Of a stretch of DNA of 63,055 bases, positions 1 through 63,055 are shown one piece after another. Origin of the DNA: an uncultured Gammaproteobacteria bacterium (GTDB lineage: Bacteria; Patescibacteriota; Patescibacteriia; HK-STAS-PATE-3); the NCBI GenBank assembly GCA_964637345.1, contig CAZWTD010000004.1, positions 1 to 63,055 of the forward strand. The letters are read 5' to 3'. Position numbers and translations under genes: made by a program. How positions within the stretch are numbered: position 1 is the stretch's first letter; each line of letters opens with the position of its first letter. The notes beneath the pieces were generated by a model that was not told the DNA's origin, made no database searches, and saw only the letters and a list, made by a program, of their open reading frames with translations.

Positions 1-149
1 AAAACAGCTTTCGAGCTTAATGGACTTATTGTTTTTTGTCAATAGTATCGAAGAAAGGCTCTTGCCACGCATCCCCCGCCTCTGCTAAGGTCTGGCTTGC
101 CTTTGTGAAAGGACAGTCAGTACATTCCACAACTCGGAGGGAAAGGACG

Positions 150-725
150 ATGCTGATCACGAACATTGGATTCTTCGGGAACCCGACGCAAGATGATTTA
201 GCGGTTCTGGCCAGTTTCGAAGACCTTGGGCAGGGTCTCGGCCGGAGCGAAGTGAACGTGGTGACGAACGGAACGACCGGATCCTGCCTGGCGCTCGCCA
301 AGGGCGCGCGTTCGGAACAGAGTCACGTCATCGGCTACACCTGTGGGAAGGAACCGGAACTGAGCGCGTACTTCTCGCACACGCGCCGGGTGGCGGACTT
401 GATCCCGGCCCCGCCGATGCCGATCGAAACCGAGCTGATGCACTGGCTGGGCCTGCTCTTGGCCCAAGATGCCCTGATCTTCGACGGAACGGCAGGAATC
501 GAGGCCTACCTCGGCTTCCTGGCCGCAGTCACCCTCGGTGCCTACGGACACCCGAAGCGGATGGCCATTCTGGTTCCAGGCGCCGCTATGACTGGACTCA
601 TCGACCGGTCCGATATGCTGGCGAACCGTGTTCATCAGCAGACTTGGGAAGGGGTCGATTTCCGAATCAGGACCAACCCGAACGAGATCCTGGACTACCT
701 TCTCGGAGAGCCAGTGACAACATGA
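150..725 (+). CDS. Degenerate SLOG/LOG-family Rossmann-like protein
   Basis: ORF 36-725, likely ATG at 150 after GGAGGGAAAGGA. The pattern IGFFG..LGQGL..VVTNG..LAKGA..VIGY resembles the LOG family, but the PGGxGT motif reads DGTAGI. Confidence 0.5.
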   Translation: MLITNIGFFGNPTQDDLAVLASFEDLGQGLGRSEVNVVTNGTTGSCLALAKGARSEQSHVIGYTCGKEPELSAYFSHTRRVADLIPAPPMPIETELMHWLGLLLAQDALIFDGTAGIEAYLGFLAAVTLGAYGHPKRMAILVPGAAMTGLIDRSDMLANRVHQQTWEGVDFRIRTNPNEILDYLLGEPVTT

Positions 726-734
726 ACGCACATC

Positions 735-768
735 GGGACGACTCCCTTCAGAGTCGTCCCATTTCATT
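735..768 (+). terminator. Intrinsic terminator-like hairpin
   Basis: Perfect 10-bp stem GGGACGACTC/GAGTCGTCCC followed by a T-rich tract, just after the stop at 725. Confidence 0.7.
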
Positions 769-866
769 TCTCATTTCACTTATCAGAGAATCTTGACAAA
801 TCTCGTATTTGTGCTACAACCTGAAAGCATTTTGTAGATTCTCAAGCGACCGAAACGGGAGGGTTC

Positions 867-1490
867 ATGTCGCATCGCTCATTACTCGCTTTCGCGCTCG
901 TCCTGACCCTGACTTCGCCGGCACTCGCCGAGAGCTTCCTCGCTCCGACGCTGGCCGATCAGAGCCTGGCCAAGAACCATCTGTCCGGAACCGTCATTTC
1001 GTACTCGTACGGACGGGACTCGCGAACGGCGCAAATCACAAAGCCGAGTCCGGGCGGGCGAGCTGCCGGCGGAGCGGCGATCGGCTGGTGGGCGCTCGGT
1101 CCCCTCGGTGCAGTTGCCGGCGCGGCGATCGGCGCGCGCTCAGCCAAGCCGGATACGCTGTTCGACGCAACGCCGGAGTTCCTCTCAATCAGCGTCCAGG
1201 CAAAGGGAGATACAATCACCCTTGCAATCTACGATTGCTCGGATCCGAAGAGCGGACGGGTCTTCCTGGCCGACCTCGAGGATTACGGCGAGGGGCTGGA
1301 GCGTTACGCGCGACCACGCGCGATCTCACTTGCAGTCATCGCTCAACATCTCGCCGCGAAGCCGCACGCCCGGATCGATGTCCCGATTCCCAGTTCGGCC
1401 GTCCGGCCGGTCATGAGCCTCACCTCTCGCTGCCTCTTTCTCGACGGTGAAGCGATCCCTAACCTGTCCCCGCTCCCCCAGCGCCGCTAG
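867..1490 (+). CDS. Secreted hypothetical protein with glycine-zipper segment
   Basis: SD GGAGG before the ATG, signal peptide ending PALA-ES, and GGAAIGWWALGPLGAVAGAAIGA. Confidence 0.65.
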   Translation: MSHRSLLAFALVLTLTSPALAESFLAPTLADQSLAKNHLSGTVISYSYGRDSRTAQITKPSPGGRAAGGAAIGWWALGPLGAVAGAAIGARSAKPDTLFDATPEFLSISVQAKGDTITLAIYDCSDPKSGRVFLADLEDYGEGLERYARPRAISLAVIAQHLAAKPHARIDVPIPSSAVRPVMSLTSRCLFLDGEAIPNLSPLPQRR

Positions 1491-1500
1491 TCCCTTCCCG

Positions 1501-1534
1501 AAGTCCCTGTACGCGCAGGGACTTCTTCTTTTTT
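1501..1534 (+). terminator. Intrinsic terminator
   Basis: AAGTCCCTG/CAGGGACTT stem followed by CTTCTTTTTT. Confidence 0.75.
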
Positions 1535-1585
1535 CTTCCATACCAAAAAGCTTTGAGGGTTCACGCTCAAGAAGTCCTTCGTACT

Positions 1586-3001
1586 TTATTCAAGAGAGAA
1601 GCTCGGGTTCTCGGCTTTTTGCCAGTCAGCTTCCTCGCTAACCCCGGCGTCCACTCGATTCGCGCCGAATGAGTAGACGCTCCCCTGCTCCGCGTCGTAC
1701 TGCATCGGCGTTCCAGTGTAGGGATCAAGCGGAACCTCGGGAAGATAACTTGGCACAAGATCAATCAACCGAGCTGGGATCGACCCGTGATCCTGGGCGT
1801 ACGCTCGGGCGGCAACGACCAGTTCCGTCGCGGACACGGCGAGCGATTCATCGCAGCGCTTCTTCGACAGACCGCCGTAGGAAATCTGACCGATGTTCAC
1901 GACGATATTCCCAACGGCGTTGCGCTGAAAAAACCCGCGCGGACCGGCATACTCCGGAAGGCGCCGCGTTTCCGGATTGAAGTCAACGAGATCGCAAGAA
2001 GTATTCGCGTTCGCAATCCTCACTCCAGCATCTTCAAGTAAAAATCGCTTTGTTCGGTTCGGCTGATAATAATATGTCGTCATCCCGGAAAACGCGATCG
2101 GCGCCCACGTCGCCTGGGTCAGCCAGCCGCTCAAGCCCTCGCGAGTCGTAACCGGAGGAATCTGCGCATTGACCCAATCGAAAAACCCAGGGCGGATCCG
2201 CGTCCCGTTGCTATCGTACGAAAGCGAGAACGAATCAACAAGTTCGCGATAGGTGTTCGGGAAAAACCGTAGACTCAAAGACGCCTCGGCTGTCAGGGCC
2301 GCAACTTCAGCCTCGCGAGAATCGCGAAAGGTTTCGAGTTCATTCACTAAGGCGAGAGATCGCTCCGCGCTCAGATCCGCGGCCTCGGCAATCCGGCGAA
2401 GCGCGGTTAGGCCGGTCTGCTTGATCGCACTTCCGACGAGATAATCAATGAGCACGCCACGCCCGTTCTGCATTGCCTGTCCTACACGGACAATCTCAAG
2501 CGACTCAACAATAGCTCCCTCACTATCGCCGGCTCGCGCCCGGCTCCGCGCGTCGAGGGCCGTGACCTCTGCGGCTTTGCGAATCGGCGAAAGATCCGGG
2601 TACTCAATCGAGGCCAGCGTCAATGATGAGAAATCGGCGTATCCGGGATAGAGATAGGCTGGCGCTTGAGCTGCCGCGCGAAAGGCGAAAATATCTTCAG
2701 CATGCTGATCGATTAACTCAGAAGCATATTCCGCATCCCACCCTTCAGCCGCGACAACCGAGGTGAGTGTTTGGTCAGGCTCATTTGAAAAACGATCGCT
2801 TTGTAAAATCGGCTCAAGCTTCCGGTACGCGTTCTCACTATCATCTAAGCGGATTGGGGGAAGGCGAAAGCTCGACACATCCGGTGGAGCCTCGTCGTGA
2901 ACAAAAACATTTGCCCCAATCACAAAGAACGCAAACAGCGCGATCGGCACAAAGATCACGAGGAGAAGCGCGGGCAAAATCTGCTGTTTTTTCATGTTCA
3001 T
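1586..3001 (-). CDS. Membrane-anchored helical protein with pseudopilin (GspG-like) C-terminal motif
   Basis: N-terminal TM helix and C-terminal AARAYAQDHGSIPARLIDLVPSYLPEVPLDPYTG. Start at ATG 3001 or 2995, because the ORF-track extension overlaps the promoter. Confidence 0.6.
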   Translation of the reverse strand: MNMKKQQILPALLLVIFVPIALFAFFVIGANVFVHDEAPPDVSSFRLPPIRLDDSENAYRKLEPILQSDRFSNEPDQTLTSVVAAEGWDAEYASELIDQHAEDIFAFRAAAQAPAYLYPGYADFSSLTLASIEYPDLSPIRKAAEVTALDARSRARAGDSEGAIVESLEIVRVGQAMQNGRGVLIDYLVGSAIKQTGLTALRRIAEAADLSAERSLALVNELETFRDSREAEVAALTAEASLSLRFFPNTYRELVDSFSLSYDSNGTRIRPGFFDWVNAQIPPVTTREGLSGWLTQATWAPIAFSGMTTYYYQPNRTKRFLLEDAGVRIANANTSCDLVDFNPETRRLPEYAGPRGFFQRNAVGNIVVNIGQISYGGLSKKRCDESLAVSATELVVAARAYAQDHGSIPARLIDLVPSYLPEVPLDPYTGTPMQYDAEQGSVYSFGANRVDAGVSEEADWQKAENPSFSLE

Positions 3002-3017
3002 TTTGATTTCTATGCTT

Positions 3018-3046
3018 ATTGTACCATATTTTTTCACTTTAATCAA
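3018..3046 (-). promoter_or_regulatory. Sigma70-type promoter
   Basis: TTGATT-N17-TACAAT with extended TG. Confidence 0.7.
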
Positions 3047-3049
3047 CAC

Positions 3050-3082
3050 AAAGCAGCTCCGTTTAGCTAGAGCTGCTTTTTT
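3050..3082 (-). terminator. Terminator after gyrB
   Basis: 10-bp stem AAAGCAGCTC/GAGCTGCTTT with A/T tracts on both sides. Confidence 0.75.
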
Positions 3083-3091
3083 GAAAACGCT

Positions 3092-7439
<4,348 letters not shown>

Positions 7440-7441
7440 AG

Positions 7442-8470
7442 CTAGTAGTTCGTTCGAAACCGCAAATCACCGGACAAGGTCAAGCGTATGTCCGGAATAC
7501 CGTAGAGGAGCATCATCAGGCGCTCAATCCCGAATCCAAAGGCAAAGCCGCGGACACGCTTCGGATCCAAGCCCATATTCTTCAAAACAACGGGATGTAC
7601 CATTCCCTGTCCCCCAAGTTCAAGCCAGCCGCTCCGGCCGCAGGTTGAGCAACCTGAACCGTTGCAAATCGTACAACGCATAATAATTTCCGCTCCCGGC
7701 TCAACGAAAGGGAAAAAACTCGGCCGATGGCGCGTTACAACCTCGCGTTCAAACAAGGCTGAAAGAAAATCGTTCACCGTTCCGAAGAGGTCAGTCAAGC
7801 GAATCCCTTCGTCAATAACGAGCCCTTCGCACTGCGTCAAGGTTGATTCATGAGAGGCGTCTGTTGCCTCGTGGCGGTAGACGCGGCCGGGCGCGATAAG
7901 TCGAACCGGCGGTTTCCGTGTTTCCATCGCGCGAAGCTGAACTGGGGACGTATGCGTCCGAAGAACAAGATTCGAGGCGTTGGCAAGATAAAAGGTATCC
8001 CAAAGATCTCGAGCCGGGTGGTCGTCCGGAATATTCAGCAGGTCGAAGTTATACTTCGTTGTTTCCACCTCCGGTCCAGCGAGCACCGCAAAGCCCATCG
8101 AGCGGAAGATCTCCACAATGCGACGCGTTACGATCGTCAGCGGATGAAGACGGCCGGGATAGGCAGGAGCGCCGGGAAGAGACTGCTCGAAGGCCGTCTG
8201 TTTCTCCGCGTTTCGGCCTGAAGATGCCCGGCGCTCAAGATCAATCAAGCGGGCCTTCATGGCATTTGCCGTTTGACCAACGCTTCCCCGCTCGGTTGGA
8301 GGGAGGGTCCCGAGTTGCGCCATCACCTGGGCGAGCCGGCCCTTTCGGCCGAGGTAGTTGACGCGCCAGGCTTCGAGGTCAGCAGGATTTCGAACAAGGC
8401 CAATCTCCCGCTGCGCAGCCGCCTCAAGGTCACGAAGTTCGGAATGGAGCTTAGAAGGGTCGCTGTTCAC
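7442..8470 (-). CDS. pheS: Phenylalanine--tRNA ligase alpha subunit
   Basis: GRLHP, NFDLLNIPDDHPARD, LRTHTSPVQ, FPFVEPGAE, FAFGFGIERL. Probable GTG start at 8470; start position uncertain. Confidence 0.95.
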   Translation of the reverse strand: MNSDPSKLHSELRDLEAAAQREIGLVRNPADLEAWRVNYLGRKGRLAQVMAQLGTLPPTERGSVGQTANAMKARLIDLERRASSGRNAEKQTAFEQSLPGAPAYPGRLHPLTIVTRRIVEIFRSMGFAVLAGPEVETTKYNFDLLNIPDDHPARDLWDTFYLANASNLVLRTHTSPVQLRAMETRKPPVRLIAPGRVYRHEATDASHESTLTQCEGLVIDEGIRLTDLFGTVNDFLSALFEREVVTRHRPSFFPFVEPGAEIIMRCTICNGSGCSTCGRSGWLELGGQGMVHPVVLKNMGLDPKRVRGFAFGFGIERLMMLLYGIPDIRLTLSGDLRFRTNY

Positions 8471-8834
8471 GGGCAAGGAAGAAAAATTCAATACAGGCGA
8501 GGAGGAGGAGATACACGATAAGGTTCCACCAGCGGAGGAAGTCGGCCGTTTCGAGGAGGAGACTCCCGACGAGAAGAAGACTAAAGAAGAATCCTTGACG
8601 GAAGGAGGTGCCAATCTGCCGGAACAGAACAACGCGTCGAGCAAAAATCCGTCGTAATCCCAATCCGACAAGCGAGAAGCTTCCCGTCAGCGCACAGAGC
8701 AGCGTAATAAAAAATGCAGCATGGCCGACCGGCCCGGATACTCCAGGGTCAACCGTAAGGAGCAGAAGGCTCCAAACTGCCCAGGACAGCAGGGTGGCCA
8801 CGCCCATCAGAATAACGTAGCGTCGAACAGTCAC
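8451..8834 (-). CDS. Conserved-type multi-TM small membrane protein
   Basis: About four hydrophobic helices. GTG start at 8834 lies downstream of the promoter. Confidence 0.75.
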   Translation of the reverse strand: MTVRRYVILMGVATLLSWAVWSLLLLTVDPGVSGPVGHAAFFITLLCALTGSFSLVGLGLRRIFARRVVLFRQIGTSFRQGFFFSLLLVGSLLLETADFLRWWNLIVYLLLLACIEFFFLAREQRPF

Positions 8835-8875
8835 TGAGGATGGATGAGAGTCAAAGAGACAAAAAACCCGCTCTG

Positions 8876-8904
8876 ATCGTACCAGAAATACCCCTTCTTC
8901 GCAA
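8876..8904 (-). promoter_or_regulatory. Sigma70 promoter for the membrane protein-pheS-pheT-gyrB operon
   Basis: TTGCGA-N17-TACGAT with extended TG. Confidence 0.7.
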
Positions 8905-8941
8905 GGGATTTTTCCCAAGAATACCGCCTCCGAGTATGAGC

Positions 8942-9016
8942 CTACGACTTCCCTGAACGAAAAGGGCAAATCCGATTAAACTCGCACTCAGCGCAGAGGA
9001 AGGGGTCTGGGGTGGC
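8942..9016 (-). pseudogene. Orphan duplicate of the helicase 3' end (ATPDPFLCAECEFNRICPFRSGKS*)
   Basis: 8958-9013 matches 10395-10450 at 52/56 nt, with a 32-nt perfect core. The differences are synonymous. Confidence 0.9.
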
Positions 9017-9060
9017 GGAGATTCTGTCCTGCGGATTGCTTAAATAATATCAAGGTATAT

Positions 9061-9088
9061 TTGACAATTATATTATTTATGTTATTTT
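9061..9088 (+). promoter_or_regulatory. Sigma70 promoter of the islet gene
   Basis: TTGACA-N16-TATTTT with extended TG in an AT-rich tract. Confidence 0.55.
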
Positions 9089-9130
9089 GACGAGTCCAAA
9101 AATAAAAACTAATAACCATGGAGGTGCCCT

Positions 9131-10255
9131 TTGAAAAAGTATGAGATCTTGCGTGCGATGGGTTGGACTCCGGTCCAAATCGCTGCTTTGCTGGATAGGG
9201 GAATTCCCCAACATGCAAAGGACCAATGCTTCCTCCACCGCTTCTGTCCCGAGCTTCGACCGGAGATTGAAGGGCGGTTAAAGGCGGGTCACTCGACGAT
9301 CAGAGAGTGGGAAAAACTGGCATCCTTAGATCCAGTTCTTCCATTCACTAAGGTTCACGATTTTGTTCTTGATCAGATTCTACCCCTCTTAGGAACTACG
9401 GTCGCCATTATTGATTCAATGTGCCAACTTGAGATGCGAGCAGATTCCATTAATCATCACCCTTGGACCCAGACAGCGTATGCAAGGGCGTTGTCCTTTG
9501 CAGCCAGCCTGGAGGACTGGATTTATCTCTGGCACTTCAGTCACGAAAAAGAAGTATCGAGACGGGCTGAGGCAAAAATCAGAGAGATGTGCTCCACGAA
9601 AGAAGACTGGGTGCACTTTCTTGAGAAGGCGGATGAGCTCGAAGCCTTTGAACGGGAGCTCTACGAATTTGCTGAACGGTTAGTCGGCAGAGAAATGGAA
9701 GATTCTGATCCTGGACTCAGCCTAAACACACACGCAGCCAGATCCACTTCTGATCCGGCGCTTGACTACCTTCGAACAGTTACGGCCTCTCTTCATGGAG
9801 AAATCACCGGAGACCCACAACAACTCTTCCAAGAACTCTTGCGACAGGTGCAGATTCTTCAGAGTGACGACAGCTGCGGTCCAGAACGAGCCTCGGCTAC
9901 CGGCTGGATCATGGATTGTCCGCTTCCCTTTTCTGCCTTCCTAACGGTAGCTAGACAACTCCCAATCGCTACCAAGCCAGAGGAGAAGATCTGGCAGTAT
10001 GTTAGCCGTGACGCTGAGTGTGGGGCGAATGACGCTGTTGTGAAGCGATTGATCGAAACGGCTCAAACACTGAGGGAATGTCACGCGGCGATCAAATACG
10101 CCCCAGACAGTGCTCGGCTAGCTCGCAAGTTCACCGCACTGGCCACATCGATTGAAGACTGGCTCTTTATCTGGAAGTTGGGACTTCAGACGCACAACGC
10201 TGAGCTACAAGACCTCGCATTTGTGAACGCTCTCCAGTATGCCACGGAGAGTTAA
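9131..10255 (+). CDS. Hypothetical alpha-helical repeat protein (islet cargo)
   Basis: GGAGGTG SD before a TTG start, with recurring A-x-[ST]-x-x-[DE]-W units. Confidence 0.7.
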   Translation: MKKYEILRAMGWTPVQIAALLDRGIPQHAKDQCFLHRFCPELRPEIEGRLKAGHSTIREWEKLASLDPVLPFTKVHDFVLDQILPLLGTTVAIIDSMCQLEMRADSINHHPWTQTAYARALSFAASLEDWIYLWHFSHEKEVSRRAEAKIREMCSTKEDWVHFLEKADELEAFERELYEFAERLVGREMEDSDPGLSLNTHAARSTSDPALDYLRTVTASLHGEITGDPQQLFQELLRQVQILQSDDSCGPERASATGWIMDCPLPFSAFLTVARQLPIATKPEEKIWQYVSRDAECGANDAVVKRLIETAQTLRECHAAIKYAPDSARLARKFTALATSIEDWLFIWKLGLQTHNAELQDLAFVNALQYATES

Positions 10256-10279
10256 TTCACAAGCATCAACGGCCTTTTC

Positions 10280-10314
10280 AGCAGCGACTAGCGAGGAACT
10301 AGTCGCTGCTTTTT
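10280..10314 (+). terminator. Intrinsic terminator
   Basis: Perfect 12-bp stem AGCAGCGACTAG/CTAGTCGCTGCT followed by TTTT. Confidence 0.85.
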
Positions 10315-10378
10315 CATATGCTTTCCCTTGCATCAGTCGCCTATTTGTGAGTATCTTTGTACTTTCCTTCTAAAATCT

Positions 10379-13300
10379 CTATCCTCTTCCCGCCCGAAAG
10401 GGGCAAATTCGATTGAATTCGCACTCAGCGCAGAGGAAGGGGTCTGGGGTTGCAACAAAATCTAGAGATTCTATTGCTTGTATTGCGTTGAGCGCCCAGT
10501 CTTTCGCTTTGTCGAGCTCGGCCGGCTTCGGTTCTTTCGTAACTTTTTTGTTTTCATCAATATAGAAAAGGCTCAGTTGGCGAACCGGCCGACCGAGTAA
10601 CTCTGGATCGCTGACTGCGAGCGCGTAGAGGAGAAGTTGATACCAGCGATCAGCCGACGGCTTCTCCTTAGCCGGTCCGGTTTTATAATCAATAATCTCA
10701 ACGCCCTCCGAATCCCCGGGAATCGGATCAACGCGGTCAATCTTCCCGCCGAGAATCCTCCCGTCAAACTTAAGCGTGAAGGATTGCTCAAGAAGAAGAG
10801 GAACAGGAAAGGCGCCTTCTTGTGCCTTGTAAAAACGCTCAAGAACTGCCCATCCCTCCTTTTTTCGTTGCTCCATCTCGCGCTCTGAAGCGTACCATTC
10901 ACGAATCCAGGCTGACGCATACAAGGTCTTGAGTTCCTCAAGCGAAACGAGAGGCTTCGTACCCGACGAAGTTTGGGCGCCGAACAAGCTTCCCTGCTGC
11001 TGAACGCTTCGCTGTCGAACGAGCTGAAAAAAATGATAGAGCGTAGCGTGGATCGACGATCCATAGGACAGTCGCGCGTTACCGGACACCGGAACGTCAA
11101 GGACATAACGATAGCGATATTTCCATGGACAAAGCTCGTAGGCGCTTAAGCGCGAATAGTCGTAACGTTCGTTTGTCCGGACCTTCCGAATAATCGCCTC
11201 GGGCTCTCCGTCCGCGACCCTCTGCGACAAAAGCGGGGCGAGCTTCGGCTGGCGAACTCGCTCTTCAGCAGCAGACTCTTTCGTCACCAACCCAAGCTCT
11301 TCGAGAAACAGAGAAGCTTTTTTCCGACGCGCCCCGCCGTAATCTAAGGCCCGACATAAAATGATATGCTCTTTCGCGCGGGTCAAGGCAACATAAAAAA
11401 GCCGGCGCTCCTCTTCGAGATGAATATCGCCCTCCGGGAGCGGCTCGCGAATCAAGGCATCTGGGACCGGAATTCCCTCGCTCCGGTCGCGGGACGGAAA
11501 ACGCTGTTCAACGAGGTGGACAACGAACACCATGCGAAACTCCAAGCCCTTCGCCGCATGAACCGTCATCACCTTCACGCTATCCGGCCCGTCTTCAGGG
11601 GCGGTTTCGAGCCGACCGAGCTCACCGGCGTCTATCGCAAGATCAATGACCTCAAGGAATGCTCGGACGTTGGGCGCAAGTTTTCCGCGCTCGAATTCAA
11701 CGACCTCGTTTAAGAGCTGATTCGCGTAGCCAATTTCGGCCTCGCGCTTCGGATCATCCGGCGCTTCGCTTAGCCACTTCAAATACCCGCTCTCTTCAAG
11801 GAAGCTTACGATAACTTCTCGAGGCGTAGCGCGACGAGCGAGCTCTGCATGTCGGCTGATAAGGCTCAGGAGCCGGTCAGCGTCTGCATGCGCTTCCGGA
11901 CGCCAATCAGCGAGGAGGGCGTGATCGCGCAAGACGGCGAAGGTCGATCGGCTCTGGCGGCGCGCGGTTTCATTCAAAAGAATGACGTCATCAGCCCGAA
12001 ATCGAAACATCGGGAGATTGAGCACCCGCTGAAGCGCGACGCTTTCATGATAATTGTCGAGAAGTCGCACGTAGGCAAAAATGTCGAGCACGATACTCAT
12101 CCGGTAGAGGCCACGCGAAGCGACGTATTGGTACGGAAGACCGTTCCGTTCCAACTCGGACAGAAAGAGCTCAGCGTGGTCATTAGCCCGAACGAGAATT
12201 GCTACGTCGCTCCAGGCTAGCGTCGCGTCGGCATTTTTCGCCTCTAAAATTTTCCCGACGACCGTCCGCGCCTCTTCAGCCTCAGTCTCAGCCACAACAC
12301 ACTGAATGGATCCGGCGTCCGGTCGCGCTGCAGTGAGTCTCTTAGAAACGGTCGTCCCGAGCTGCTTCGGAGCGGCGCTGAGCTGGGCCTCGAGCCGATT
12401 GGGGTTATTCTTTTGAATAAACGCATACGCCGCGTCGAGGATGGACTGGGCCGAACGGTAATTCTCCGTCAAAACGACGTCAGTGCTGTCCGGATAATCG
12501 TGCTTAAAGCCGAGGATATTCGCGACGGACGCGCCGCGGAACTTATAGATCGATTGATCATCATCTCCGACGACGGTGAGGTTTCTCCGCTTTCCGGCCA
12601 AGAGTTTCACTAACTCGTACTGCGCCCAGTTCGTATCTTGAAATTCATCAACGAGGATGGCGCGGAATTGCTCTTGGTAACGAGCGAGGATCGCCGGCCG
12701 CTCCCGAAAGAGGCGCATCGTCTCAACAATCAGATCGCCAAAATCGAGCCCCCAATGCTCGCGGAGCAAGCGCGTGTAGCGGTCGTAGCTTTCCGCGAGT
12801 TCGCGAAGGCGGTCGAGGTCGAGCGTTTCTTCATCCGCCGACACCCCGGGAACTCCGTCACTCGCATCACGATCGAGCTGAAGTTTTTTTACGAAATCGA
12901 GATAGTCGGCCGGCGTCACTCCCTCATCCTTTAATCGTGAAAAATGACTGACGAGGGATTTAAGAAATTTCGTGGGCTTTCCTGATGGGCGGTAATAGGA
13001 CAAGGGAAACTCGTCGAGGTGTTTTCGGAGAAACAGCCATTGCTGCCGTTCATTGAACAGCTCAAAGTCGCCCGGTAGACCGATATCAATCGCGTACTCC
13101 CGAAGAATGCGCTCGCCAAAGCCGTGGAAGGTCGACACCCACAAATCGAGATAGCCGTAGGGAACGCGCCGGTCAATTCGCTCCGCCATCTCGCCCGCCG
13201 CCTTTTCGGTAAAAGTCAAACACAATATTTCGTCCGGCCGGTACTTCTTCTCGGTCATGAGCCAGGCCATGCGCTCAACAATCACGGTGGTTTTGCCGGT

Positions 13301-13426
13301 CCCGGCCCCCGCGACGATTAAGAGGGGCCCGTCGCCATGCCGAACCGCTCGCTCCTGTTCAGCGTTGAGCCGTACTGCATTCAATTGTCCACCGTTGTCC
13401 CCCGCCGGTACATCGCCTTCCTTCAT
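10379..13426 (-). CDS. UvrD/PcrA-family SF1 helicase fused to a C-terminal PD-(D/E)XK nuclease with Fe-S cysteines (AddA/AdnB-like)
   Basis: AGAGTGKT, VDEFQD, GDDDQSIYKFRGA, ENYRS, TVHAAKGLEF, ERRLFYVALTRA. Nuclease part: CPWKY..GKIDRVD..IIDYKTG..CAECEFNRIC. Confidence 0.92.
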   Translation of the reverse strand: MKEGDVPAGDNGGQLNAVRLNAEQERAVRHGDGPLLIVAGAGTGKTTVIVERMAWLMTEKKYRPDEILCLTFTEKAAGEMAERIDRRVPYGYLDLWVSTFHGFGERILREYAIDIGLPGDFELFNERQQWLFLRKHLDEFPLSYYRPSGKPTKFLKSLVSHFSRLKDEGVTPADYLDFVKKLQLDRDASDGVPGVSADEETLDLDRLRELAESYDRYTRLLREHWGLDFGDLIVETMRLFRERPAILARYQEQFRAILVDEFQDTNWAQYELVKLLAGKRRNLTVVGDDDQSIYKFRGASVANILGFKHDYPDSTDVVLTENYRSAQSILDAAYAFIQKNNPNRLEAQLSAAPKQLGTTVSKRLTAARPDAGSIQCVVAETEAEEARTVVGKILEAKNADATLAWSDVAILVRANDHAELFLSELERNGLPYQYVASRGLYRMSIVLDIFAYVRLLDNYHESVALQRVLNLPMFRFRADDVILLNETARRQSRSTFAVLRDHALLADWRPEAHADADRLLSLISRHAELARRATPREVIVSFLEESGYLKWLSEAPDDPKREAEIGYANQLLNEVVEFERGKLAPNVRAFLEVIDLAIDAGELGRLETAPEDGPDSVKVMTVHAAKGLEFRMVFVVHLVEQRFPSRDRSEGIPVPDALIREPLPEGDIHLEEERRLFYVALTRAKEHIILCRALDYGGARRKKASLFLEELGLVTKESAAEERVRQPKLAPLLSQRVADGEPEAIIRKVRTNERYDYSRLSAYELCPWKYRYRYVLDVPVSGNARLSYGSSIHATLYHFFQLVRQRSVQQQGSLFGAQTSSGTKPLVSLEELKTLYASAWIREWYASEREMEQRKKEGWAVLERFYKAQEGAFPVPLLLEQSFTLKFDGRILGGKIDRVDPIPGDSEGVEIIDYKTGPAKEKPSADRWYQLLLYALAVSDPELLGRPVRQLSLFYIDENKKVTKEPKPAELDKAKDWALNAIQAIESLDFVATPDPFLCAECEFNRICPFRAGRG

Positions 13427-13486
13427 AGTGCTCCCCTATGATACCACAGACAGTGAAGCACATATTTTCCTAGCTTTTACCAGCCA

Positions 13487-13515
13487 TTGCCTTTCTGGGG
13501 CATGCGTGCTATTCT
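13487..13515 (+). promoter_or_regulatory. Sigma70 promoter of the RRM gene
   Basis: TTGCCT-N17-TATTCT with extended TG. Confidence 0.6.
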
Positions 13516-13609
13516 CGCGATGCACGTCTTTTCGGTCCGTCTCGCGATCCGCGTAGAGGGAAAGGTCGCCGAAGAGGTCGGCGATTATTCGTCTAAGTCT
13601 CGCTAGCAA

Positions 13610-13906
13610 ATGGCAAAACGTCTCTACGTTGGAAGCCTCCCCTACAGCGTCAACGACGATCAGCTCAAGGAGCACTTCTCCCAGGCTGGTACCGTTGAAT
13701 CGGCTTCGGTCATCATCGACCGAATGTCCGGACGCTCAAAGGGATTCGGCTTCGTCGAGATGTCGACTGACGAGGAAGCCCAGGCCGCCATTGATATGTT
13801 CAATGGTAAGGATTTCGATGGCCGGAACCTCGTTGTGAACGAAGCGCGCCCAATGACCGAACGACCCGCCCGTGGCGGCAACTTCGGTGGCAACGACCGC
13901 TACTAG
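13610..13906 (+). CDS. RRM RNA-binding protein
   Basis: RNP2 LYVGSL, RNP1 KGFGFVEM, and a Gly-rich tail. Confidence 0.95.
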   Translation: MAKRLYVGSLPYSVNDDQLKEHFSQAGTVESASVIIDRMSGRSKGFGFVEMSTDEEAQAAIDMFNGKDFDGRNLVVNEARPMTERPARGGNFGGNDRY

Positions 13907-13924
13907 TTCCCGACTACTCAACAA

Positions 13925-13950
13925 CAAAAGCGGCTCTTGAGCCGCTTTTG
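13925..13950 (+). terminator. Intrinsic terminator
   Basis: CAAAAGCGGCT/AGCCGCTTTTG stem. Confidence 0.75.
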
Positions 13951-14041
13951 TCTTTACCTTGACCAGAAAATCGAGCCCGACTAGACTGAAACCGTCCACT
14001 GGTACTATCAGTATCCGCTCTCTGAAAGGAGATTCGCGAAC

Positions 14042-14491
14042 GTGAAAGCACTCGTGCTGCTTGTTGTCGCGTGCGCCTCTTGCTTTCCCCTGACGGCTCG
14101 GGCTGTTCTCGACCGGATCGATATCGTTCCGGCCTCACCCAGTTCGACAGATACGATTCGCGTCTACGCAAGTGGCTGGCTGCCTGACGGCTGTTGGGAT
14201 TGGAACCGAAATTGGTCCTGCGTCCGCCAGCTCGACGATTCCCTCTTCGTGGGCATTCCAACTGTCGACCACTACGAGCCAGGCGGTCTCTGCCCAGAGG
14301 TACTGACTCGCTACGCAACTGTTTGCGAATTCACGCACCTCCCCGAGGGAATCTACACTCTGACAATCGTCGAGTGGCGGGAATCGCTGCGGACCCCAAA
14401 TCCCGACACCATCCGCACAGTTATCCGAGTTGTTCCCCCGGTCGCTAACCGATTAAGGACTTGGGGGAATCTCAAAACGCTCTTCCGGTGA
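14042..14491 (+). CDS. Secreted beta-rich protein with C-terminal TWGxLKxLFR tail
   Basis: AAAGGAG SD, GTG start, signal peptide ending ARA, and C-terminus RTWGNLKTLFR. Confidence 0.75.
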   Translation: MKALVLLVVACASCFPLTARAVLDRIDIVPASPSSTDTIRVYASGWLPDGCWDWNRNWSCVRQLDDSLFVGIPTVDHYEPGGLCPEVLTRYATVCEFTHLPEGIYTLTIVEWRESLRTPNPDTIRTVIRVVPPVANRLRTWGNLKTLFR

Positions 14492-14509
14492 GCTGATTCG
14501 CTCACGCAC

Positions 14510-14545
14510 AAAGGACGCTTGCCCTAGGCAGCGTCCTTTCTTTTC
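14510..14545. terminator. Bidirectional terminator between convergent genes
   Basis: AAAGGACGCT/AGCGTCCTTT stem followed by CTTTT. Confidence 0.7.
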
Positions 14546-14556
14546 CATGCCTAATA

Positions 14557-14985
14557 TTATTCGATCGTTTCAAAGTCAACCGACCAGCGCCCCTCTTCCC
14601 CGCTCAGCTTGGCGAGGACAAGACGGACCTTGAGATTCGGGTGAAGACCGACAACGCGATCACGCGCTGCGCGCAAGTCAGTCTCGTAAGCAGCCCGTTC
14701 GGCTGCTTCATCAGCGAAGGCGGATCGTCCGCCGTAGGCGCCGCAATCCGTGTGAGCGATGAAAACAATTTCCTGAATACCGTGCAGCCGGGAGCTAATC
14801 TCAATCTGCTTTAAGACGACCGCTTGCTCGGCGTCTGATCCATGGACCAAGTCTTTCATCGCTCCCGCGAGCGACACGAGATCGTAGTCCCCACTCAATC
14901 CTTCAGCGACCGATCGTTCTCGGAGCGCAGTCTGAAGACGAAAATCCATACAATGAAGAACGAGGGCTTTGCAGGTATGAGCCAT
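14557..14985 (-). CDS. Beta-class carbonic anhydrase-like protein
   Basis: HCMDFR..SLAG and H-x-x-C (HTDCGAY) zinc motifs. ATG at 14985 is 11 nt after the atpC stop. Confidence 0.75.
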   Translation of the reverse strand: MAHTCKALVLHCMDFRLQTALRERSVAEGLSGDYDLVSLAGAMKDLVHGSDAEQAVVLKQIEISSRLHGIQEIVFIAHTDCGAYGGRSAFADEAAERAAYETDLRAARDRVVGLHPNLKVRLVLAKLSGEEGRWSVDFETIE

Positions 14986-14996
14986 AAGCGTTTGAA

Positions 14997-15449
14997 TTAC
15001 TGAATTGGATTCGGAGTATGTTCGTCGCTGACGCGTCGGCCCTTCCAACGGCGGACAGCGCGAAGACGGGCCAATTCGCGTTCAAGCGCAGCAGCCGCAG
15101 AAGCGAAGGATTCCTCACTCTGCCGATTTTCCATCGCAGCCTTTGCCCGTTCGCGAGCCTCTTCAGCGCGCGCTTCGTCAATTTCCTCGGCCCGCTCCGC
15201 CGTGTCCGCCAGGATCGTCACTTTCTGGCCATGCACTTCAACGAAGCCGCCGGAGGTCGCAATCACCTGTGGATCGCCCTGCGCGGTAACGAGATGGAGG
15301 ACGCCCGGAACGAGGACCGAAACAATCGGAATGTGATTCGGGAGAATCGTAATCTCGCCGGACTGAGTCGGGATGGAAACCTGACGAACCTCGGACGTGA
15401 AAACCGTCCGTTCCGGAGTGACAATTTCGAACTGGAAGCTTCCGGCCAT
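14997..15449 (-). CDS. atpC: ATP synthase F1 epsilon
   Basis: FEIVTPER, GEITILPNHIP, SGGFVEV. Confidence 0.95.
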   Translation of the reverse strand: MAGSFQFEIVTPERTVFTSEVRQVSIPTQSGEITILPNHIPIVSVLVPGVLHLVTAQGDPQVIATSGGFVEVHGQKVTILADTAERAEEIDEARAEEARERAKAAMENRQSEESFASAAAALERELARLRAVRRWKGRRVSDEHTPNPIQ

Positions 15450-15456
15450 AGAGATA

Positions 15457-16857
<1,401 letters not shown>

Positions 16858-17766
16858 TTATGAGGCGAGGGCGATCTTCGAGGCGGAAATCTCCGAAAGA
16901 TCTTTCGTGATTCCGGCTTGGCGGGCTTTATTGTATTCGAGCGTCAGTTCGTCGATAAGTTCAGTCGCGGCATCGCTCGCATTCCGCATCGCGAGCATTC
17001 GAGCCGCGTGCTCCGAGGCCGAGGCTTCGAGCAGGCCTTGGTAGAGCTGCATCTCAACGAGTCGAAGCAGCATCGCTTCAAGAACCGCGTCCGGCGACGG
17101 CTCGAAGAGGTATTCCTGAATGTCCGGCGTTTCAAGCTCCGTCATTGGCTCGGCTGCCGGACCGGACTCCGCCATCATTTCCTGGACTGACGCGCGCGAG
17201 ATCGGAAGAATCATCCGAGCCCGCGGCTTCTGGGCGAGCGGCGAAAGGTAGTCGGTCCCGATCAGCACGACGCGGTCGTAGGTCCCGTCGATGTACTGAT
17301 CAATCGCGATTCGAGAAATCGGCAGGACGTCGGCCAGGCTCGCCTGACGGCTGGGAACCGGCCAGCTCGCGACAACGTTCGCGCCAGCGCGAACGAGCGC
17401 CGCTTCGGCGCGCGCGCCCATCGTCACGACGTCAACCGGGGTTGAACCGAAACGCTTGATGACCTGAAGCACGGTTCGAACCAACTGGGTCGTTAATCCC
17501 CCGGCGAGACCGCGATCGGACGAATAGACAACAAGGAGCGCCCGCTTCAGGTCGCGCTTCGTGAGAAGCCGGTGGAGATTCGGGTCAGTCACATCCGACA
17601 GGTTGACGAGAATGTCCCAGGCGCGTACCGCATAGGCGCGCGTCGCGAGCGCAGCCTGAACAGCCCGCCGCATTTTTGATGCAGACACCAGCTCCATCGC
17701 CTTCGTAATCTTCTTCGTGCTGGCGATGCCTTTGATTCGTCGTTTGAGTTCGCGCGTCTGGGCCAT
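16858..17766 (-). CDS. atpG: ATP synthase F1 gamma
   Basis: KITKAMELVSASK, SDRGLAG, SEHAARMLAM, NKARQAGIT. Confidence 0.97.
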   Translation of the reverse strand: MAQTRELKRRIKGIASTKKITKAMELVSASKMRRAVQAALATRAYAVRAWDILVNLSDVTDPNLHRLLTKRDLKRALLVVYSSDRGLAGGLTTQLVRTVLQVIKRFGSTPVDVVTMGARAEAALVRAGANVVASWPVPSRQASLADVLPISRIAIDQYIDGTYDRVVLIGTDYLSPLAQKPRARMILPISRASVQEMMAESGPAAEPMTELETPDIQEYLFEPSPDAVLEAMLLRLVEMQLYQGLLEASASEHAARMLAMRNASDAATELIDELTLEYNKARQAGITKDLSEISASKIALAS

Positions 17767-17773
17767 GATACTC

Positions 17774-19272
<1,499 letters not shown>

Positions 19273-19276
<4 letters not shown>

Positions 19277-19701
19277 ACCGTGGCCTTCGTTCGTGAATGA
19301 ATAGAGGGAGACAAAGATGAGGAAAGCTGGACGCGGAGCCGGCGAAGCGCGGCAGTCACACTGCCATCGATTCGGGTGTCCCCGACCGTGAGGACGGCGC
19401 CGCCCTTGAGCGAGGGGTCAACCGTGTGGTCGACGACAACTGCGCCAATCTGCTCCTTCAACCCGTTCGCAATCGACTGAGCCGAGTGCGGCCGGGCGGT
19501 CGTGATCCGGACGCGGGTCGTCCCGGAGCGTTGGAGGGCGAGCTCTTCGGCCGCCGCGAGAATACGCGGGAGGAGCTTTCCGGCTTTCGCCCGGCGAAGC
19601 CGGACGAGTAAGCGTTCGAGGATGCGCTTCTGCTCTTCGGCGTTCGCGCCGTCGCAGGCGTCGAGGTAGGCTTCGGCGTATTGGCGAGGAGAAAGCTTCA
19701 T
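19273..19701 (-). CDS. atpH: ATP synthase delta
   Basis: Operon position, and [22 protein letters not shown]. Confidence 0.88.
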
Positions 19702-20195
19702 CGTTTCGCGGTGGTGAGCGCCTGCTTCACAAGCTCAAGATCTTTCGCGTCGGTAAGCTTTTCGTCGAGAACGCGGCCCGTAGCTTCAGCGACAATATCC
19801 GCGAGCTCGGTGCGGGCTTCGGTGATTACCTGCTCCTTCAGGGCGGCAACTTCTCCCTGGGTCCGCTCCACCAACGCTTGAATATCGGCCTTTGCCTCGT
19901 TCAGCATAGTGACGCGAAGCTGTTCCGCGTCCGCTCGAGCGCCGGCCATAATCGACTCGGCCTTCTTCTCGGCTTCCGCCATTTTCGCGGCGTAGGCGGC
20001 TTCGCTGTTCTTGAGGTTCTCATCAATCTTCTTCGCGTCTTCGAGCGACTGCTCAATCCGCTTCGAGCGGCGTTCGAGCGCGCCGAGAATCGGCTTGTAC
20101 GCGAATTTGTACAAGACAAAGAACAGGATGAAGAAATTGACGAGCTGCGCAATCAGGAGTTTGAAATCGATGCCGAGCTTCTCGAGGAGTTCCAT
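19698..20195 (-). CDS. atpF: ATP synthase Fo b
   Basis: AQLVNFFILFFVLYKFAYKP followed by a coiled coil. Confidence 0.93.
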   Translation of the reverse strand: MELLEKLGIDFKLLIAQLVNFFILFFVLYKFAYKPILGALERRSKRIEQSLEDAKKIDENLKNSEAAYAAKMAEAEKKAESIMAGARADAEQLRVTMLNEAKADIQALVERTQGEVAALKEQVITEARTELADIVAEATGRVLDEKLTDAKDLELVKQALTTAKR

Positions 20196-20225
20196 ACGTT
20201 GATAGTGTAGTTAGGCGTTCATTCC

Positions 20226-20280
20226 CCCGCCCCATCATTGCGAGCGCATGCGCGGCAATCTCGGGGCGGGATCGATGACA
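20226..20280. repeat. REP-like palindromic element (TCATTGCGAGC..GCAATCTC family) between atpE and atpF
   Basis: CCCGCCCC-ATCATTGCGAGC..GCAATCTC-GGGGCGGG, then ATGACA. A second copy is at 40656-40705. Confidence 0.75.
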
Positions 20281-20286
20281 GTCCGA

Positions 20287-20514
20287 CTAAACGAACTTGA
20301 TAATCAAAGCAATGACTAATGCGTAGATCGCGATCGCTTCTGCGAAAGCCATCGCAATAAGCATCGGGACCTGGATCTTTCCGGCGGCTTCCGGATTCCG
20401 GCCGATCGCTTCCATCGCTTTCGCGGCGAGCTTACCGATCGCGAGCGCGGGGATCATACCTCCGAGGGCGATCGTGAGCCCAGCGGCGATGAGTTTAATT
20501 GCTCCTTCTTCCAT
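20287..20514 (-). CDS. atpE: ATP synthase Fo c
   Basis: AIGRNPEA and AFAEAIAIY (proton-binding Glu). Confidence 0.96.
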   Translation of the reverse strand: MEEGAIKLIAAGLTIALGGMIPALAIGKLAAKAMEAIGRNPEAAGKIQVPMLIAMAFAEAIAIYALVIALIIKFV

Positions 20515-20595
20515 ACTGACGTTCCTTTCTTCTGGGTCTGGTCGACGAGTGATTGGAGTTTAACGTCGCCTTTCCCTTACTACGAATGAAATGAC

Positions 20596-20646
20596 TTAGT
20601 GAGGCTCAAGGGTCGCGATCCTGACGCGCTTCGCGCTCAGGATGGC
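20596..20646 (-). repeat. Degenerate tandem copy of the atpB 3' end containing a palindrome
   Basis: Encodes AILSAKRVRIATLEPH* versus atpB AILTLVFIKVATLEPH*. It contains ATCCTGACGCGCTTCGCGCTCAGGAT. Confidence 0.75.
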
Positions 20647-20650
20647 CTTA

Positions 20651-21388
20651 TTAGTGGGGTTCAAGGGTGGCCACCTTAATAAAGACTAAGGTGAGGATGG
20701 CGAAGACAAATCCCTGGATGAATCCAACGAATATTTCGAGGAAGTAAAACGGGAGCGGGACGATAAAGGGAATAAGGCTCGAGATAACGACGAGGAGAAC
20801 TTCCCCGGCGAAGACGTTCCCGAACAACCGGAAGGAGAAAGAGAGGATCTTCGAGATATCGGAAACGAACTCAAGGGCCCCGACGAAACCGAGGATGGGA
20901 TTCCGGAAGTTGATGAAGCGCTTCGAGTACTTCGCCGCGCCGATCGCGAGAATTCCGAAGACCTGCATCGCGACCACCGAAACGATGGCGAGCGCCAGCG
21001 TCACATTCAAATCGCTGTTCGTTGAACGGAAGAAGGGAACGAGGACTTCATGTCCCTCATGCTGCTCGTAGATCCCGATCGGACCGAAACCTGGAAAGAG
21101 CCCGAGCCAGTTCGCGGTTACGACGAAAAGAAAAATCGTCATGATGAGCGGAAAAAACTTCCGCGACTGCTTCCGGTCGCCGGTCACGCCGTCCATCATT
21201 CCAAGCAGGGCCTCGAAAATCGCCTCAACAACGTTCTGAATCCCCCGCGGGACCTCGCGGATGCTCTTTTTAAGCGTAATCGCCAGGATCGAAAGCAGCC
21301 CGATCGTGATCCAGGAGGTTAACAAGGTATTCGTAATCGGAAAGCTTCCGATGTGGAAAATGGGTTCTGCGGCGAGGGAAATCGTCAT
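20651..21388 (-). CDS. atpB: ATP synthase Fo a
   Basis: SFSFRLFGNVFAGE, FIQGFVFAILT. Confidence 0.96.
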   Translation of the reverse strand: MTISLAAEPIFHIGSFPITNTLLTSWITIGLLSILAITLKKSIREVPRGIQNVVEAIFEALLGMMDGVTGDRKQSRKFFPLIMTIFLFVVTANWLGLFPGFGPIGIYEQHEGHEVLVPFFRSTNSDLNVTLALAIVSVVAMQVFGILAIGAAKYSKRFINFRNPILGFVGALEFVSDISKILSFSFRLFGNVFAGEVLLVVISSLIPFIVPLPFYFLEIFVGFIQGFVFAILTLVFIKVATLEPH

Positions 21389-21675
21389 GAGTGAGGTTGG
21401 GCGTCAGTTTCGTCCGATGTCGTGGGCTTCGTTTGATCCGGAGCGTCGATCGTCCGCATGATCTTCAGGGCTTTCACGATGAGCGCAACCGATGAAATCG
21501 CGATCGAGACGACGACCCCGGCCACAAAGAGCCAAGGATGGGTCCCGAACTTCCGATCAAGGACGCGCCCGCCAATTCCGAAGAGAATGAGAGGGACAAC
21601 GATCGTATACCCGAACTGCCAGGCATAGCCGAGCGCTTGGTAGAGAGCCGCGCGTTGAGGCGAGTTCGAGGCCAT
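21385..21675 (-). CDS. AtpZ/AtpI-family ATP synthase accessory protein
   Basis: Two TM helices with GRVLDRKFGTHPW, first gene of the atp operon. Confidence 0.85.
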   Translation of the reverse strand: MASNSPQRAALYQALGYAWQFGYTIVVPLILFGIGGRVLDRKFGTHPWLFVAGVVVSIAISSVALIVKALKIMRTIDAPDQTKPTTSDETDAQPHS

Positions 21676-21737
21676 AGGATCGTCCGAAAAGACGAAAAAT
21701 ACTGAAAATACGACTTATCCACAAAAAGAACGCATCT

Positions 21738-21766
21738 AAAATACCTATATTTGACATATAAGTCAA
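21738..21766 (-). promoter_or_regulatory. Sigma70 promoter of the atp operon
   Basis: TTGACT-N17-TATTTT. The -35 is one arm of the palindrome TTGACATATAAGTCAA. Confidence 0.6.
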
Positions 21767-21834
21767 TCCTCGGCTTTTTCAGTTTTGCCCGTCCCCTGTT
21801 TCTTCAGGGCAGACTGCGCTAAAATGCTAGCGCT

Positions 21835-22875
21835 ATGGAAACCCTCCTCCTCGTCGTTATCATCATTCTCGCCGCAATTCTTGTGGCTGGCTTCGCTTAC
21901 CTAAGCCAAAAACTCGGGAAGCTGCAAAAACCGGCTGACGATCCCCAGTCGCTCCTCATGCTCAACCAGAACCTTCAAGGCCTCCAGACCCGCCTCGACG
22001 AGACGAGCCGCTCGATCCACCAGTCGATGCAGACCCAGTTCGGCCAGAGCGCCCAGATTATCAAAGATGTCACCGAACGGCTCACAAAACTCGACGAAAC
22101 GAACAAGCAAGTCCTCAACTTCTCCGGCCAGCTTCAAGGGCTTCAGGACCTCCTGAAAAACCCGAAGCAGCGCGGCGCAGTCGGCGAGTATTACCTCGAG
22201 ACCGTCCTGAAGAATGTCCTCCCGCCCGGGAGCTACGAGACGCAATACCGCTTTAACGACGGCGAGATCGTCGACGCGATTGTCCGGGTGAAGGACAAGA
22301 TCATCCCGATCGACGCGAAATTCTCCCTCGAGAATTATAATCGCCTCGTCGAGACGACCGATCCGGTCGAGCGCGAGCGCCTCGAGAAGGCGTTCGTGAA
22401 CGACCTGAAGCTCCGAATCCAGGAAACCGCGAAATACGTCCGCCCGGAAGAAGGGACGCTCGACTTCGCCTTTATGTTTATCCCCTCGGAAGCGATTTAC
22501 TACGACCTGCTCATCAATAAAGTCGGCGCTGTCAAAGAGAACACCGAGAACCTCATCCAGCGCGCCGGCGGGAAATACCGCGTCATCATCGTCTCCCCGA
22601 CCTCCTTCCTCGCCTACCTCCAGACCGTCCTCCAAGGACTTCGCGCGCTCCAGATCGAAGAGTCCGCGAAAGAGATCCGCAAGAACGTCGACGACCTCTC
22701 GCGCCACCTCCGCGCCTACGAGGAGTATCATACGAAACTCGGCGGCCATCTGAAAACGACCTTGAACGCCTACGTCGCGTCCGACGGCGAGTTCAGGAAA
22801 ATCAACAAAGACGTCCTGAAGATTTCGGACGCGCCCGCCTCCCCCGCCCTCCCGCCGACCAACGAAACCGAATAG
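21835..22875 (+). CDS. rmuC: DNA recombination protein RmuC
   Basis: N-terminal TM, coiled coil, KQRGAVGE, IPIDAKF, FAFMFIPSE, VSPTS. Confidence 0.92.
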   Translation: METLLLVVIIILAAILVAGFAYLSQKLGKLQKPADDPQSLLMLNQNLQGLQTRLDETSRSIHQSMQTQFGQSAQIIKDVTERLTKLDETNKQVLNFSGQLQGLQDLLKNPKQRGAVGEYYLETVLKNVLPPGSYETQYRFNDGEIVDAIVRVKDKIIPIDAKFSLENYNRLVETTDPVERERLEKAFVNDLKLRIQETAKYVRPEEGTLDFAFMFIPSEAIYYDLLINKVGAVKENTENLIQRAGGKYRVIIVSPTSFLAYLQTVLQGLRALQIEESAKEIRKNVDDLSRHLRAYEEYHTKLGGHLKTTLNAYVASDGEFRKINKDVLKISDAPASPALPPTNETE

Positions 22876-22884
22876 CCCTGTTCC

Positions 22885-22992
22885 TTATAACAGCTCCCCG
22901 CTCGCAAGGTGCTGACTAGCCTGCGAGTAGTTCGCATAAAACACCAAACATAACCTTTATGCGCAATTATTTCGCATAATAACGAGTTGTAC
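22885..22992 (+). other. Degenerate attC-like recombination site preceding cassette 1
   Basis: TTATAAC(22885) and ACATAAC(22948), hairpins CTCGCAAGG/CCTGCGAG and TTATGCG/CGCATAA, ending in GTTGTAC. Confidence 0.45.
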
Positions 22993-23949
22993 GAAAATTT
23001 GCCTCCCTCATTATCAGATAAGCGCGGCTATACCACCAAGATTACTAAACACCGAATGACCCACAAATACCACATGCTAAAGTTCGACGTATTAGCAAAT
23101 GTTATATCGGGTCTTTTTGGAATAACTACAAAAAATAAAAGTGTTTTTGAAATCCCATCTGATTTCTTACTCATGTTTGATTTACAGGTAGAATTTCAAC
23201 AATGGCCTGATAAATCTGAAAGAAATGAAAGAGTGCATCAATTAGCCTCGAGACTGATATTAGCATTTAACGATATAAATGAATCGATTGGTTCATTAAA
23301 CAGAAATCTTGTTTTGCTAAATAGTGACTTTAGTTTGGTTAGAGTAAAAAAGATTCCGATTCAAAAAGCATTACTGGAGAAAAGACTAGACCAAGTATTC
23401 CATGATGTAAGAGTTTCTAAAGGTCTCTCTAGTATAATTACGCCCCATATAAAAAGTTCTCTAACTCTTTTATTAAGATCATATGTTGATCGGGTTGCTG
23501 AGGACTGTAAAAAGGTGGTCGAAGTAATTTCTCCAAGAGGTAACCCTTTAGTTAAAAACCTCAACGTGCCTCCCGCATACTTGCAGCAAACCAACGAGGT
23601 GTTAGATCTATTTTACCTTGGGTACAAATCTACAAGCCTACTGGTCTTAGGAAAACTATTTGAGGGAATATTAACTCGCTACATTATTCGTCTTGTGCAA
23701 TCGAATAAAATTAATTTGAACATGTCGGCCCTTAGAGAGATGACGTTTGATAATAAACTTGGACTATTGTTTTCAAAAGGATTTGTTACAAGAAAAGATT
23801 ACTTGATTCTTGCTAAACTGATTTGGGATAGGAACATTGGTGGGCATTTTGTGAGCGAAAGAAAACGTAGGGAATCAGAAAAAGAGGCAGAGGCCACAAT
23901 TAAGTTAGTTATGCCCTTATTGAAGAAGTATGACACAAAACTGAAATGA
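22987..23949 (+). CDS. Cassette 1: protein with C-terminal HEPN/DUF4145-like domain
   Basis: AT-rich. LVLGKLFEGIL..DRNIGGH contains R-x4-H. Alternative ATG at 23056. Confidence 0.7.
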   Translation: MYENLPPSLSDKRGYTTKITKHRMTHKYHMLKFDVLANVISGLFGITTKNKSVFEIPSDFLLMFDLQVEFQQWPDKSERNERVHQLASRLILAFNDINESIGSLNRNLVLLNSDFSLVRVKKIPIQKALLEKRLDQVFHDVRVSKGLSSIITPHIKSSLTLLLRSYVDRVAEDCKKVVEVISPRGNPLVKNLNVPPAYLQQTNEVLDLFYLGYKSTSLLVLGKLFEGILTRYIIRLVQSNKINLNMSALREMTFDNKLGLLFSKGFVTRKDYLILAKLIWDRNIGGHFVSERKRRESEKEAEATIKLVMPLLKKYDTKLK

Positions 23950-23988
23950 TAGCCGCGCTTATCTTTATTAGACGATCGGCAAATCATC

Positions 23989-24045
23989 GTACAACAGCGT
24001 CTATACGACATAACGAGTACGTCGTATGAGACGCAAACGTTAGGT
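23989..24045 (+). other. attC site 1 (57 bp)
   Basis: GTACAAC-A-GCGTCT-ATACGAC..GTCGTAT-G-AGACGC-AAAC-GTTAGGT, including an extrahelical G. Confidence 0.9.
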
Positions 24046-24063
24046 GCCATTTCGTCTCATAAC

Positions 24064-24654
24064 ATGTTGAAAGCTACGCTCGATAGAAATTGCTTAATAA
24101 GCCTGAAGGAAAAAGACGGCGAGTTTGAAGAAATTCAGGAAATTATTGAATTACATAAAAAGAAAAGTGTTACCGTTTTTGTATGTGCCATAAGCGCTTC
24201 TGAATATCAGAGTGACGGTAGCATATCTCCTAAATATGATGATTTTACAAATTACCTAAAATCAATTGGCTGTGAAACTTTGGATGAGCTAGAACCCATG
24301 GCATATTGGGATATAGCTTATTGGGATCACGCTCTCTGGTCTGGGGATTCTATGAAAGAGTTTGAGAAAAAAATACACGAAATTCTTTTCCCAAATCTCG
24401 AATTCGAATATCAAACTTTTTGCAAAGCAAAAGGAATTGATCCTGATGCTAAACCATTAGATAAAAAATGGCTGAATGCAAAAGCCGACGTACAATCCAT
24501 CTGGTCTCACATCAATTCAGGGAATGATATATTTATTACGCAAGACAAAAACTATTTAAAGGATCAAAAACGGCAACTATTAGTAACGCTTGGCGCAAAG
24601 AATATCAACTCGCCGAAGGAGGCATTAGAAATCATCCGACGAAACGGCACCTAA
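24064..24654 (+). CDS. Cassette 2: PIN-domain-like protein
   Basis: TLDRNCL, SASE, KADVQ, DIFITQDKNY acidic pattern. The stop TAA lies within the inverse core ACCTAAC. Confidence 0.72.
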   Translation: MLKATLDRNCLISLKEKDGEFEEIQEIIELHKKKSVTVFVCAISASEYQSDGSISPKYDDFTNYLKSIGCETLDELEPMAYWDIAYWDHALWSGDSMKEFEKKIHEILFPNLEFEYQTFCKAKGIDPDAKPLDKKWLNAKADVQSIWSHINSGNDIFITQDKNYLKDQKRQLLVTLGAKNINSPKEALEIIRRNGT

Positions 24655-25011
24655 CACGGGCTAGCCGGTTCGCGAGCTATACAACTTGTTTATCACTAAG
24701 CCATAAAAATATGTCAGCAGAATGGGTTTCAGCGGTAGCGGCGGTTATTTCAGTCCCAATATCTGTTTGGGCGATAATATCCGCAAGAAATAACTCTAAG
24801 AACATAAAGAACATCTCCCAACGCTTTGGGATAGTAATGGAAGGCAATACGGTAATTGGCTCTGGTACCGCAGTACATATTGGTGACAGGAAATAAGTTT
24901 GCTATACGCTCGCTCACCCAAATTGCTCATTCATTCCGGCGGTACCTCGCTTTGCTCGATATTCTACCGCCTCAATTCCGTCGCAACTTCGGCTAGCCCG
25001 AAACGTTGTGC
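24649..25011 (+). other. attC site 2, interrupted by a 225-bp insertion (138 bp when reconstituted)
   Basis: ACCTAAC-A-CGGGCTAGCCG ... CGGCTAGCCCG-AAAC-GTTGTGC, a perfect 11-bp stem. Confidence 0.8.
24711..24896 (+). CDS. 61-aa single-TM hypothetical protein nested in attC2
   Basis: N-terminal hydrophobic helix. Flanked by GCTATAC direct repeats at 24676 and 24901. Confidence 0.6.
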   Translation: MSAEWVSAVAAVISVPISVWAIISARNNSKNIKNISQRFGIVMEGNTVIGSGTAVHIGDRK

Positions 25012-25110
25012 GCCATCAGATGTATTTTACCTATTAAAGAACCGAGGCAGTTACTTCGCGCATTGCGGAGTACTTACCTCGGCGTTTCGTCGGGTCGCTG
25101 GTGATAACAG

Positions 25111-25506
25111 TCAGTCGATTCTGGATCTCGACGCGTTCGCCAGGTCGTCGATGACGAGTAATGTGGCGAGTCTGCTCGGATCATCCTTGATGACGTAGCC
25201 CGAGAAGGAACTCCGGGTGCCGTCAAGTCTTTGGAGCTCGACGACACTGACATTCCACTCAATCCCGGAAGATCCCAACCGGATGATCGTGGTCGACTCG
25301 TCGACGGCGAAGGCAGAGCTGTTATCGACAGTGCACTGTGCGATCCCGTCGTACCAGTAGACACCGAGGGTGCCCGTCGCACTCTGGAAGTGGAGCACCA
25401 TGGAATCGGTTGGAACAATGTGGCTGGTGAGTCGCACGCTACTGCACCCGGCGGACGCCCCGACGAAGAGCGTACCGATCAACACAAGGAACGTGAAACG
25501 CCTCAT
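25111..25506 (-). CDS. Cassette 3: predicted lipoprotein, reverse orientation
   Basis: AAGGAGG SD, signal peptide with lipobox-like SAG-C. Confidence 0.7.
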   Translation of the reverse strand: MRRFTFLVLIGTLFVGASAGCSSVRLTSHIVPTDSMVLHFQSATGTLGVYWYDGIAQCTVDNSSAFAVDESTTIIRLGSSGIEWNVSVVELQRLDGTRSSFSGYVIKDDPSRLATLLVIDDLANASRSRID

Positions 25507-25587
25507 AGCGAACCCTCCTTCAGTTGGGACGTTTGCCTGGCGGGGATCAAGACAATCGGTAGTTGCCAGATTTCTACCGAACGTGCG

Positions 25588-25616
25588 AGCGTATCACGAA
25601 ATGACTATAATGTCAA
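25588..25616 (-). promoter_or_regulatory. Cassette-internal sigma70 promoter
   Basis: TTGACA-N17-TACGCT with extended TG. Confidence 0.7.
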
Positions 25617-25646
25617 TAGAAACTGTAAGAAAATACATCTTACAGC

Positions 25647-25708
25647 GCACAACACGGCGTATACGCCACTCCGTTTCTCTCCGCAGCGCATACGCCGAAA
25701 CGTTAGCT
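25647..25708 (+). other. attC site 3 (62 bp)
   Basis: GCACAAC-A-CGGCGTAT..ATACGCCG-AAAC-GTTAGCT. Confidence 0.88.
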
Positions 25709-25730
25709 GACACTCAGGATTCTCACTTTT

Positions 25731-26210
25731 ATGACCTATAAACACACCCAAGTTAGCTACCTGATGATTACCGTAACGGCTGCGGTACTGATCCTCTTCG
25801 CCTGGGTGTATCTTACTGCCCGGGCCGAGGCGCCGTCCTATGACTCAGGAACAAACGCCGGCGTTACTGGAGCTATGGCGCTCGTCGTCGTTCTCCTCGC
25901 TTCCTTCGTTTCCTTGCACGTACGAATTGATGATCAGCGTCTACGGATCTCCTTTGGCTATGGCATTTTTACAAAGCACTTTGCCCTGCGCGACATCCAA
26001 TCAGCGAACGTCGTAAGAAATAAATGGTATTACGGGCTAGGAATACGCTGGTCCCTGAAGCCGAGGATGTGGATCTACGCCGTTTCCGGCCTTGACGCAG
26101 TTGAACTACAACTGAAGAACGGAAAAGTCTACCGGATCGGTACGGACGAAGCTCAAGAACTCGAGGGCGCGATTCTCCAATCGATACAAAGGGAACAGCG
26201 CGACTTCTGA
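25731..26210 (+). CDS. Cassette 4: two-TM protein with bacterial PH-like C-terminal domain
   Basis: Begins 29 nt after the core GTT. Two TMs, then WYYGLGIR..VSGLDAVEL..IGTDE. No matching attC seen downstream. Confidence 0.75.
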   Translation: MTYKHTQVSYLMITVTAAVLILFAWVYLTARAEAPSYDSGTNAGVTGAMALVVVLLASFVSLHVRIDDQRLRISFGYGIFTKHFALRDIQSANVVRNKWYYGLGIRWSLKPRMWIYAVSGLDAVELQLKNGKVYRIGTDEAQELEGAILQSIQREQRDF

Positions 26211-26319
26211 CCTAAAGCCAAGCCTCGCTTCTTTCGAGTTACATAAATAGGCCTTCAACACTCTCGCCTTCTCGGCAAGATTCGGATACCTTTCCCAAAT
26301 AAAAGTTGTCCCGCGGGTA

Positions 26320-26649
26320 TTACACCGCGGGACTTGGAGCAGACTGAAGCTTGCGAACGACGTCTTTCGGCAGGTCACGGTAACAGTGGCACTCATCATC
26401 GTAGCTTGCCAAGACGCCTCTTAGGGTCGCGACCACACGATCCCCGACCTTCGCTTCGGTCACGGTGATAAGCCGCTGGCCTTCGGCCCAGACTCTTGTC
26501 TCGATCTCGGCCACCGCGACCTGATCAGGCTCGAAAAAACGAAGGCTGTCGAGGATGACCGCGAGATGCCGAAGGCCGAGGCCGAACATGGCCAAGAGCT
26601 GACGCCGACGAGCACGCTCGAGAAAAAGCTGCACTTCGTCTAAACGCAT
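26320..26649 (-). CDS. Hypothetical protein
   Basis: AGGGAGG SD. A 9-bp hairpin GTCCCGCGG/CCGCGGGAC overlaps the stop. Confidence 0.6.
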   Translation of the reverse strand: MRLDEVQLFLERARRRQLLAMFGLGLRHLAVILDSLRFFEPDQVAVAEIETRVWAEGQRLITVTEAKVGDRVVATLRGVLASYDDECHCYRDLPKDVVRKLQSAPSPAV

Positions 26650-26701
26650 GACTACCTCCCTTTGTACAGAACCGATCCGAGCTTAATCGTGTTCAATAAA
26701 T

Positions 26702-26798
26702 CCGTCAAGAAAACACAAAACCGCCTCGGTGCCCGCCGAAGGGCGGACAGCCGGGCCTGGTTTGTGTGTTTGTGTTGCGCCGTGGACGGGAGTTTTTT
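26702..26798. other. Long irregular hairpin (leader RNA or terminator)
   Basis: Nested stems CCGTC/GACGG, ACACAAAACC/GGTTTGTGT and TGCCCGCC/GGCGGACA. Confidence 0.45.
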
Positions 26799-27063
26799 GT
26801 TTAACTGCGATCCGAATCGAGCTCGTGATTGAGCTCGTCGAGGAGTTCGCGCATTTCCGCGATCCACTGACGATGTCCGTGCGTTTTTAGACCAAGCTGA
26901 CGGACAAGCTTGGGCGTCCAGGAGCACAATCTCCGTTCAGACGCGTTCGAGGTTTCCTCCGAAACGAGAATCCTCCTTCCTCGAGCTCTCACCCGCCGAA
27001 AGCCTCTGAAGTACGCGGGCGAAAGAACAATAATGAACGAATCTGGATCACTCCAGAGCATCC

Positions 27064-27092
27064 AGTATAGCGCAAAAAAGGCTCCGAGTCAA
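27064..27092 (-). promoter_or_regulatory. Sigma70 promoter
   Basis: TTGACT-N17-TATACT. Confidence 0.75.
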
Positions 27093-27110
27093 CCCTCACC
27101 ATTTTTACTT

Positions 27111-27533
27111 AGCCGCTTTTCTTGGCAGCAAGAAAAGCGGCAGAAAAGAACTGCCGCCATGCCGAAAAACTCTTGAGCCTCAACCTCGCCGACCGGGACC
27201 GCGTAACTCGTTCGCCGGTATTCGGCGAACTTCGAACAAACGCGGTCATCCGAACGGCCGTCTCGGCCTGCGTTCATACGAGTTTTTCAGAATGGCGGAG
27301 CCAGAAGATCGTATCGAAGCGAAAATAAGATTTCAGCACGACGGGTCCGGGTCCCGCGCATGCTGTTTTTCAGCAAAAGAAACGCGTTCGACGGGAACGC
27401 ATTCGCGGGACCCGGAACTCTTTGCTTCTTTCTGGTTACAGAAAGAAGAGGGCGCCAGCCCTACGGATCAAAACCAAAAAGAATCTAAAATTCTTGCTGC
27501 CCTGCCTACCCCAGGCAGGCAAGAAAAGCGGCT
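27111..27533. mobile_element. MITE-like or structured non-coding element with 24-bp terminal inverted repeats
   Basis: Left end AGCCGCTTTTCTTGGCAGCAAGAA (27111-27134). The right end is its reverse complement (27491-27500 plus 27520-27533), split by a 19-nt palindrome. At least five internal hairpins. Confidence 0.6.
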
Positions 27534-27548
27534 CATTCAAGAATGCTC

Positions 27549-29240
27549 TTAGCGCAGCACCCCGCCCCACTCGAGGAGCGTAAAGCCTTTGCGCTCCGGA
27601 GTTTTGATATCATAGCCTTTCACGTCGATCGGCTTCTCGAGGGGCATGAAATCCATGAGCACGCGGATGATGGTATCCGGCTTCGGATCGACGGACAGGG
27701 GCGCGAGTTGATTCATCTCGCGGTTGCCGAGGAAGCTGATGAAGTAGTAGGGCGCGCTTTGCATCCGCGGTCCCCAGAACTCGATGAAGTCCGCGCGCTC
27801 TTTTGCGTTCAAGCCGAGTTGAGCGAGCTTCTCGAGAAGAAAGCCTTGGACTTCGTTTTGGGTAACGACCCAGCCGCGCTTCGGCGTTTCGTAGATCGAA
27901 TTGCTCCGACCTTCCCAGAAAAGATAGGGATAGGCGTTCCCGGTCGCGCGGTCGGTCAGATGCCCGGCCGGAGTCGCGGTCACCTTCCAGCCATTATTGT
28001 AGGCAGGTTCGGTCTTGCTGAAACCCCCAGTCGGCGCAACCTGAACACTGACATCAGTCGTCTTCTCCGGGTAAAGATAGATGACCGGCTTCCCGCATTC
28101 GGCGAGCGGCTGGAACTTCGTGTTCTGAGCCTGGATCAAGCGATCGAAGGGATCGAGGAAATAGATCAGCGGCCGATCAGCGAGAAATTCCTCGTAGGTT
28201 TGCTTTGTGCCATCCTCGCGCAAGGTGGCGTAGGAATCATAGATTTCAAGCAGGCGCTCATGGCGAGTATCCTTCAAGGCGTAGATTGCGTCGCCGAGAT
28301 TCGTAACGCCGACCCGCTCCAAGTCGCGGCCTAAAACAACCTCTTCCGGGTTCACCACATTCGCGTAATTCATCGCGCCGCAACCGCCAATTCGAACGAC
28401 GTTATAGATGGTCGTATTCGTCGTCCCGTCATTCCAGGTAATCGCCGGAATCTCGGTTGAGCCAATGAAATCAAAGACGAGCTTATAGGTTCGGACCGTC
28501 CCGTCCGGAGCTCGAAGATAAAAACCAAAATGTGGGAAATACTCGCTCGTTGAGGCTGGATCTGTGTAGACGTCGCCGTAGGTCGGATGCGTAAACGCGA
28601 CGGTCCGCCCTGCGCTATGGAAGAAGCCGTCTGCATCCTCGTCAAGTTCAAGGCTTTGGCGCGGACTCGGCCCGGTAATCGTTGCAGGGAAATCAAGCTC
28701 ACTGATCATCGTATCTGCATCAACCGTATACTTTGCCGGATCAAGCGCGTAGGCCGGGTCTTCAGACTGCTTTGCGAGGAGCACTAGTCCGGTCGGCGTA
28801 TTCACAAAACGATAGAACTGGGGAGTTGTTGCCGGGCCATCATACCGCGCGGAAACAAGATAGAGTGTCTGACCTTGATACTTCGAAGATTGCAAAGTTC
28901 CTGCGTCGATCGTAGTTAAGGTCATACCAGAGTCAGCGAGAAGGATGTCTGGGTTACTCACGACGCGAAGATCATCACCCGGCTCGAAAATCGACTCGGT
29001 TTGGACAGGCTCAAGTGAGGTATTCGTGTTCTCGAGCGAGGAATTGACGTTTTCGTTCGTGTTAGCGACGGCCGACCAGTTTACGTTGGCGACGGCATTC
29101 TCGTTCGCTGTCGTGTTCGTTCCCGTATTCGTGTTCGTCGGCGCTTCAGCTTTCTCAACGGCTAAAATCCACAACAAGGCGCCGATCCCGAGAATGAGAA
29201 CCGAGGCGGTCACGATCATCCAAATTTTTTGCTTCGTCAT
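27549..29240 (-). CDS. Membrane-anchored surface protein with C-terminal KPVIYLYP domain
   Basis: N-terminal TM, Asn/Thr-rich linker, CGKPVIYLYP..YLFWEG..FIEFW..EWGG. Confidence 0.8.
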   Translation of the reverse strand: MTKQKIWMIVTASVLILGIGALLWILAVEKAEAPTNTNTGTNTTANENAVANVNWSAVANTNENVNSSLENTNTSLEPVQTESIFEPGDDLRVVSNPDILLADSGMTLTTIDAGTLQSSKYQGQTLYLVSARYDGPATTPQFYRFVNTPTGLVLLAKQSEDPAYALDPAKYTVDADTMISELDFPATITGPSPRQSLELDEDADGFFHSAGRTVAFTHPTYGDVYTDPASTSEYFPHFGFYLRAPDGTVRTYKLVFDFIGSTEIPAITWNDGTTNTTIYNVVRIGGCGAMNYANVVNPEEVVLGRDLERVGVTNLGDAIYALKDTRHERLLEIYDSYATLREDGTKQTYEEFLADRPLIYFLDPFDRLIQAQNTKFQPLAECGKPVIYLYPEKTTDVSVQVAPTGGFSKTEPAYNNGWKVTATPAGHLTDRATGNAYPYLFWEGRSNSIYETPKRGWVVTQNEVQGFLLEKLAQLGLNAKERADFIEFWGPRMQSAPYYFISFLGNREMNQLAPLSVDPKPDTIIRVLMDFMPLEKPIDVKGYDIKTPERKGFTLLEWGGVLR

Positions 29241-29278
29241 ACAGAGAGTAAAAAAATATCTTGTCTAGGCTAAGAATA

Positions 29279-30058
29279 TCATATTTCACCCTCAACGAAG
29301 AGGCCGGTCAGATAGCTCGTATTTTCCGAGGCTGGGGCCTGCGGGTAGCGGCGAACTGAACTATCCCGTGCGAGAAATGCGAACGAAGTTGCGCCCAAGC
29401 CGCGAGCTACTTCTACGGTGAGCGCCAGGCCGGGCTGGGAATCGACCGTCACCTGACTCACGGCCCGAGGATCCATCGTCTCGAGCGCGGCACGGCTCCG
29501 ACCGTCTCGCTCAAGGGCTTCTGCCTCAGGTAAATAATGAGAAAAATCAAAGGAGCCGACAACAAAGCTATTCGAAGGGAGAAGCGTAGCGAGTTCATCG
29601 GCGGCAAGGATGGCGTCGGAAAGCGGAACGATGTCTTTTACGATAATCGGGAGAATCGGGGTCCCGGGAAAACGCGAACGGAGGTAGGGCAAGAGATTCG
29701 TAATGCCGTGCTCCTTCGCAAAAGGAGCCTCATCGATCGTGAACCGACCGGACGCGGTTACGCTCTCAAGCAACGCGGCGTCAGCTCCGCCAAGAGCGCT
29801 CGTTAAGAAGGGCCCGCTCCCCTCTTGAAAGTGATTCGGACTCACGAGGACGATAAGGTTCGGATCAGCGTCTACCGCCGTGAGTGCTGAGGTAATAAGA
29901 TCATCCGCGAGGAGATGATGATTCACGACCACGCCAAGATCACGCCGGCCAACAGGTGGCTCAGCTGGGCGTATGCTCAACGCGAACACCCCGACCGCTC
30001 CGACGAAGAGAGCAAGAGCGAAGAAGGCAACTGTTTTATGACGAATACCTTCAAACAT
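29279..30058 (-). CDS. AmmeMemoRadiSam protein B / MEMO1 family with N-terminal TM
   Basis: NHHL, SPNH, KEHG, SFDFSHY. Confidence 0.8.
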   Translation of the reverse strand: MFEGIRHKTVAFFALALFVGAVGVFALSIRPAEPPVGRRDLGVVVNHHLLADDLITSALTAVDADPNLIVLVSPNHFQEGSGPFLTSALGGADAALLESVTASGRFTIDEAPFAKEHGITNLLPYLRSRFPGTPILPIIVKDIVPLSDAILAADELATLLPSNSFVVGSFDFSHYLPEAEALERDGRSRAALETMDPRAVSQVTVDSQPGLALTVEVARGLGATSFAFLARDSSVRRYPQAPASENTSYLTGLFVEGEI

Positions 30059-30848
30059 ATTCAGCTATGCGAAATGCATTCTTCGTATTAACCGCAGTTG
30101 ACTCAACGACCTCCTCGTAGGAGACCCCTTTAAGCTCGGCGATTTGGCGCGCGACGAACTCGACATAGAGCGGTTCGTTCCGTTTTCCGCGATGAGGCTC
30201 TGGCGCGAGGTAAGGCGCGTCGGTCTCGAGGAGAATACGGTCGAGCGGCACCATCTTCACGACCTCGCGAAGTTCGGGAGCGCAATTCGCAAAGGTGATA
30301 ATCCCCGTAAAGCCGACGAAGCAACCAAAATCTAAAAAGCGCCTGGCTTGGGTCCGGTTTCCGAGAAAACAATGAATGATCGACGGGACGCGAAGCCCGC
30401 GCGACTCAATAACCGCCAACTGTTCATCGTAGGCATCGCGGCAGTGCATGATCACCGTTTTGTTCACCTTCTCGGCCAGGGCGAGTTGAGCACGAAACAA
30501 GGCTTTTTGCCGTTCGAAAGCCGCGGCCTTCGCTTCAGGTGTTTCGGCTTTAATCCGATAACGATCAAGCCCAGTCTCGCCGATCCCAACCGTTTTTGAA
30601 TCGCGAGCCAGCGCCTCATAGGCCTCAAGGTCAAAGGCTTCATCATCAACGTGAATCGGGTGAAGACCAACCCCGGCATAGACCCGCTCATAGCGGTTCG
30701 CGATCGCAACGGCACTCCGGCTCGTTTCGAGCTGTGAACTCGGCAAAACAAGCATCATTCCAGCTTCAAGCGAACGCTGAAGAATTGCGTCCGCGTCTTC
30801 GGCGAAGCGTTCAAATTGCAGATGGCAGTGAGAGTCAGTCAGCGTCAT
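30051..30848 (-). CDS. tatD: TatD-family DNase
   Basis: DSHCHL, GLHP, IGETGLD, MHCR, IHCF, LLETDAPYL. ATG at 30848. Confidence 0.93.
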   Translation of the reverse strand: MTLTDSHCHLQFERFAEDADAILQRSLEAGMMLVLPSSQLETSRSAVAIANRYERVYAGVGLHPIHVDDEAFDLEAYEALARDSKTVGIGETGLDRYRIKAETPEAKAAAFERQKALFRAQLALAEKVNKTVIMHCRDAYDEQLAVIESRGLRVPSIIHCFLGNRTQARRFLDFGCFVGFTGIITFANCAPELREVVKMVPLDRILLETDAPYLAPEPHRGKRNEPLYVEFVARQIAELKGVSYEEVVESTAVNTKNAFRIAEYV

Positions 30849-30885
30849 GGTCCGTTCTCGTCCGACCCGACCATTGAGAGTTGAG

Positions 30886-31401
30886 TTACACGAAGAGTGT
30901 CTTTGCGCTCTCGAGCGCCTTCGGGAAGAGTGGCACAAGCCAGCCGGACAAAGACACAAAGTACGACACAACGGCTGAATCTGCCAGGCGCTCGGTCCAC
31001 TCCGGCGAGAGCGGGAGCCGTCCGGCGAATTGGAGAATAATTCCAATAACGAAAGTGCCTTCAATGAATCCGAGAATACCGCCGGCCAGCCGATTTAGAA
31101 ACATCAAGCCTGGCACAACCGAGAACAGCTTGAAAATCTTATTGAGAATCGCAAACACTATCCCAACCAGCTGGGAGGCAATCAGGAAGACGAGAATGAA
31201 TCCAACGACTTGAGCCGCGAGCTCGTTCCCGCCGGTAAAAGGCTTTACCCAAACCGCAGCCTCGTCATACCAAATCCCGGCGAAGAAGGTTCCGGCGAAG
31301 ACGCCAATCAAGGAGCCGAGCGTTTTAATCAGTCCGGCCCAAAACCCGAACCAGACGAACCCAGCCAAGATGAGGATGAGAACGAAGTCGAAAATCGTCA
31401 T
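30886..31401 (-). CDS. cvpA: CvpA (colicin V production) family membrane protein
   Basis: IFDFVLIL..GFWAGLIK..LNRLAGGILG. Confidence 0.85.
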   Translation of the reverse strand: MTIFDFVLILILAGFVWFGFWAGLIKTLGSLIGVFAGTFFAGIWYDEAAVWVKPFTGGNELAAQVVGFILVFLIASQLVGIVFAILNKIFKLFSVVPGLMFLNRLAGGILGFIEGTFVIGIILQFAGRLPLSPEWTERLADSAVVSYFVSLSGWLVPLFPKALESAKTLFV

Positions 31402-31473
31402 ACGCGAAGGGACAAGGATTGAGAGACTGTTATTACTCTAGCATATCCGCCACATATCTTCCCAGAAAGACCC

Positions 31474-31502
31474 TTGCGGAAAACAACACTGCCTGCTAAG
31501 GT
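31474..31502 (+). promoter_or_regulatory. Sigma70 promoter
   Basis: TTGCGG-N17-TAAGGT with extended TG. Confidence 0.55.
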
Positions 31503-31542
31503 CGGCTCGGCACCTTCAACAATGGATGACGGAGGAACGAAG

Positions 31543-31995
31543 ATGGCCGCAACAACCGTCCCGAAAATCCAACCAGTTACGGATGTCCAGTTCGCCGCGC
31601 TCCTGCGGTTGATTGGCCGATCGAACGACGGGACCGAACCGGTCAAACAGCTTCTGATCTGGCTTCTGCGTCAGACTGAGAACTTGAGCCAACCCTGCTC
31701 GGTTACGGTGAAGCGCGATGTCGAGATCACGATACCCGTTGACGGCGCATCAACGACGGACGCATTCGCAAGCCACCTCCATGATGTTCTTCATGAGATG
31801 GTCAGCAGCGGTCGATCAACCAACCTCAACGAGCTCTTCCTTCTCGCCGGGTCTCCGATGGTCATCACCCGAAGCTGGGGGAGTGATGGCCTTTCGATCT
31901 GGTGCACCCCCGCCTTCTACGGAAAGGACTTCGAGGTAGTGAAATGCCCGCTCGACCTGGACGCCATTCTCGCGGTCAACCTGCGTCGGCTCTAG
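31543..31995 (+). CDS. Hypothetical protein, paralog A
   Basis: GGAGG SD before ATG 31543. Shares WLLRQT..LS..CSV and GSPM.IT with the next gene. Confidence 0.7.
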   Translation: MAATTVPKIQPVTDVQFAALLRLIGRSNDGTEPVKQLLIWLLRQTENLSQPCSVTVKRDVEITIPVDGASTTDAFASHLHDVLHEMVSSGRSTNLNELFLLAGSPMVITRSWGSDGLSIWCTPAFYGKDFEVVKCPLDLDAILAVNLRRL

Positions 31996-32008
31996 TGCGT
32001 ACCTTACG

Positions 32009-32040
32009 CCCCCAGTCATTGGCTGGGGGTGATCTTTATT
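32009..32040 (+). terminator. Terminator-like hairpin
   Basis: CCCCCAGTC/GGCTGGGGG followed by a T-rich tail. Confidence 0.55.
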
Positions 32041-32141
32041 CTGAAGACAGGCAAGATCGCTTGACCGCTTAAGTTGAGCTTTGGTAAGGTTGGCCTGGTT
32101 CATTTCAAGACACTCATGGCCGACGAAAACAGGAGGAACAC

Positions 32142-32552
32142 GTGCTAAGGCCGCTAAGAGAACGGCAGTACCTGGCGCTTGAGCAACTCATCCAGGGATA
32201 CTCGAGATCACGACAAGAGACGACGGCCGTTCTCCTCTGGTTTCTCCGCCAGACGAATCGCCTGTCCCATACTTGCTCGGTCATCATTCCCAACGACGAA
32301 TTGGTCGGCGGTGAATCCTTGGCCGATATCGTCTATAAGGCTTTTGATAGATGCCAGCGCGGTGGGGACTCAGTCTTCCTGTTTACCCTCCTGAAGCTCT
32401 CCGGATCGCCGATGATGATAACGGTTGAAACCATCAGTACTGGCTGTCGTATGAGCTGCGTCGACCGACGGTACGAACGGAGGAGCAACGTCCGTCAGCT
32501 CATCTTTAGCCGTTCCGAAATCGACGCTGTAGCCCATGCTCGCGTTCTTTGA
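32142..32552 (+). CDS. Hypothetical protein, paralog B
   Basis: AGGAGG SD, GTG start, and WFLRQTNRLSHTCSV..SGSPMMIT. Confidence 0.7.
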   Translation: MLRPLRERQYLALEQLIQGYSRSRQETTAVLLWFLRQTNRLSHTCSVIIPNDELVGGESLADIVYKAFDRCQRGGDSVFLFTLLKLSGSPMMITVETISTGCRMSCVDRRYERRSNVRQLIFSRSEIDAVAHARVL

Positions 32553-32563
32553 ACGTCCACACC

Positions 32564-32594
32564 AGCACCTCCTTGCCCTGCGAGAGGTGCTTTC
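32564..32594. terminator. Hairpin between convergent genes
   Basis: AGCACCTC/GAGGTGCT followed by TT. Confidence 0.55.
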
Positions 32595-32595
32595 G

Positions 32596-34047
32596 CTAAC
32601 GGCTTTCTAACTTCAGCCTCGGAAATAGACCTTCGCCCTTCGTAATCTTCTCGGCCGAAAACGCTTCCCGAATTCGCTTTCCGGTTTCCGGCAGAAAGGG
32701 TTCAACTAAGCCAGCAAGAGCCAGCAGGCTCTTCGCCCAGCGCGAGAGGTGATTTCGGACCCCTGCCTCGTCGGTTTTTACCAGCACCCAGGGCTTAGCC
32801 GCATCGATCTCTTCATCAATCGCGGTCACGAAACTCTGAATCGTTGTTAACGCGCCCTGAAGGTGGAGCTTCGTCATTTCCTCCTGATATTTCTCAACGA
32901 GCGCCGTACTCTGCTGATCGAGTTCGAGCGTCCGGTCAACCTGGCCGTCGCAGTATTGCTCGATCATCTTCGCCGTCCGCGCAACGAGGTTCCCGAGGCC
33001 GTTCACGAGATGAGCTTCGTACTGTTCAGCCAACACGCTCGGACGAATATCGCCGTCGCTCCCAAAACGGAACTGACTTAAGAGAAGAAAACGGGTCGCG
33101 TCGACGCCATACTTCGCAATGAGATCATTCGGATCAAGAACATTCCCGAGCGACTTCGACATCTTCGTCCCGTTCAGGGTGAAAAAGCCGTGCGCGAAAA
33201 TCCGGCGCGGTAACTCCTCCCCGGCCGCCAAGAGCATCGCCGGCCAGTAGACTGCATGAAACTTCAGGATATCCTTCGCCATGAGGTGAAGATCAGCCGG
33301 CCACCATTTCGTATACTCAGCCTCATCCGCTCCGTAGCCGATCGCGCTCACGTAATTCATTAACGCCTCAACCCAGACGTAGATCTTCTGGCCGTCCTCG
33401 TAGGGAAAAGGAATTCCCCATTCAACGCGCTGGCGGGTGATTGAGAAATTGTTTAAGCCCTGATCAATCAAGGCGAGGACTTCATTCCGCCGAGCCTCGG
33501 GCTCGATGCGAAGCGCATTCGTCTCGATCAACGCACGAACCTTCGGGAGATACTCTTCAAGGTGAAAAAACCAGTTGTCCTCCTTCACAAGCTCAGGACT
33601 GGTTTTGTGGATCGGACATTTCCCGTCGACGAGATCTTTCTCGGTATAAAAATCCTCGCAGCCTCGGCAATAGAGGCCTTCATAGGTCCCTTTATACAGA
33701 GCGTTTGCCTTATAGAGCTTATCGATAAATTTATGGACGGCATCAGCGTGACTCGGGAGAGTCGTTCGCATGAAAATATCATTACTGATATCGAGAGCTC
33801 GGAAAGCTGACTCAAACGCTTTCGCGTTCTCATCGACAAATTCCTGAATCTCGAGATTGGCCGCCATGGCGCTCGCTGCTACCTTATCCCCGTGCTCATC
33901 CGTCCCCGTTAAAAAGAACACATCGTCGCCGAGTGAGCGATGATAGCGCGCGAGAACGTCTGCCGCGAGGGTCGTATAGGCATGCCCCAGATGCGGCTTA
34001 TCGTTGACATAGTATATTGGCGTGGTGACGTAGAATTTCTTCACCAT
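32596..34047 (-). CDS. metG: Methionine--tRNA ligase (short form)
   Basis: YVTTPIYYVNDKPHLGH, GTDEHG, KMSKS. ATG at 34047. Confidence 0.96.
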   Translation of the reverse strand: MVKKFYVTTPIYYVNDKPHLGHAYTTLAADVLARYHRSLGDDVFFLTGTDEHGDKVAASAMAANLEIQEFVDENAKAFESAFRALDISNDIFMRTTLPSHADAVHKFIDKLYKANALYKGTYEGLYCRGCEDFYTEKDLVDGKCPIHKTSPELVKEDNWFFHLEEYLPKVRALIETNALRIEPEARRNEVLALIDQGLNNFSITRQRVEWGIPFPYEDGQKIYVWVEALMNYVSAIGYGADEAEYTKWWPADLHLMAKDILKFHAVYWPAMLLAAGEELPRRIFAHGFFTLNGTKMSKSLGNVLDPNDLIAKYGVDATRFLLLSQFRFGSDGDIRPSVLAEQYEAHLVNGLGNLVARTAKMIEQYCDGQVDRTLELDQQSTALVEKYQEEMTKLHLQGALTTIQSFVTAIDEEIDAAKPWVLVKTDEAGVRNHLSRWAKSLLALAGLVEPFLPETGKRIREAFSAEKITKGEGLFPRLKLESR

Positions 34048-34124
34048 AGATTGGGTCGTAATGCCTGCCCCACACAAGGAGCGAAGCAACGCGATGCGGG
34101 GTAGAACTTCTTGGGTTCAGTCAT
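34030..34124 (-). repeat. Duplicated metG start (MTEPKKFY / MVKKFY) around a palindromic insert
   Basis: AAGAAGTTCTAC (34101-34112) versus AAGAAATTCTAC (34030-34041), offset 71. Confidence 0.65.
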
Positions 34125-34133
34125 AGCGCTCCG

Positions 34134-34162
34134 ATTGTACGACCCTTTCCCGAGACAAGCAA
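34134..34162 (-). promoter_or_regulatory. Sigma70 promoter of metG
   Basis: TTGCTT-N17-TACAAT, 9 nt before ATG 34124. Confidence 0.7.
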
Positions 34163-34187
34163 GTCTCCGCCCAATTCTGAAAACGCA

Positions 34188-34862
34188 TTACTCCGGCGCG
34201 ACCAGGACTACGAACTCCCCCTTTTGACGCTTCGGATCAAGCTCAAGCTCGGCCTTGATCGTGACCGCATCGCCCCGGAGAATTTCCTCGTAGATTTTTG
34301 TCAGCTCGCGCCCGATGACGAGGCGCCGGCTCGGACAAAGGGCATGCAGTTGATCAAGCGTTTTCAGAATCCGATGGGTCGACTCGAAAAAAACCATCGG
34401 ATAGGGACTCTCGGCGATCTGACGGAAGAGCGTTTCGCGGCCTTTTTTATGAGGCAAAAAACCGAGGAAGGTAAAACGATCCGTTGGTAGTCCGGCGACC
34501 GAGAGAAGAGTTGTAACCGCGCTTGGTCCCGGAATCGGCTCAACGCGAATCCCGGCTTCAACCGCCCGCTGGACAAGGAGATTGCCGGGATCAGAAATTC
34601 CCGGCGTCCCCGCGTCCGAAACGAGGACCGCGTTCTTTCCTTCCTTCAGCCAGGCGAGGATATCATCAATGCGCTCAAGCCGACTATGCTGGTGATAGGA
34701 AATGAGCGGCTTGGCAATCCCAAAACGATCAAGGAGGACGCGCGTCACCCGCGTGTCTTCGCAAAGTACAAAATCAGCCCGCTGGAGCACAGCCTGACCG
34801 CGAATCGTCAAATCATCGAGATTGCCGATCGGCGTACCGAGAATAGAGAGCGTGCCGGCCAT
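34188..34862 (-). CDS. rsmI: 16S rRNA C1402 2'-O-methyltransferase
   Basis: GTPIGNL, CEDTR, SDAGTPGISDPG, PGPSA, RELTKIYEE. Confidence 0.95.
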   Translation of the reverse strand: MAGTLSILGTPIGNLDDLTIRGQAVLQRADFVLCEDTRVTRVLLDRFGIAKPLISYHQHSRLERIDDILAWLKEGKNAVLVSDAGTPGISDPGNLLVQRAVEAGIRVEPIPGPSAVTTLLSVAGLPTDRFTFLGFLPHKKGRETLFRQIAESPYPMVFFESTHRILKTLDQLHALCPSRRLVIGRELTKIYEEILRGDAVTIKAELELDPKRQKGEFVVLVAPE

Positions 34863-34868
34863 GAGCGC

Positions 34869-35924
34869 CTAGGTCTCGAGCCGTTGTTCTTCGGCCTGCT
34901 TCTCTTGAAAAAAATTCTCGAGGAGGGCGTTGCCAATAATCGTGACCGGGATTGCGAGAATGACTCCAGGGATACCGGCGATTTTCGCGCCAATGAGCAT
35001 CACAACTATGACTACGACAGGATTCAAGCCGGTCACTTTCTGCATTACCTTGGGAACAATGAGGTTGTTCTCAAGCTGCTGAATGACAATGTAGAGAATG
35101 ATGACGAGCAGCGCCTTTAAGGGCGACTGGGTAAAAGCAACAAGCACGGCCGGGATCGCACCAATAAAAGGTCCAGCGATCGGAACAAACTCGGTCAACC
35201 CGGCGATGAGCGAAAGAACAAGCGCAAAATTCACGCCGAGAATCGAAAGCCCGATGAAGGTCAGGACACCGATAATGAGGCAGAGGATGAGCTGGCCGCG
35301 GAGCCAGAGGCCGAGGCGATGCTGGATGCGGTTCATCGTCTGGATGAGGACCGGCTGGTAGTGCAGCGGCGCAATTGCCTGAAAGAACTTCTTAATCCCA
35401 TGTTCCTCAAGCGTCATATAAAAGGTCAGGACGAGGATACCGAACAAGGTGAAGACGCCGCCAAACAGGCTAACGACTCCGCTGAAAATGCTGGTCGTGA
35501 TTTTGAGGAGCGACTGATTCAGCGCGTTCAGCATGTTCTGAATGCCGTTGAGGAGCGACTGGTCAGCCGCGGTTTCATTTCCTATGCTGTCTGACGCCCG
35601 GTTATACAATTCCGGAAAACGCTGGACGAGCTGGTTGACCTGGTCAGCGACGAGCGGGACGAAAAGAACAACGGTTAACGTGATAACGCCAATTAAAATC
35701 GCGTAGAGAATGATAATGCCGAGGACGCGCGGAATTCCCCGCCGCTGAAGGGAATCTACCCAGGGGTCAAGCGCCGAGGCGAAGACGAGCGAAATGAAGA
35801 GGATCGCCAGAACATCCTTAATAACGTACAGAATCGCCACCAAGAGCAAAATCCCGAGGATCTTGATGATCCCGCCGGTCGAAACACGGAGCGTAACGGA
35901 TTCTTGGCGTTGCGGTTGTTCCAT
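34869..35924 (-). CDS. AI-2E family transporter
   Basis: Multi-TM with EFVPIAGP, QQLENNLIVPKV, GAKIAGIPG. Confidence 0.9.
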   Translation of the reverse strand: MEQPQRQESVTLRVSTGGIIKILGILLLVAILYVIKDVLAILFISLVFASALDPWVDSLQRRGIPRVLGIIILYAILIGVITLTVVLFVPLVADQVNQLVQRFPELYNRASDSIGNETAADQSLLNGIQNMLNALNQSLLKITTSIFSGVVSLFGGVFTLFGILVLTFYMTLEEHGIKKFFQAIAPLHYQPVLIQTMNRIQHRLGLWLRGQLILCLIIGVLTFIGLSILGVNFALVLSLIAGLTEFVPIAGPFIGAIPAVLVAFTQSPLKALLVIILYIVIQQLENNLIVPKVMQKVTGLNPVVVIVVMLIGAKIAGIPGVILAIPVTIIGNALLENFFQEKQAEEQRLET

Positions 35925-35966
35925 ACGACGCTAGTATAGCGTTCCGGGCGACGAAAAACAACCGAG

Positions 35967-37256
35967 CTAGCCGATCAGGCGCCGGAACGGTTCTTTATCA
36001 GCGTAAGGACCAATCAGGGCTAGGGTCAGCTGGCTGCGCTTGAGCACTGAGCGAGCAACGGATCGTACGTCCTCCCGCGTGACTTTTCGCAGCTTCGCCA
36101 TTTTCTCAGCCGGCGTCTCGAGCTTGTTCGTAAGAAGCCACTGTTTTCCGAACCAAGCCCCAAGACTCTCCGAATCTTCAAGCTCTAGGACGAGCTTGCC
36201 GTTCGTGAATTCTTTCGCCCGCTTGAGCTCAACCGCGCTCACGCCCTTCGCGGCGACTTGGTCAAGTTCGGCAAGGATGGCTTTAATCGCTTCTTCCGCT
36301 CGCGCCTTCGCTACCCCGGCCTGGATAAACAGCGCTCCTGTGTCTTCATACACACTCGGGGAGCAGCGAACCGCGTAGGCAAGACCCTTTCGTTCGCGAA
36401 TCGAAATGAAGAGCCGCGAACTCATATTCCCGCCGAGGATCGTCGAAAGGAGGGAGAGGGCTGGGAGCCGCCGATCCGCATACGACAAGGCCGGAAAGCC
36501 GAGTCCGATTTGTGCCTGTTCCGTTTCTTTCGTTTGAAGCCGGAGGCGCGGACCTTGCGCCACGGAGCGGTAGGGCCGAAGCGCGAGCGGTTGACGGCGA
36601 GACGTCGGGGCCGAGAACTGTTCCGAAATTTGCTTGAGGATGGTCGCCTCATCAAAGCGTCCGGAGACAACGACCATCATATTCGTCGGGAAATAATGCC
36701 GCTCGACGAATTTGAGAATCGTCTCCCGAGACACCGAGGAGATGACCGACCGCGGGCCGGCAATGAGCTGGCCGAGCGGATGGCCGCGGAAAAGCTCTTC
36801 TTCGAAGAGATCCTCAATGTACATGAGAGGATTATCTTCATACATGTTAATTTCCTCGATGATGACTTTCCGCTCCCGATCGATCTCCGTCGAATCGAAC
36901 TTCGAGTGATAAAGCATATCGGCCACAACGTCGAGCGCGAGGGCGAGATGGTCCGAGTTAATCTTCACGTAATAACCGGTATGGTCTTTGCTCGTGAACG
37001 CGTTGTATTCCGCGCCGACGCCGTCGAGCAAACGGGAGATCGCGAGCGTGTTCGGGCGTTTCGTCGTTCCTTTAAACATGAGGTGTTCAACGAAATGAGA
37101 AATCCCGTTCACCGCTCGGCTCTCGAAACGCGATCCGACCTTACAAAGGACAAGGACCGTTACAGCTTTGGTGTCCCGAAAGGGAACCGTTAATACGCGA
37201 AGACCGCTTCCTAATATTGTCGCATTGTACGGCCGATTAATGTGTTCCCTGATCAT
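35967..37256 (-). CDS. M16 (pitrilysin) zinc peptidase
   Basis: Inverzincin motif HFVEH, NAFTS, and ERKGLAY. Confidence 0.92.
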   Translation of the reverse strand: MIREHINRPYNATILGSGLRVLTVPFRDTKAVTVLVLCKVGSRFESRAVNGISHFVEHLMFKGTTKRPNTLAISRLLDGVGAEYNAFTSKDHTGYYVKINSDHLALALDVVADMLYHSKFDSTEIDRERKVIIEEINMYEDNPLMYIEDLFEEELFRGHPLGQLIAGPRSVISSVSRETILKFVERHYFPTNMMVVVSGRFDEATILKQISEQFSAPTSRRQPLALRPYRSVAQGPRLRLQTKETEQAQIGLGFPALSYADRRLPALSLLSTILGGNMSSRLFISIRERKGLAYAVRCSPSVYEDTGALFIQAGVAKARAEEAIKAILAELDQVAAKGVSAVELKRAKEFTNGKLVLELEDSESLGAWFGKQWLLTNKLETPAEKMAKLRKVTREDVRSVARSVLKRSQLTLALIGPYADKEPFRRLIG

Positions 37257-37258
37257 TT

Positions 37259-37834
37259 TTACGATGAGAATAACGTAGTCGGTAAATATGCCGAGATCTC
37301 TTCCTTCGTGAGAAGGCGGGTAATATTTGCATATCTTTGAAGGCCATAGCTTGGGCGGTCCGCAAAACCAATATACTCAACAGTCTTCTTGTACTTTCGA
37401 ACTCGCTGTAACGCCGGAATTAAATCGGTATCTGAGCTAATCAAAATCGCTACGTCATAACGGTCCTCAAAAGCGCCTTCGACAAGATCTACTGCCAGCC
37501 GAACATCGACGCCTTTTTCATGATACGTCTTATCCGGGTGCTTCATAATGTGTCCTCGGACAACAGAATAGCCTTGGTCTACTGACTCAAGCCAAGCGAA
37601 AAGTCGTTGCTGATTGCGAACCATCCTGTCTACATTCGCATTGAGATTCCCGGGATCTCTCCGGACGATACCTACGTAATAGTTTTTCGAAACAACCCTC
37701 CTCTCGCCCGCCAACCATTGAGCAAGAAGACCATAATTAAACAGAATCGGGAATCGCAATGCGCCGCTTTTTAGAAGGCGACTCGCCCCATTATAGAAAT
37801 TGCTTCCATCAATAAAAACGGCTACGCGCAACAT
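37259..37834 (-). CDS. NYN-domain (LabA/DUF88, PIN-fold) protein
   Basis: FIDGSNFY, EKGVDV, SSDTDL. AT-richer than its neighbours. Confidence 0.88.
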   Translation of the reverse strand: MLRVAVFIDGSNFYNGASRLLKSGALRFPILFNYGLLAQWLAGERRVVSKNYYVGIVRRDPGNLNANVDRMVRNQQRLFAWLESVDQGYSVVRGHIMKHPDKTYHEKGVDVRLAVDLVEGAFEDRYDVAILISSDTDLIPALQRVRKYKKTVEYIGFADRPSYGLQRYANITRLLTKEEISAYLPTTLFSS

Positions 37835-37835
37835 A

Positions 37836-37875
37836 AACAAAAACCTGCCATTACGCCTTTCGACGTAGGGGCAGG
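37836..37875 (-). terminator. Terminator-like hairpin inside the NYN 5' leader
   Basis: CCTGCC..GGCAGG stem followed by TTTTTGTTT directly before the ATG. Confidence 0.5.
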
Positions 37876-37891
37876 GGTGTTAGTAATAGGT

Positions 37892-37920
37892 AGTATATCC
37901 CCTTTTTTCACTATTGTCAA
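37892..37920 (-). promoter_or_regulatory. Sigma70 promoter of the NYN gene
   Basis: TTGACA-N17-TATACT. Confidence 0.8.
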
Positions 37921-37923
37921 CCT

Positions 37924-39252
37924 TTAAAACGATGAGCAAAAAAAACTAGGGATTTCGCTAAGAAGAATCCTCTCCTGTTCCATCGTATCCCGGTCACGGA
38001 CAGTCACAGCGTTATCATTCAAAGTATCGAAATCGACGGTGACGCAGTAAGGCGTCCCGATTTCATCTTGCCGCCGGTAGCGCCGGCCGATCGAGGCGAC
38101 GTCGTCATACTGAACAACGAAATTCGGCCGGAGCAACTCTAGGAGTTCCTGGGCTTTTTCAGGTAAGCGATCTTTCTTCGAGAGCGGAAGAATCGCAATC
38201 TGCACCGGGGCAAGGTGCTTCGGAAATTTCAAAACGACTTCCTCTTCTTTATTCGACTCTGTCGTCGTTGTCCGGCCTCCCTCAATCTTCGTGTACGACT
38301 CCAGCAAAACGGCGAGGAGGAGACGATCAATTCCGCCCGTCGGCTCGATGACAAAAGGCCGGTAGGTCTCCCCGCTTTCCGGGTCCCGGTAGATGAATTT
38401 CTTTCCGCTCGCTTTTTCGTGCTGTGCAAGATCAAAATCCGTTCGGTTCGCAATTCCCCAGAGCTCGTCCCAGCCCCACGGGAACTGATAGTGGAAGTCG
38501 ACGGTCCGCTTGCTGTAATGCGCGAGCGTATCCTTCGGGTGCTCGTGGAGTTTCAAATGCTCTTCCTTTAATCCAAAGTCATTCACGAGCGAGTCGCGCA
38601 TAAAGCTCAGCCACTCATCAAAGGCGCGTTCGTCGTCGCCCGGTTTCACGAAATATTCAAGCTCGGCAATCGTGAACTCCCGAAGCCGAAAGAGAAAATT
38701 CCGATAGGTGATTTCATTCCGAAAGGCCTTCCCGATCTGGGCAATCCCGAAGGGCAGGCGCGCGCGGGCGCTCGTCAAAATATTCGAAAAGTTCGTGAAC
38801 ATCCCCTGCGCGGTTTCCGGGCGAAGATACGCGACATTCGACTCCTCTTCGACCGGACCGACGAAAGTCTTAAACATGAGCTGGAATTCGCGCGGATCAG
38901 TAAACTGCCCTTGGTGCTTATGGGCCTGGATCGTCTCAACATGGTCGGCGCGGAAGCGCTCGTGGCAAACACGGCACTCGACGAGCGGATCAGTAAAGTT
39001 CGAGAGGTGTCCGCTCGCCTCCCAGACTTTCGGGTTCATGATGATCGTACTCTCAACCCCGGCCATATCCGAACGCGACTCAACAAAACGCTTCCACCAG
39101 CGCCGTTCGATATTCCGCTTCAGCTGAACCCCGAGCGGACCGTAATCATAAAAGCCGCCGATTCCGCTATACACTTCGGAAGAAGGATAGACAAAACCGC
39201 GCTGCTTTGCAAGCGAGATGAGCTTTTCCATGATGTCAGATTTCTCAGCCAT
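37924..39252 (-). CDS. glyQS: Glycine--tRNA ligase, homodimeric (eukaryote-like) type
   Basis: YDYGPLG, LRPETAQG, GKAFRNEI, LFRLREF, VIEPTGGIDR, YRRQDEIGTP. ATG at 39252. Confidence 0.95.
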   Translation of the reverse strand: MAEKSDIMEKLISLAKQRGFVYPSSEVYSGIGGFYDYGPLGVQLKRNIERRWWKRFVESRSDMAGVESTIIMNPKVWEASGHLSNFTDPLVECRVCHERFRADHVETIQAHKHQGQFTDPREFQLMFKTFVGPVEEESNVAYLRPETAQGMFTNFSNILTSARARLPFGIAQIGKAFRNEITYRNFLFRLREFTIAELEYFVKPGDDERAFDEWLSFMRDSLVNDFGLKEEHLKLHEHPKDTLAHYSKRTVDFHYQFPWGWDELWGIANRTDFDLAQHEKASGKKFIYRDPESGETYRPFVIEPTGGIDRLLLAVLLESYTKIEGGRTTTTESNKEEEVVLKFPKHLAPVQIAILPLSKKDRLPEKAQELLELLRPNFVVQYDDVASIGRRYRRQDEIGTPYCVTVDFDTLNDNAVTVRDRDTMEQERILLSEIPSFFCSSF

Positions 39253-39263
39253 AAATCCCTGCC

Positions 39264-39292
39264 AGTATACGAAGAATTGCCCGAACTGACAA
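39264..39292 (-). promoter_or_regulatory. Sigma70 promoter of glyQS
   Basis: TTGTCA-N17-TATACT, 11 nt before the ATG. Confidence 0.75.
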
Positions 39293-39296
39293 GATA

Positions 39297-39329
39297 AGAA
39301 AATGGGGCGGCGCTGCGTAGCGTCGCCCC
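39297..39329 (-). terminator. Intrinsic terminator
   Basis: GGGGCGACGCT/AGCGCCGCCCC (1 mismatch) followed by ATTTTCTT. Confidence 0.65.
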
Positions 39330-39455
39330 GGGGAACACGGCGTCTTGTTGACGTCGTCACGGAGGGTGCGAAGATTCGATCGACATTGCGCGCTCCATGG
39401 GAAGGAGGCCGTCATGCTGTTGCCAACGGGGTAAGACCCAGCCGCAACATCTCAA

Positions 39456-39484
39456 AGCCTACTCGTATGCCCGACCCGCGTCAA
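39456..39484 (-). promoter_or_regulatory. Sigma70 promoter of an apparent non-coding unit
   Basis: TTGACG-N17-TAGGCT. Confidence 0.55.
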
Positions 39485-39490
39485 GGTTGT

Positions 39491-39661
39491 CTACCGCTCG
39501 TCGTCCTTCTTCTCAACGCTGGGAACCTCAGATTCCTCTTCAGGAACGTCGTTCCCTCCCCCGGCCGGACGATACCCAGCGCAGAATAGGGTCGACCCAG
39601 GATACTCGACCGGCTCTTGAGGTTCTTCTTTCGGCTTTTCGTCGTCACTTTTGCCACTCAT
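39491..39661 (-). CDS. 56-aa small protein, below the ORF-track cutoff
   Basis: AAGGAG SD. Sequence MSGKSDDEKPKRRTSRAGRVSWVDPILRWVSSGRGGNDVPEEESEVPSVEKKDDER. Confidence 0.5.
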   Translation of the reverse strand: MSGKSDDEKPKEEPQEPVEYPGSTLFCAGYRPAGGGNDVPEEESEVPSVEKKDDER

Positions 39662-39721
39662 CACTATCTCCTTGTCGCCGAAATGGCAGGCCTATTCTTC
39701 TCCGAAGGGAAACATTTGTCA

Positions 39722-39760
39722 ATAAAAAAAGAGCCCCGCACCATTGCAGTGGTGCGGGGC
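39722..39760 (-). terminator. Intrinsic terminator
   Basis: Perfect 11-bp stem GCCCCGCACCA/TGGTGCGGGGC followed by TCTTTTTTT. Confidence 0.85.
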
Positions 39761-39800
39761 AAGGATCAGGCTACTGCCTCTCGAGTCGCGAGGTACGCGG

Positions 39801-40373
39801 CTAGCAGAGGGTCGCCGGCGTTGAGGTGGCGAAGGCGGTCTCGTCGATGAAGTTCGGCGCGGTTCCGCGCTCGCTTCCGGAACGTTGAACCATCGCGGGC
39901 TGCGTCATGCTGGCCGTCGTCGAGGTGGCCTTGTCGGAGATCTCGCCCGTGAACATCGCCGTCGGGTCGATCGGCGCCTGTCCGCGCTCGATTCCGAGTG
40001 CCAGCACTTGGCTCGACGGGTGATGCGAAATTCCAAACGACGACTCCTCGTTGATGGCCGCGCCGTCGAAGATGACGATGTGCCGCACCTCCGAGCGACT
40101 GGTCAGAGTGGCGTCGTTCCTGTTGACGCATCCTCCATTGGTGGTTCCGATGTAGTTGGCGACCTCGGACGTCCACACGCTCATCTTGACGTCGTTGGTC
40201 AGGGCGAACGCGGTCTTCTCCCCGTCGATGGGCTGACCCGTCGTAGCCACGCCGATGACGGACTGGGCGGTCTGGTCGAAGCAAATCGCGTTGGTCGCGG
40301 CCATGCTCTGCATGATCGGCAGAGTCAAAGCCAACGCGACCGACATGAGAACCAGGAGCCACTTGCGCGCCAT
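39801..40373 (-). CDS. Secreted Thr/Ala-rich hypothetical protein
   Basis: AAAGGAGG SD before ATG 40373, and a signal peptide. Confidence 0.65.
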   Translation of the reverse strand: MARKWLLVLMSVALALTLPIMQSMAATNAICFDQTAQSVIGVATTGQPIDGEKTAFALTNDVKMSVWTSEVANYIGTTNGGCVNRNDATLTSRSEVRHIVIFDGAAINEESSFGISHHPSSQVLALGIERGQAPIDPTAMFTGEISDKATSTTASMTQPAMVQRSGSERGTAPNFIDETAFATSTPATLC

Positions 40374-40500
40374 AGAGCCTCCTTTCACAGAAGCGCGCCT
40401 CGTACCTGTTGTGAAGGTTCACTGGTGTCGTCCGCCCCAAAACTGCCGGGACAAACGTGGTTATCCTACAAAATTAGCCAAAAAAGTCAAGAAGAAAACG

Positions 40501-40706
40501 AAAACCCCGCGCCGAGATTGAAACCTTTTACTAAGCGCGTATGATTCTCCCTGCATTGTCATGCCGGACCACGATCCGGCATCCATGGATTCCGGCTCAA
40601 GGCCGGAATGACAGAGGAGCAAAAGGCTACCCGAAGGCGAATGAACAATAGAAAACCCGCGCCGGTCATTGCGAGCCTAGGAAGGCGAAGCAATCTCGGC
40701 GCGGGG
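40501..40706. repeat. Composite palindrome cluster (REP dimer, TCATTGCGAGC element and 16-bp outer inverted repeat)
   Basis: CCCCGCGCCGAGATTG (40505-40520) and its exact reverse complement (40691-40706). TGTCAT..ATGACA dimer at 40557-40613. Confidence 0.8.
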
Positions 40707-40715
40707 GCAGAAGGA

Positions 40716-41948
40716 TCAGATTGTCGGCAGGCGTCCGAGGACGTCGCCGGCTTGCTTGAGGAAACCCCGGGCGATTTCGCAGGACTCGCGGGTCGGAACC
40801 GCCAGCGGCTCACTCGCCTGATCGAGGAGCGCGAGGACCTGGCCGCGAACCGGGAAACGGAAGCCCTCGTCGTTGATGGCGGCGAAACGCTTCCGGAGCG
40901 CGACTCGTCGACCCTCGAGTTCACCTGCCTTCGGAACCGGACGAATGCCGAGCTGAATGCGGGTCAAGACGAAGATGAAACGCTGAAGCTCGACGTGGAT
41001 CTCGGCCAGGCGAAGCGACTCGCGAGAACGAAGCAGGAGTGCAACCGCGGCCTCGGGGTGCTTTGGGAGCTTGAGCGCCGCCTCTCGAAACTCGTCCACC
41101 ACAAAACCCAAAGGAACAAGGAAGGGGTGGACATCAACCCGAAGCAACTCGGTAGCGTGCTGGCGTAGCCGGTGCTGCGCACGGGCCACGGTCAGCTCGT
41201 TCTCGTAGAAGCGTTGACGGCGGGTCTCAAGCTGCTGGACAAGATGCGTTACGAAATCGAGCGCCATATCAATCACGAACCAGGCGAGCTCATGAAGATT
41301 CAAGAGCGTCTTCTGGCGCGCAATGACGACGGGTTCGATTCGCATGATTCCGTCCTCGAGTCGCTCTCGAAACCGCTCCGATGCCGCGATGGCACGAACC
41401 ATCACAACCGTTGCATTCGCCCGACCGCGGATATCGCGAGCAGAAAGAAGATCGGAGAGGTATTGCTTCCCCTCCCGTTTCGGAAGATTCCGCGGCTCGC
41501 CGAGTTCATGGAGAATCTCTCCGGCAACAACCTTCAAGTCTTCAGCTGTCTCCCCGACGGTCACCGACCGAAGCCCGAGCGCGATCTGGTTCGCGTGGAG
41601 TGCGGCCTGGCGCGCCCGAAGCATGAGCGATTTCTCGCCGTGGTCGAGTACGAGGCCGTACGACGTGAGAACGTGCTCGACCTGACGGATCGCGTGGTAA
41701 ATCGAACCGACGGCCTGATACCGAAGATCCTCAGGCCGATAGCGATAGGCGCGACGCGAAGACTGATGGGTGATCAGACGGATCAACTCCTCCCAGCGCG
41801 GAACGAGGAAAAGACCGCGGTATTCAGGCGGACCGACGACAACGGCTAAGTCAGACCCGAACAGATTCGGACGAACCTGGAGGTCGGCGCGCTTCCGGCC
41901 GACCGTGACGGAAAGCGTCAGACGGCTGGAAGAACCGAGAGCGTGCAT
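40716..41948 (-). CDS. Hypothetical alpha-helical protein
   Basis: 410-aa ORF. Candidate promoter TTGACC-N17-TAGCCT upstream, and a terminator downstream. Confidence 0.7.
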   Translation of the reverse strand: MHALGSSSRLTLSVTVGRKRADLQVRPNLFGSDLAVVVGPPEYRGLFLVPRWEELIRLITHQSSRRAYRYRPEDLRYQAVGSIYHAIRQVEHVLTSYGLVLDHGEKSLMLRARQAALHANQIALGLRSVTVGETAEDLKVVAGEILHELGEPRNLPKREGKQYLSDLLSARDIRGRANATVVMVRAIAASERFRERLEDGIMRIEPVVIARQKTLLNLHELAWFVIDMALDFVTHLVQQLETRRQRFYENELTVARAQHRLRQHATELLRVDVHPFLVPLGFVVDEFREAALKLPKHPEAAVALLLRSRESLRLAEIHVELQRFIFVLTRIQLGIRPVPKAGELEGRRVALRKRFAAINDEGFRFPVRGQVLALLDQASEPLAVPTRESCEIARGFLKQAGDVLGRLPTI

Positions 41949-42024
41949 GCGACAACCCCTTTCTCGAAAGATGACAAAGAGCCTGCTGAGTGCAGGCGCA
42001 GGCTAGCAAATCATGAGACAACGG

Positions 42025-42321
42025 TCAATGCGCTGGGGTAATCTTCGGAGCTTTCTTCCGATCGCGAAGAAGCGCAATCCCCCAAATAAGGAAAACCGGG
42101 GCCAGCATCACGAGCCCAAGGAGTGTGGCGTCCGTCATGAGACCATTCGTCTTAGCCTCAAGAAAAGGTCCGCCCTCATAGCCAAGGAGATGGTCAACGA
42201 GGATCATTACGGTCGCGCCCCAGAGCATCAAACATAAGAGTTCAAGGCGAAAGCGCGGACGAAAACGTATCCACGCAAAGGTTGCCAGGAGAGCGGGAAT
42301 TGCTGTTGTGAGCAGCCACAT
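42025..42321 (-). CDS. Small 3-TM membrane protein
   Basis: LCLMLWGATVMILVDH. Related to the next gene. Confidence 0.75.
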   Translation of the reverse strand: MWLLTTAIPALLATFAWIRFRPRFRLELLCLMLWGATVMILVDHLLGYEGGPFLEAKTNGLMTDATLLGLVMLAPVFLIWGIALLRDRKKAPKITPAH

Positions 42322-42324
42322 GGC

Positions 42325-42654
42325 TTAGGCGCGAGGCGAGGCAGTTGAACGACTGGCGACCGTATTCGCAATGAGGACCATGACAGCCCAGAGCGCGACA
42401 ATCGCTAGAGTCATTGTTCCGCCAACGGTCAGGAGCTCCTTTAACATCACCCACGTTTCTTGCGGACTCCGCATCGCCGTCAGAAAAGGAGGAAACGGGA
42501 CAATTTCCTGATGCGCAATGTGCTCAACGAGAAGCATAATCGATCCGCCCCAGAGCATCGCGTTCAACCATTCAATATGATACCGCGCGGGAATTTTTTT
42601 CCGCAGAACGGTTGTGACAACTGCAGTTGCGACGGGGGCGGCGAGACAGGCCAT
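42325..42654 (-). CDS. Small 3-TM membrane protein
   Basis: MACLAAP start at 42654, and LNAMLWGGSIMLLVEH. Confidence 0.75.
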   Translation of the reverse strand: MACLAAPVATAVVTTVLRKKIPARYHIEWLNAMLWGGSIMLLVEHIAHQEIVPFPPFLTAMRSPQETWVMLKELLTVGGTMTLAIVALWAVMVLIANTVASRSTASPRA

Positions 42655-42730
42655 AGAAAAAGATGTTAGGGGTGAATACAAAAATCATACCGTCTTCGGC
42701 CACTCAGCGCAATGCACTGTACATTTTTCG

Positions 42731-45475
42731 CTACACTTCGGGCGCCTGCTCGACGCGAATAACGCCGCCAACTTCGAGAATAGCCGTATCGCGGCGTGAG
42801 AGTTGGCCCTGGAGGAGGAAGTTCGCAAGCGCGTTGTCGACCCGCTCCTGGATCGCGCGCCGCAAGGGCCGAGCCCCAAACATCGGATCAAAACCGATAT
42901 CGGCAAGCTCGCGAACCGCTTCATCGGACGCAATAAAGTTTATGCCTCGATCGGCAAGTTGATGCGCGATCGTCCCGAGCATAAGCCGAACAATCTCGAC
43001 AACCTCTTCCTTTGTCAACGGCTTAAAGACAATGATGCGGTCGAAGCGGTTCAAAAACTCCGGACGGAAGAAGCGACCAAGCTCATTCGCGATCAGCTCC
43101 ATCCGAATGGACTCAAGCGTGTGCCCTTCGCCAATGCGCTGTTGAATGAGCGCAGTTCCGGCGTTCGAGGTCGCGATAATAATGACGTTCGTGAAATCGA
43201 TCGTTCGGCCGCTTCCGTCGGTCAGGCGTCCATCGTCCATGACCTGAAGGAAGAGGTTCAAAACATCCGGGTGCGCTTTCTCAAGCTCGTCGAGGAGAAC
43301 GAGCGAGAAGGGACGTGCGCGGACCGCCTCGGTCAGCTGCCCGCCAGCGCCTGAACCTTGATAGCCGGGCGGCGCCCCAATCAGGCGGGCGATACTCGAG
43401 GGATCCTGATACTCGGACATATCAATCCGAATCATCGCTGTCTCCTCCCCGAAGTAGGCCTCGGCAACCGTTTTCGCTAATTCGGTTTTTCCAACTCCGG
43501 TCGGACCGAGGAAGAGAAAGTTGGCGATCGGGCGTTTCGGATCCCGAAGTTCGGTCCGTGCCCGTCGCAAGGCGGCGGCAACCGCCGACACAGCTTCATC
43601 TTGACCGATCATCCGCCGGTGCATGATCGACTCGAGGTTTAACAGTTTTTCGGTTTCTGATTGCGTAACGGTCGTTGCCTGGACGTGCGCTTTCTCTGAA
43701 ACAATTCGCGCGACATCTTCCGCCTCAACAAAGGCGTTCTTCCCCTTCGTTTTCCGAACCTCAACCGCAACTTCTTCAAGAAGCGCGATCGCTTTCTCAG
43801 GCAGGTAGCGATCGTGGAGGTAGCGCTGAGCGAGGGTTACCGTTTTCTCGAGTGCATCGTAGGTGAAAAAGACGTTGTGTTGATATTCAACCGGGCCGAC
43901 TTTCGATTCAAGCACGAGAATCGCGTTCTCCGTATCGACTTCTTCAATCTCCGTCTTCGTAAACAAACTCGCGAGCGCGGTTTTCCCTTCGATCGAGCGT
44001 CGATAGTCGATCGGCGTTGTCGTCGCAATAATTTGGAACAGACGGTTTCCGACCGCTTGAGCGAGTACGTCCGAAAGGTCAAGGTTATCGCCGCCCGAAG
44101 AGGAAACGCCGATGAGCGTTTGGACATTCTCAATAACGAGAATGACGTTCCCGGACCTGATGACCTCCTCGAGTATGCGATTCATCCGCGCTTCGAGCTG
44201 TCCCATCGATTTAGCTCCGCCGACCAGCGCCGGTACGGACAAAGCGACCAAGCGTTTATCTTTCAAAGGACCCGGAACATCGTCGGCCGCCATGCGCTGA
44301 GCGAGCCCGTGGATAATCGCCGTTTTTCCAACGCCCGAATTTCCAACAAGGATCGGACTTCCGCCTCGCTCGAGAACCCGATACAACTCATCGAGTTCGT
44401 GAACCCGGCCCACGGTCAGCGGGAGCGCGCCTGAACCAGCTAAGTCCGTAAGATCATGGCCAAACTGATTGAGGAGTCGGGTTTCCTGCGCGGTCATGGC
44501 GCGGTTCATGCCGTGCTTCGGTCGCCAAGCGCTGCGCGATCGATAACGCTTATACTGCGCACGCAGCATTTCCGTAATATGGATCCACGCCACAACCTGC
44601 CGAAGCTTCGTTTCGCTCACATTCAAATCGTCAAAGAGCTCGCTCGTCCGCTCGTCGGTTGTTGCAATCGCAACGAGGATTTCTGGAACGCCGATTTGCG
44701 GTCGCTTCGTTCGTTCAGCTTCGACGTAGGCCGAGAAAAAGAGTGCCTTCGTTACTCGTCCAAGGCGCGGCTCATCAGCCCAATCCTGGGGCAAGCCTGA
44801 GAAAAATTTTGCCATCCGCTCGGCAAGTGTTTTCCGATTGAGTCCAAGGCGGGTAAAAATAATCGCCGCGGTTTCGCTCGAGAGGAGCGCGGCAAGAAGA
44901 TGCGACGGATTAATTTCGCGATGATTCAATTTATCGGCAATGGTCCAGGCGGTCTGAAGCGCTCGTTCTGCTTCGAAGCTTAAGAGGTCGGCAACGTTCT
45001 CAAGCGCGTTGCTATTGACCCAGGCTTCAAAACTTTGTGGAGCCGCTATGAGCGGCGCTTCGTTCTTCTGGGCCTGCAGGACTTTTCGCGGACGCCGGTC
45101 GCGGTCAATCCGATAGTACACGTAGCAGTCAATAAATAACGACAACCAGAAGATGCGCGTGCTGAGATTATTGAGATCCCAAAAGTCCAGCGGCGTCCCG
45201 CCGTCGAGAAGAATTCGATAAAGCTCCCAGAAACCAAGCGCAAAACCGAGGGTTCCAAAAAGGATAAGGATCGTGTCGATGAAGATCCGTAAACGCCGTG
45301 CAGTTAATTCACCGGTGACCACTCGACGACCGAGTTGCTTCTTCCAATAGAGTCCGCGATTGCCATATGGCAACACAAATCCAACCCCGTCGCAGGTCAG
45401 GCACGTTGTATCGTGATTTGTCTGATCGACGAAATACCCGTCCCCGCCGCAGGTCGAGCACGCGGCGCGGGGCAT
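42731..45475 (-). CDS. ClpA/ClpB-family AAA+ ATPase with N-terminal zinc finger and TM helices
   Basis: CSTCGG..CLTCDG, two TMs, Clp-N-like region, GNSGVGKT, GPTGVGKTE, LLDELEKAH, FRPEFLNR, GARPLRR. Confidence 0.9.
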   Translation of the reverse strand: MPRAACSTCGGDGYFVDQTNHDTTCLTCDGVGFVLPYGNRGLYWKKQLGRRVVTGELTARRLRIFIDTILILFGTLGFALGFWELYRILLDGGTPLDFWDLNNLSTRIFWLSLFIDCYVYYRIDRDRRPRKVLQAQKNEAPLIAAPQSFEAWVNSNALENVADLLSFEAERALQTAWTIADKLNHREINPSHLLAALLSSETAAIIFTRLGLNRKTLAERMAKFFSGLPQDWADEPRLGRVTKALFFSAYVEAERTKRPQIGVPEILVAIATTDERTSELFDDLNVSETKLRQVVAWIHITEMLRAQYKRYRSRSAWRPKHGMNRAMTAQETRLLNQFGHDLTDLAGSGALPLTVGRVHELDELYRVLERGGSPILVGNSGVGKTAIIHGLAQRMAADDVPGPLKDKRLVALSVPALVGGAKSMGQLEARMNRILEEVIRSGNVILVIENVQTLIGVSSSGGDNLDLSDVLAQAVGNRLFQIIATTTPIDYRRSIEGKTALASLFTKTEIEEVDTENAILVLESKVGPVEYQHNVFFTYDALEKTVTLAQRYLHDRYLPEKAIALLEEVAVEVRKTKGKNAFVEAEDVARIVSEKAHVQATTVTQSETEKLLNLESIMHRRMIGQDEAVSAVAAALRRARTELRDPKRPIANFLFLGPTGVGKTELAKTVAEAYFGEETAMIRIDMSEYQDPSSIARLIGAPPGYQGSGAGGQLTEAVRARPFSLVLLDELEKAHPDVLNLFLQVMDDGRLTDGSGRTIDFTNVIIIATSNAGTALIQQRIGEGHTLESIRMELIANELGRFFRPEFLNRFDRIIVFKPLTKEEVVEIVRLMLGTIAHQLADRGINFIASDEAVRELADIGFDPMFGARPLRRAIQERVDNALANFLLQGQLSRRDTAILEVGGVIRVEQAPEV

Positions 45476-45488
45476 TTCGTTCGTCGGG

Positions 45489-45854
45489 TTAGAATTGACG
45501 GATGATGGCATAGACAATCAACACAGGAAGCGCAACCCAAAGGACGACGAGAATCCCAAAAAATGCGGACCAAAGGATAAGCCCGATCAAACGCCAGATG
45601 AGAACGAAGATGCGCAAAAAGAAGCTGATGATTCGTCCGCTCTTTGTATAATCCCCGTACATCGGGGTAAACATGTTCTGGAGCCAAATGCGCACCGAAA
45701 GCCGCTCGAGGGCGATGCGTACCTCTCGGATCCAGGCCCGAACAACCTTCATAAGCCCCCGCGTGTACCACCAAAACGGGAAGCGAACGATATCAAAAAG
45801 CAATTCCTGAAGAAGGAATGCGATCGAGTACTGGGTTTTTTCCGTCGCCTTCAT
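45489..45854 (-). CDS. Small membrane protein co-transcribed with the Clp ATPase
   Basis: FPFWWYTRG..NMFTPMYGD plus TM helices, ending 13 nt before the Clp start. Confidence 0.8.
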   Translation of the reverse strand: MKATEKTQYSIAFLLQELLFDIVRFPFWWYTRGLMKVVRAWIREVRIALERLSVRIWLQNMFTPMYGDYTKSGRIISFFLRIFVLIWRLIGLILWSAFFGILVVLWVALPVLIVYAIIRQF

Positions 45855-45937
45855 GTTCTCTTTGTTTTTCGTTTCAATTCAGACAAATACAATATAGCAC
45901 ATTTTTCATGTTTTGTAAACATCGCTACAAATGTGAA

Positions 45938-47056
45938 TCAGAATTTCCCGGACCGAATCGCCTTCCGGATCGCTTCCATGAGCCGCTGATAAAAACGGAC
46001 GTTATGGATTGTTGCAAACCGAGCAGCCAGCGGATCTTCAGTCGCGAACAAATGTCGAAGGTAGGCTCGGGTCGTTGTTCGGCAAGTCGGACAGTCACAG
46101 GTCGGATCAATTGGGCTAAGATCGCTCGCGTACTCGGACCGAGTAATCTTTAGCGTATCCCAAAACGCTCGATCGCCTACCGCAGCTTTCTTACGCCAGA
46201 CGTACAAAAGCTCATGGCGGGCGTTTCGGGTTGGAAGCACGCAATCGAAAAGATCGACTCCCCGCTTCACAGCGTCAACAATCTGGTTAGGTGGTCCAAC
46301 GCCCATAAGATAGTGCGGCGACTCCCCGGGGAGCTCAGGGACGACCCAGTCAAGAACGCGGTGAATTTCCGACTCCTCCATTTGCACGCGCTCGCCCATC
46401 GCAACGCCCCCAACAGCATAGCCGTCGAAAGGCATCGCGCCGATCGTCCGAGCGTGCTGAATCCGGAGATCTTTCACGTTTGCTCCTTGGACAATCCCAA
46501 AGAGGAGTTGGCCCTTCGGCCGCTTCGTCTTTAGGCAACGTTCGGCCCAGCGCGTCGTCCGCTCGACAGCTAACTCAATGACTGGACGGGACGCGTTATA
46601 CGAGGGACATTCATCGAAGGCCATCGCAATATCGGATTTCAACACCCCTTGAATCCGCATCGACTCCTCGGGGGAAAGCATACGAAGCGTTCCGTCGACA
46701 TCATCGCGAAAGGACACGCCCTCATCCGAAATTGTCCTAATGCCGGATAGACTAAAAACTTGATACCCGCCCGAGTCAGTCAGGATCGGCTTCGACCAGT
46801 GCATGAAGCGGTGCAGCCCGCGCGCCTTTTTGATGAGATCGAGCCCGGGACGAATCCAAAGGTGGTAGGTGTTCGCGAGGACAATCGGAACCCCGAGCTT
46901 CGGAAGCGCTTCAACCTCAAGCGCCCGAACCGAGCCGCGGGTTGCAATCGTCATAAACGCCGGCGTTTCAATCCGGCCGTGGGCCGTCCGGAGAAGCCCA
47001 AGCCGCGCCTGACTCTTCCGAGACGATTTCTCAATACGAAAAGTCTTGCTAGCCAT
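45938..47056 (-). CDS. tgt: Queuine tRNA-ribosyltransferase
   Basis: TPAFM, NTYHL, TDSGGYQ, FDCVLPTRNAR, CDCPTC..HN. ATG at 47056. Confidence 0.95.
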   Translation of the reverse strand: MASKTFRIEKSSRKSQARLGLLRTAHGRIETPAFMTIATRGSVRALEVEALPKLGVPIVLANTYHLWIRPGLDLIKKARGLHRFMHWSKPILTDSGGYQVFSLSGIRTISDEGVSFRDDVDGTLRMLSPEESMRIQGVLKSDIAMAFDECPSYNASRPVIELAVERTTRWAERCLKTKRPKGQLLFGIVQGANVKDLRIQHARTIGAMPFDGYAVGGVAMGERVQMEESEIHRVLDWVVPELPGESPHYLMGVGPPNQIVDAVKRGVDLFDCVLPTRNARHELLYVWRKKAAVGDRAFWDTLKITRSEYASDLSPIDPTCDCPTCRTTTRAYLRHLFATEDPLAARFATIHNVRFYQRLMEAIRKAIRSGKF

Positions 47057-49034
47057 TCGTGTTTTCTCCTTCAGCCGACTGGACCGTACCCTGGCCGTGT
47101 GCATATTGATCAGTTTCGCAGTTTGTCGTGAGTCCATCGCGCGTTTGTTCCAATGTGGCTCCTGTAAAACCATCGGTTCCGGTCAGCTTCGCCCCATCGA
47201 CGAGAATCATCACTGACCCGAGATCAGCGCTCGTTGGGCTGATCGACACGTCAAATTCCGCGGTCACTTTCCCTGTTTTCGAGCCTACTCCAGCCGGAAG
47301 GCGATCAAGCGTCCAGACGACTTCGCGTTTTGTGGGATCAAAGTTGAGCGTCCCGCTCGATGCTGTTACGGAGCGCCCAGTCCAAAATACGCTGCTTGGG
47401 ATAGTAGCTCGGATAGCGAGACCTGTCGCATCATTGATCGAGTTTTCGAGAGTCCAACGGATTCGATATCTCGTTGTCGAACCGACGCGCGGCGGAAGCG
47501 GACCGTCGCCGAGCTTTGTAAAATCCTCTTCGTAATACCGCGCTTCAGTTCCGAGCGTTACCTCGGTATTCACTTTCGTCGTCAGCGGCCCAGCACTTGC
47601 TTCGATCGGGCCCCCGAGATCTTTTGATGTTGCAGTAAAGCGGGCATTACTCACCACGGAGAAAGCTCCGTTCGCTTCGGAAGGCGTTTCGCTCACGCGA
47701 ATGGAAAAGCGGACATCGCCCGTCTCCCCGGACGCAATTTCTCCGAGCGCGCTTACTTCATCCTTCGTCCAGCGCAAGGTCGTTCCATCACGCACGGGTT
47801 TTTGGGCATCAGGGGCGTCAAAACTATCCCAATCTAAAACACTCCCTTCCGCTGTCAACTCGATGCTCGCATCACTCAAGGTATCATCGGTCGCGTTTTC
47901 ATAACGGACGACATATTCGAGCGCGCTTCCAAAGCTCGTCGAACTATCAACTGTCGAATCATTCACCGCTAAGGTAAAGGTGAGCGACGGCTGAACAATC
48001 TGTGTGATAATTTGCTTCTCAGTCTGGAGCTGGAAACTGCCGTCGCTACCAATCAACCCGACCCGGACGCGAATCTCGTGGAGGCTCCCGATCTCGCCGC
48101 TGAAGGTCCCGGTAAAGGTCAGGGTTCCGCCAGCGTTCGGGGCTAAATCACGAATAGCCCAGGCCTGGTCATTATCGAGCGCTGGCTCTGAAGAAACAAC
48201 GCTGCAGCCTTCCGGCAATTCGAGCTGAACGCGGGCGAGGCGCATCTGTTTTGTCGAGCGATTCGTGTAAGTAACCGTAAATGGGATTGGAGCATCAGGC
48301 ACAACGCGCGTCGGGCCTTCAAACTTCACCTCAAGAACTGAATCGGCCAGCGTCACGTCAGCGCTCGCTTCAGTCGTGAATTCGGAGTTGAAGGTTTCGG
48401 GAGTATAGGCCGCAGTCGCAGTAAAGCTTCGGGTCTCGCCGATATTTCCAACGAGCCGGCCGTTAATCTCAAGCCGGGCGCTTCGTCCGGGCGCGAGGTT
48501 ATCGAAGAGGAAAGCGTTCTTCGCGCTATTGGTCGGTTCTTCACTCGCGCTTTCGTAGGTAAAGCCCTGGGGGTAGGTTACGGCTATTTGGAGATTCTGG
48601 AGCGTTACTGCCTCCGAATTCTCTAGTTCAACGAGAACGGTTACCTCTCCGCCCGAGGCGAGCGTCTCAGGAAGCGTTACCTGAAGCTGAACACCATCGC
48701 CAGTAAAACGATCCGCAGCGGTAAAAACGAAGAAGCCGGCTACCGCGGCAGCGAGTCCGAGGAGAATACTCGAAAACACGATGAATTTCTTCCAGGAGCG
48801 TTTTGGCTTTCGGCTCAACTTCGTCATATCAACCCGGGACTCATCAGCAAAAGCGCTCGTCATGACCTTCGCGAAGGCATCAGCGGTGTTCGAAGTTGCG
48901 GTTGACTGGGACGGCGCTGAACTCGGCCTTTGCAGGATGGATTTCGGCTCCGGCTGAATAGTGGATGCATCCGGTCGAATCGTCCGCGGACTCGGCGCTG
49001 ACTGAGGTCGAATAATGCGTGGGGATTTCTTCAC
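47049..49034 (-). CDS. Membrane-anchored protein with tandem Ig-like beta domains
   Basis: Single TM near residue 85, followed by repeated beta-rich units. GTG start 7 nt after TG-n-TATACT. Confidence 0.8.
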   Translation of the reverse strand: MKKSPRIIRPQSAPSPRTIRPDASTIQPEPKSILQRPSSAPSQSTATSNTADAFAKVMTSAFADESRVDMTKLSRKPKRSWKKFIVFSSILLGLAAAVAGFFVFTAADRFTGDGVQLQVTLPETLASGGEVTVLVELENSEAVTLQNLQIAVTYPQGFTYESASEEPTNSAKNAFLFDNLAPGRSARLEINGRLVGNIGETRSFTATAAYTPETFNSEFTTEASADVTLADSVLEVKFEGPTRVVPDAPIPFTVTYTNRSTKQMRLARVQLELPEGCSVVSSEPALDNDQAWAIRDLAPNAGGTLTFTGTFSGEIGSLHEIRVRVGLIGSDGSFQLQTEKQIITQIVQPSLTFTLAVNDSTVDSSTSFGSALEYVVRYENATDDTLSDASIELTAEGSVLDWDSFDAPDAQKPVRDGTTLRWTKDEVSALGEIASGETGDVRFSIRVSETPSEANGAFSVVSNARFTATSKDLGGPIEASAGPLTTKVNTEVTLGTEARYYEEDFTKLGDGPLPPRVGSTTRYRIRWTLENSINDATGLAIRATIPSSVFWTGRSVTASSGTLNFDPTKREVVWTLDRLPAGVGSKTGKVTAEFDVSISPTSADLGSVMILVDGAKLTGTDGFTGATLEQTRDGLTTNCETDQYAHGQGTVQSAEGENTNG

Positions 49035-49052
49035 GCACTATAGTATAGCAGA

Positions 49053-49808
49053 TCAGACGGCAAGCGCGGACGCCCGATTCATGCTTCTCCAGAATGTATC
49101 GGTCGGAAGACGCTCTCCGAGATGGGCCAGCAAGGTTGACTCTACGATCTGCGCGGCCAAACGGTCGACCGCACCCCCCGCACTCTCCGCTTCTGTCTCA
49201 GTTAGGAGCCGATCGAGCGCCAGGGCGGCGGCCGTAGTGAACTGAACGCCGTCACTTGCCCGATCTTTACAAGAATCGCAGAGCGCTCCCCCCATCGAAG
49301 GCGAGTAGGAGCGGGATTCGCCCAATTCCTTCCCGCACGTCACGCAACGATCGAAGCGCGGCCGAAACCCGAGACGGTCAATCATCCGCCAAAGCGCGCG
49401 CCGAACAAGTAGGCCAAGACTCTGTGGAGTCGCTCCGGCGATTGACGTTATCGTATCCCGAATGAGGTCGTAGAGCTCGGCGTCCGCGTGTTCATCCTGA
49501 ACAAGGTGGTCGACTGCATCAAAAAGAAAACTCGCGGCCGCGAGGCGCCGAAGCTCCTCCCGCAATCCTTCCCAGGACTGAAGCCGGACGCTCCCGATAA
49601 TACGATTCGTTCGTCCGCGGGCAAAGCTTACCTGCGCCTCGGTCAGCGGCTCGAGCGATCCCGCGAGCTTGCTGACAATCCGCTGGGTCCCTTTCGCGGT
49701 GAGCGTCAGCTTCCCGAGCTCCCGGGTATAGACAACGATCCGACGATCAAAATCTCGAAGCGGCCGCCGCGTGAGAATGAGGCTGGTGACGTGATCGATC
49801 CTTCCCAT
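49053..49808 (-). CDS. recO: DNA repair protein RecO
   Basis: DFDRRIVVYTRELGK..AKG, and the zinc finger CVTCG..CDSC. ATG at 49808. Confidence 0.9.
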   Translation of the reverse strand: MGRIDHVTSLILTRRPLRDFDRRIVVYTRELGKLTLTAKGTQRIVSKLAGSLEPLTEAQVSFARGRTNRIIGSVRLQSWEGLREELRRLAAASFLFDAVDHLVQDEHADAELYDLIRDTITSIAGATPQSLGLLVRRALWRMIDRLGFRPRFDRCVTCGKELGESRSYSPSMGGALCDSCKDRASDGVQFTTAAALALDRLLTETEAESAGGAVDRLAAQIVESTLLAHLGERLPTDTFWRSMNRASALAV

Positions 49809-49812
49809 CTGC

Positions 49813-52737
49813 CTAGTCCTTCTCGACCGAAAGCCCGAAGCGCTGGCCGTCGAATTCAACCTCCCGAGCGTTCTCGAGCGAGTCAGCATATTCCATCGAA
49901 CGGGCTTTTCCGAGCGACGTAAGTTCGTCGCTATGCTTCCGAATCGCGTCCGCCAGCGCTCCTTGGGCGCTCCAGCGAATTCGCACGAGGTCGTTACGAT
50001 CAACTCCAAGGGTTTTCCTCGCGTCGTTGATATGCCGGGCAATTTCCCGAACCCAGCCGGCTTCGCGGAGCTCTTCAGTCAGCGTGGTGCTGAGCGCGAG
50101 CGCAATAACGCCGTCGTCTTGAATCGACCACCCTGCGCCGCTCGGAAGCGTTTCAGCGTAGCGGACAAGAAGAACATTCAGCTCATCCTTTAATACTGTT
50201 TCAACATCATCAGGTAGGACTGAACTCTTGATGACGACTTCACCGAGCGGCTGGCGCACGCGTACCCCGGCATTCGCGCGGGCTGCGTGACCAGCTTCTA
50301 CGTAGCGACGGAGCTGCGTCATCGATTGGAGTAGCTTTTCCTCAGACCCTCCCTGCGCTTTCGGCCAGGCTTCGAGATGAACGCTGGCCAGCCCGCCCTG
50401 AAGCTTTAGGTACACGACATCGGCAATCATTGGAGAGAAGGGCGCGAGGAGCTTCGCAAGGTCCAGCAGGACAACGCGTAAGATGTTTCCCGCCTGGTCG
50501 CGTTCCGCTCCGGGTTCGCGGAAACGGTCGCGGCTTCGGCGCAGGTACCAAGTCGAGAGGTCAGTCACGAATTCCGCAATCGCTCGTCCTGCGCCGGTCA
50601 AATCGTAGGCTTCAAGTTCTTCCGTAACATTCTTCACGAGCTCATTGCGCTTCGCGAAAATCCAACGGTCGAGGATGTGCTTGCCTTTCGGCGCATCGTC
50701 TACTGAGGAAGGCGCATGGAGTTCGTAGAAGGAGACGACGTTCATGAGAATGAAAAAAACTTTCTTCACAACCTCGTCAACGCCCTTTGGATCGAAGTTT
50801 TTAAAGTCCCCGGCCTGACTCATCGTATAGAGGTAGAAGCGAACCGCGTCAGCGCCGAATTTCGGAAAGAGTTCAGTCGGCAGAATGAGGTTCCCGAGCC
50901 GCTTCGACATCTTTTTCCCCTCGGCGTCGTTGACGAGCCCGAGCGAGACGACGTTCTTGTAGGGCGCTTTTCGATCAAGGAGCGCCGCGACCGCGAGCAA
51001 GGTGTAGAACCAGCCGCGGGTCTGGTCGATTCCTTCGGCGATGAAATCCGCGGGGTACTGCTCGCCCGAATCGATGAGCTTTGTATTCTCAAAGGGGTAA
51101 TGCCATTGCGCGAGCGGCATCGAGCCGGAGTCGAACCAAACGTCCGCTACGTCGAGGACGCGCGTCATGAGTCCGTCGCACTGGTCGCAGGAAAGTGTAA
51201 CCGCATCAATACCTGGTCGGTGCGGATCAAACGGATCAGACAACGCGGTCGCGGCGCGCTTTTGAAGTTCTTCATAGCCGCCGATCACGGTCCGATGCCT
51301 CTCATCTTTATCGCAAAGCCAAATCGGCAAAGGAATCCCCCAGTAGCGCTCGCGCGAGATCGCCCAATCCTGAAGGTTCTCGAGCCACTCGCCCATCCGG
51401 CCTTCTTTGATATACGCCGGGACCCAGTTGATCGACTGATTCATCTTGATCAACTTGTCTTTCACGTCGGTCGTCCGAAAAAACCACGAGTCTTTCGCGT
51501 AATAGAGAAGCGGGGTATCGCAGCGCCAACAGAAGGGATAATCGTGGGCGTAGGTCTCTTCCGTATAGAGGAGGCCGCGTTCCTTCAAATCATCAATGAT
51601 GGCTCGGGTCGTTTTTTCCTCGGTCGGTTTGTCTTTATGCTTAACCGGCCAGCCCGCCCATTTCGGAACGAGCTCGTTGAACTTCCCGTCGCGGCCGACC
51701 GTATGCACTTTCGGAAGTCCGACCTTCTCGCCGAGTTTGTAATCGTCTTCGCCGTACATGACTGCCGTGTGGACTACGCCGGTTCCATCATCGATTGTCA
51801 CAAAATCTGCCGCGTAGACTTTAAAGGCATTTTCATAGCCCGGCGTTGACTCAGGAATCGCGCCAGGGAAGAGCGGTTCGTATGCGACACCAAGCATGTC
51901 CTTGCCATAAAATGTGGTTCCGGTAACTTGAGATCCAAAAATCTTTTCAAGGAGAGTCTTCGCCACAATGAAACGTTCATTCTGAATCGAGATAAGAACG
52001 TACTCGACTTCCTCCCCAACCGCCAGCCCCACATTCCCGGGCAAGGTCCAGGGCGTTGTCGTCCAGGAGAGAATGTAATCCCCTTTCTTCACTTGCCCCT
52101 TATCACTTTTCACTTTGAATTTCACGAACACCGCGCTATCTTCTACCTTCTTATATCCCTGCGCCATTTCGTGGGACGACAAGGCGGTTCCGCAGCGCGT
52201 ACAGAGCGGCACAACTTTAAAATCTTTGTAGAGCCGGCCCTTCTTCTCGATCTCGGAAAAAATCCACCAGCACGATTCGATGAACTCGGGCGTTAGGGTA
52301 ACGTAGGCATTCTCGAAATCGAGCCAATAGCCCATCCGCTCGGTAATGGCTTCCCAATCCGACTTCATCAAGAAGACATTCTTCCGGCACTCATCAATGA
52401 ACTTCTGGACGCCGATGACCTCTTCGATCTCGCGCTTCGATTTTATCCCGAGCTGCTTCTCAACGAACATCTCAACCGGAAGGCCGTGGGTGTCCCAGCC
52501 GGCGCGGCGGCCGACGTGAAAACCGCGCATTGTCTTATACCGGACAATCGCGTCCTTATAGGCCCGGGAGAGCATATGATGAACGCCGGGTTGGCCGTTC
52601 GCGTAGGGCGGGCCTTCGTAGAAAACGAAATGAGGCTTGCCCTTTGTCTGCTCGAGCGTTTGCTCAAAAATCCTCTCGCTCTTCCAGCGTTTTAGGACCT
52701 CTTCTTCGAGTTGGGGCAGGGAAAGCGGGCCAGGCAT
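49813..52737 (-). CDS. ileS: Isoleucine--tRNA ligase (type 2 / mupirocin-resistant-like)
   Basis: EGPPYANG..HH, GWDTHGLP, WTTTPWTL, WAISRERYWG, EGIDQTRGWF, KMSKR. Confidence 0.95.
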   Translation of the reverse strand: MPGPLSLPQLEEEVLKRWKSERIFEQTLEQTKGKPHFVFYEGPPYANGQPGVHHMLSRAYKDAIVRYKTMRGFHVGRRAGWDTHGLPVEMFVEKQLGIKSKREIEEVIGVQKFIDECRKNVFLMKSDWEAITERMGYWLDFENAYVTLTPEFIESCWWIFSEIEKKGRLYKDFKVVPLCTRCGTALSSHEMAQGYKKVEDSAVFVKFKVKSDKGQVKKGDYILSWTTTPWTLPGNVGLAVGEEVEYVLISIQNERFIVAKTLLEKIFGSQVTGTTFYGKDMLGVAYEPLFPGAIPESTPGYENAFKVYAADFVTIDDGTGVVHTAVMYGEDDYKLGEKVGLPKVHTVGRDGKFNELVPKWAGWPVKHKDKPTEEKTTRAIIDDLKERGLLYTEETYAHDYPFCWRCDTPLLYYAKDSWFFRTTDVKDKLIKMNQSINWVPAYIKEGRMGEWLENLQDWAISRERYWGIPLPIWLCDKDERHRTVIGGYEELQKRAATALSDPFDPHRPGIDAVTLSCDQCDGLMTRVLDVADVWFDSGSMPLAQWHYPFENTKLIDSGEQYPADFIAEGIDQTRGWFYTLLAVAALLDRKAPYKNVVSLGLVNDAEGKKMSKRLGNLILPTELFPKFGADAVRFYLYTMSQAGDFKNFDPKGVDEVVKKVFFILMNVVSFYELHAPSSVDDAPKGKHILDRWIFAKRNELVKNVTEELEAYDLTGAGRAIAEFVTDLSTWYLRRSRDRFREPGAERDQAGNILRVVLLDLAKLLAPFSPMIADVVYLKLQGGLASVHLEAWPKAQGGSEEKLLQSMTQLRRYVEAGHAARANAGVRVRQPLGEVVIKSSVLPDDVETVLKDELNVLLVRYAETLPSGAGWSIQDDGVIALALSTTLTEELREAGWVREIARHINDARKTLGVDRNDLVRIRWSAQGALADAIRKHSDELTSLGKARSMEYADSLENAREVEFDGQRFGLSVEKD

Positions 52738-52807
52738 AGCGCGCAAGAACAGTGCTTAAGCGTGTTCACTAGTGTACGTATTTCACGCTTCTCCGGCAAG
52801 GGCGTGA

Positions 52808-52841
52808 AATGAAGAGAGCCGGGCGCAGAAGCGCTCGGCTC
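52808..52841 (-). terminator. Intrinsic terminator
   Basis: GAGCCGAGCGC/GCGCCCGGCTC followed by TCTTCATTT. Confidence 0.65.
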
Positions 52842-52856
52842 AGGTGGAACAAAATC

Positions 52857-53348
52857 TCACTGCGGCGGCCCGGGCGGAATAATGGTCGTGATCCGCCGGA
52901 TCTGATAACCGGACCGGCCCGAAGGATCCTCGACGATCAAGAACTCCTTGGTATGGACGACCTTCATCGGACCGTAGGTAAAGTGGATCGTGAGGAAGAA
53001 CTGAGCCCCGGTACCGAGCCACTCTCCCGGTTTGATCATCACGAACGTGGGGCGGCTGATCGAGCAGCTCAAGCTGTCCGGAACCAGCCACTGCCCGGCC
53101 CAGCCGAGAAGATGTTCGCACTTCCCGTGGCTGACCGGAGGAGTCCCCCCACAGTCGGACTCGAACCGGTAGTCGGCCACGAAGTCCTCGGTCAAGAGTT
53201 CGGTCATAGCCGGGAGGTCGCGATCCCTGACCGCAGCCACGTACGCGTCAACCGCCCGTTGAGCCCAGATCACATTCGGATCGAGGTCCTCGGCCAGGAC
53301 AGCTCCGGCGCACACGAACACGAGCACGAGCGTCCAGAAAACTCGCAT
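52857..53348 (-). CDS. Secreted NTF2/SnoaL-like protein
   Basis: GGAGGAG SD, signal peptide, and AYVAAV..DLPAMTELLTEDFV. Confidence 0.6.
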   Translation of the reverse strand: MRVFWTLVLVFVCAGAVLAEDLDPNVIWAQRAVDAYVAAVRDRDLPAMTELLTEDFVADYRFESDCGGTPPVSHGKCEHLLGWAGQWLVPDSLSCSISRPTFVMIKPGEWLGTGAQFFLTIHFTYGPMKVVHTKEFLIVEDPSGRSGYQIRRITTIIPPGPPQ

Positions 53349-53452
53349 CACTCCTCCAGTCTTCCCGATCGGGAAAACGGTCCAAGCCTCAGAGGAACTT
53401 CCCCTGAACAAAAAAGGTACTGCCGTAGCAGTTCCCGTTCTAGCGCAAAGCG

Positions 53453-54598
53453 CTATTCGTGTAAAGACGCCCCGAGCTTCTCGTAGAGCGCGACGGTTCG
53501 CAGCGCGACTTTCTCCCAGCTGAACTTCGCAGCCTGGACGAGGCCGTTGGCCTGGAGCCGTTTTCGGAGCGGTTCGTCGAAGAGGATGCGCTCAATCCCC
53601 TTTGCGATTGATTCCGTACTCTCCGGATCAACGTACTCCGCCGCGTCTCCCGCGACCTCAGGGAGGGAGGAGAGGTTGCTCGTCAGGACCGGAGTCCCAA
53701 GAGCCAGCGCTTCGAGTACGGGTAGGCCAAAACCTTCATAGGATGAAGGAAAGACAAAAGCCCGGGCGTTTCGCAGTAATCCGACCTTCTCGGGTAAGCT
53801 GATGTAATCGAGGAAACGAACCGAGGTCTCGAGATGATGCGTCTTTACCGCCTGAAAAATAGCATCTGACTTCCAGCCGCGCTTCCCGGCGAGCACAAGA
53901 GGGATGTGCTCAAGCGCAGCGTTCCGCTTCCGAAGATCGGCGTAGGCTTCGATGAGGCGAACGAGATTCTTCCGCGGTTCAAGCGTTCCGACGAAGCAGA
54001 GGTAGTGCGCGGGCAATCCGAAGCGCTTCCGCGGATCAACCGCTTGAACCCTGCGCGCGAGTTCAAGATCAACGCCTTCGGGAATGATGGCAATTTTCTC
54101 TTCCGGAACTCGAAATAGCTCGCGCAAATCTTGCGCGGTATTCTCGGAAACGGCGAGCACGGCGCGTGCTCGCTTGAGTGTTTGCGGGACGAGAAGGCGC
54201 GTCGAAAAAAGCTGGGCTGGAAACCAGTGAGGATTTTGATAGATCGCAAGATCGTGGATTGTCACTACTGAGGGCTTCGTGTATCCGAGCGGGATAATGT
54301 TCGCTGGAGCGTGAAAAAGATCGAGGCGTTCACGATTCAAGGTGGCTGAGATGAGAAGATGTGAATACGCGAAGGGCAGGAAGCGGCGGTATTGTGAGAA
54401 AGGAAAGAAACGAATCGTTGTGTTGTCGCGTCGGAAGGGCCCGACCTGCTTCATTCGAGAATCAAAGAAGAGCACGTAGTCGTTCTGGCGATCGGCATCC
54501 AGAAGGCTCATGACGAGATAATAGGTATAGTGCCCAACACCGGCGCCTTCGCCGTGGTCAGGATTGAGAATAGTCCGACAGTCGATTCCGATGCGCAT
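53453..54598 (-). CDS. Glycosyltransferase family 4
   Basis: VGTLEPRKN, FVFPSSYEGFGLPVLEA, SSLPEVAG. Confidence 0.93.
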   Translation of the reverse strand: MRIGIDCRTILNPDHGEGAGVGHYTYYLVMSLLDADRQNDYVLFFDSRMKQVGPFRRDNTTIRFFPFSQYRRFLPFAYSHLLISATLNRERLDLFHAPANIIPLGYTKPSVVTIHDLAIYQNPHWFPAQLFSTRLLVPQTLKRARAVLAVSENTAQDLRELFRVPEEKIAIIPEGVDLELARRVQAVDPRKRFGLPAHYLCFVGTLEPRKNLVRLIEAYADLRKRNAALEHIPLVLAGKRGWKSDAIFQAVKTHHLETSVRFLDYISLPEKVGLLRNARAFVFPSSYEGFGLPVLEALALGTPVLTSNLSSLPEVAGDAAEYVDPESTESIAKGIERILFDEPLRKRLQANGLVQAAKFSWEKVALRTVALYEKLGASLHE

Positions 54599-54627
54599 TG
54601 ATAAGAAATTCTCCTTGTTTAGCTAGT

Positions 54628-54665
54628 GAGATCCTTCGCTCAGGATGATCCCTTGCTCGGGATCA
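54628..54665. repeat. REP-like palindrome (ATCCT..CGCTCAGGATG family) at the argS stop
   Basis: GAGATCCTTCGCTCAGGATGATC plus TGATCCC/GGGATCA. Same core as 20618-20646. Confidence 0.6.
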
Positions 54666-56306
54666 CATCTTCTCCGGCGCCCGAACACCCAAGAGGTTGA
54701 GGGATTGAGCGAGAACGAGCTGGGTTGCTTGCGCGAGCTCGAGGGCCGGAAGTTGAACTACTCCATCGTTGATAATACGCACCTTCGTATAAAAGGTATG
54801 AAAATCCGTGGCCAGCCGAATCGTATAGGGCGGAAGCTCGCTGACATTCCGCGTTCGCGCCGACCGCTCAACAAGCTCCGGAAACTCGAGAAGAGTTTTC
54901 ACTAAAGTAAAGGCGCTCGGGTCAGTGACGGGAGCTTTGCGAGCTACCTGTTTTTTTCTTAACAAGGGCTTCGCCTTCTTCAGTAAGCTAACAATTCGGG
55001 CATGAGCATACTGGACATAGTAGACGGGATTCTTTTCTGAATGCTCCTTCGCGAGCTGAAGATCGAAGTCCATGTGGGTTCCCGGACCGACCATGAGGAA
55101 AAAGAAACGGGCCACGTCCAAGCCAACATCATGAATGAGCTCATCGAGCGTAACAAAAGTTCCGCTCCGTTTCGACATCCGAACTTCTTTCCCTTGGTCC
55201 ATGAGGCGAACGAGCTGAAAAATATTCACCTCAAGCCGCCCGGGCCAGCCGAGCGCCTGGGTAACTGCCTGCATCCGATTGACGTAGCCATGATGATCCG
55301 CGCCAAGAAGAAGGATCGCGCGGTCGAAACGGCGAAGCGCAAACTTCTCCCAGAGATAGGCGACGTCAGACAAGAAGTAGGTTTTCTCGCCGTTCGCTTT
55401 GATGAGGACGCGATCTTTATCATCTCCATAGTCCGAAGTCTTCATCCAGAGCGCTCCCTCCTTCTCGTACGCTAGGTCGCGCTCGCGAAGCAGCTTAAGC
55501 ATCCGTTGATCGATCTTCTTCCTATATAACTCCGACTCAAGGAAAAATCGATCAAAGCGAACCTTCATCACCCGTCGAGTCAGTTGCTTTATCCCCGAGA
55601 GCATTCGCCGAATCGCTTGACCCTGGATTCGCGCCTTCGCTTTTTCAATATGCGTTAGACTCACGCCCTCAAGCGGAAGCGTTTTTGCAAGTTCAGTAAC
55701 ATAGGCTCCCTGGTAACAATACTCGGGATACTCAACGGGAATCCCCTGCAGCTGAAAATAGCGCCGGACAATTGATTCGGCGAGCGTCTCAACCTGCTTC
55801 CCCACATCATTCACATAGTACTCTCGATGGACGCGTGCGCCGCTCATCGACAAAACATTCCCGAGAACATCTCCGGTAAAGCCGCCGCGTCCGTTCCCGA
55901 GCGTTAGCGGTCCGGTCGGATTAGCCGAAATGAACTCAAGATGAATGCGCTCGCGCTTCGCGATCTCACTTCGGCCATAGTTGGATCCGGACGCGAGAAT
56001 GCGCTTCGGCTGCTTCGCAAGCCAGCTCTTCTTCAGAGAAAAATTCAAGAAGCCGGGCGCGGCGACAACCGGCTCCTCAAGGGCAGGGAGGGATAGCCCA
56101 GTTTGCTTCAATTTTTCCGCAATCTCAAGCGGCGAACGCTTAAGGATTCCGGCAAGCTGAAGCGGGAGCGTTGTTGCGAGGTCACCGTTTTTCGGATCAG
56201 CGGGTCGTTCGACTTTTACCGACGGCAACTTCTCCTGAAGCTCCGGCCATATGGCTACGGCGCGTTTTGCGATGCGTTTCGAAAGCTGGTCGCTAAGAGA
56301 AGGCAT
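54663..56306 (-). CDS. argS: Arginine--tRNA ligase
   Basis: EFISANPTGPLTLGNGR, GADHHGY, MSKRSG, YYVQYAHAR. Confidence 0.96.
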   Translation of the reverse strand: MPSLSDQLSKRIAKRAVAIWPELQEKLPSVKVERPADPKNGDLATTLPLQLAGILKRSPLEIAEKLKQTGLSLPALEEPVVAAPGFLNFSLKKSWLAKQPKRILASGSNYGRSEIAKRERIHLEFISANPTGPLTLGNGRGGFTGDVLGNVLSMSGARVHREYYVNDVGKQVETLAESIVRRYFQLQGIPVEYPEYCYQGAYVTELAKTLPLEGVSLTHIEKAKARIQGQAIRRMLSGIKQLTRRVMKVRFDRFFLESELYRKKIDQRMLKLLRERDLAYEKEGALWMKTSDYGDDKDRVLIKANGEKTYFLSDVAYLWEKFALRRFDRAILLLGADHHGYVNRMQAVTQALGWPGRLEVNIFQLVRLMDQGKEVRMSKRSGTFVTLDELIHDVGLDVARFFFLMVGPGTHMDFDLQLAKEHSEKNPVYYVQYAHARIVSLLKKAKPLLRKKQVARKAPVTDPSAFTLVKTLLEFPELVERSARTRNVSELPPYTIRLATDFHTFYTKVRIINDGVVQLPALELAQATQLVLAQSLNLLGVRAPEKM

Positions 56307-56384
56307 AGTATCTCCATTCTACACTGCCACGCTCTTTCCGAAAATGGAAGGCGGCGCCTCATTGATGAGGAGCCGCCAGAACGA

Positions 56385-57080
56385 TCAGGCTGACTTCGTA
56401 ACTAGACCGCGCCTGAAGACCACAACCGAAACGCCGAGGACGAATCCGACAACGGCACCCGTAACCGCCTGCCCGTCCAAGACATGGTTGACTCCCGAAC
56501 CGATGGCGAGGCCTGCGCCTATCGTTACACCGGGAGATTTCAAGCCCCAGCGGATGATTCGCGGCGCAACATCGACGAGGTATCGGGCGAGAATCCAGGC
56601 TAGAACTAGAGGATTGGCCCTCCAGGCGTAGTGGCTCCAGTCCTGTGCGTCATCATCCGGATCCCCTTTTGGATAAACCATAAGAACCACGAGATACCCG
56701 ATGATGATCACGGAGAAAATCGCAAGGAACAACGCTGGTAGGAACGAAAGAAAAAACACGCACCCGGGTAGCGAAACCTTAACGATAGGAAACCGTTCAC
56801 ATCCGTACAGAAACAGAAGGTACCACAAGGCGCCCGAGACGAGACAGCCTGCCAGGGCCACATAGACCAAGCGGCATTGAACCGTTCGACGAATGCCGTA
56901 CAAGAACAACATCACGAGCGCAAGGAAGAGCGTCGGGAGAGCCCGCACGAAACCGAGTGCCAGCATCCCGCTGATGAGTCCCAGCCACCAGAACTCGGGT
57001 CGAACAATCATCGCCCCGGCAAATCCCAGAAAGGCCCCTGTGAGGATCCAGACATTGTAAGAATTCGAGCGCACGGCCAT
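56385..57080 (-). CDS. Multi-TM hypothetical membrane protein
   Basis: AAGGAGG SD before ATG 57080, and several hydrophobic helices. Confidence 0.7.
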   Translation of the reverse strand: MAVRSNSYNVWILTGAFLGFAGAMIVRPEFWWLGLISGMLALGFVRALPTLFLALVMLFLYGIRRTVQCRLVYVALAGCLVSGALWYLLFLYGCERFPIVKVSLPGCVFFLSFLPALFLAIFSVIIIGYLVVLMVYPKGDPDDDAQDWSHYAWRANPLVLAWILARYLVDVAPRIIRWGLKSPGVTIGAGLAIGSGVNHVLDGQAVTGAVVGFVLGVSVVVFRRGLVTKSA

Positions 57081-57352
57081 GTCTTCCTCCTTGTTGCGCC
57101 CTTGCAATGATACAAAGAACCAGGGAGAGTATGCGATCTGATCCCGATTTTGTCAATACAAAAAGAAGAGCGGCGCCTCAAGCTTGAGGCGCCGCGAAAA
57201 AACCGTACTCTCCGATCCTCCAATCGGAAGAGTAGCCTTGGACGCACGTTCAAGATGAGTTGACATCCTTCCGAGTTGGTCTAGGCTAGGTGCTGGGGAG
57301 TGGGAAGGCCCTGGCGTCCTAATTCCATGGGTCTCCTGCTCTCTTTTGTTGA

Positions 57353-58603
57353 TCATCCGCTCACGATTGCGCCGAGCTGAAGGGAATCCTTCGCCCCGTG
57401 AACGCTTCGGTCCTGGCGAGCGGTCACGATGAGATCAGCGATCGCACCCTGCGCATAGTGAACCGTTGCCCGAACGAACCACTCGGCTTCCAACTCCGCG
57501 CCCTCGGGCGAAAAGTACCGGAAACGGAAGGGGTGGTTTTCGACTTCCTCCTGAAGCACGCTCCGGAAAATCGAACGCTGAGCCGAAGCGAGCACGGTCG
57601 GGAAGCGCGGATCGTCCGAAAAGATCGTTCCCTTCATGCCACTCGACACCGCTTCCTTCAGTACGAAGCGATGGCCGTTGCCGTTCGGGTTCGGAAGTTC
57701 GCCCGACCGCTTCCCGACGAGCCAAGTCGGCGGAATCGCGGCACGAAGCGTGTCGAGCGCTTCAGCCTTGATGTGCGCACGGAGGATCGCCTCGAGCTCG
57801 GGGTTCTGGCCGTCGTTGCGCAGGAGCGCGAGAAGGGCCTTCGACCCGAGGAAGGGCTTCGGCGGAATAAGGAATGCAATCTCCCCCTTCCGGTAGCGGT
57901 CAACGAGCCCGGCGATGAGATCCTGATTCTTGAACATGAAGGGAAAATCCACGAAGAGCATTCCGAGTTTGAGCTCCCCGACGGAGAGCTCACGTTCACT
58001 CACAACCCGCAAGGCGATCCCGGCGGCCTGGAGCGCCTTCGCGAGAATTTCACACTCCGGCAGATAGAAGCGCTCCTGGTCAGCCGTGAGTAAGGTACAC
58101 TCGTTGTGTCCGCGCTTGCGGATCGCGTCAACCAGAACGGTAACCACGCCTGGGAAAGACCGCTGATCGCCCGCGAGAAAATGACGAGCCTGCGCGGCGA
58201 GGGTGGAGTACCCCAGACCGTGCTTATTGTGACCGTCGATTTCAGCGATCTGGAAGCGCCCCTTCGTATCAACCATGAAGTCGACCTTGCAAATGTCCGG
58301 GGTCCGATTCGGCCCAAGTCCTTGGAGTTCGTGGTAGTAGGCCGGGATGCCCGTACGGGAGATTCGCGCAATCATGTCCCAGGTCTTCCCGTGGGTCAAT
58401 CCGGGCGTTGTCGAGATGGCAACGATTCGCGCCAGCCCGCCGAGGCAAGCCTGAAGCGCCCGACCGATTCCCTGAAGTTCCGCGGCTTGTGCTGGCTGAA
58501 GAATGAACAGATCGGGCGAGAGAAGAAAAGCATGCGTCCGCTCTCGCTGTCCGTCCCAAAGACCGGACGCGCGAACGAGTCCAGCAAGCGATTCATACAA
58601 CAT
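57353..58603 (-). CDS. ATP-grasp-type ligase (glutathionylspermidine synthase / circularly permuted ATP-grasp-like)
   Basis: KVDFMVDTKGRFQIAEID, GSKALL, FVLKEAVSSGMKG, LQEEV. AAGGAG SD. Confidence 0.6.
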   Translation of the reverse strand: MLYESLAGLVRASGLWDGQRERTHAFLLSPDLFILQPAQAAELQGIGRALQACLGGLARIVAISTTPGLTHGKTWDMIARISRTGIPAYYHELQGLGPNRTPDICKVDFMVDTKGRFQIAEIDGHNKHGLGYSTLAAQARHFLAGDQRSFPGVVTVLVDAIRKRGHNECTLLTADQERFYLPECEILAKALQAAGIALRVVSERELSVGELKLGMLFVDFPFMFKNQDLIAGLVDRYRKGEIAFLIPPKPFLGSKALLALLRNDGQNPELEAILRAHIKAEALDTLRAAIPPTWLVGKRSGELPNPNGNGHRFVLKEAVSSGMKGTIFSDDPRFPTVLASAQRSIFRSVLQEEVENHPFRFRYFSPEGAELEAEWFVRATVHYAQGAIADLIVTARQDRSVHGAKDSLQLGAIVSG

Positions 58604-58679
58604 ACCGCTCCTTTCCCGGCTGAACCGGCGTGATCACTCCGACGAATGATCAACATGTGAAGTTGTCAACGAACTACCG

Positions 58680-59120
58680 CTAACGAATGATGTCGAGAAT
58701 CTCAATCAAGCTCGACACCGTCGCCCGAGGCTCTTCCTCGGTCCGACAGGGCAGCTCTTGGGCGAACCTGCCCTGTCGAACCCAGATCGTAACCAGGCCG
58801 CACCGATTCCCAAACGCAATTTCTTTCCGCACACGGTCCCCCACGACGTAACTTTGCGCCGAGTCCGCCTTTGTTTCCTTGATAATTGTTTCGATATCGT
58901 TCTCGCCCTTCTCAGTAGTGAGAACAATTTTCTCAAACTCCTTCTCAAGCCCTAACGTTTGAATACGTTCACGGCGAGAGGGCGCGGCTTGAGCCAGAAG
59001 AGCTAAGGAATACCCTCGCTCGCGCAATGCGCGAAGGACTTCTCGCGCACCGGGCATGAGACAATTCGCCTCAGGGTCGTAGAGCGTTCGATTGAAGTCG
59101 AAAATGATCATTTGATGCAT
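58680..59120 (-). CDS. HAD-superfamily hydrolase
   Basis: IIFDFNRTL (second Asp replaced by Asn), VVGDRVRKEI, GLVTIWV. Confidence 0.8.
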   Translation of the reverse strand: MHQMIIFDFNRTLYDPEANCLMPGAREVLRALRERGYSLALLAQAAPSRRERIQTLGLEKEFEKIVLTTEKGENDIETIIKETKADSAQSYVVGDRVRKEIAFGNRCGLVTIWVRQGRFAQELPCRTEEEPRATVSSLIEILDIIR

Positions 59121-59179
59121 ATGACAAAAGCGCCGGCCCTCGCGGGACCGGCTTCGATGACGTTACTGATTCGGCTACA

Positions 59180-59266
59180 CTATGCGATCAACGTCAACTG
59201 CGCCTGGGCCGCGAGGCCAAGGTTGAAATGCCAGCTAAAGTAATGGCGCAGTGATTGAAGACTCAT
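59180..59266 (-). CDS. Candidate 28-aa leader peptide MSLQSLRHYFSWHFNLGLAAQAQLTLIA
   Basis: ATG 9 nt after the -10 box, followed by a GC hairpin at 59132-59152. Confidence 0.45.
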   Translation of the reverse strand: MSLQSLRHYFSWHFNLGLAAQAQLTLIA

Positions 59267-59275
59267 CGTGCGCGT

Positions 59276-59304
59276 ATCGTACTCCTGAAAAACTCCCGCG
59301 TCAA
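59276..59304 (-). promoter_or_regulatory. Sigma70 promoter
   Basis: TTGACG-N17-TACGAT. Confidence 0.7.
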
Positions 59305-59314
59305 GTTTTCTCTA

Positions 59315-59349
59315 TGAAAGACGGCTCCGCGCGAGATGCACGGAGCCGT
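59315..59349 (-). terminator. Intrinsic terminator
   Basis: ACGGCTCCG/CGGAGCCGT followed by CTTTC. Confidence 0.6.
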
Positions 59350-59783
59350 TAAGCGGATTCGTCGTCGTCCTCATCGAAATCAGGGACGAGAACGAGCGGT
59401 TGAGCGAAGGTTGACTGGGCGGAGGAACGCAAGAAGCAACAGAACTGATAGGACCACCAGAAGAAACCGAGGATCGGATGCGCCCGAAGCGCAATTCTTC
59501 GCATCTGTTCCACCCTCCTCCGACTATGATCCTGGACAGCCGAGAAGGTGAGGAAGACGGACAGGATGACGTTCATTCCGATTGTCACTGTCGGAACGAG
59601 CTCGACGACCCGAATGTCGGTCACGAGGAAGTAGATGAGTCCGGTCAGCAGCATCGTAACCTCGCCCCAGAAGACGATCGCCGAATTGCCGAGAAGATAC
59701 CACGCGAAATACACGATCGACAGACGTCGATGGACGCGGCGAGCTTCTTCGATGGAGAGAATTGCTGGTAAGGGCTTCAACAT
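59349..59783 (-). CDS. Membrane hypothetical protein
   Basis: GGAGG SD before ATG 59783, overlapping the upstream stop, with TM helices. Confidence 0.6.
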   Translation of the reverse strand: MLKPLPAILSIEEARRVHRRLSIVYFAWYLLGNSAIVFWGEVTMLLTGLIYFLVTDIRVVELVPTVTIGMNVILSVFLTFSAVQDHSRRRVEQMRRIALRAHPILGFFWWSYQFCCFLRSSAQSTFAQPLVLVPDFDEDDDESA

Positions 59784-60124
59784 CTCGCCCTCCATCGCTT
59801 GATAATCCAGCCGACCGGGTGCGCCTGAAAAAAAACTTGGCGATCTTGTTCCGCTTCCTCGAGTGTCCCCTCGCTAGCGCAGATGAGCCCGAACACGAGG
59901 GGAAGCACGCCGACGAAGAAAAACACGACCGGAAGGAGTAGGCGAAGGGGCAAGCACAAAAACAGAGGGGAAAGCCCGGGACCGCCGAGGAGGCCGACCC
60001 AGAGCATCGAGTAGAAGAAGACTGTTTCGAAGAGTAGGGTCCGATCGACAAGGCGACGGGCATAGACCGTCCAGCGCCAAGCCAAATGCTCGATGTTGCC
60101 ACGGGCAGAAGAAGGCATTCGCAT
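59777..60124 (-). CDS. Membrane hypothetical protein
   Basis: GGAGGTGG SD before ATG 60124, with two TM helices. Confidence 0.6.
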   Translation of the reverse strand: MRMPSSARGNIEHLAWRWTVYARRLVDRTLLFETVFFYSMLWVGLLGGPGLSPLFLCLPLRLLLPVVFFFVGVLPLVFGLICASEGTLEEAEQDRQVFFQAHPVGWIIKRWRARC

Positions 60125-60236
60125 AGCACCACCTCCATTGGGAATGTGCGACTGTCCCCACCCTGACGGATGAAGGGTCAAGATGTCAACATCTTGGTTG
60201 TGCGAGCTGAACCCGCTATACTGGGCCTGACGCTCT

Positions 60237-60692
60237 ATGCCTACCCTCGCGACCAACGACGCCGCTGGATTCCACTACGAACTTCTCGACCGTTACGAAA
60301 CAGGAATCCAATTAACCGGACCAGAAGTTCGGTCGGCGAAGCGTGGGGAAATTTCTCTCAAAGGGAGCTACGTCACGATCGACCCGAAAGGCGCCTGGCT
60401 TATTGGGGTCCGCATCGCTCCCTATAAACCCGCACGAGTCGTCCAAGTAAATTACGACCCAACCCGAAATCGACGACTCCTCCTCTCGAAGCGAGAGCTC
60501 GGAGAGTTGATCGGAAAAAGCTCGGCCCAGGGCTTGACAGTAGTCCCGATTTCATTCTATACTAAAGGCGGTTTCATCAAGCTTGAAATTGCTCTTGCGC
60601 GTGGAAAAAGAAAGTTCGACAAGCGCCAATCGATAAAACGGCGCGACATAGAACGCCGAATCCACCGGGCCATGAAGCAACGCACCTCCTAA
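60237..60692 (+). CDS. smpB: SsrA-binding protein
   Basis: YETGIQLTGPEVRS, RNRRLLL, LARGKRKFDKRQSIK. Confidence 0.96.
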   Translation: MPTLATNDAAGFHYELLDRYETGIQLTGPEVRSAKRGEISLKGSYVTIDPKGAWLIGVRIAPYKPARVVQVNYDPTRNRRLLLSKRELGELIGKSSAQGLTVVPISFYTKGGFIKLEIALARGKRKFDKRQSIKRRDIERRIHRAMKQRTS

Positions 60693-60739
60693 AAAGCTCT
60701 ATTAGACTCCGCCGTTAGGCCCCGCTTCGGGTGCTGACG

Positions 60740-61141
60740 GGGGATGCCTAATAATCGACCGTTCGTTCACAATTATCATCGGCAAGCCGGAAACCCAGGG
60801 TCATCCGCAACGTTCCCTGGAACTGCAAGTGTCAACTCATTTGCGAGCAAGGTGAAGACGCTGGTCGCGCGAGCGTTCCAGCCGATGCAGCTTGCGTCCG
60901 CTGTCGCTTAAAGTCGACAGCCATCTGGGGTGGTTTTCTTCCTGAATAGCCACCTTGGGTGCTATTACCTCAGGATAGGACTTCTCGTTGGCTCGCGAGA
61001 CGTCTGAAGTCATTGAGCCTAGAGTGCATGGGATTTCGTTCGCTTCCCACCTGTGCATTTGAAACTTTGAAGCGAACTCTGCTTGGACACCGTTGATAAT
61101 TGTCCGACGAGACGCGGGTGCAATACCCGCCATCTCCACCA
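60740..61141 (+). ncRNA. ssrA: tmRNA (one-piece)
   Basis: 5' GGGGATG pairs with 3' CATCTCC-A-CCA, including a G3.U wobble. T-arm GCGGG-TGCAATA-CCCGC. Internal tag ORF. Directly follows smpB. Confidence 0.93.
60825..60911 (+). other. tmRNA tag reading frame ASVNSFASKVKTLVARAFQPMQLASAVA*
   Basis: Resume codon GCA after AACT, ending in AVA-TAA. Confidence 0.75.
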
Positions 61142-61279
61142 CGGGTCATCGTTGGCTGCGACCTCCGTGTCTCCGATACTGGATCGGATTCACTTCGGTC
61201 TTCGTCAACGCGCCCCTTTCCTCGCGAATCGAAGATTCGCGAGGGACCCCGATCGTTTATTCGTCTAACCGCGCTCGAG

Positions 61280-61786
61280 ATTCAAAAACGGCTTCGCGTC
61301 AATCAGTTCATCCGGGTTCCCCAGGTTCGACTGATCGACGAACACAACCAGCAACTCGGCGTCGTGCCAACCTCTGATGCTCTTCGGATTGCGCTTGAGC
61401 GAGGCTACGATCTCGTCGAGGTTGCTCCGAACGCCGCCCCGCCAGTTTGTCGCCTTCTCGACTACGGAGCCTACCAATACCAGCTCGAGAAAACCGAACG
61501 GAAATCGCGCGCGAAGCAAAAGAAAGTCGACGTTAAGGGGGTTCGACTCTCGCTCAAGATCGGAACCCACGATTTTGACCACCGCGTTGAGCAGTCGAAA
61601 AAATTCCTCGGACAAGGCCACAAGGTTCGCGTTGAGCTCATGCTCCGGGGCCGCGAACGCGCCCATTCCCAGCTCGGTGTTGAAATCATGGAAAAGTTTA
61701 TCAAGCAATTGGGCGAAGACGTCGTGATCGACCAGGCGCTCTCCCGCCAAGGCGGAAAATTCTTCATCATCGTTCGAAAAAAGTAA
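61280..61786 (+). CDS. infC: Translation initiation factor IF-3, probable ATT start
   Basis: NQFIRVPQVRLID, DLVEVAPNA.PPVCR, GHKVRV..RGRE. No in-frame ATG between tmRNA and the conserved core. Confidence 0.92.
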   Translation: MQKRLRVNQFIRVPQVRLIDEHNQQLGVVPTSDALRIALERGYDLVEVAPNAAPPVCRLLDYGAYQYQLEKTERKSRAKQKKVDVKGVRLSLKIGTHDFDHRVEQSKKFLGQGHKVRVELMLRGRERAHSQLGVEIMEKFIKQLGEDVVIDQALSRQGGKFFIIVRKK

Positions 61787-61848
61787 GAAGCGAGCCGCGG
61801 ATTCCCGCCGCGCTTCACTCCTGACTCTTTTCTCCACTCCTGAATCTC

Positions 61849-62046
61849 ATGCCGAAGCTCAAGACCCATAAAGCGACTGCCAAGCGCTTCAAAATAACGA
61901 AGAAAGGCAAGATCCTTCGCCGCCAAGCCGGCCAGGATCATTTCAACGCCCGAGAATCCGGCCGAACGACAATGAAGAAGCGACGCGACGTCAGCGTTGC
62001 TGAATCCGACGTTCGCAACATCAAACGCTTAGTCCCCTACCGCTAA
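61849..62046 (+). CDS. rpmI: 50S ribosomal protein L35
   Basis: MPKLKTHKATAKRFKIT. Confidence 0.95.
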   Translation: MPKLKTHKATAKRFKITKKGKILRRQAGQDHFNARESGRTTMKKRRDVSVAESDVRNIKRLVPYR

Positions 62047-62061
62047 TCGAGGAATCCCGCT

Positions 62062-62406
62062 ATGCGAGTCAAACGAGGAACAAGTCACGTCAAGCGCCGC
62101 AACCGTCTGCTCAAACAGACAAAAGGCTACCGTTGGGGACGGAAGTCGAAGATCAAGCTGGCGAAGGTTGCCGTTCTCAAGGCCGGCGCCCACGCCTACC
62201 GAGATCGCCGGAAGAAAAAGCGCGATTTCCGAAGTCTCTGGACACTGCGGATTAACGCGGCTGCTCGAGAGAATGGTCTCACCTACAGCGCACTCATCGC
62301 GAAACTCAAAGCCGCGAAGATCGAGCTCGACCGCAAGAGCCTCGCTGACCTGGCGCAAAACGACCCAGCAGCCTTTGCCGAAGTCGTGAAGCGCGCGACC
62401 GCGTAG
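62062..62406 (+). CDS. rplT: 50S ribosomal protein L20
   Basis: MRVKRG, AYRDRRKKKRDFRSLWTLRINAA, LDRKSLA. Confidence 0.97.
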   Translation: MRVKRGTSHVKRRNRLLKQTKGYRWGRKSKIKLAKVAVLKAGAHAYRDRRKKKRDFRSLWTLRINAAARENGLTYSALIAKLKAAKIELDRKSLADLAQNDPAAFAEVVKRATA

Positions 62407-62446
62407 GCGAGACTTCAGTCTCGCGTTCCAATAAACCATAAAGTAT

Positions 62447-62481
62447 AAAGACGAGGCATCCGTGCCTCGTCTTTTGTTTTT
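62447..62481. terminator. Bidirectional terminator
   Basis: AAAGACGAGGCA/TGCCTCGTCTTT stem. Confidence 0.8.
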
Positions 62482-62488
62482 CAATACC

Positions 62489-62878
62489 TTAAGCGAGATT
62501 GCTTCGCTTTAGCCACCGGCGACGAAGGTCAATCCCGACTACGACACCAAGACAATCGATTACGACGTCCCGTACTGCCCCGACCCTGTCGACCACAAAA
62601 CCTTGGTGAATCTCGTCACTAACTGCATACAAGCCGGCGATGAGAAAGGCGAAAACGTAATCACGTCTCCGAGTATCGTGAGGCCGAAGCGCTCGAAGAA
62701 CAAGGGCTCCGAGGATACCGAACTCGGCCGCATGGGCAATCTTGCGAAGGACAAGGTCAAGGCCTTCAACAAGGCCACTCCTTAATCCGCTCACGGAAGA
62801 CAGGGCAAAAATCAAAGCCATCCAGAGGAGCACGGGGAGCCAAGGGGTGAGCCAGGATTGCTTCTTTATCTTGATCAT
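62489..62878 (-). CDS. VanZ-family membrane protein
   Basis: WLPVLLWMALIFALSS, RKIAHAAEF, SDEIHQGFV.DR, DVVID. ATG at 62878. Confidence 0.88.
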   Translation of the reverse strand: MIKIKKQSWLTPWLPVLLWMALIFALSSVSGLRSGLVEGLDLVLRKIAHAAEFGILGALVLRALRPHDTRRRDYVFAFLIAGLYAVSDEIHQGFVVDRVGAVRDVVIDCLGVVVGIDLRRRWLKRSNLA

Positions 62879-62881
62879 GGA

Positions 62882-63050
62882 AATCCCACAGCGTTGGCGG
62901 GATGACAGGGAGGCGTGTTCCACCTTATGAAAGTCTTGGCGGGCTCGATCCCGCCTTCCGGCGGGACGATCTTCGGAGTTTATCCCGCCGTATGGCGGGA
63001 TGACAGGGAGACGTGTTCCACCCTTCGGGTGGTCAGCCGAAGGCTGAAAC
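62882..63050. repeat. Cluster of ATCCCGCC-n4-GGCGGGA palindromes with a 30-bp direct repeat
   Basis: 62895-62924 versus 62993-63022 match at 29/30 nt, offset 98. Hairpins near 62948 and 62982. Confidence 0.8.
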
Positions 63051-63055
63051 CTGTT

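What the first reader, a model, noticed from the sequence alone, without database searches (positions are those of the whole stretch)
8942..40706. Recurring 'self-repairing' insertions that duplicate and recode the gene end or signal they interrupt
Seen at four loci. (a) Helicase C-terminus: two copies 1437 bp apart, 20 identical codons, synonymous differences. (b) atpB C-terminus: two copies 55 bp apart. (c) metG N-terminus: two starts 71 bp apart. (d) A terminator arm at 40501/40652. In (a)-(c) the copy next to the host's downstream gene or promoter is now dead, and the working copy abuts the inserted DNA. A simple target-site duplication gives identical copies that then decay at random. The mostly synonymous differences seen here suggest the incoming DNA carried its own functional version of the gene terminus. 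Inference: an integrase-free system that targets the termini of essential genes and keeps them intact. It may be related to the short palindromic elements found at (b)-(d). No mobilising enzyme is in the window.
Basis: partly seen in the sequence, partly recalled or inferred. Interest (0 to 1): 0.85.

Follow-up and report, generated by a model that had tools for sequence, protein, structure and literature searches.

The report
Gene-end duplications flanking inserted DNA
In this Patescibacteria genome piece, DNA has been inserted into the ends of housekeeping genes so that each gene keeps a working end and the old end is left beside the insert, a known signature of integrating elements, seen here without any integrase.

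Summary
All four duplications are present at the stated spacings. Support is strong for (a), (b) and (d), and weak for (c).

(a) A 1362-bp cassette sits inside the last 24 codons of a UvrD/PD-(D/E)XK helicase gene. It has one orphan gene with its own promoter and terminator. The two gene ends share a 32-nt identical core. After the core come 13 differences in 39 nt, mostly synonymous. That pattern fits a single crossover with incoming DNA that carried a foreign but functional helicase end. It does not fit a target-site duplication that decayed in place.

Relatives have the empty site, and the closest genome carries a different 6.5-kb insert at the same site. The 55-bp block of (b) is absent from a relative with 81% nucleotide identity, but in-place duplication is not excluded there.

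The same architecture recurs in other Patescibacteria at gyrB 3', helicase 5', tatD 5' and pheS 5'. The cargo is toxin-antitoxin, Fic and similar genes, never a recombinase. One toxin-antitoxin cassette with its own pheS start is shared by two divergent genomes.

This matches e14/icd and dusA islands, minus the integrase. The enzyme is unknown. A link to the hairpin elements is not supported.

The parts
10379..10453 (-). (a) Live 3' end of the UvrD/PD-(D/E)XK helicase gene (gene 10379-13426): last 24 codons plus stop. The 32-nt core identical to the other copy is 10419-10450.
8942..9016 (-). (a) Stranded (dead) copy of the helicase 3' end: same 20 residues, then SGKS*. The identical core is 8982-9013. 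In-frame stops lie upstream.
9017..10378 (+). (a) Inserted 1362-bp cassette. Promoter-like TTGACA-16-TATTTT at 9061-9088. ORF374 at 9131-10255 (TTG start, GGAGGTG ribosome-binding site). Terminator hairpin at 10280-10310. No terminal inverted repeats. GC 49%.
8890..8909 (-). Terminator-like hairpin just downstream of the stranded helicase end. Probably the helicase gene's original terminator.
8451..8830 (-). Conserved small membrane-protein gene followed by pheS. These are the original downstream neighbours of the helicase gene, as in L002, L082 and many relatives.
20651..20671 (-). (b) Live end of atpB (ATLEPH*).
20617..20650 (-). (b) 34-nt insert holding the hairpin ATCCTGAGCGCGAAGCGCGTCAGGAT (20618-20643), -19.3 kcal/mol. 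Absent from relatives L164 and L165.
20596..20616 (-). (b) Stranded copy of the atpB end. It and the spacer after it align with the single copy and spacer of L164.
34041..34124 (-). (c) Short upstream reading frame. The putative old metG start (ATG 34122-34124; KKFY codons 34101-34112) now opens a 27-codon frame. Its TGA overlaps the working start (ATG 34045-34047; KKFY 34030-34041). A promoter-like TTGCTT-17-TACAAT lies at 34134-34162.
40652..40706 (-). (d) Present terminator of gene 40716-41948: 5' arm 40691-40706, inner hairpin of the GAGATTGCTTCGC...CTCGCAATGAC type, new 3' arm plus T-run 40652-40672.
40522..40651 (-). (d) 130-nt insert with two small hairpins (40561-40582 and 40589-40609). 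The second is 26/26 identical to a hairpin in the distant genome L013.
40501..40521 (-). (d) Orphan 3' arm plus T-run. It is a perfect partner of the 5' arm and is followed by a promoter-like TTGACT...TAGGAT, read from the sequence by eye.
62895..63022 (.). A 30-nt direct repeat (29/30; 62895-62924 and 62993-63022) flanks 68 nt with hairpins, just upstream of the vanZ-like gene start (about 62878, minus strand).

Best explanation
The duplications are the two junctions left when DNA that carries a short copy of a conserved gene's end recombines once with that gene. This is a Campbell-type single crossover.

Locus (a). The incoming DNA held the last 24 or so codons of a helicase gene from a related but different lineage, plus a one-gene cassette. 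The crossover fell in the 32-nt stretch where the two sequences were identical. The helicase gene now finishes with the imported 13 codons and stop. The resident end, with its terminator and downstream genes, was pushed 1437 bp away and is no longer translated. Because the imported end had itself served as a working gene end, it differs from the resident end mainly at synonymous sites.

Locus (c) would be the mirror image at a gene start. Locus (d) would be the same thing at a terminator.

Loci (b) to (d) carry only 34 to 130 nt of insert. They are most likely eroded remnants of such events, or alleles acquired from a relative that already had them.

Shown: the insertions, the empty sites for (a) and (b), the block pattern and synonymous bias, the absence of a recombinase in the inserts, and the recurrence in other Patescibacteria. 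One cassette there demonstrably travels with its own gene start.

Inferred: the single crossover, and that the small loci share this origin.

Unknown: the enzyme. It could be host recombination on short homology, or a recombinase encoded elsewhere.
For: - Geometry and reading frames of (a).
- Block pattern in (a): 1 difference in the first 36 nt against 13 in the last 39 nt, and 7 synonymous against 3 non-synonymous codons.
- The helicase-to-membrane-protein/pheS arrangement without an insert is the common state. This includes L082, the next closest helicase at 58% aa identity.
- Only the window and its closest relative L002 carry a second helicase end (z = 32 and 13). Their inserts are unrelated. 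A neutral copy could not stay recognisable over 59% aa divergence, so the site was hit twice.
- Same architecture elsewhere: L006 gyrB 3' end (8 synonymous, 2 non-synonymous; empty site in L005), L088 helicase 5' end with Fic, L119 tatD 5' end, L144 and L074 pheS 5' end with a toxin-antitoxin pair.
- In L144/L074 the cassette plus pheS codons 1-13 has third-codon-position identity of 0.79-1.0. The rest of pheS has 0.55-0.60 and the helicase is 69% nt identical. L074 also keeps a different resident start as the stranded copy.
- Orphan copies of C-terminal 24-aa segments: 8 in 1584 genes, against 0, 0 and 1 for internal control segments.
- Synonymous fraction over seven repeat pairs is 0.48, against 0.30-0.37 simulated for in-place decay (P 0.001-0.025).
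- In (d) the orphan arm, not the working arm, is the perfect partner of the 5' arm.
- Precedents: e14/icd (PMC6379469) and dusA islands (PMC4482086).
Against: - No circular form, donor allele or excised allele has been seen for any window locus.
- No closer relative of the helicase region than 58-59% aa was found, so the 14 differences in (a) cannot be polarised.
- For (b), the outgroup L164 suggests two derived synonymous changes in the live copy and one change in the stranded copy. In-place duplication explains that equally well.
- A 55-bp or 151-bp unit cannot plausibly be a double-stranded circle.
- The only other context of an ORF374 homologue with both flanks (L001) is a different site with only a 15-nt flanking repeat. 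So this cassette is not tied to the helicase end.
- Three of the eight orphan hits are REP-like palindromes, and one (L088) is the helicase N-terminal copy picked up through a spurious ORF, so the enrichment is smaller than it looks.
- Two pairs (L121, L144) are not synonymous-biased.
Confidence: 0.6

Rival explanations
1. Homology-facilitated illegitimate recombination after DNA uptake. A linear fragment from a related lineage recombines homologously inside the conserved gene. Its other, non-homologous end joins illegitimately a few dozen bases before the resident gene's end. The donor's gene end plus its neighbouring DNA are gained, and the resident end is kept as an overlap.
For: - It gives the same product: allele-type, synonymous-biased differences, no recombinase needed, and any insert size, including 34-205 nt.
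- Homology of the C-terminal repeats stops exactly at the stop codon, as expected for two orthologous gene ends with unrelated spacers.
- The mechanism is documented in naturally competent bacteria and in E. coli conjugation (PMC3240628).
Against: - Differences should then be spread evenly along the repeat. In (a), L088, L119 and L144 an identical core adjoins a diverged block.
- In L074 the shared high-identity tract ends at pheS codon 13. That leaves a homologous anchor of only about 18-40 nt, far shorter than anchors as I recall them from the literature (my own knowledge, not checked here).
- No stranded fragment longer than about 130 nt was found, although random joints should give some. 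Long repeats might, however, be lost by deletion.
Confidence: 0.2
2. In-place duplication: a target-site duplication or a slippage-type local duplication made when a small hairpin element or cassette was inserted. The live copy then changed only synonymously and the other copy drifted. This applies mainly to the small loci (b), (c), (d) and 62895/62993.
For: - (b) and (d) both have 21-nt repeats around hairpin-rich inserts.
- With L164 as outgroup, (b) needs only 2 synonymous changes in the live copy and 1 change in the other.
- Patescibacteria spacers are rich in tandemly repeated hairpin units.
Against: - Repeat lengths range from 12 to 105 nt. There are no terminal inverted repeats and no transposase.
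- Other copies of the same hairpins have no flanking repeats.
- In (d) the unused arm is the perfect one and the working arm is imperfect, the reverse of what selection after an in-place duplication predicts.
- In (a) the block pattern and synonymous excess reject it.
Confidence: 0.25
3. These are remnants of ordinary integrase-encoding islands or prophages that lost their integrase, or integrase-less elements moved in trans by an integrase encoded elsewhere in the genome or on a helper element (cis-mobilisable elements).
For: - The att-like imperfect repeats at gene ends are exactly what tyrosine-integrase elements leave (PMC6379469; PMC4482086).
- Only 63 kb of this genome is visible, and about ten window ORFs match no family.
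- L002's 6.5-kb insert looks like an island of mixed cargo.
Against: - None of the inserts examined, in the window and in seven other genomes, has a recombinase or a recognisable fragment of one.
- The inserts are compact, as small as 205-640 nt.
- The unit shared by L144 and L074 is just the cassette plus the gene start.
- Many different genes are targeted, so many integrase specificities would be needed.
Confidence: 0.25
4. Assembly artefact: two strain alleles were joined in series, or a small circular molecule was threaded into the chromosome path.
For: The window comes from a metagenome-type assembly with no identical contig on record. A 32-nt shared core could in principle link two assembly paths.
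Against: - The same architecture is seen in independent assemblies from different projects (L002, L006, L074, L088, L119, L144).
- The repeats of (b) to (d) share no exact word long enough to mislead an assembler.
- The flanks of each copy fit gene order in relatives.
Confidence: 0.04

Closest known systems
e14 / phage 21 integration in the icd gene of E. coli (element supplies a replacement 3' end and a pseudo-icd' fragment is left behind)
   Same: The insert sits inside the last codons of a housekeeping gene. The working end abuts the insert. A stranded copy of the end lies at the far junction. The two ends are imperfect repeats and the protein is almost unchanged (PMC6379469; window).
   Different: e14 is a prophage with its own integrase and excisionase. 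Here the insert is 1.36 kb with one orphan gene and no recombinase. The host is a Patescibacteria bacterium.
dusA-specific genomic islands (integrase family that targets the 5' end of dusA and replaces it)
   Same: This is the mirror case at a gene start. The island supplies the new 5' end, the original 5' end stays as a remnant, and 21-bp semi-conserved imperfect repeats flank the island (PMC4482086). It is comparable to (c) and to L088, L119 and L144/L074.
   Different: dusA islands encode a dedicated integrase next to the junction and use one conserved site. Here there are many target genes and no integrase.
Integrase-less islands flanked by short direct repeats (E. coli H47 genomic island; cis-mobilisable elements of streptococci, the latter from my own knowledge)
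   Same: These are small islands bounded by direct repeats, with no recombinase of their own. [quoted passage not shown]
   Different: In those cases the repeats are not recoded copies of an essential gene's coding end. Mobility has not been tested here.
Homology-facilitated illegitimate recombination in natural transformation
   Same: Foreign DNA is gained next to a conserved anchor without a dedicated enzyme (PMC3240628).
   Different: The usual products, as I recall them from the literature (not checked here), are insertion-deletions with a long anchor. The identical-core-plus-diverged-block pattern and the very short shared tract in L074 fit it poorly.
REP/BIME-type and MITE-type small palindromic elements
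   Same: The inserts of (b) and (d) are built of short GC-rich hairpins. Some of them recur almost identically in distant Patescibacteria genomes.
   Different: From my own knowledge, REP elements make no target duplication and MITEs make short, fixed, exact ones and have terminal inverted repeats. Here the repeats are 21 nt and imperfect, and other copies of the hairpins lack them.

Membership tests
Site-specific integrative element at a gene end (prophage, genomic island, integrative mobilisable element) | Imperfect direct repeats (attL/attR) made of the target gene's end flank the insert | tested here: met
Site-specific integrative element at a gene end (prophage, genomic island, integrative mobilisable element) | Insert absent from related genomes, which have an uninterrupted site | tested here: met
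   (a): L082 and many others. (b): L164 and L165.
Site-specific integrative element at a gene end (prophage, genomic island, integrative mobilisable element) | The element supplies a replacement end so the reading frame stays intact | tested here: met
   Intact 1015-aa helicase with a full PD-(D/E)XK domain. Block pattern of differences. Direct demonstration in the analogue L144/L074.
Site-specific integrative element at a gene end (prophage, genomic island, integrative mobilisable element) | Integrase or recombinase gene inside the element next to one junction | tested here: not met
   ORF374 matches no family and is an all-helical repeat protein. No recombinase in the L002, L088, L119, L144, L148 or L161 inserts.
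Site-specific integrative element at a gene end (prophage, genomic island, integrative mobilisable element) | Excision to a circle with a reconstituted attP and attB | not testable with these tools
   Needs reads from the source sample or an experiment.
Insertion sequence, transposon or MITE | Terminal inverted repeats at the insert ends | tested here: not met
Insertion sequence, transposon or MITE | Target-site duplication of fixed length, identical when made | tested here: not met
   Repeat lengths of 12-105 nt. The differences are clustered and synonymous-biased.
Insertion sequence, transposon or MITE | Transposase gene, or many copies of the element in the genome | tested here: not met
   No transposase family in the window. 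Insert sequences are single-copy in the window.
REP/REPIN elements moved by a RAYT transposase | Many near-identical hairpin copies plus a RAYT (HUH) gene | tested here: inconclusive
   There are a few related hairpins in 63 kb and similar hairpins in other genomes. No RAYT in the window, but the rest of the genome is unseen.
Product of homology-facilitated illegitimate recombination | One joint inside homologous DNA, the other at a microhomology with the donor | not testable with these tools
   No donor sequence and no close relative of the helicase region.

The most novel reading that the evidence does not exclude
Patescibacteria may host a class of minimal mobile cassettes carrying toxin-antitoxin, Fic, restriction or orphan genes. 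Their only 'mobility module' would be a 20-100-nt copy of the end of a conserved essential gene. That copy would serve both as the homing site, through recombination on very short homology by host functions or an unlinked enzyme, and as the spare part that keeps the target gene intact. The cassettes could then spread between lineages whose housekeeping genes are saturated at synonymous sites.
Probability: 0.22. Interest if true: 0.75.

Novelty: new variant of a known kind. Interest (0 to 1): 0.5.

Why it matters
Patescibacteria have tiny genomes, and how they gain accessory and defence genes is poorly understood. If small cassettes can enter the ends of essential genes while carrying the replacement end, and need no integrase of their own, that is a cheap route for gene flow between quite divergent lineages. 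It would also explain stranded fragments of gene ends in these genomes. For annotation, such stranded ends and short upstream reading frames should not be called as genes or taken for assembly errors. If the events are only occasional by-products of recombination with foreign DNA, the finding is an ordinary, already understood signature.

Tried and rejected
- Transposon-type target duplication. Rejected for (a): no terminal inverted repeats, no transposase, variable repeat lengths, clustered synonymous differences.
- Hairpin elements as the agents. Rejected: the same hairpins in L013, L026, L096, L135 and L154 have no flanking repeats.
- ORF374 as a hidden recombinase. Rejected: no family match. 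It is an all-helical repeat fold with only TPR/HAT-like matches at TM < 0.3. Only 7 relatives were found among 1.8 billion representatives, and none in viral contigs.
- Shared backbone between the window and L002 inserts. None found.
- Closer relatives for the helicase region. Genome, metagenome and protein searches gave nothing above 59% aa. Exact look-ups of window proteins found nothing.
- Contigs of further ORF374 relatives (L162, L163) were too short to show both flanks.
- Long stranded gene fragments (>130 nt). None found.
- Off-target Cas1-Cas2 style integration (34-nt insert with a duplicated 21-nt 'repeat' in (b)). Considered but not pursued: no cas gene in the window, and the insert sizes are inconsistent (34, 53, 130 nt).
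- Integron cassettes. No attC-like site or IntI at the four loci.
- Rfam found only the tmRNA gene. No tRNA genes were found.
- L076's apparent C-terminal copies turned out to be REP-like palindromes read into an ORF.
Full report
**What the window is.** The helicase gene's best matches are metagenome-assembled Patescibacteria (Parcubacteria-type) genomes. The closest is only 59% aa identical (L002), and metagenome contigs gave nothing closer. The region of the finding holds mostly minus-strand housekeeping genes:
- pheT, pheS and a small membrane-protein gene
- a 1015-aa UvrD plus PD-(D/E)XK helicase
- the atp operon
- rmuC, tatD, metG and others

The order atp operon, helicase, pheS is conserved across about 75 related loci.

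**Locus (a).** The direct repeat is real: 59 nt at 92% identity, spacing 1437, E 8e-17 in a self-BLAST.
- In the gene's frame both copies encode ATPDPFLCAECEFNRICPFR. They then read AGRG* (live, 10379-10453) or SGKS* (stranded, 8942-9016).
- The stranded copy is preceded by in-frame stops and no start.
- It is followed by a terminator-like hairpin (8890-8909) and by the genes that follow the helicase gene in relatives.
- The 1362 bp between the copies holds a strong promoter-like site, one ORF of 374 aa with a good ribosome-binding site, and a 12-bp-stem terminator. It has no terminal inverted repeats.

**ORF374.** It matches no Pfam, NCBIfam or PHROG family. It has seven relatives among 1.8 billion representative proteins and none in viral contigs. 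It is predicted to be an all-helical repeat protein whose only structural matches are weak TPR/HAT-like ones. It is cargo, not a recognisable recombinase.

**Is (a) an insertion, and of what kind?** The next closest helicase (L082, 58% aa) and many other relatives go from the helicase gene to the membrane-protein/pheS genes with little or no extra DNA. The 1.4 kb is therefore an insertion.

A protein-level scan of the helicase end against 9 kb downstream in every locus found a second copy only in the window (z = 32) and in L002 (z = 13). In L002 the stranded copy is about 105 nt long and about 70% identical, with a stop and a frameshift. It lies 6.5 kb downstream, behind NUDIX, aminotransferase, histidine-kinase and other genes, with no integrase. 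The two inserts share nothing but the helicase end. A neutral fragment could not remain recognisable over the divergence between these genomes, so the same site was used independently.

The two window copies differ at 14 positions: one in the first 36 nt and 13 in the last 39 nt, with a 32-nt identical core between. Seven differing codons are synonymous and three are not. Decay of a once-identical target duplication should be spread evenly and be mostly non-synonymous in the dead copy. The observed pattern is what a single crossover inside the identical core gives, when the incoming DNA carries an orthologous and previously functional helicase end.

**Locus (b).** The atpB end ATLEPH* occurs twice, 55 bp apart, with three synonymous differences and a 34-nt hairpin (-19.3 kcal/mol) between the copies. 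A search with AtpB found closer relatives.
- Contig L164 (92% aa) aligns with window 17156-22562 at 81% nt identity.
- The only indel longer than 13 nt in 5.35 kb is this block. It is absent from L164 and from L165.
- The stranded copy and the spacer after it align with L164's single copy and spacer.

So (b) is a true lineage-specific insertion with an empty allele in a relative. With L164 as outgroup, the live copy has two derived synonymous changes and the stranded copy has one change. In-place duplication is therefore not excluded for this locus.

**Locus (c).** Only 11 of 12 nt (KKFY) are shared, 71 bp apart. The context is suggestive. A promoter-like TTGCTT-17-TACAAT is followed by an ATG whose frame contains the first KKFY. 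That frame runs 27 codons and ends in a TGA overlapping the working ATG (ATGGTGA). In a test over 59 genes the match alone has P about 0.10. With the in-frame ATG, a criterion I chose after seeing the data, P is about 0.003. I treat (c) as plausible but unproven.

**Locus (d).** On the minus strand, the terminator after gene 40716-41948 is a 9-bp GC stem enclosing a small hairpin, followed by TTTTC. 130 nt further on lies an orphan 3' arm plus TTTTC that is a perfect 16-nt complement of the 5' arm. The present hairpin folds at -31.3 kcal/mol. The 5' arm with the orphan arm would fold at -43.7 kcal/mol with a 17-bp perfect stem. The unused arm is thus the better partner. That is the opposite of what selection after an in-place duplication predicts, and it fits an imported replacement arm.

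The 130-nt insert holds two small hairpins. One of them is 26/26 identical to a hairpin in the distant genome L013. Copies of these hairpins elsewhere have no flanking repeats, so the hairpins themselves are not shown to cause the duplications.

A fifth locus of similar shape lies at 62895-63022, upstream of a vanZ-like gene.

**Is it a general phenomenon?** I scanned the last 24 residues of genes in about 160 Patescibacteria loci (2.7 Mb) against their own locus, and all short direct repeats within 10 kb. Cases of the same architecture:

| Locus | Duplicated end | Insert | Notes |
|---|---|---|---|
| L006 | gyrB 3' end (20 codons) | 205 nt, one 60-aa membrane ORF | 8 synonymous, 2 non-synonymous; relative L005 has the empty site |
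| L088 | helicase 5' end (28 codons) | about 1 kb, small ORF plus Fic | 5 synonymous, 1 non-synonymous; 43-nt identical core |
| L119 | tatD 5' end | 3.1 kb, Fic-HTH, DUF218, NUDIX | |
| L144, L074 | pheS 5' end | about 640 nt, antitoxin plus YafQ/ParE-type toxin | |
| L148, L161 | terminator or spacer repeats | radical-SAM/Clp_N genes (L148); Mrr restriction gene (L161) | |

None has a recombinase.

Orphan copies exist for 8 of 1584 C-terminal segments, against 0, 0 and 1 for three sets of internal control segments. Three of the eight are REP-like palindromes in L076. One (L088) is the helicase N-terminal copy, found through a spurious ORF.

Over seven coding repeat pairs the synonymous fraction is 0.48. 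Simulated in-place decay gives 0.30-0.37 (P 0.001-0.025). Two pairs (L121, L144) do not follow the trend.

**The key parallel.** L144 and L074 are genomes whose helicase genes are 69% nt identical. Third-codon-position identity in most of pheS is 0.55-0.60, which is close to saturation. Yet the toxin-antitoxin cassette scores 0.79-0.88 at third positions, and the first 13 codons of the working pheS are 100% identical between the two genomes. The stranded start in L074 is a different sequence (ATGACGACAAATCTTCAAAACCTAAAG...). A cassette together with its own pheS start has therefore reached the same site in two divergent hosts. The resident start was displaced, and the crossover fell within an 18-nt shared stretch.

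**Mechanism.** The best-supported reading is a Campbell-type single crossover between the gene and a short homologous copy of its end carried by the incoming DNA. What catalyses it is unknown.
- One-sided homologous plus illegitimate recombination after DNA uptake gives a similar product. It fits the core-plus-block pattern and the very short shared tract less well.
- In-place duplication remains possible for the small loci.
- Loss of an integrase, or action of one in trans, cannot be excluded from 63 kb.
- An assembly artefact is unlikely, given the recurrence in independent assemblies.

**Comparison with known systems.** Replacement of a gene's 3' end by an integrating element, leaving a pseudo-end, is classical (e14 and phage 21 at icd; PMC6379469). 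Replacement of a 5' end is known for dusA islands (PMC4482086). Integrase-less islands bounded by direct repeats that excise without RecA exist (H47 island; PMC5426353). What differs here:
- the lack of any recombinase in cis across many independent cases
- the very small size of the units
- the variety of target genes
- the host group

I therefore file this as a new variant of a known kind, not as a new kind of system. The link to the palindromic elements remains unsupported.

Noticed in passing
window 22987-25653: Two very low-GC ORFs (22987-23949, 35% GC; 24064-24654, 37% GC; the window is 55%) match no family. Each of the two ORFs, and a further stretch at 25005-25653, is bracketed by its own long-range inverted repeat: 16/16 at 23016/23949, 17/18 at 24039/24638 and 21/24 at 25005/25630. 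Two arms start GTT..., end ...AAC and sit next to a GCTAGCC motif. They may be cassette or element boundaries.
   Followed up: partly
window 20541-20568 (minus strand) and many loci: A conserved motif CGACGTTAAAC, then 10-14 nt, then GTCGAC lies between atpB and atpE in the window and in many Patescibacteria loci. It may be a conserved RNA hairpin in the atpE leader. Rfam has no match at gathering threshold.
   Followed up: no
window 62895-63022: A 30-nt direct repeat (29/30), 98 bp apart, flanks hairpins of the ATCCCGCC...GGCGGGAT type just upstream of the vanZ-like gene start. This is a fifth locus of the same general shape.
   Followed up: partly
L144 8884-9632 and L074 14576-15310: A toxin-antitoxin cassette of about 640 nt (YafQ/ParE-type toxin), together with the first 13 codons of pheS, is near-identical in two genomes that are otherwise about 69% nt identical. 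Each genome keeps a stranded pheS start upstream.
   Followed up: yes
L006 14253-14583; L088 8846-10068; L119 281-3494: Further gene-end duplications with inserts: gyrB 3' end with a 60-aa membrane ORF, helicase 5' end with a Fic gene, and tatD 5' end with Fic-HTH, DUF218 and NUDIX genes.
   Followed up: yes
L001 1073-2331: The closest ORF374 homologue (42% aa) lies next to a radical-SAM/SPASM gene and a Cys/Asp-rich 47-aa peptide. It is flanked by a 15-nt direct repeat, AGATGAGGGGTGTTT, whose second copy is the 3' arm of its own terminator.
   Followed up: partly
L121 13975-14581: A stranded copy of a C-terminal region differs from the live one by 14 non-synonymous and 0 synonymous codons. 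Nearly all are G-to-A changes (Gly/Arg to Asp/Asn). This looks like a strand-biased mutation pattern.
   Followed up: no
L076, at least five intergenic sites (e.g. 6323-6391, 9858-9914, 19660-19722): A REP-like palindromic element, AACAAATCCCTCCCCAACCCTCCCTTTGACAAGGGAGGG...GGGGGATTTGTTG, is repeated between genes. One copy is read into a gene's C-terminus.
   Followed up: partly
loci L002-L081, helicase-to-pheS spacer: The distance between the helicase gene and pheS varies from about 0.2 kb to 7 kb among relatives. The spacer looks like a general hotspot for accessory DNA.
   Followed up: partly
window 60740-61141: A tmRNA gene lies directly after smpB. ARAGORN found no tRNA (or tmRNA) gene in the 63 kb.
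   Followed up: no

Follow-up and report, generated by a model that had tools for sequence, protein, structure and literature searches.

A strain-variable single-gene islet at the 3' end of a helicase gene in an uncultured Patescibacteria bacterium

Integrase-less elements at gene ends and the place of this locus among them

Integrase-less elements that carry attL and attR at gene 3' ends are an established category, exemplified by the CIMEs of the ICESt1/ICESt3 type, derivatives without an integrase that keep both sites at the 3' end of a protein gene (PMC5704250). The locus described here lies in a 63-kb contig of an uncultured Patescibacteria bacterium (the window, meaning the whole stretch of DNA that was analysed), where a 1437-bp unit, the islet, is inserted at the 3' end of a helicase gene (Table 1). 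Like a CIME, the islet is flanked by direct repeats of the 3' end of its target gene (59-78 nt, with a 32-nt core), the gene end is restored by the element-side copy with all Cys codons kept, and integration and transfer genes are absent, so that movement would need a recombinase in trans. A junction of attB type was seen once, in a public wastewater run (X8). Unlike the case of CIMEs, no related integrase-bearing element is known for the helicase-end site, the islet comprises one gene (1.4 kb here; 0.5 kb in the relative L002) with no decayed modules in a Patescibacteria host, and in place of short identical att sites its repeat consists of 75-78 nt of diverged coding sequence around the core. 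A sequence-only reading of this DNA had regarded a single-gene, integrase-less insertion as the unusual part; the integrase-less type proves to be well described already, but the minimal single-gene size is indeed unusual, as are the host phylum and the fact that a second lineage has an islet at the same gene end.

The islet also resembles an integron cassette, being a single ORF with one recombination site, circle-sized and without a recombinase of its own, and, as with integron cassettes, one fixed chromosomal site holds different cassettes (encoding an unknown protein or a Nudix protein) according to lineage. However, no IntI, attI or attC was found, the 12-bp terminator hairpin is the sole structured element of the islet, the gene has its own promoter and the recombination site mimics a coding gene end. 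Assignment to integron cassettes was rejected on the lack of an attC palindrome and of an integrase, and on the target being the end of a helicase gene. Integrative elements known as IMEX exploit the host XerCD recombinase at dif, and the islet is comparable in that its integration would proceed without an integrase and rely on a host recombinase. It differs in having a core made of coding sequence, at a site that is not a replication terminus and without a dif-like pair of inverted 11-nt arms. Inspection of the sequence alone found in the core (TCGCACTCAGCGCAGAGGAAGGGGTCTGGGGT) nothing resembling dif arms, only an imperfect palindrome of 12 nt (CTCAGCGCAGAG); it thus appears to lack the 28-bp dif-like site with two inverted Xer arms of an IMEX, and this class was set aside.

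Tycheposons are integrated DNA flanked by full and partial target copies, the older partial copies marking earlier events at a hotspot (bioRxiv 10.1101/2020.12.28.424599). The islet is likewise flanked by target copies, with older partial copies marking earlier events, but tycheposons carry tyrosine recombinases, replication modules and target tRNA/tmRNA genes; neither they nor tRNA-targeting islands were retained as candidates, as no tRNA was found in the window and no recombinase was detected by Pfam among the approximately 55 ORFs of the contig. The minimal mobile elements of Neisseria are cassettes between conserved flanks, exchanged by transformation and homologous recombination (PMC3787668, PMC1797815). 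The interval between the helicase and the membrane-protein gene downstream similarly varies by lineage between conserved flanks and without mobility genes; exchange of a minimal mobile element leaves the flank unduplicated, however, whereas the islet joint is marked by a duplicated and diverged gene end. An insertion sequence or transposon was also rejected, the repeat search having found no inverted repeat at the islet ends, no transposase being present and the repeats being 75 nt long with synonymous differences.

The target gene, the islet and its cargo

The helicase matches the Pfam families UvrD-helicase, UvrD_C and PDDEXK_1 (the last over residues 757-1009) and the NCBIfam models pcrA and, weakly, cas4. 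Its four Cys residues (C766, C999, C1002 and C1008) follow the Cas4/AddB-type pattern of a PD-(D/E)XK domain with one N-terminal Cys and a C-terminal CxxCx5C, which is conserved in about 150 orthologues, and from this pattern we infer that the C-terminus may bind Fe-S. The order helicase, small membrane protein, pheS, pheT is conserved in Patescibacteria (86 syntenic loci), with a gap between the first two genes of 150 nt to 6.3 kb in relatives and of approximately 135 nt here once the islet is removed. In the window, pheS (to 7442), pheT and gyrB lie beyond the membrane-protein gene, and the hairpin downstream of the orphan stop is probably the original terminator of the helicase gene. The orphan copy had been placed directly above a pheS promoter; this is wrong, as the membrane-protein gene separates the two and a scan there gave no promoter-like site.

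Table 1. Features of the islet and its surroundings, in window positions
Feature	Positions	Strand	Basis
Small membrane-protein gene, 118 aa, usual downstream neighbour of the helicase	8451..8807	-	conserved synteny
Hairpin, 33 nt past the orphan stop codon	8890..8909	-	7-pair stem, weak T-run
Orphan copy, ancestral helicase 3' end (attR-like), ending SATPDPFLCAECEFNRICPFRSGKS and stop	8942..9019	-	translation; joined to helicase body in X8
32-nt perfect core, left copy	8982..9013		repeat and core search
DNA missing from the empty-site allele, besides one core copy	9014..10418		repeat and empty-site contig
Cargo promoter-like site, TTGACA, 16 nt, TG-TATTTT	9061..9088	+	promoter scan
Cargo gene, 374-aa predicted all-alpha helical-repeat protein, convergent with helicase	9131..10255	+	ORF, fold, database searches
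Cargo intrinsic terminator, perfect 12-bp stem, 7-nt loop, T-run	10280..10310	+	hairpin search
Live helicase 3' end (attL-like), ending VATPDPFLCAECEFNRICPFRAGRG and stop	10379..10456	-	repeat and translation; empty-site contig has the other variant
32-nt perfect core, right copy; putative crossover region	10419..10450		repeat and core comparison
Target gene, 1015-aa UvrD/PcrA-type helicase fused to a Cas4/AddB-like PD-(D/E)XK nuclease	10379..13426	-	Pfam, NCBIfam

The islet has a GC content of 0.42-0.54, against 0.55 for the contig, and consists, as had been claimed, of one ORF with a promoter, an SD and a 12-bp terminator but no integrase; spacers of 115 nt and 124 nt accompany these parts, without pseudogene debris. 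The SD of the cargo gene (GGAGG, 9121-9125) precedes a TTG start at 9131, an arrangement of RBS and start that is identical in the homologue P0002. The RBS/start block TGGAGGTGCNCTTTGA is also conserved in L001, and a comparison of the cargo modules of the window and L001 for conserved ends found nothing else in common. The cargo protein repeats the motif A-x-[ST]-[LI]-E-D-W and belongs to a family of five members (itself and four relatives) among 1.8 billion representatives, with no match in Pfam, PHROGs, PADLOC or NCBIfam. A sequence search of the PDB and Foldseek searches of PDB and BFVD gave at most a weak resemblance to HAT/TPR-like repeats, in keeping with a predicted helical-repeat fold that does not resemble a recombinase. 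It had been proposed that cargo homologues be sought beside other helicase ends, but the homologue-bearing contigs L001, L162 and L163 hold no helicase fragment and their contexts are unrelated, so travel of the cargo with this att-like site finds no support. Searched viral contigs held neither the cargo nor any sequence coding CAECEFNRICPFR.

The duplicated helicase end and its occupied and empty alleles

The last ~75 nt of the helicase gene are present in two minus-strand copies. A repeat search aligned 8958-9016 with 10395-10453 (59 nt, 92%, spacing 1437), and within this 8958-9013 and 10395-10450 agree at 52 of 56 nt and include the 32-nt perfect core, both as the sequence-only reading had reported. 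The core occurs exactly twice in the window, even with three mismatches allowed, against an expectation of 0 from 100 shuffles. Both copies encode ATPDPFLCAECEFNRICPFR and then, again in agreement with that reading, part into SGKS in the orphan (stop at 8942-8944) and AGRG in the live gene (stop at 10379-10381); since these tails are equal in length and each end in TAG, homology spans 75-78 nt. All six codon differences previously listed for the conserved coding part were found again and each is synonymous, although a single-base change in these codons would be so in just 23% of cases (P of six out of six ~1.4e-4 under random change), and they fall in 6 of 10 flanking conserved codons as against 0 of 10 core codons (Fisher p=0.005). 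Beyond the conserved codons the tails have fully diverged. Differences that are only synonymous, combined with freely differing tails, indicate that each copy served as a functional gene end in a separate lineage while the two diverged. It follows that one of the two gene-end copies is foreign and was imported, the replacement end being the section 3' of the core (10379-10418). The orphan copy is cut off from any live ORF by upstream stops 11 codons away. A general search through 1.84 Mb for gene 3' ends present in duplicate recovered the window alone, plus tandem paralogues in L007.

Both states of the site occur in public sequencing runs. In X8, a 151-nt contig matches 8880-9013 at 0 mismatches and continues directly into TGCAACAAAATCTAGAG (10451-10467), which is the empty site that had been suggested as a check. 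In this contig the helicase body runs straight into orphan-type bases and the SGKS end, so the orphan represents the ancestral helicase end, as had been surmised. Together with the 86 syntenic relatives, this supports the earlier proposal that DNA was inserted into the 3' end of the helicase gene and regenerated its Cys-rich C-terminus. The flanks of the empty allele are 100% identical to those of the occupied allele, and it equals the window across the 17 nt upstream of the core, an identity with a probability of ~0.01-0.03 were the imported tract to continue there at the divergence seen 3' of the core; the exchange point is thus placed inside the core. The occupied junction (9013/9014) is crossed by contigs from X3 (8908-9088), X5 (8872-9022) and X6 (8900-9050), runs of three other studies, so the integrated form exists outside this assembly. 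The run contigs searched were Logan unitigs (k=31), which break at the 32-nt core, where an attP junction would lie; neither a circular junction nor a free element bearing attP was seen, and twelve more runs gave no further junction contig. The empty site is represented by one 151-nt contig with a word depth of 2.3, and its junction could just as well have arisen later, by deletion between the repeats. Presence of the islet in some natural samples and absence from another point to a recent insertion, and on the best reading the 1437-bp islet is strain-variable and recently acquired.

Searches of genomes, metagenomes, proteins and clusters for nearer relatives with an assembled empty site found none and ended at no more than 59% identity, that of the closest relative, L002. 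There the helicase gene is followed by a 527-bp islet holding only a Nudix gene and then by a degenerate orphan helicase end, ALAFEFNTICPFRG and stop (z=12.8), which argues for repeated use of the site; this islet is the second at that gene end and is independent of the first. Across approximately 154 helicase loci, a DNA scan and a C-terminus HMM returned only L002 as a clear further case of an orphan end and L011 as a doubtful one, its z of 5.2 being inseparable from noise (4.7 in L051, 4.6 in L095).

Entry of the islet and competing explanations

It is reasonably probable that the islet entered by one reciprocal (Campbell-type) crossover in the 32-nt core, with an enzyme provided in trans. 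The chromosomal helicase 3' end would have recombined with a helicase-end mimic on incoming, presumably circular, DNA; the existence of a circle, the place of the crossover and the enzyme are what we infer. After the crossover the helicase would read through the core into the imported end (EFNRICPFRAGRG and stop), which leaves the gene intact because it keeps the CxxCx5C cysteines, and the original SGKS end would be stranded as an orphan past the islet, beside the membrane-protein and pheS genes. As the islet encodes a self-contained expression unit alone, the enzyme must act in trans. It might be the site-specific recombinase of a related element, in which case the islet would be CIME- or cassette-like, or else host RecA could have used the 32-nt identity. 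The sequence-only reading had opted for site-specific integration, which would be one of two possible routes: no recombinase was found in the contig or, by Pfam, beside the two comparable islets of L002 and L011, and a RecA-type crossover fits equally.

The same lack of a recombinase would suit a one-off chromosomal import from a related species by natural transformation, involving no mobile element and no att site, which we hold to be unlikely. The donor would have contributed a helicase 3' end with the cargo as its downstream neighbour, anchored by homologous recombination in the helicase, while the other end was joined illegitimately just upstream of the last 78 nt of the recipient gene, a process (homology-facilitated illegitimate recombination) documented in competent bacteria (PMC3240628). 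Such an import accords with an imported end that resembles a true orthologous helicase end with synonymous differences only, and with the GC3 of the helicase, which declines to the cargo level across the final ~900 nt and could reflect a longer imported donor tract. A Nudix gene straight after the helicase is moreover native to L016, L021 and L029, so that the L002 islet could be a copied neighbour. However, the illegitimate joint would have to lie no more than 3 nt from the edge of the sole 32-nt perfect block, and in the window as well as in L002 joints would be needed in the final 50-78 nt of the gene. In addition, over the 17 nt upstream of the core the empty allele shows no difference, and no genome was found with the cargo downstream of a helicase.

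Decay of a larger element, although it is the standard route to integrase-less att-flanked elements (PMC5704250) and would suit a variable hotspot reaching 6.3 kb in relatives, is very unlikely here: identical flanks in the empty and occupied alleles and an intact orphan with only synonymous differences leave little time for it, the promoter, ORF and terminator form a tight unit free of debris, the L002 islet measures just 527 bp, and no integrase appears among the 25 top families listed for 77 gap ORFs of 29 loci. That there was no insertion at all, and that the gene end was duplicated locally (through target-site duplication or slippage) or the arrangement is an assembly artefact in which a separate molecule was threaded through the shared 32-mer, is scarcely credible, even though short repeats are involved and repeats of length k or more make de Bruijn graphs ambiguous. 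A duplicate made in situ would start identical and decay randomly, whereas the copies diverged as working ends, with six of six differences synonymous and tails fully diverged, and this rules out target-site duplication and a decaying local duplicate; an artefact was rejected on the contigs of X3, X5 and X6, which join orphan-type bases to the left end of the islet.

Meaning for gene gain in Patescibacteria

Patescibacteria have tiny genomes and, to our knowledge, their gene gain is little described and the mobile elements of the phylum are poorly known. The helicase-end islet offers a clean, datable case in which a single foreign gene was spliced into an essential-looking repair gene without damage, since a replacement end came with the incoming DNA. 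Wastewater and sludge populations are polymorphic for it, and the closest sampled lineage carries, in the same place, an independent islet of its own. A broader proposal, which we consider quite unlikely, is that Patescibacteria of this clade maintain at the helicase 3' end a cassette-capture site resembling an integron platform but without a linked integrase. Single-gene circles with a CxxC-coding end mimic may then be inserted repeatedly by a trans-acting recombinase, and each insertion may renew the gene end and shift older cassettes and decaying orphan ends downstream. Such a site, if real, would explain the interval of 150 nt to 6.3 kb with its Nudix, DsbA, HEPN/NTase, methyltransferase and GIY-YIG genes. 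Should the islet be the work of a trans-acting recombinase, it would represent a minimal cassette system in Patescibacteria; if RecA acted on 32 nt of identity, it would show how short a homology suffices for natural gene gain. Either way, the attB, attL and attR sequences are precisely defined at the helicase-end site.

Two diverged copies of a helicase gene end

The 63,055-nt window is a single NCBI contig of a Patescibacteria (CPR) bacterium, and the relatives of its genes are all Patescibacteria MAGs. The last 75-78 nt of its helicase gene are present twice, as the live 3' end and as an orphan copy separated from it by an islet carrying a single cargo gene. A repeat search recovers the pair as 59 nt at 92% identity with a spacing of 1437, and the perfect 32-nt core within it is confined to these two places (0 expected by chance). 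Translation of the live copy ends in VATPDPFLCAECEFNRICPFRAGRG and a stop, and that of the orphan in SATPDPFLCAECEFNRICPFRSGKS and a stop, and stops located 11 codons upstream isolate the orphan. On re-examination, the coordinates, counts and codon list that the sequence-only reading had given for both copies were all correct. The helicase carries cysteines C766, C999, C1002 and C1008. In nucleases of the Cas4/AddB kind a four-cysteine pattern binds an Fe-S cluster, and from this family knowledge the helicase is predicted to do the same.

Features of the islet, its target gene and other repeats in the window
Feature	Position	Strand	Description
Orphan copy	8942-9019		core at 8982-9013
Promoter-like site	9061-9088		TTGACA, 16 nt, TG-TATTTT, in AT-rich stretch
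GGAGG	9121-9125		upstream of cargo ORF
Cargo ORF	9131-10255		TTG-initiated; convergent with helicase
Terminator	10280-10310		12-bp stem
Live copy	10379-10456		core at 10419-10450
Helicase	10379-13426	minus	1015 aa; UvrD/PcrA helicase domains and C-terminal PD-(D/E)XK nuclease domain, Cas4/AddB kind
Adjacent small ORFs	42025-42681		98 and 118 aa, probably tandem paralogues; have a 39-nt repeat in common (77%, 330-nt spacing)
Direct repeat	62895-62924 and 62993-63022		30 nt, 97% identity, 98 nt apart, at very contig end; overlaps start of VanZ-like gene

Across 21 conserved codons the copies differ six times, and all six differences are synonymous, whereas single-base changes in these codons are synonymous in only 23% of cases (P ~1.4e-4). 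In the four tail codons 7 of the 12 bases are different, with tail length and stop equal in both. The synonymous-only differences and the equal tail length and stop indicate that the copies diverged each as a working helicase end. Neither a target-site duplication nor a duplicate decaying in situ can therefore account for them, and one copy must have been imported. The differences fall in none of 10 core codons and in 6 of 10 flanking conserved codons (Fisher p=0.005), the pattern expected from exchange inside the core. Beyond the repeat (9018-9041 compared with 10466-10480), GAGATTCT and ATTGCTT occur in both copies, the orphan side having 9 extra bases between them and missing 10-11 bases adjoining the core; these shared words may be decayed remnants of an arm of the incoming site or may have arisen by chance.

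The islet has a lower GC content than its flanks (cargo GC3 0.53, compared with 0.58-0.80 in neighbouring genes). The cargo protein has no match in Pfam, PHROGs, PADLOC, NCBIfam or PDB sequences, and its family has five members in 1.84 billion representatives. It contains a repeated A-x-[ST]-[LI]-E-D-W motif, and its AlphaFold model (22 helices, pLDDT 76) has weak, HAT/TPR-like structural neighbours; it is not a recombinase. No recombinase or transposase domains were found in the ~55 ORFs of the window contig, nor any tRNA.

Empty and occupied sites

Logan contigs of public runs were compared with positions 7800-11800 of the window. In a wastewater run from 2025 (X8), one 151-nt contig matches 8880-9013 without mismatch, and so carries the orphan-type bases, and after 9013 runs on as TGCAACAAAATCTAGAG, exactly 10451-10467. 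This junction is an empty site, in which the helicase ends in SGKS and the islet is absent; it is seen in this one contig at low word depth (2.3), and the same sequence would result from a secondary deletion between the repeats. Contigs of three other runs cross 9013 into the islet (X3, 8908-9088; X5, 8872-9022; X6, 8900-9050), so the integrated form occurs in three other studies and was not created by this assembly. In X1 and X2, probably from the source study, the whole region is present, with unitigs broken at 9013 and 10450, at the core, since k=31, and twelve further runs yielded no junction contigs. These independent read data support the earlier proposals that the islet was inserted and that the orphan is the ancestral end. 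Helicase GC3 falls from 0.6-0.7 to 0.52-0.58, the cargo level, across the last ~900 nt (10427-11330), which could mark a longer imported tract. This is disfavoured by the sole empty-allele data, in which empty and occupied alleles agree at all 17 nt upstream of the core (P ~0.01-0.03 if an imported tract ran on upstream as diverged as it is downstream of the core).

The order helicase, small membrane protein, pheS, pheT, gyrB is kept across Patescibacteria. In 86 syntenic loci, between 150 nt and 6.3 kb separate the helicase stop from the conserved gene that comes next. DciA is often present in this interval (12 loci), and its other residents include Nudix (5), DsbA/thioredoxin (3), HEPN and nucleotidyltransferase pairs, a D12 methyltransferase, GIY-YIG, RuvB, QueA and a 2030-aa ORF, with no integrase among the families listed. 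With the islet removed, the window gap comes to ~135 nt. The site is thus a variable hotspot that is normally empty, and as a whole it resembles the minimal mobile elements of Neisseria (PMC3787668).

Recurrence in relatives and cargo homologues

No second intact helicase end was found in ~154 helicase loci. In the closest relative (59% identity; JAZDMR010000011.1, 8930-9501), a 137-aa Nudix ORF (9031-9444) lies right after the helicase stop and is followed by a degenerate helicase-end copy (9458-9501) reading ALAFEFNTICPFRG and a stop (z=12.8, repeat spacing 527), the orphan match being TGCTCTGGCTTTCGAGTTTAATACCATCTGCCCGTTTAGGG against TGCGCTGGC-TGCGAGTTTAAGACTATTTGTCCGTTTAGGG. This 527-bp Nudix-only unit is an older and independent single-gene islet at the helicase end, smaller still than that of the window; no recombinase lies near it, and downstream the gene order with the membrane-protein and pheS genes is lost. 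Three other loci (L016, L021, L029) have a Nudix gene directly after the helicase and no orphan.

A further relative, L011 (JBGPHQ010000026.1, 2884-3750), may be a third case, its score (z=5.2) not being distinct from chance scores (4.7 in L051, 4.6 in L095) and its orphan end being missed by protein-level search. There, a convergent 227-aa ORF after the helicase precedes 43 nt with 77% similarity to the helicase end (FVKFCEYRYIANIG and a stop), which are followed by an ORF with a histidine-kinase-like ATPase domain, the membrane protein and pheS. A signal at L007:9025-11486 was rejected because the shared 109-nt 3' ends (79%) belong to two full tandem paralogous genes downstream of the helicase, which encode PEP-utilising mobile domains.

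Cargo homologues were not found beside other helicase ends. In contig L001 (JGI 3300014656), a 43%-identical homologue has a radical-SAM/SPASM gene and a 47-aa Cys-rich peptide on one side and a coiled-coil gene on the other, with no helicase fragment around it; two further contigs, L162 and L163, are uninformative in this respect. The non-coding ends of the window and L001 modules are unrelated except for the RBS/start block. In L001, a perfect 15-nt direct repeat, AGATGAGGGGTGTTT (1073-1087 and 2314-2328; chance ~0.005 in 3.1 kb), brackets the homologue's promoter-ORF-terminator unit, and bears a loose resemblance to a segment of the window core (AGAGGAAGGGGTCTG; 11/14, one gap, same orientation relative to the cargo gene). 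In L163 (1036-2403; Logan SRR22388171), a 455-aa protein of ~37-aa tandem repeats (…PDFxxxxL…), matching no Pfam family, adjoins a 28%-identical homologue.

Origin and standing of the islet

The islet probably entered by a Campbell-type single crossover. One reciprocal crossover would join the chromosome (B-core-B') to an incoming circle (P-core-P'), giving in order B-core-P' (the live end), the islet and P-core-B' (the orphan), where P' would be a helicase-end mimic that is kept coding. Similarity in the P arm is at most patchy (AAGCAAT and AGAATCTC, with indels). Within this Campbell-type model, the enzyme could with about equal probability be a site-specific recombinase acting in trans, as for a CIME or a cassette, or RecA working on the 32 nt of identity, and site-specific integration is plausible but unproven. 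The main rival, a one-off import by transformation in which a piece of donor chromosome was anchored by homology in the helicase and joined illegitimately at its far end (PMC3240628), accounts for both the orthologue-like imported end and the helicase GC3 drift, but the joint must then land beside the core by chance in two lineages, and we consider it unlikely. A larger island that decayed in place is hard to reconcile with identical flanks, an intact orphan and so compact an islet, and is distinctly improbable. The synonymous pattern and the independent junction contigs together exclude both a local duplication and an assembly artefact.

Among described categories, the nearest is the cis-mobilizable element (CIME), an att-flanked, integrase-less element at a gene 3' end (PMC5704250); the islet shares two defining features and appears to work like a CIME, without being classed as one. 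It resembles an integron cassette in having one gene and one site but lacks attC, IntI and attI, and resembles tycheposon-type islands (bioRxiv 10.1101/2020.12.28.424599) in leaving partial target copies. On the features tested it is not an IS, an IMEX (an integrative element using host XerCD at dif) or a tRNA island. The integrase-less state, which with the single-gene content was earlier singled out as the unusual part, is not in itself new, as CIMEs are already integrase-less (PMC5704250). What sets this islet apart is its minimal size of one gene, combined with regeneration of the 3' end, its occurrence in Patescibacteria, and the further instance found in the nearest lineage.

Follow-up and report, generated by a model that had tools for sequence, protein, structure and literature searches.

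The window that we analysed is a stretch of 63,055 nucleotides from a metagenome-assembled genome of a CPR (Patescibacteria) organism, a tiny "candidate phyla radiation" bacterium, which agrees with what an earlier note on this DNA had concluded about the host. The rmuC stop codon ends at 22875, and 3' of rmuC lies a cassette array without a recombinase gene: a dif-like site of the attI type (22956-22988), three complete cassettes (22987-24039, 24040-25005 and 25006-25702, in window coordinates), and an open-ended fourth cassette. The earlier note had found no IntI in the window, and we found no tyrosine recombinase encoded there. The placement of the array beside rmuC is unusual, because such sites were present at 0 of the 80 rmuC loci that we scanned from related CPR genomes. 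The features, with R' and R'' for the cores at the start and the end of a cassette, are:

22876..22955, + strand: remnant of a recombinase-to-attI spacer, with two hairpins, an extra copy of TTCGCATAA (22931-22939) and a GACTAGC motif
22956..22988, + strand: attI-like/dif-like primary site, TTTATGCGCAA-TTAT-TTCGCATAA-TAACGA-GTT
22986..23031, + strand: cassette 1 left inverted repeat, R' core GTTGTACGA and outer stem
22987..23949, + strand: cassette 1 ORF, 320 amino acids from the called start (translation may really begin at the ATG at 23057), GC 0.36; we searched for a family match and found none
23949..23995, + strand: cassette 1 right inverted repeat, outer stem and R'' core TCGTACAAC
23987..24041, + strand: junction J1, with R'' 23987-23995, A 23996, arm 23997-24009, loop 24010-24020, arm' 24021-24034 (one bulged G), AAAC 24035-24038, GTT 24039-24041
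24039..24056, + strand: cassette 2 left inverted repeat, R' GTTAGGTGCC..
24064..24654, + strand: cassette 2 ORF, 196 amino acids, no family match, weak PIN-like fold
24638..24655, + strand: cassette 2 right inverted repeat, R'' ..GGCACCTAAC, which encloses the stop codon TAA at 24652-24654
24646..25007, + strand: composite junction J2, with R'', A, 5' arm CGGGCTAGCCG 24657-24667, nested unit, stem 3, 3' arm CGGCTAGCCCG 24990-25000, AAAC 25001-25004, GTT 25005-25007
24668..24917, + strand: nested unit in J2, GTTCGCGAGCTATACAACTTGTTTAT .. ORF61 (24711-24896) .. ATAAGTTTGCTATACGCTCGCTCAC
24918..24989, + strand: stem 3 of J2 ("CCAAAT-hairpin-ACTT"), GGCGGTA../..TACCGCC, a module that is conserved in the site family
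25005..25028, + strand: cassette 3 left inverted repeat, R' GTTGTGCGCC..
25111..25506, - strand: cassette 3 ORF, 131 amino acids, signal-peptide/lipoprotein-like N-terminus, reverse orientation, no family match
25630..25653, + strand: cassette 3 right inverted repeat, R'' ..GCGCACAAC
25645..25704, + strand: junction J3, with R'' 25645-25653, A 25654, arm 25655-25666, loop, arm' 25686-25697, AAAC 25698-25701, GTT 25702-25704
25702..26210, + strand: open-ended cassette 4, R' GTTAGCTGAC, then an ORF at 25731-26210 (159 amino acids, membrane-like); a search further 3' gave neither a matching R'' nor a 3' site

In each cassette, 18-46 nt at one end are complementary to the other end. Cassette 1 pairs over 18 nt (89%) and over another 16 nt (100%), cassette 2 over 18 nt (94%), and cassette 3 over 24 nt (88%). 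The earlier note had described core/inverse-core pairs of 9-10 bp. All three pairs are present (GTTGTACGA at 22986 with TCGTACAAC at 23987-23995, GTTAGGTGCC at 24039 with GGCACCTAAC at 24646-24655, and GTTGTGCGC at 25005 with GCGCACAAC at 25645-25653), but the complementarity is much longer than was thought. There are 18 9-nt pairs of the form GTT../..AAC in the window, versus 11.7 in random sequence, and this alone is not significant. The array is significant because the cassettes tile and because the junctions have a common hairpin layout, not because of the 9-nt pairs.

That layout, AAC-A-hairpin-AAAC-GTT, was already recognized in the earlier note and is present at every junction (J1-J3), with AAACGTT on the + strand at 24035, 25001 and 25698. 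J2 shares the layout but is not the simple hairpin that had been assumed: its 11-nt arms are 322 nt apart, and between them are a 61-amino-acid ORF with its own inverted repeats and an extra hairpin. The minus strand folds more stably than the plus strand at J1 (-12.8 vs. -11.2 kcal/mol) and at J3 (-16.2 vs. -12.3 kcal/mol), and none of 200 shuffles was as stable as these minus strands. The minus strand also folds more stably at the circle junctions. A search of the window against Rfam, which does not have an attC family, gave chance matches only.

To compare the junctions to sites elsewhere, we used a covariance model (R1) of seven sites from four metagenome loci (L091, L128, L162 and L165), with the window's own sites excluded. 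In the 13-bp helix of R1, 95.6% of positions are paired, and five pairs changed on both sides. R1 matches J1 with 61.1 bits (E = 8e-15) and J3 with 39.2 bits (E = 1.3e-8). Across both strands of the 63 kb, nothing else scored above 17 bits; the next match, at 17 bits, was the reverse strand of J1. The model also matches L166, L167, L150 and L110. We define the CPR family of hairpin-site cassettes by R1 together with the attI-like site. With an 18-mer taken from J2, we retrieved 71 metagenome loci, of which about 45 have the whole site. Among 65 unique sites, the arm sequences are many and different, yet complementary. The 1/4-nt spacer (A opposite AAAC) is common to J1-J3 and 81 of the 82 family matches, and an ORF is enclosed in the hairpin in two thirds of the sites, including J2. 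Only GTTAGGT strictly fits RYYYAAC/GTTRRRY. The R-box pairing extends into a long outer stem that is specific to each cassette, and a mismatch of 2 nt is conserved at positions 10-11. In 84 candidate cassettes from a 9-nt core search (a few of which are chance), typically 20-28 of the first 30 nt are complementary between the ends. Mismatches that are compatible with G.T pairing favour the bottom strand (226 vs. 114), which is the same bias that Nivina et al. reported for attC sites (Nivina 2016). The bottom strand gains little stability (-0.4 kcal/mol on average; it is the more stable strand in 50 cases vs. 31).

Two other samples contain cassette 2 as well; its neighbours differ there, but its own 3' site is retained. 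In L091, where the protein is 75% identical, the cassette has a different upstream gene and hairpin, and the downstream A-CGGGCTAGCCGG is the same as in the window. The cores of the L091 copy changed at both ends (GTTATATGCC / GACATATAAC, with ATATG on both ends). In L092 (96% identical), the 3' end of the cassette-2 site joins directly to the start of cassette 2, so these ends resemble a circular or tandem cassette 2, which is an indirect hint of excision and integration. The contexts of the homologous cassettes diverge exactly at AAAC|GTT. L092 also has a 130-amino-acid ORF in the same frame in place of the nested unit of J2. Besides these two cassettes, homologues of the cassette 2 ORF are found across L086-L094. 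In L150, GAT/ATC takes the place of GTT/AAC at the two ends of the first cassette. From these comparisons, we conclude that the array is made up of putatively mobile cassettes that arise from site-specific recombination at the conserved ..AAAC|GTT.. point. Comparing contexts places the crossover within the conserved AAAC-G|NN, and shows that the hairpin moves with the cassette that lies 5' of it. The recurrence of cassette 2 supports the cassette traffic with other genomes that the earlier note had proposed. Membership in the canonical integron family is not established (see below).

These results bear on whether there is any recombination system here. The hairpins could instead be intrinsic terminators or REP-like palindromes, with the complementarity of the ends due to chance, to the terminal inverted repeats of a transposase, or to an ssDNA (HUH) element. 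The hairpins do sit between ORFs, some have GC-rich stems, and the 9-nt pairs taken alone are at chance level, but there is no T-run 3' of the hairpins, and the matches of the R1 model are specific. Nor would this account for cassette-specific complementarity of 18-46 nt with compensatory changes between homologous cassettes, for the same cassette in different contexts with a break exactly at AAAC|GTT, or for the tyrosine recombinase that adjoins related arrays in seven of seven loci (see below); no transposase is among the annotated genes of the two arrays that have gene tables. We give this explanation almost no weight.

The array begins with a site that the earlier note had overlooked, at 22956-22988. 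Positions 22971-23000 match the site that is proximal to the recombinase in L162 without a difference, and the 15-mer TTCGCATAATAACGA of the window site is shared with L150, L166 and L167/L168. The site has the 11-6-11 architecture of dif sites (GGTTCGCATAA-TAACGA-GTTGTACGAAA, as compared to GGTGCGCATAA-TGTATA-TTATGTTAAAT for E. coli dif), and in its left arm, 10 of 11 positions are the same as in the XerC arm of the E. coli site. In the window, neither the GC skew nor the orientation of genes switches at 22.9 kb (large ORFs are on the minus strand to either side), so the site is not at the replication terminus. The GACTAGC motif of the adjacent spacer remnant (22876-22955), which lacks a recombinase gene, is also 5' of the attI-like site in L150 and L167; the L162 version is GGCTAGC.

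In related loci, on CPR contigs, a tyrosine recombinase of about 275 amino acids adjoins arrays of these sites and is divergent from them. This holds for seven of seven loci: L110, L101, L115, L150 and L162, and the independently chosen homologues L166 and L167. A TTCGCATAATAACGA-G site, which is near-identical to 22971-23000 of the window, is located about 80-105 nt upstream of the recombinase start codon in L150, L162, L166 and L167/L168 (counted as five). L110, L101 and L115 have different palindromic sites at the attI-like position. Among NCBIfam models, these recombinases score 211-241 bits against NF040815 ("site-specific tyrosine recombinase/integron integrase"), 186-223 bits against TIGR02249, and 165-189 bits against XerC/D. 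They fall below the TIGR02249 cut-off of 265 bits and match that model in two stretches. The additional domain of IntI lies around patch III (Messier & Roy 2001, as cited in PMC9668308). It is absent from every recombinase that adjoins an array: these proteins are about 42 amino acids short relative to VchIntIA, with residues 177-199 of the L110 protein aligning opposite 179-244 of VchIntIA and residues 198-211 of the L162 protein opposite 190-245. By sequence, the recombinase looks like an IntI/XerA-like, ancestor-type Xer rather than a true integron integrase. The family is very large (over 7,500 clusters, named XerD or tyrosine recombinase in many CPR genomes), and the protein may be the general Xer of CPR bacteria and not a dedicated integrase; the size of the family is compatible with either a dedicated or a housekeeping role.

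We propose that positions 22956-26210 of the window are probably a recombinase-less array of a cassette system of CPR bacteria that is integron-like and Xer-like but is not a canonical integron. The system is apparently an undescribed variant that is widespread in CPR bacteria, and a literature search found no paper on it. The array opens with a double-stranded, dif-like primary site that is attI-like (..TTCGCATAA-TAACGA-G|TT..) and each cassette ends 3' in its own hairpin site (R'' ..YAAC, A, an 11-14-bp arm, a variable apex, arm', AAAC, G|TT). The start of a cassette pairs with its own R'' over 18-46 nt, so a free circle would carry one long hairpin. By analogy to other systems, the recombinase would bind the folded bottom strand of the cassette site, in which the arm duplex and the R-box duplex around the AAAC/A bulge could mimic the arms and central region of a dif-like site. 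The partner for the exchange of one pair of strands would be attI or a second cassette site, and the product would be resolved by replication, as in integrons and in the integration of the CTX phage. We infer that the recombinase gene beside the window's array was lost and that further traffic would rely on a copy elsewhere. There is also a second level: the apex can form a three-way junction whose second stem (GTKMGCGAGC/GCTCGCKMAC) encloses another ORF, which is ORF61 in J2.

Several observations count against our reading. The choice of strand and the single-strand exchange are argued by analogy, the window has no recombinase, the recombinase family is huge, and the bottom-strand gain is small. 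We also counted against it the arm of the J1 bulge, the lack of a 3' site for cassette 4, the reversed ORF of cassette 3, and the 0 of 80 rmuC loci.

A different account is that these are modules that exploit Xer recombination. The recombinase would be the housekeeping chromosome-dimer resolvase of CPR bacteria, the adjoining site would be the chromosomal dif, and the cassettes would be hijackers akin to IMEX or dif modules, which implies no dedicated platform for gene capture. The 11-6-11 site beside the gene, with a left arm like that of the XerC arm, would fit, as would a recombinase without the IntI domain that scores as a XerA and belongs to a huge family with XerD-like names. A site next to the recombinase gene is also known from XerS/difSL and XerH/difH. 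Folded ssDNA of the CTX phage mimics dif, and a folded single strand could similarly mimic a two-arm site here, with one-strand exchange resolved by replication. A Xer-related subgroup ("Cand") has been assigned to candidate phyla (Smyshlyaev 2021), which also suits this account. However, the window site is off the replication terminus and has no recombinase gene, the recombinases score higher against the IntI model than against XerC/D, and the 715-kb contig of L103 has a separate XerC-like protein. Unlike the CTX phage at dif, XerS/difSL or XerH/difH, the arrays have many single-gene cassettes with their own hairpin sites, all facing the same way and, as in integrons, divergent from the recombinase, and phage or plasmid genes are absent. 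The pdif modules of Acinetobacter plasmids are likewise bounded by Xer-type sites and shuffled between replicons, but pdif sites are full 28-bp double-stranded sites that alternate (C/D-D/C), while the sites here are one-way hairpins with cassette-specific cores. We consider this account unlikely, though it deserves more weight than the other alternatives to our reading.

The earlier note interpreted the array as a CALIN. On this account, ordinary attC sites are recombined by a true IntI that has the additional domain and whose gene is elsewhere in the genome or in a donor. The likeness to canonical integrons (class 1, the sedentary chromosomal integrons of Vibrio and Xanthomonas, and CALINs) is considerable: a recombinase that is divergent from mostly promoterless single-gene cassettes, a primary site that adjoins its gene (in the seven related loci; the window keeps only the site), an imperfect palindrome at the cassette end with ..AAC/GTT.. 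cores and a G|TT crossover, a cassette start that pairs specifically with its own inverse core, ORFan cassettes with low GC unlike the host's, and a modest G.T bias for the bottom strand. The missing integrase and the attC-like lengths of J1 and J3 would fit as well. Nevertheless, the array-adjacent recombinases, at about 275 amino acids, lack the IntI domain and score below the TIGR02249 cut-off, and the primary site is dif-like. The spacer is A vs. AAAC, not the unpaired 5/6 nt or so of attC, the long outer stem with its 2-nt mismatch is unlike attC, and two thirds of the sites hold an ORF in a three-way junction. The conserved extrahelical bases are absent: in attC, these are on the arm opposite the AAC triplet of the bottom strand (Nivina 2016), and there is no bulge in the 13-bp arms of the seven model sites. 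The bulged G that the earlier note had identified as extrahelical is real, but it occurs in J1 and in none of those seven sites, and if + is the top strand, it is on the opposite arm to the canonical bases. On the bottom strand it is on the same arm as AAC, as would be the case for top-strand recognition in a canonical attC. A 2026 survey found that most contigs with integron-type recombinases were not scored as complete integrons by IntegronFinder, with novel attC sites as one possible reason, which also argues against ordinary sites. Archaeal integrons resemble this system in being integron-type arrays outside the classical Gram-negative hosts, in genomes from small-genome lineages, but archaeal IntIs are reported to have the additional domain, which the array-linked recombinases here lack, and archaeal attCs are reported to fold like the bacterial ones and to be found by IntegronFinder (Ghaly et al. 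2022, PMC9668308). We therefore view membership in a canonical integron as quite improbable, and IntI1 is probably the wrong choice of enzyme for these sites.

As for the contents of the cassettes, the earlier note had placed the stop codon of a PIN protein in the inverse core of cassette 2. The stop codon does lie there, within GGCACCTAAC, but comparisons to Pfam, NCBIfam and PADLOC gave no support for the PIN label; a weak resemblance in fold hints that the product may be PIN-like. The GC content of cassettes 1 and 2 is 0.36-0.41, versus 0.55 in their surroundings, and cassette GC is also below host GC in L162, L166 and L167.

Downstream of rmuC, the sequence changes character at the stop codon of that gene: GC content is about 0.55 before this point and 0.36-0.41 over 23-25 kb, and the 4-5 ORFs that follow have no match in Pfam, NCBIfam or PADLOC. 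The cassette array occupies 22956-26210. Cassettes 1, 2 and 3 each have a junction (hairpin) site at the 3' end (J1, J2 and J3), and cassette 4 is open-ended.

21835-22875: rmuC (Pfam RmuC, E 2e-53), downstream of the ATP synthase operon
23987-24041: J1, with layout ..YAAC-A-stem..stem-AAAC-GTT..
24646-25007: J2, with layout ..YAAC-A-stem..stem-AAAC-GTT..
25645-25704: J3, with layout ..YAAC-A-stem..stem-AAAC-GTT..

An earlier note had claimed the common layout AAC-A-stem..stem-AAAC-GTT, and we see it at J1, J2 and J3. The three core/inverse-core pairs that it described are also all present, exactly where it placed them. It had put the complementarity between cassette ends at 9-10 nt; those pairs exist, but the true extent is far greater (18-24 nt or more), with 18 nt and then another 16 nt without mismatch in cassette 1, 18 nt in cassette 2, and 24 nt in cassette 3. 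If the cassettes are circularised in silico, each junction becomes a single long hairpin (from base to tip: an outer stem, a 9-bp core stem that ends in GTT/AAC, a 3-nt bulge, an 11-14-bp arm stem, and a loop). The predicted circle junction joins arm'-AAAC-G to the cassette's own TT.. start, for example CGGCTAGCCCGAAACGTTAGGTGCC. Circle junctions are more stable on the minus strand (-46.2 vs -40.4 and -34.5 vs -26.7 kcal/mol). J1 and J3 by themselves also fold better on this strand, and 0 of 200 shuffles were equally stable.

The pattern as a whole exceeds chance, unlike single 9-nt pairs. The window has 18 9-nt GTT../..AAC pairs, versus 11.7 in random sequence; this is not significant by itself, so we rejected the count as a sole statistic. 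Our covariance model of simple hairpin sites (R1) was built from seven such sites, solely from other samples (comparison loci L091, L128, L162 and L165). Pairing in the 13-bp helix of this model is 95.6%, five pairs have changes on both sides, and the shuffled versions all scored below the observed value. When the entire window was scanned with filters off, the two best matches of R1 were on the + strand, namely J1 (61.1 bits, E 8e-15) and then J3 (39.2 bits, E 1.3e-8); the third-best match, at 17 bits, was the reverse strand of J1. A permissive Rfam scan of 22500-27500 gave chance matches only. The window's further dips in GC, at 9001-10000, 37001-38000 and 45001-46000 (0.47-0.51 vs about 0.55), contain no family sites according to R1.

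We considered other origins for these hairpins. Terminators or REP elements are ruled out by the lack of T-runs, by complementarity that is specific to each cassette, and by the compensatory changes. We also rejected single-stranded DNA transposition of the IS200/IS605 type: there is no HUH enzyme or transposase among the genes examined, and a tyrosine recombinase is linked to the sites instead.

Cassette 2 provides evidence of movement. Its protein (24064-24654) has few relatives, and two of them are cassettes in other samples (L091 and L092). In L091, the protein is 75% identical, and upstream of it there is an unrelated ORF and then ..GGACAAC-A-GCGTATAAACGAT..ATCGTTTATACGC-AAAC-GTTATATGCCATTTCGTC; downstream is GACGAAACGACATATAAC-A-CGGGCTAGCCGG. 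So, relative to the window, L091 has another upstream neighbour and hairpin and an identical downstream arm. Its cassette core has changed from AGGTG to ATATG on both ends, and these changes compensate each other. In L092, which is from a third sample (SRR22388171), the protein is 96% identical, and nucleotides 1-25 are the same as window 24983-25007 (the 3' end of J2) and are fused directly to the start of cassette 2. This is the junction expected from a circular or tandemly repeated cassette, and in that sample the L092 sequence could represent either a free circle of the cassette or a tandem copy. (The contig end is about 44 nt short of self-closure, as judged from 1-25 and 1074-1102.) The contexts in L091 and L092 show that the conserved AAAC-GTT is where the contexts part, and that each hairpin goes with the cassette 5' of it. 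In the first cassette of L150 (reverse strand, about 11330-12830), GAT/ATC replaces GTT/AAC at both ends, a compensating change in an otherwise invariant triplet. This places the crossover 5' of the triplet's second base, which is consistent with G|TT. We rejected the idea that cassettes 1 and 2 form a two-gene system, as all the genes next to cassette-2 homologues are unrelated.

An exact search of metagenome contigs with an 18-mer from J2 (CGGCTAGCCCGAAACGTT) identified 71 loci, and about 45 of these have the whole conserved site GCTCGCTCAC-CCAAAT-hairpin-ACTT-CGGCTAGCCCG-AAAC-GTTRNNNGAMAT. Across the loci there are 65 unique AAC-A-arm..arm'-AAAC-GTT sites, whose arm sequences are many and different, yet complementary. 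A search with the 9-nt core gave 84 candidate cassettes (a few are chance matches). Typically, 20-28 of the first 30 positions at their ends pair, and a 2-nt mismatch at positions 10-11 is conserved. Mismatches in these 84 candidates that are compatible with G.T pairing are more common on the bottom strand than on the top strand (226 vs 114), and the same kind of bottom-strand bias was reported for attC sites (Nivina et al.). That + is the top strand is supported by the ORFs, by the G.T bias and by the divergent position of the recombinase; the opposite assignment, which was prompted by a bulge in J1, was rejected. In eight loci (L096, L099, L108, L112, L114, L137, L139 and L153), the 18-mer lies inside one identical unrelated sequence (..GGGCAAAAT-18mer-TGAGCAGTTCGTGAGCC), so these are probably the same genome region assembled repeatedly, outside the family. 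In L110, one array contains two copies (3276-3321 and 6576-6620) of a 44-nt "empty cassette" (GTTATGCCGCC..GCGGCATAAC), and an identical complex site comes next both times.

J2 is more complex than a plain hairpin. Its two arms, at 24657-24667 and 24990-25000, surround three elements:

Inside the J2 arms: left repeat, GTTCGCGAGC..
24711-24896: nested ORF of 61 aa, ending in the right repeat ..GCTCGCTCAC
Inside the J2 arms: CCAAAT-hairpin-ACTT stem

With the interior of the ORF removed, J2 as a whole folds as a three-way junction, and it does so better on the minus strand (-35.3 vs -30.4 kcal/mol). Such sites are common: the arms are 300-1300 nt apart in 44 of the 65 unique sites, and 42 of these 44 enclose an ORF of at least 50 aa on the + strand. 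The ORF occupies the second stem of the three-way junction (GTKMGCGAGC..ORF..GCTCGCKMAC, then CCAWAT-hairpin-ACWT). The sites that are split by an ORF include:

Window 24668-24989
L110 3942-4673, 4952-5367 and 7519-8594
Sites in L163, L165 and others

Identical arm sequences are also found as short, uninterrupted sites, and a perfect "empty" palindrome, CGGGCTAGCC-GGCTAGCCCG, is present in L116, L145 and L146. The frame of J2 recurs in L092 around another nested ORF (130 aa vs 61 aa in the window), so the nested unit can itself be exchanged. Our best guess is that this unit would enter at stem 2 (GTK../..MAC), which would act as a second point of recombination. We did not find a described counterpart for ORFs held inside a recombination site in the literature that we searched.

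In five loci (L110, L101, L115, L150 and L162), a gene for a tyrosine recombinase of 270-294 aa adjoins the array, and in all five it is divergent from the array. Between this gene and the first cassette is a palindromic site, followed by ..CGA/CTA-GTT. Two further homologues that were picked regardless of sites, P0077 (from a Kerfeldbacteria MAG) and P0061 (from a 979-kb contig), have the same divergent arrangement, with R1 matches in the array. In L150, L162, L166 and L167/L168, the site that is 80-105 nt from the recombinase's start codon contains TTCGCATAATAACGA-G, and the attI-like site sequence of the system includes TTCGCATAATAACGAG. The recombinase-proximal site of L162 is identical to window 22971-23000, so the array in the window begins with the system's primary, attI-like site (22956-22988), and the recombinase gene that would be expected to its left is absent. 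The earlier claim that the window lacks an integrase is borne out, as no tyrosine recombinase is detectable anywhere in it. (We rejected the ORF at 36-725 as a recombinase remnant, despite a tblastn E of 0.002, as it has no Pfam integrase match.)

The recombinases are CPR proteins (Woesebacteria, Kerfeld-, Portnoy-, Pace-, Gracili-, Peribacteria and "Patescibacteria group"), and the window is also CPR, because its RmuC is closest to those of Patescibacteria MAGs. There are no such sites in 80 rmuC loci of related CPR genomes, and tblastn of the recombinase against 1.24 Mb of these loci found nothing. The synteny that these loci share is limited to atpE-atpB-rmuC, in L002. In this nearest relative, what follows rmuC (10958-12930) is not the array but a pair of paralogues for small secreted proteins (156 and 142 aa, minus strand). 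The window's lineage is variable between rmuC and tatD, and window 26320-30058 has no counterpart in L002.

The primary site resembles dif. The left arm of GGTTCGCATAA-TAACGA-GTTGTACGAAA matches that of E. coli dif (GGTGCGCATAA-TGTATA-TTATGTTAAAT) at 10 of 11 positions, and the cassette junction is at the right edge of the primary site's 6-nt centre. Also, TCGYATA is present in many 3' arms of cassette hairpins. Together, these suggest that the folded cassette site may mimic the two arms and the centre of the dif-like site. The attP hairpin of CTX phage imitates dif when it is folded.

Given its size (over 7,500 clusters at E below 1e-30), and as it may be the "Cand" subgroup of Xer-related recombinases (Smyshlyaev et al.), this recombinase family could be the housekeeping Xer of the host, with IMEX-like arrays. 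However, several observations speak against this, at least for the window. It shows no switch at 22.9 kb, either in GC skew or in the orientation of genes, and it has the site without the recombinase gene. Furthermore, the arrays are unidirectional, with single-gene cassettes, and are divergent from the recombinase gene. The linked recombinases are also nearer by score to the IntI model (TIGR02249, 186-223 bits, with a cut-off of 265 and a match in two stretches) than to XerC/D (165-189 bits); they score 211-241 bits against NF040815 ("XerA / integron integrase"). GC skew around L162, L166 and L167 is uninformative, as these span only 14-21 kb. L103 (5657-6553 of a 715-kb contig) has a distinct XerC-like recombinase near a family site (187 bits for TIGR02224 and 98 for the IntI model); some genomes may carry both Xer and this site family.

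The region is a genuine recombinase-less cassette array, and it probably works like an integron. The organisation is like that of a canonical integron, but several defining features fail in the CPR system. When the recombinases are aligned to the sequence of the VchIntIA structure, about 42 residues are skipped (L110 177-199 lies opposite VchIntIA 179-244, and L162 198-211 lies opposite 190-245). The missing residues are those of the IntI-specific additional domain, a feature treated in the literature as defining. The sites have a spacer of 1 nt on one side and 4 nt on the other, and no conserved extrahelical bases (none of the seven R1 model sites has an arm bulge). The extrahelical G that had been noticed in J1 is present as a bulge, but on the bottom strand it is in the arm shared with AAC, opposite to the canonical rule. 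In our interpretation, the absence of extrahelical bases fits the absence of the domain that reads them. The earlier reading as a CALIN is partly supported: the recombinase-less cassette array stands, but the evidence does not place it among canonical integrons. The array belongs to a distinct CPR family with an Xer-like recombinase that lacks the IntI domain, a dif-like primary site, hairpins without extrahelical bases, and nested ORFs.

A broader proposal, to which we give slightly less than an even chance, is that CPR bacteria have their own ancestral-type integron. An Xer-like recombinase without the IntI domain would capture cassettes at a dif-like site; the dif-mimicking hairpins would need no extrahelical bases; the apex would be a second docking place for ORFs; and the arrays would be reservoirs of defence genes. 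Integrons are thought to have derived from Xer-type recombinases by gaining a domain that reads the extrahelical bases of the folded attC. If our proposal is true, this is a step between Xer/dif recombination and integrons that is still alive today, or else an independent parallel. A natural, widespread system that unites a dif-like site, bulge-free hairpins, a recombinase without the IntI domain and integron-style arrays would make the transition from Xer to integrons directly testable. Some of the "integron-type recombinases without detectable attC" in metagenomes would be accounted for as well. In a 2026 survey, IntegronFinder completed no integron for 97% of contigs with "integron-type" recombinases, and novel attC sites were given as one possible explanation (PMC13323075); the CPR system would help explain the recombinases that are left incomplete in this way. 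In our full-text literature search, with partial coverage, neither integrons nor similar arrays were described for CPR bacteria. To our knowledge, few mobile elements are known in small-genome CPR symbionts, and the system, if real, would give them a route for capturing genes, including defence genes.

As for the contents of the cassettes, the structure of the cassette 2 protein is predicted with confidence (pLDDT 81.7), and its fold weakly resembles HARP/PRORP (probability 0.92, E 0.02, TM 0.44) and to VapC11 (probability 0.66). This protein had been labelled as PIN; the predicted structure does have a PIN-like resemblance, but it is weak, and there is no match in Pfam, NCBIfam or PADLOC. A CBASS CD-NTase and a Cap15 effector immediately precede a 50%-identical homologue (L087 7-1514, and L088), which hints at a defence-related role. 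The product of cassette 3, whose gene is in reverse orientation, is small and secreted or lipoprotein-like, and cassette 4 encodes a membrane-like protein, with no 3' site found. The arrays in L167 (84-9842) and L166 (60-2479) contain restriction-modification, SduA_C (Shedu), GmrSD, T5orf172, HEPN_AbiU2 and NUDIX genes. In these two loci, defence genes appear as cassettes in CPR genomes, in arrays that are divergent from the recombinase.

Follow-up and report, generated by a model that had tools for sequence, protein, structure and literature searches.

A putative integron attC site of Patescibacteria with a gene in its hairpin loop

The DNA analysed here (the window, a stretch of 63,055 nucleotides) contains, at positions 24649-25011, what is most probably one integron attC site of a Patescibacteria type, hereafter attC2, with a variable region that folds as a three-way junction and a gene in the loop of one branch, termed P3. 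A gene in the P3 loop appears to be the rule across the checkable sites of the L-box subfamily defined by GGCTAGCC, and we put the probability of this reading at roughly three in four. Judged from its sequence, the cassette that ends with this site (24040-25005) has two cargo positions, one upstream of the attC, occupied by a 196-aa gene (gene A), and one inside the attC, occupied by a 61-aa gene (gene B). Gene B would have to move together with gene A in one cassette. The gene-in-loop attC family and the integron architecture of Patescibacteria are apparently undescribed; in the literature covered, which was incomplete, no description was found of integrons or attC sites in CPR/Patescibacteria, or of gene-sized attC inserts as a regular feature.

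The cassette array and the boundaries of cassette 2

Positions 22987-25702 of the window consist of three integron-type cassettes, the junctions of which read ...AAACG|TT... (at 22986|7, 24039|40, 25005|6 and 25702|3), and the upstream neighbour of the array is rmuC. Cassettes 1 and 2 have a G+C content of 36-41%, compared to about 55% in the flanks. The array head and cassette 2 comprise the following features.

22925-22986, + strand: attI-like site at the array head, 62 bp, GTTCGCATAA...TTCGCATAATAACGAG|TT
24040-25005, + strand: cassette 2 with its two genes; its first bases are the TT of the preceding G|TT junction, and its last base is the G of the R' box at its own end
24040-24057, + strand: 5' end of cassette 2, TTAGGTGCCATTTCGTCT, complementary to 24638-24655 in 17/18 bases
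24064-24654, + strand: outer gene A, an ORF of 196 aa, possibly PIN-like, with its stop codon within the R'' box
24711-24896, + strand: inner gene B, 61 aa, in the P3 loop, with one predicted transmembrane segment, hydrophobic and N-terminal

The motif of the attI-like site recurs between IntI-like genes and the first cassettes at three other loci (L010, L029 and L038). A tblastn search with an approximate IntI1 query found no integrase gene (intI) in the window, and an Rfam search over 22800-26400 yielded chance-level matches only. Cassettes 1 and 3 have short attC sites of the ordinary kind, and the R'' boxes of the window array match the start of their own cassettes. In addition, the 5' boundary of cassette 2 is identical in two sister loci, L001 and L002, despite different upstream neighbours. 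Once cassette 2 is circular, its 5' end would become the partner of the extended R'' box, and a circular form with both genes would show the junction ...CCCGAAACG|TTAGGTGCC....

Overall architecture of attC2

The site is divided into two arms, between which lie gene B, an unpaired linker and a second hairpin, P4.

24638-24667, + strand: left arm, with the extended R'' box GACGAAACGGCACCTAAC, the spacer A and the L'' box CGGGCTAGCCG
24668-24687, + strand: 5' half of P3, GTTCGCGAGC plus the imperfect extension TATACAACTT, which includes the first GCTATAC and pairs with 24895-24913
24895-24913, + strand: 3' half of P3, AAGTTTGCTATACGCTCGC, which overlaps the stop codon of gene B and includes the second GCTATAC
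24914-24923, + strand: conserved unpaired linker ('c-box') TCACCCAAAT, between P3 and P4
24923-24986, + strand: hairpin P4, TTGC...GGCGGTA / TACCGCC...GCAA, the second branch of the variable region, which folds
24987-25011, + strand: right arm, with CTT, the L' box CGGCTAGCCCG, the spacer AAAC and the R' box G|TTGTGC; crossover point at 25005|25006

The R'' box ACCTAAC (24649-24655) is exactly complementary to G+TTAGGT at the junction where its own cassette begins (24039|24040), and such a match to the own cassette start is the integron signature of a crossover at G|TT. The two L boxes, L'' at 24657-24667 and L' at 24990-25000, are 100% complementary (11/11 bases). An earlier, sequence-only reading of this DNA had correctly located both the 11-bp arms and the heptamer GCTATAC (24676-24682 and 24901-24907). 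It had also taken 24649-25011 for a single attC rather than two cassettes, with the ORF in the loop of the site's own hairpin; the R'' match to the own start, the paired L boxes and the position of gene B in P3 bear this out. The spacers are asymmetric (A versus AAAC, 1 nt versus 4 nt), and the bulges adjoin the GTT/AAC triplet beside the L stem; within the 11-bp L stem no canonical extrahelical G or T bulge was seen.

In minimum free energy (MFE) folds of both strands, GCGAGC...GCTCGC together with its imperfect extension (TATACAACTT / AAGTTTGCTATAC) closes the ORF-bearing region. As such stems go, the one around gene B is rather weak, and its core, a palindromic TATA, is overlapped by GCTATAC. 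An extension of the R stem closes the outer gene in a similar manner; it measures 18 bp in the window and 19 bp in a related locus, L024. The pair probability of the L boxes, an equilibrium estimate with DNA energy parameters, is at least 0.96 in the full 363-nt strand as well as in sites of 557 and 922 nt. A gene-less, 138-bp version of attC2 folds as a three-way junction. attC2 has the boxes and the pairing of an attC and sits in a cassette array with an attI-like site; at 363 bp, however, it lies outside the length of about 57-141 bp given for attC sites, the variable regions of which range from 3 nt to branched structures (PMC5027507), and its relatives measure 290-1100 bp.

Contigs from two sludge metagenome runs (X1 and X2) span both arm/ORF junctions of attC2, which argues against a mis-assembly of this layout. 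Repeated arms are able to break or mis-join assemblies, and the depth in X1 and X2 is about 4-6x; nevertheless, more than 20 independent assemblies show the same layout, each with inverted repeats on either side that are specific to its insert. We therefore give practically no weight to an assembly artefact or a chance resemblance.

A family of split sites in Patescibacteria

A scan of the right-arm 19-mer TCGGCTAGCCCGAAACGTT over one genome per species revealed exact matches at 32 loci, compared to an estimated four or so expected by chance. Nearly all of these loci belong to MAGs of Patescibacteria, including Kerfeldbacteria, Gracilibacteria, Peregrinibacteria, Parcubacteria, Woesebacteria, Buchananbacteria and Microgenomates. 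As the related loci were picked by the right-arm motif, the sample is biased to one subfamily. The left arm AACACGGGCTAGCCGG lies 200-1000 bp 5' of the right arm in 24/24 sites with enough upstream DNA, and none of these 24 checkable sites is a contiguous one of the GGCTAGCC type. A metagenome scan for contiguous forms with an unspecific pattern (GGCTAGCCGG N10-40 CACYCAWAT) gave only chance matches among the 120 loci listed. Nearly each interval between the arms is almost filled by one forward ORF of 61-252 aa. Among the embedded ORFs are an AAA_33 kinase, a Trypsin_2 protease and a HigA-like HTH protein, along with numerous small membrane proteins. Of 25 attC sites that had not been picked by the search motif, about 5 are split.

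Six of the arrays (L010, L016, L020, L024, L029 and L038) are adjoined by IntI-like genes with 30-36% identity to IntI1. The IntI-like protein of L010 scores best against TIGR02249, 'integron integrase', with 216 bits, under the cut-off of 265; its gene is divergent from an array of three cassettes, the third of which is of the split type. The rule that R'' matches the own cassette start is also apparent in 13 related sites: of 12 bases, 9-11 match at the upstream junction, versus 4-9 at the downstream one.

The related arrays also contain contiguous attC sites, with an L''-L' distance of 16-134 nt and the layout R''-A-L''(11 nt)-P3-(CCCAAAT-like linker)-P4-ACTT-L'(11 nt)-AAAC-R'. These contiguous relatives carry P3, which indicates that P3 is a regular part of the site. 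The c-box is found in nearly all family members, and in a looser CCCAAAT-like form in the contiguous relatives, while the sequence of P4 varies among relatives and its hairpin is always retained. In the split sites the gene occupies the P3 loop, in L021 the P4 loop, and in one site of L024 the whole variable region.

Covariation across the embedded gene

Fixed-length pieces of 27 sites (24 split sites and three contiguous relatives) were aligned, and the pairs were counted in three helices.

Helix 1, R'' with the own cassette start: 82% of cells paired, compensatory changes in 6/12 pairs
Helix 2, L'' with L': 98% of cells paired, compensatory changes in 5/11 pairs
Helix 3, the base of P3 directly flanking the gene: 74% of cells paired, compensatory changes in 9/13 pairs

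None of 500 shuffles reached the observed pairing, and slid controls were 17-41% paired. The columns of helices 1 and 2 were partly picked by complementarity, whereas those of helix 3 were not, so that helix 3 provides independent evidence that the flanks of the embedded gene pair with each other. Other, non-palindromic L boxes are also split, with perfect complementarity across 365, 877, 940 and 1055 bp, and L029 shows a double compensatory change (GCATAGC on the left, GCTATGC on the right). Most mismatches between the L boxes of relatives read A.C on the top strand and G.T on the bottom strand, which is the pattern predicted for a site whose bottom strand folds as the substrate.

These data also bear on the alternative that 24649-25011 represents two fused cassettes, in which the first gene would have kept only the left arm of its attC, and the right arm would be the attC that belongs to the 61-aa gene. 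Two-gene cassettes that arose via attC loss are known, and the ORF has its own start codon and an intergenic spacer. However, neither an L'/R' pair follows the left arm nor an R''/L'' pair precedes the right arm. The arms are exact complements that covary across the gene in several L-box types, and the immediate flanks of the gene pair as P3. For fusion to have produced this layout, moreover, more than 20 cassettes would each have had to undergo two precise deletions, and we regard it as very unlikely.

Outer and inner genes are reassorted among sister loci

The closest sister locus, L001, is a 1.1-kb contig with a gene A homolog of 96% identity. Its cassette starts as in the window, preceded by ...GGCTAGCCCGAAACG; its left arm is that of the window, and its right arm begins alike (TCGCTCACCCAAATTGCTC...). 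Its P3, by contrast, encloses another gene, of 130 aa, and the inverted repeat that closes it is 14 bp long and perfect (GCGAACGAAAAAGT / ACTTTTTCGTTCGC). The sequence-only reading had suggested a search for its PIN cassette with an uninterrupted attC in other genomes; this near-identical copy turned out to be split as well, by another gene. L002, with a 75% gene A homolog, ends in a window-type left arm, and its R'' box GACATATAAC covaries with its own cassette start TTATATGCC. In L162, a gene B homolog lies between left and right arms of the family type in another upstream context, without gene A and without the GCTATAC repeat. ARAGORN predicted zero tRNA genes on L162, the first bases of which resemble a tRNA 3' end by eye only.

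Gene A is thus found with different inner genes, and gene B without gene A, which indicates that the arms are a constant frame with two variable slots. The same two loci speak against a role of gene B as antitoxin or membrane partner of gene A, as once suggested: L001 has gene A with another inner gene, and L162 has gene B without gene A. Further examples of this kind come from five MAG contigs with an identical right arm (P4 TTTGGTCGGGTT...AACCCGACCAAA), three of which are readable (L028, L036 and L037) and contain different inner genes. L008 and L039, from one MAG, share 141 identical bases including the 3' end of an embedded gene and diverge directly after GTT, so that one such cassette end has two downstream neighbours in that population. 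In the groundwater run X3, many arm-bearing contigs (word depth 150-300) show 'joints' across the ORF; gene-less forms are not to be deduced from these joints, as L001 itself shows up as such a joint.

The right arm of the window is nearer to that of L001 (1 mismatch in 29) than to that of L162 (about 7 in 30). Between the window and L001, the left breakpoint of homology follows GGTTCGCGA and the right one precedes TCGCTCACCC; both are inside the conserved arms. The inner gene may have been swapped between near-identical sites, and homologous recombination between the conserved arms would be the simplest explanation of these breakpoints.

A different account of the exchange is that each arm is a self-sufficient, quasi-palindromic site (AAC-N-CGGGCTAGCCG-GTT), and that modules are exchanged at 24668|24669 in a dif-like manner. 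GGCTAGCC is indeed palindromic, GTT lies directly 3' of L'', the breakpoints of window/L001 and window/L162 are at the left arm, and splitting is invariable in the palindromic subfamily alone. Against this, splitting also affects L boxes that are not palindromic, which keep their complementarity across the gene, and in contiguous relatives L'' pairs with L'. A lone arm would give a stem of about 6 bp, and the window right arm is closer to that of L001, which has the same outer gene, than to that of L162, which has the same inner gene. We consider self-sufficient arms unlikely and prefer one folded site with a gene in its loop.

Closing stems of the inner gene

P3 is prolonged in most of the family by an inverted repeat of 13-32 nt that is perfect or nearly so. 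The repeat of L035 reaches, on its left side, the base before the start codon and includes, on its right side, the last codons of the gene. In L001, as in L035, the P3 stem stops 1-2 nt short of the start codon. In L163, a 71% homolog of the L001 inner gene sits in the P3 loop of a site of a different L-box type; its closing repeat differs from that of L001 and equals the reverse complement of the last codons of the L163 gene itself. The homologous genes of L001 and L163 therefore did not inherit their closing repeats together with the gene. The closing repeats seem to have been made in place, and we infer from them that the palindromes were extended by template switching. Further homologs of this inner gene are ordinary chromosomal genes without arms.

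The sequence-only reading had explained the gene in attC2 by a single event, in which a mobile mini-element of 225 bp, with AACTT and AAGTT at its ends, had entered the TATAC loop of a normal 138-bp attC a single time and duplicated GCTATAC. Its observations hold: removal of 24683-24907 (225 bp) restores GCGAGC-TATAC-GCTCGC and a 138-bp site, AACTT (at 24683) and AAGTT (at 24895) are present, and the 61-aa ORF with a single transmembrane segment is at 24711-24896. Both the direct repeat and the hairpin that the deletion restores exist as described, and without the gene the site folds well. A 7-nt direct repeat together with a 6-bp hairpin restored by deletion occurred in 41/2000 mononucleotide shuffles of the 363 bp (about 2%), so that the combination is unusual and suggestive, and not compelling alone. 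The comparison with relatives, however, does not fit a one-off, loop-targeted insertion with a 7-bp duplication. The gene B homolog in L162 lacks the GCTATAC repeat, and the 24 family members, with different genes, have inverted repeats of 13-32 nt instead of a consistent flanking direct repeat, which none of them shows. The 225-bp unit is single-copy in the window and, outside the study from which the window derives, was found only in L162, again within such an attC. In addition, GCTATAC overlaps the palindromic TATA of the imperfect stem extension, and an insertion of the MITE or IS kind is at odds with the absence of a transposase, the sole ORF being the 61-aa membrane protein. We judge the mini-element distinctly unlikely, though somewhat less so than fused cassettes.

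Proposed mechanism

We propose that the two arms pair with each other in single-stranded DNA (R''-L''-P3 5' half on the left with P3 3' half...L'-R' on the right), which leaves the gene looped out. A cut by the integrase at 25005|25006 would then move both genes as one unit. The split site may still be recombined, an indirect sign of which is that exact G|TT boundaries occur in different contexts; long variable regions, as in sites of 363 bp to about 1.1 kb, should fold less readily in vivo. The stems that close the inner genes may have grown after the arrival of the gene, with one arm copied onto the other. More generally, and tentatively, patescibacterial attC 'frames' might capture chromosomal genes in their loop and lengthen the stem by template switching, and might thereby be both working substrates and an intermediate of cassette genesis; we hold this broader scenario to be possible rather than probable.

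Two other arrangements were considered and rejected. P3 could be an inner R''/R' pair (AGCTAA...TTAGCT) of a nested attC with a crossover of its own; the G before TT is not conserved. The inner gene could also be a second cassette, inserted by IntI at a secondary GTT in the loop; it is not accompanied by a second attC.

Comparison with known systems

attC2 resembles canonical branched attC sites, for example those of the VCR type in sedentary chromosomal integrons, in its RYYYAAC/GTTRRRY boxes, the complementarity of R'' to the cassette start, the paired L boxes, the G|TT crossover, the position at the cassette 3' end and the attI-like head of the array. As in these sites, the mismatch pattern appears to favour folding of the bottom strand. 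It differs from them greatly in size (363 bp here, up to about 1.1 kb in relatives), with a whole gene in a hairpin loop, as well as in its perfect 11-bp L duplex, the 1-nt versus 4-nt spacer and the R stem of up to about 18 bp.

Fused two-gene cassettes likewise have two genes per recombination site. Compared to them, the 5' half of a putatively working site lies between the two genes of cassette 2, the second gene is inside the site and nothing is lost. IS1111-attC insertion sequences and group IIC-attC introns target attC sites, and with these attC2 shares the presence of foreign DNA in an attC. Here, however, neither a transposase nor a reverse transcriptase or ribozyme is present; the cargo consists of diverse ordinary genes, it is located in the loop of the variable region, and the layout is family-wide. 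The dif modules of Acinetobacter plasmids are flanked by alternating XerC/D sites. Similar to the split sites, they have genes bracketed by inverted copies of a short motif, and the modules reassort; in contrast to them, the arms described here pair as one folded site, have integron-type boxes and belong to IntI-associated arrays. Short ORFs that overlap attC are known (PMC8876359), and ORFs of the ORF-11 type in attC or attI, which aid translational coupling (PMC8876359), likewise place coding sequence in the site. Those ORFs overlap a site of normal size, whereas the sites described here are enlarged several times over by a free-standing gene of 51-311 codons.

The split sites matter mainly for the definition of attC and for the joining of genes to attC. 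attC is pictured as a short non-coding hairpin at the cassette end, and detection tools are built on that picture; split arrays would accordingly be prone to mis-segmentation by tools made for short attC sites. In the two-slot cassettes, one gene would be inseparable by the integrase from its recombination site. The near-identical arms around different genes, the chromosomal homologs of an embedded gene and the stems that copy codons offer a handle on cassette genesis.

The genes of cassette 2

Gene B has a single homolog (P0009, in L162), with 87% identity in protein and 84% in DNA. The codon differences between the two comprise 20 synonymous and 8 non-synonymous changes, the latter mostly conservative, a ratio which indicates that gene B is a real gene under purifying selection. 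No sigma-70-like promoter was predicted before gene B.

For gene A, eight homologs with 43-96% identity were found, in which D142, D155 and D161 are invariant. Pfam and NCBIfam gave zero matches for either gene. An AlphaFold2 model of gene A, built from the eight homologs, has a pLDDT of 82, and a Foldseek search with this predicted structure returned as best PDB matches the PIN-like protein-only RNase P (PRORP) of Thermococcus (E 0.02, TM 0.44) and VapC11. Thus, of the earlier 'PIN' label for gene A, the fold similarity stands in part, with weak matches to PIN-like structures, while a family assignment found no counterpart in the domain databases; a PIN-like fold is plausible but weak. The distant homologs of gene A (L003-L007, L040 and L041) are located outside integron contexts with other neighbours, and are uninformative on attC. 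One gene A homolog lies directly 3' of CD-NTase and Cap15 genes.

Architecture and sharing of the attC arms

The related loci L009-L038, mostly from Patescibacteria MAGs, share an unusual attC core with attC1 and attC3, the ordinary short sites of cassettes 1 and 3 in the window. This core possesses an L stem of 11 bp with TA at its centre, AAC-NN preceding L', spacers beside the R box of 1 nt versus 4 nt and, on the opposite side of the L stem, a GYT/AAC triplet pair. Within the left (R''-L'') strand, the distance between the two AAC/GTT triplets is 12 nt, compared with 5 nt for a canonical site (attCaadA7).

Five loci (L008, L028, L036, L037 and L039), in MAGs labelled as different lineages, have an identical right arm (P4 hairpin TTTGGTCGGGTT...AACCCGACCAAA), with a matching left-arm variant GGTGAGCGA. 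The embedded genes are readable at three of them (L028, L036 and L037) and differ from each other. L008 and L039 are contigs 1 and 2 of a single Kerfeldbacteria MAG, and share 141 identical bases that cover the 3' end of an embedded gene and the right arm, diverging immediately after GTT. In this population, a single cassette end has two downstream neighbours.

In the groundwater metagenome run X3, matched to positions 24620-25040 of the window, the arm sequences reach a word depth of 150-300, compared to 13.6 for the outer gene of cassette 2. The attC family of attC2 is highly repeated in this community.

Stems closing the inner and outer genes

Cassette 2 begins with an untranslated stretch (24040-24057) that is complementary at 17 of 18 bases to 24638-24655, which comprises the final codons of the 196-aa outer gene in addition to R''; thus the outer gene, too, is closed by a long stem. 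The equivalent stem of the related locus L024 is 19 bp.

A 1135-bp Logan contig (L163, about 600-1135) carries, inside the P3 loop of an attC, a 71% homolog of the inner gene of L001, the contig with the 96% identical outer gene. The L box of this attC, TGGCATATCCG, is unlike that around the L001 inner gene, and the inverted repeat that closes the loop matches, as reverse complement, the last codons of the embedded gene itself.

Head and probable end of the array

Features flanking cassette 2 in the window (G/TT, cassette junction)
21835-22875: rmuC, immediately upstream of the attI-like site
22925-22986: attI-like site at the array head, GTTCGCATAA ... TTCGCATAATAACGAG/TT
25006-25702: cassette 3, with a single gene only
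25111-25506, minus strand (opposite to the array): cassette 3 gene, 131 aa, lipoprotein-like signal sequence
From 25703 (noted region 25703-26300): fourth unit, past the last G/TT, beginning with TTAGCTGAC
25731-26210: gene of a 159-aa membrane protein, in the fourth unit

The window contains no intI; the attI-like motif also adjoins IntI-like genes at three related loci (L010, L029 and L038). The fourth unit is not followed by an attC, and the array probably ends here.

Homologs of the outer gene

A 1198-bp Logan contig (L041) holds an outer-gene homolog (52%) together with a DUF4190 membrane protein gene. No attC arms were seen on this contig, which may be circular or tandem because its two ends share an identical 26 nt. 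On two JGI contigs (L003 and L004), CD-NTase and Cap15 (CBASS) genes are directly followed by a homolog (50%) of the 196-aa outer gene product, a neighbourhood that hints at a defence-related role.
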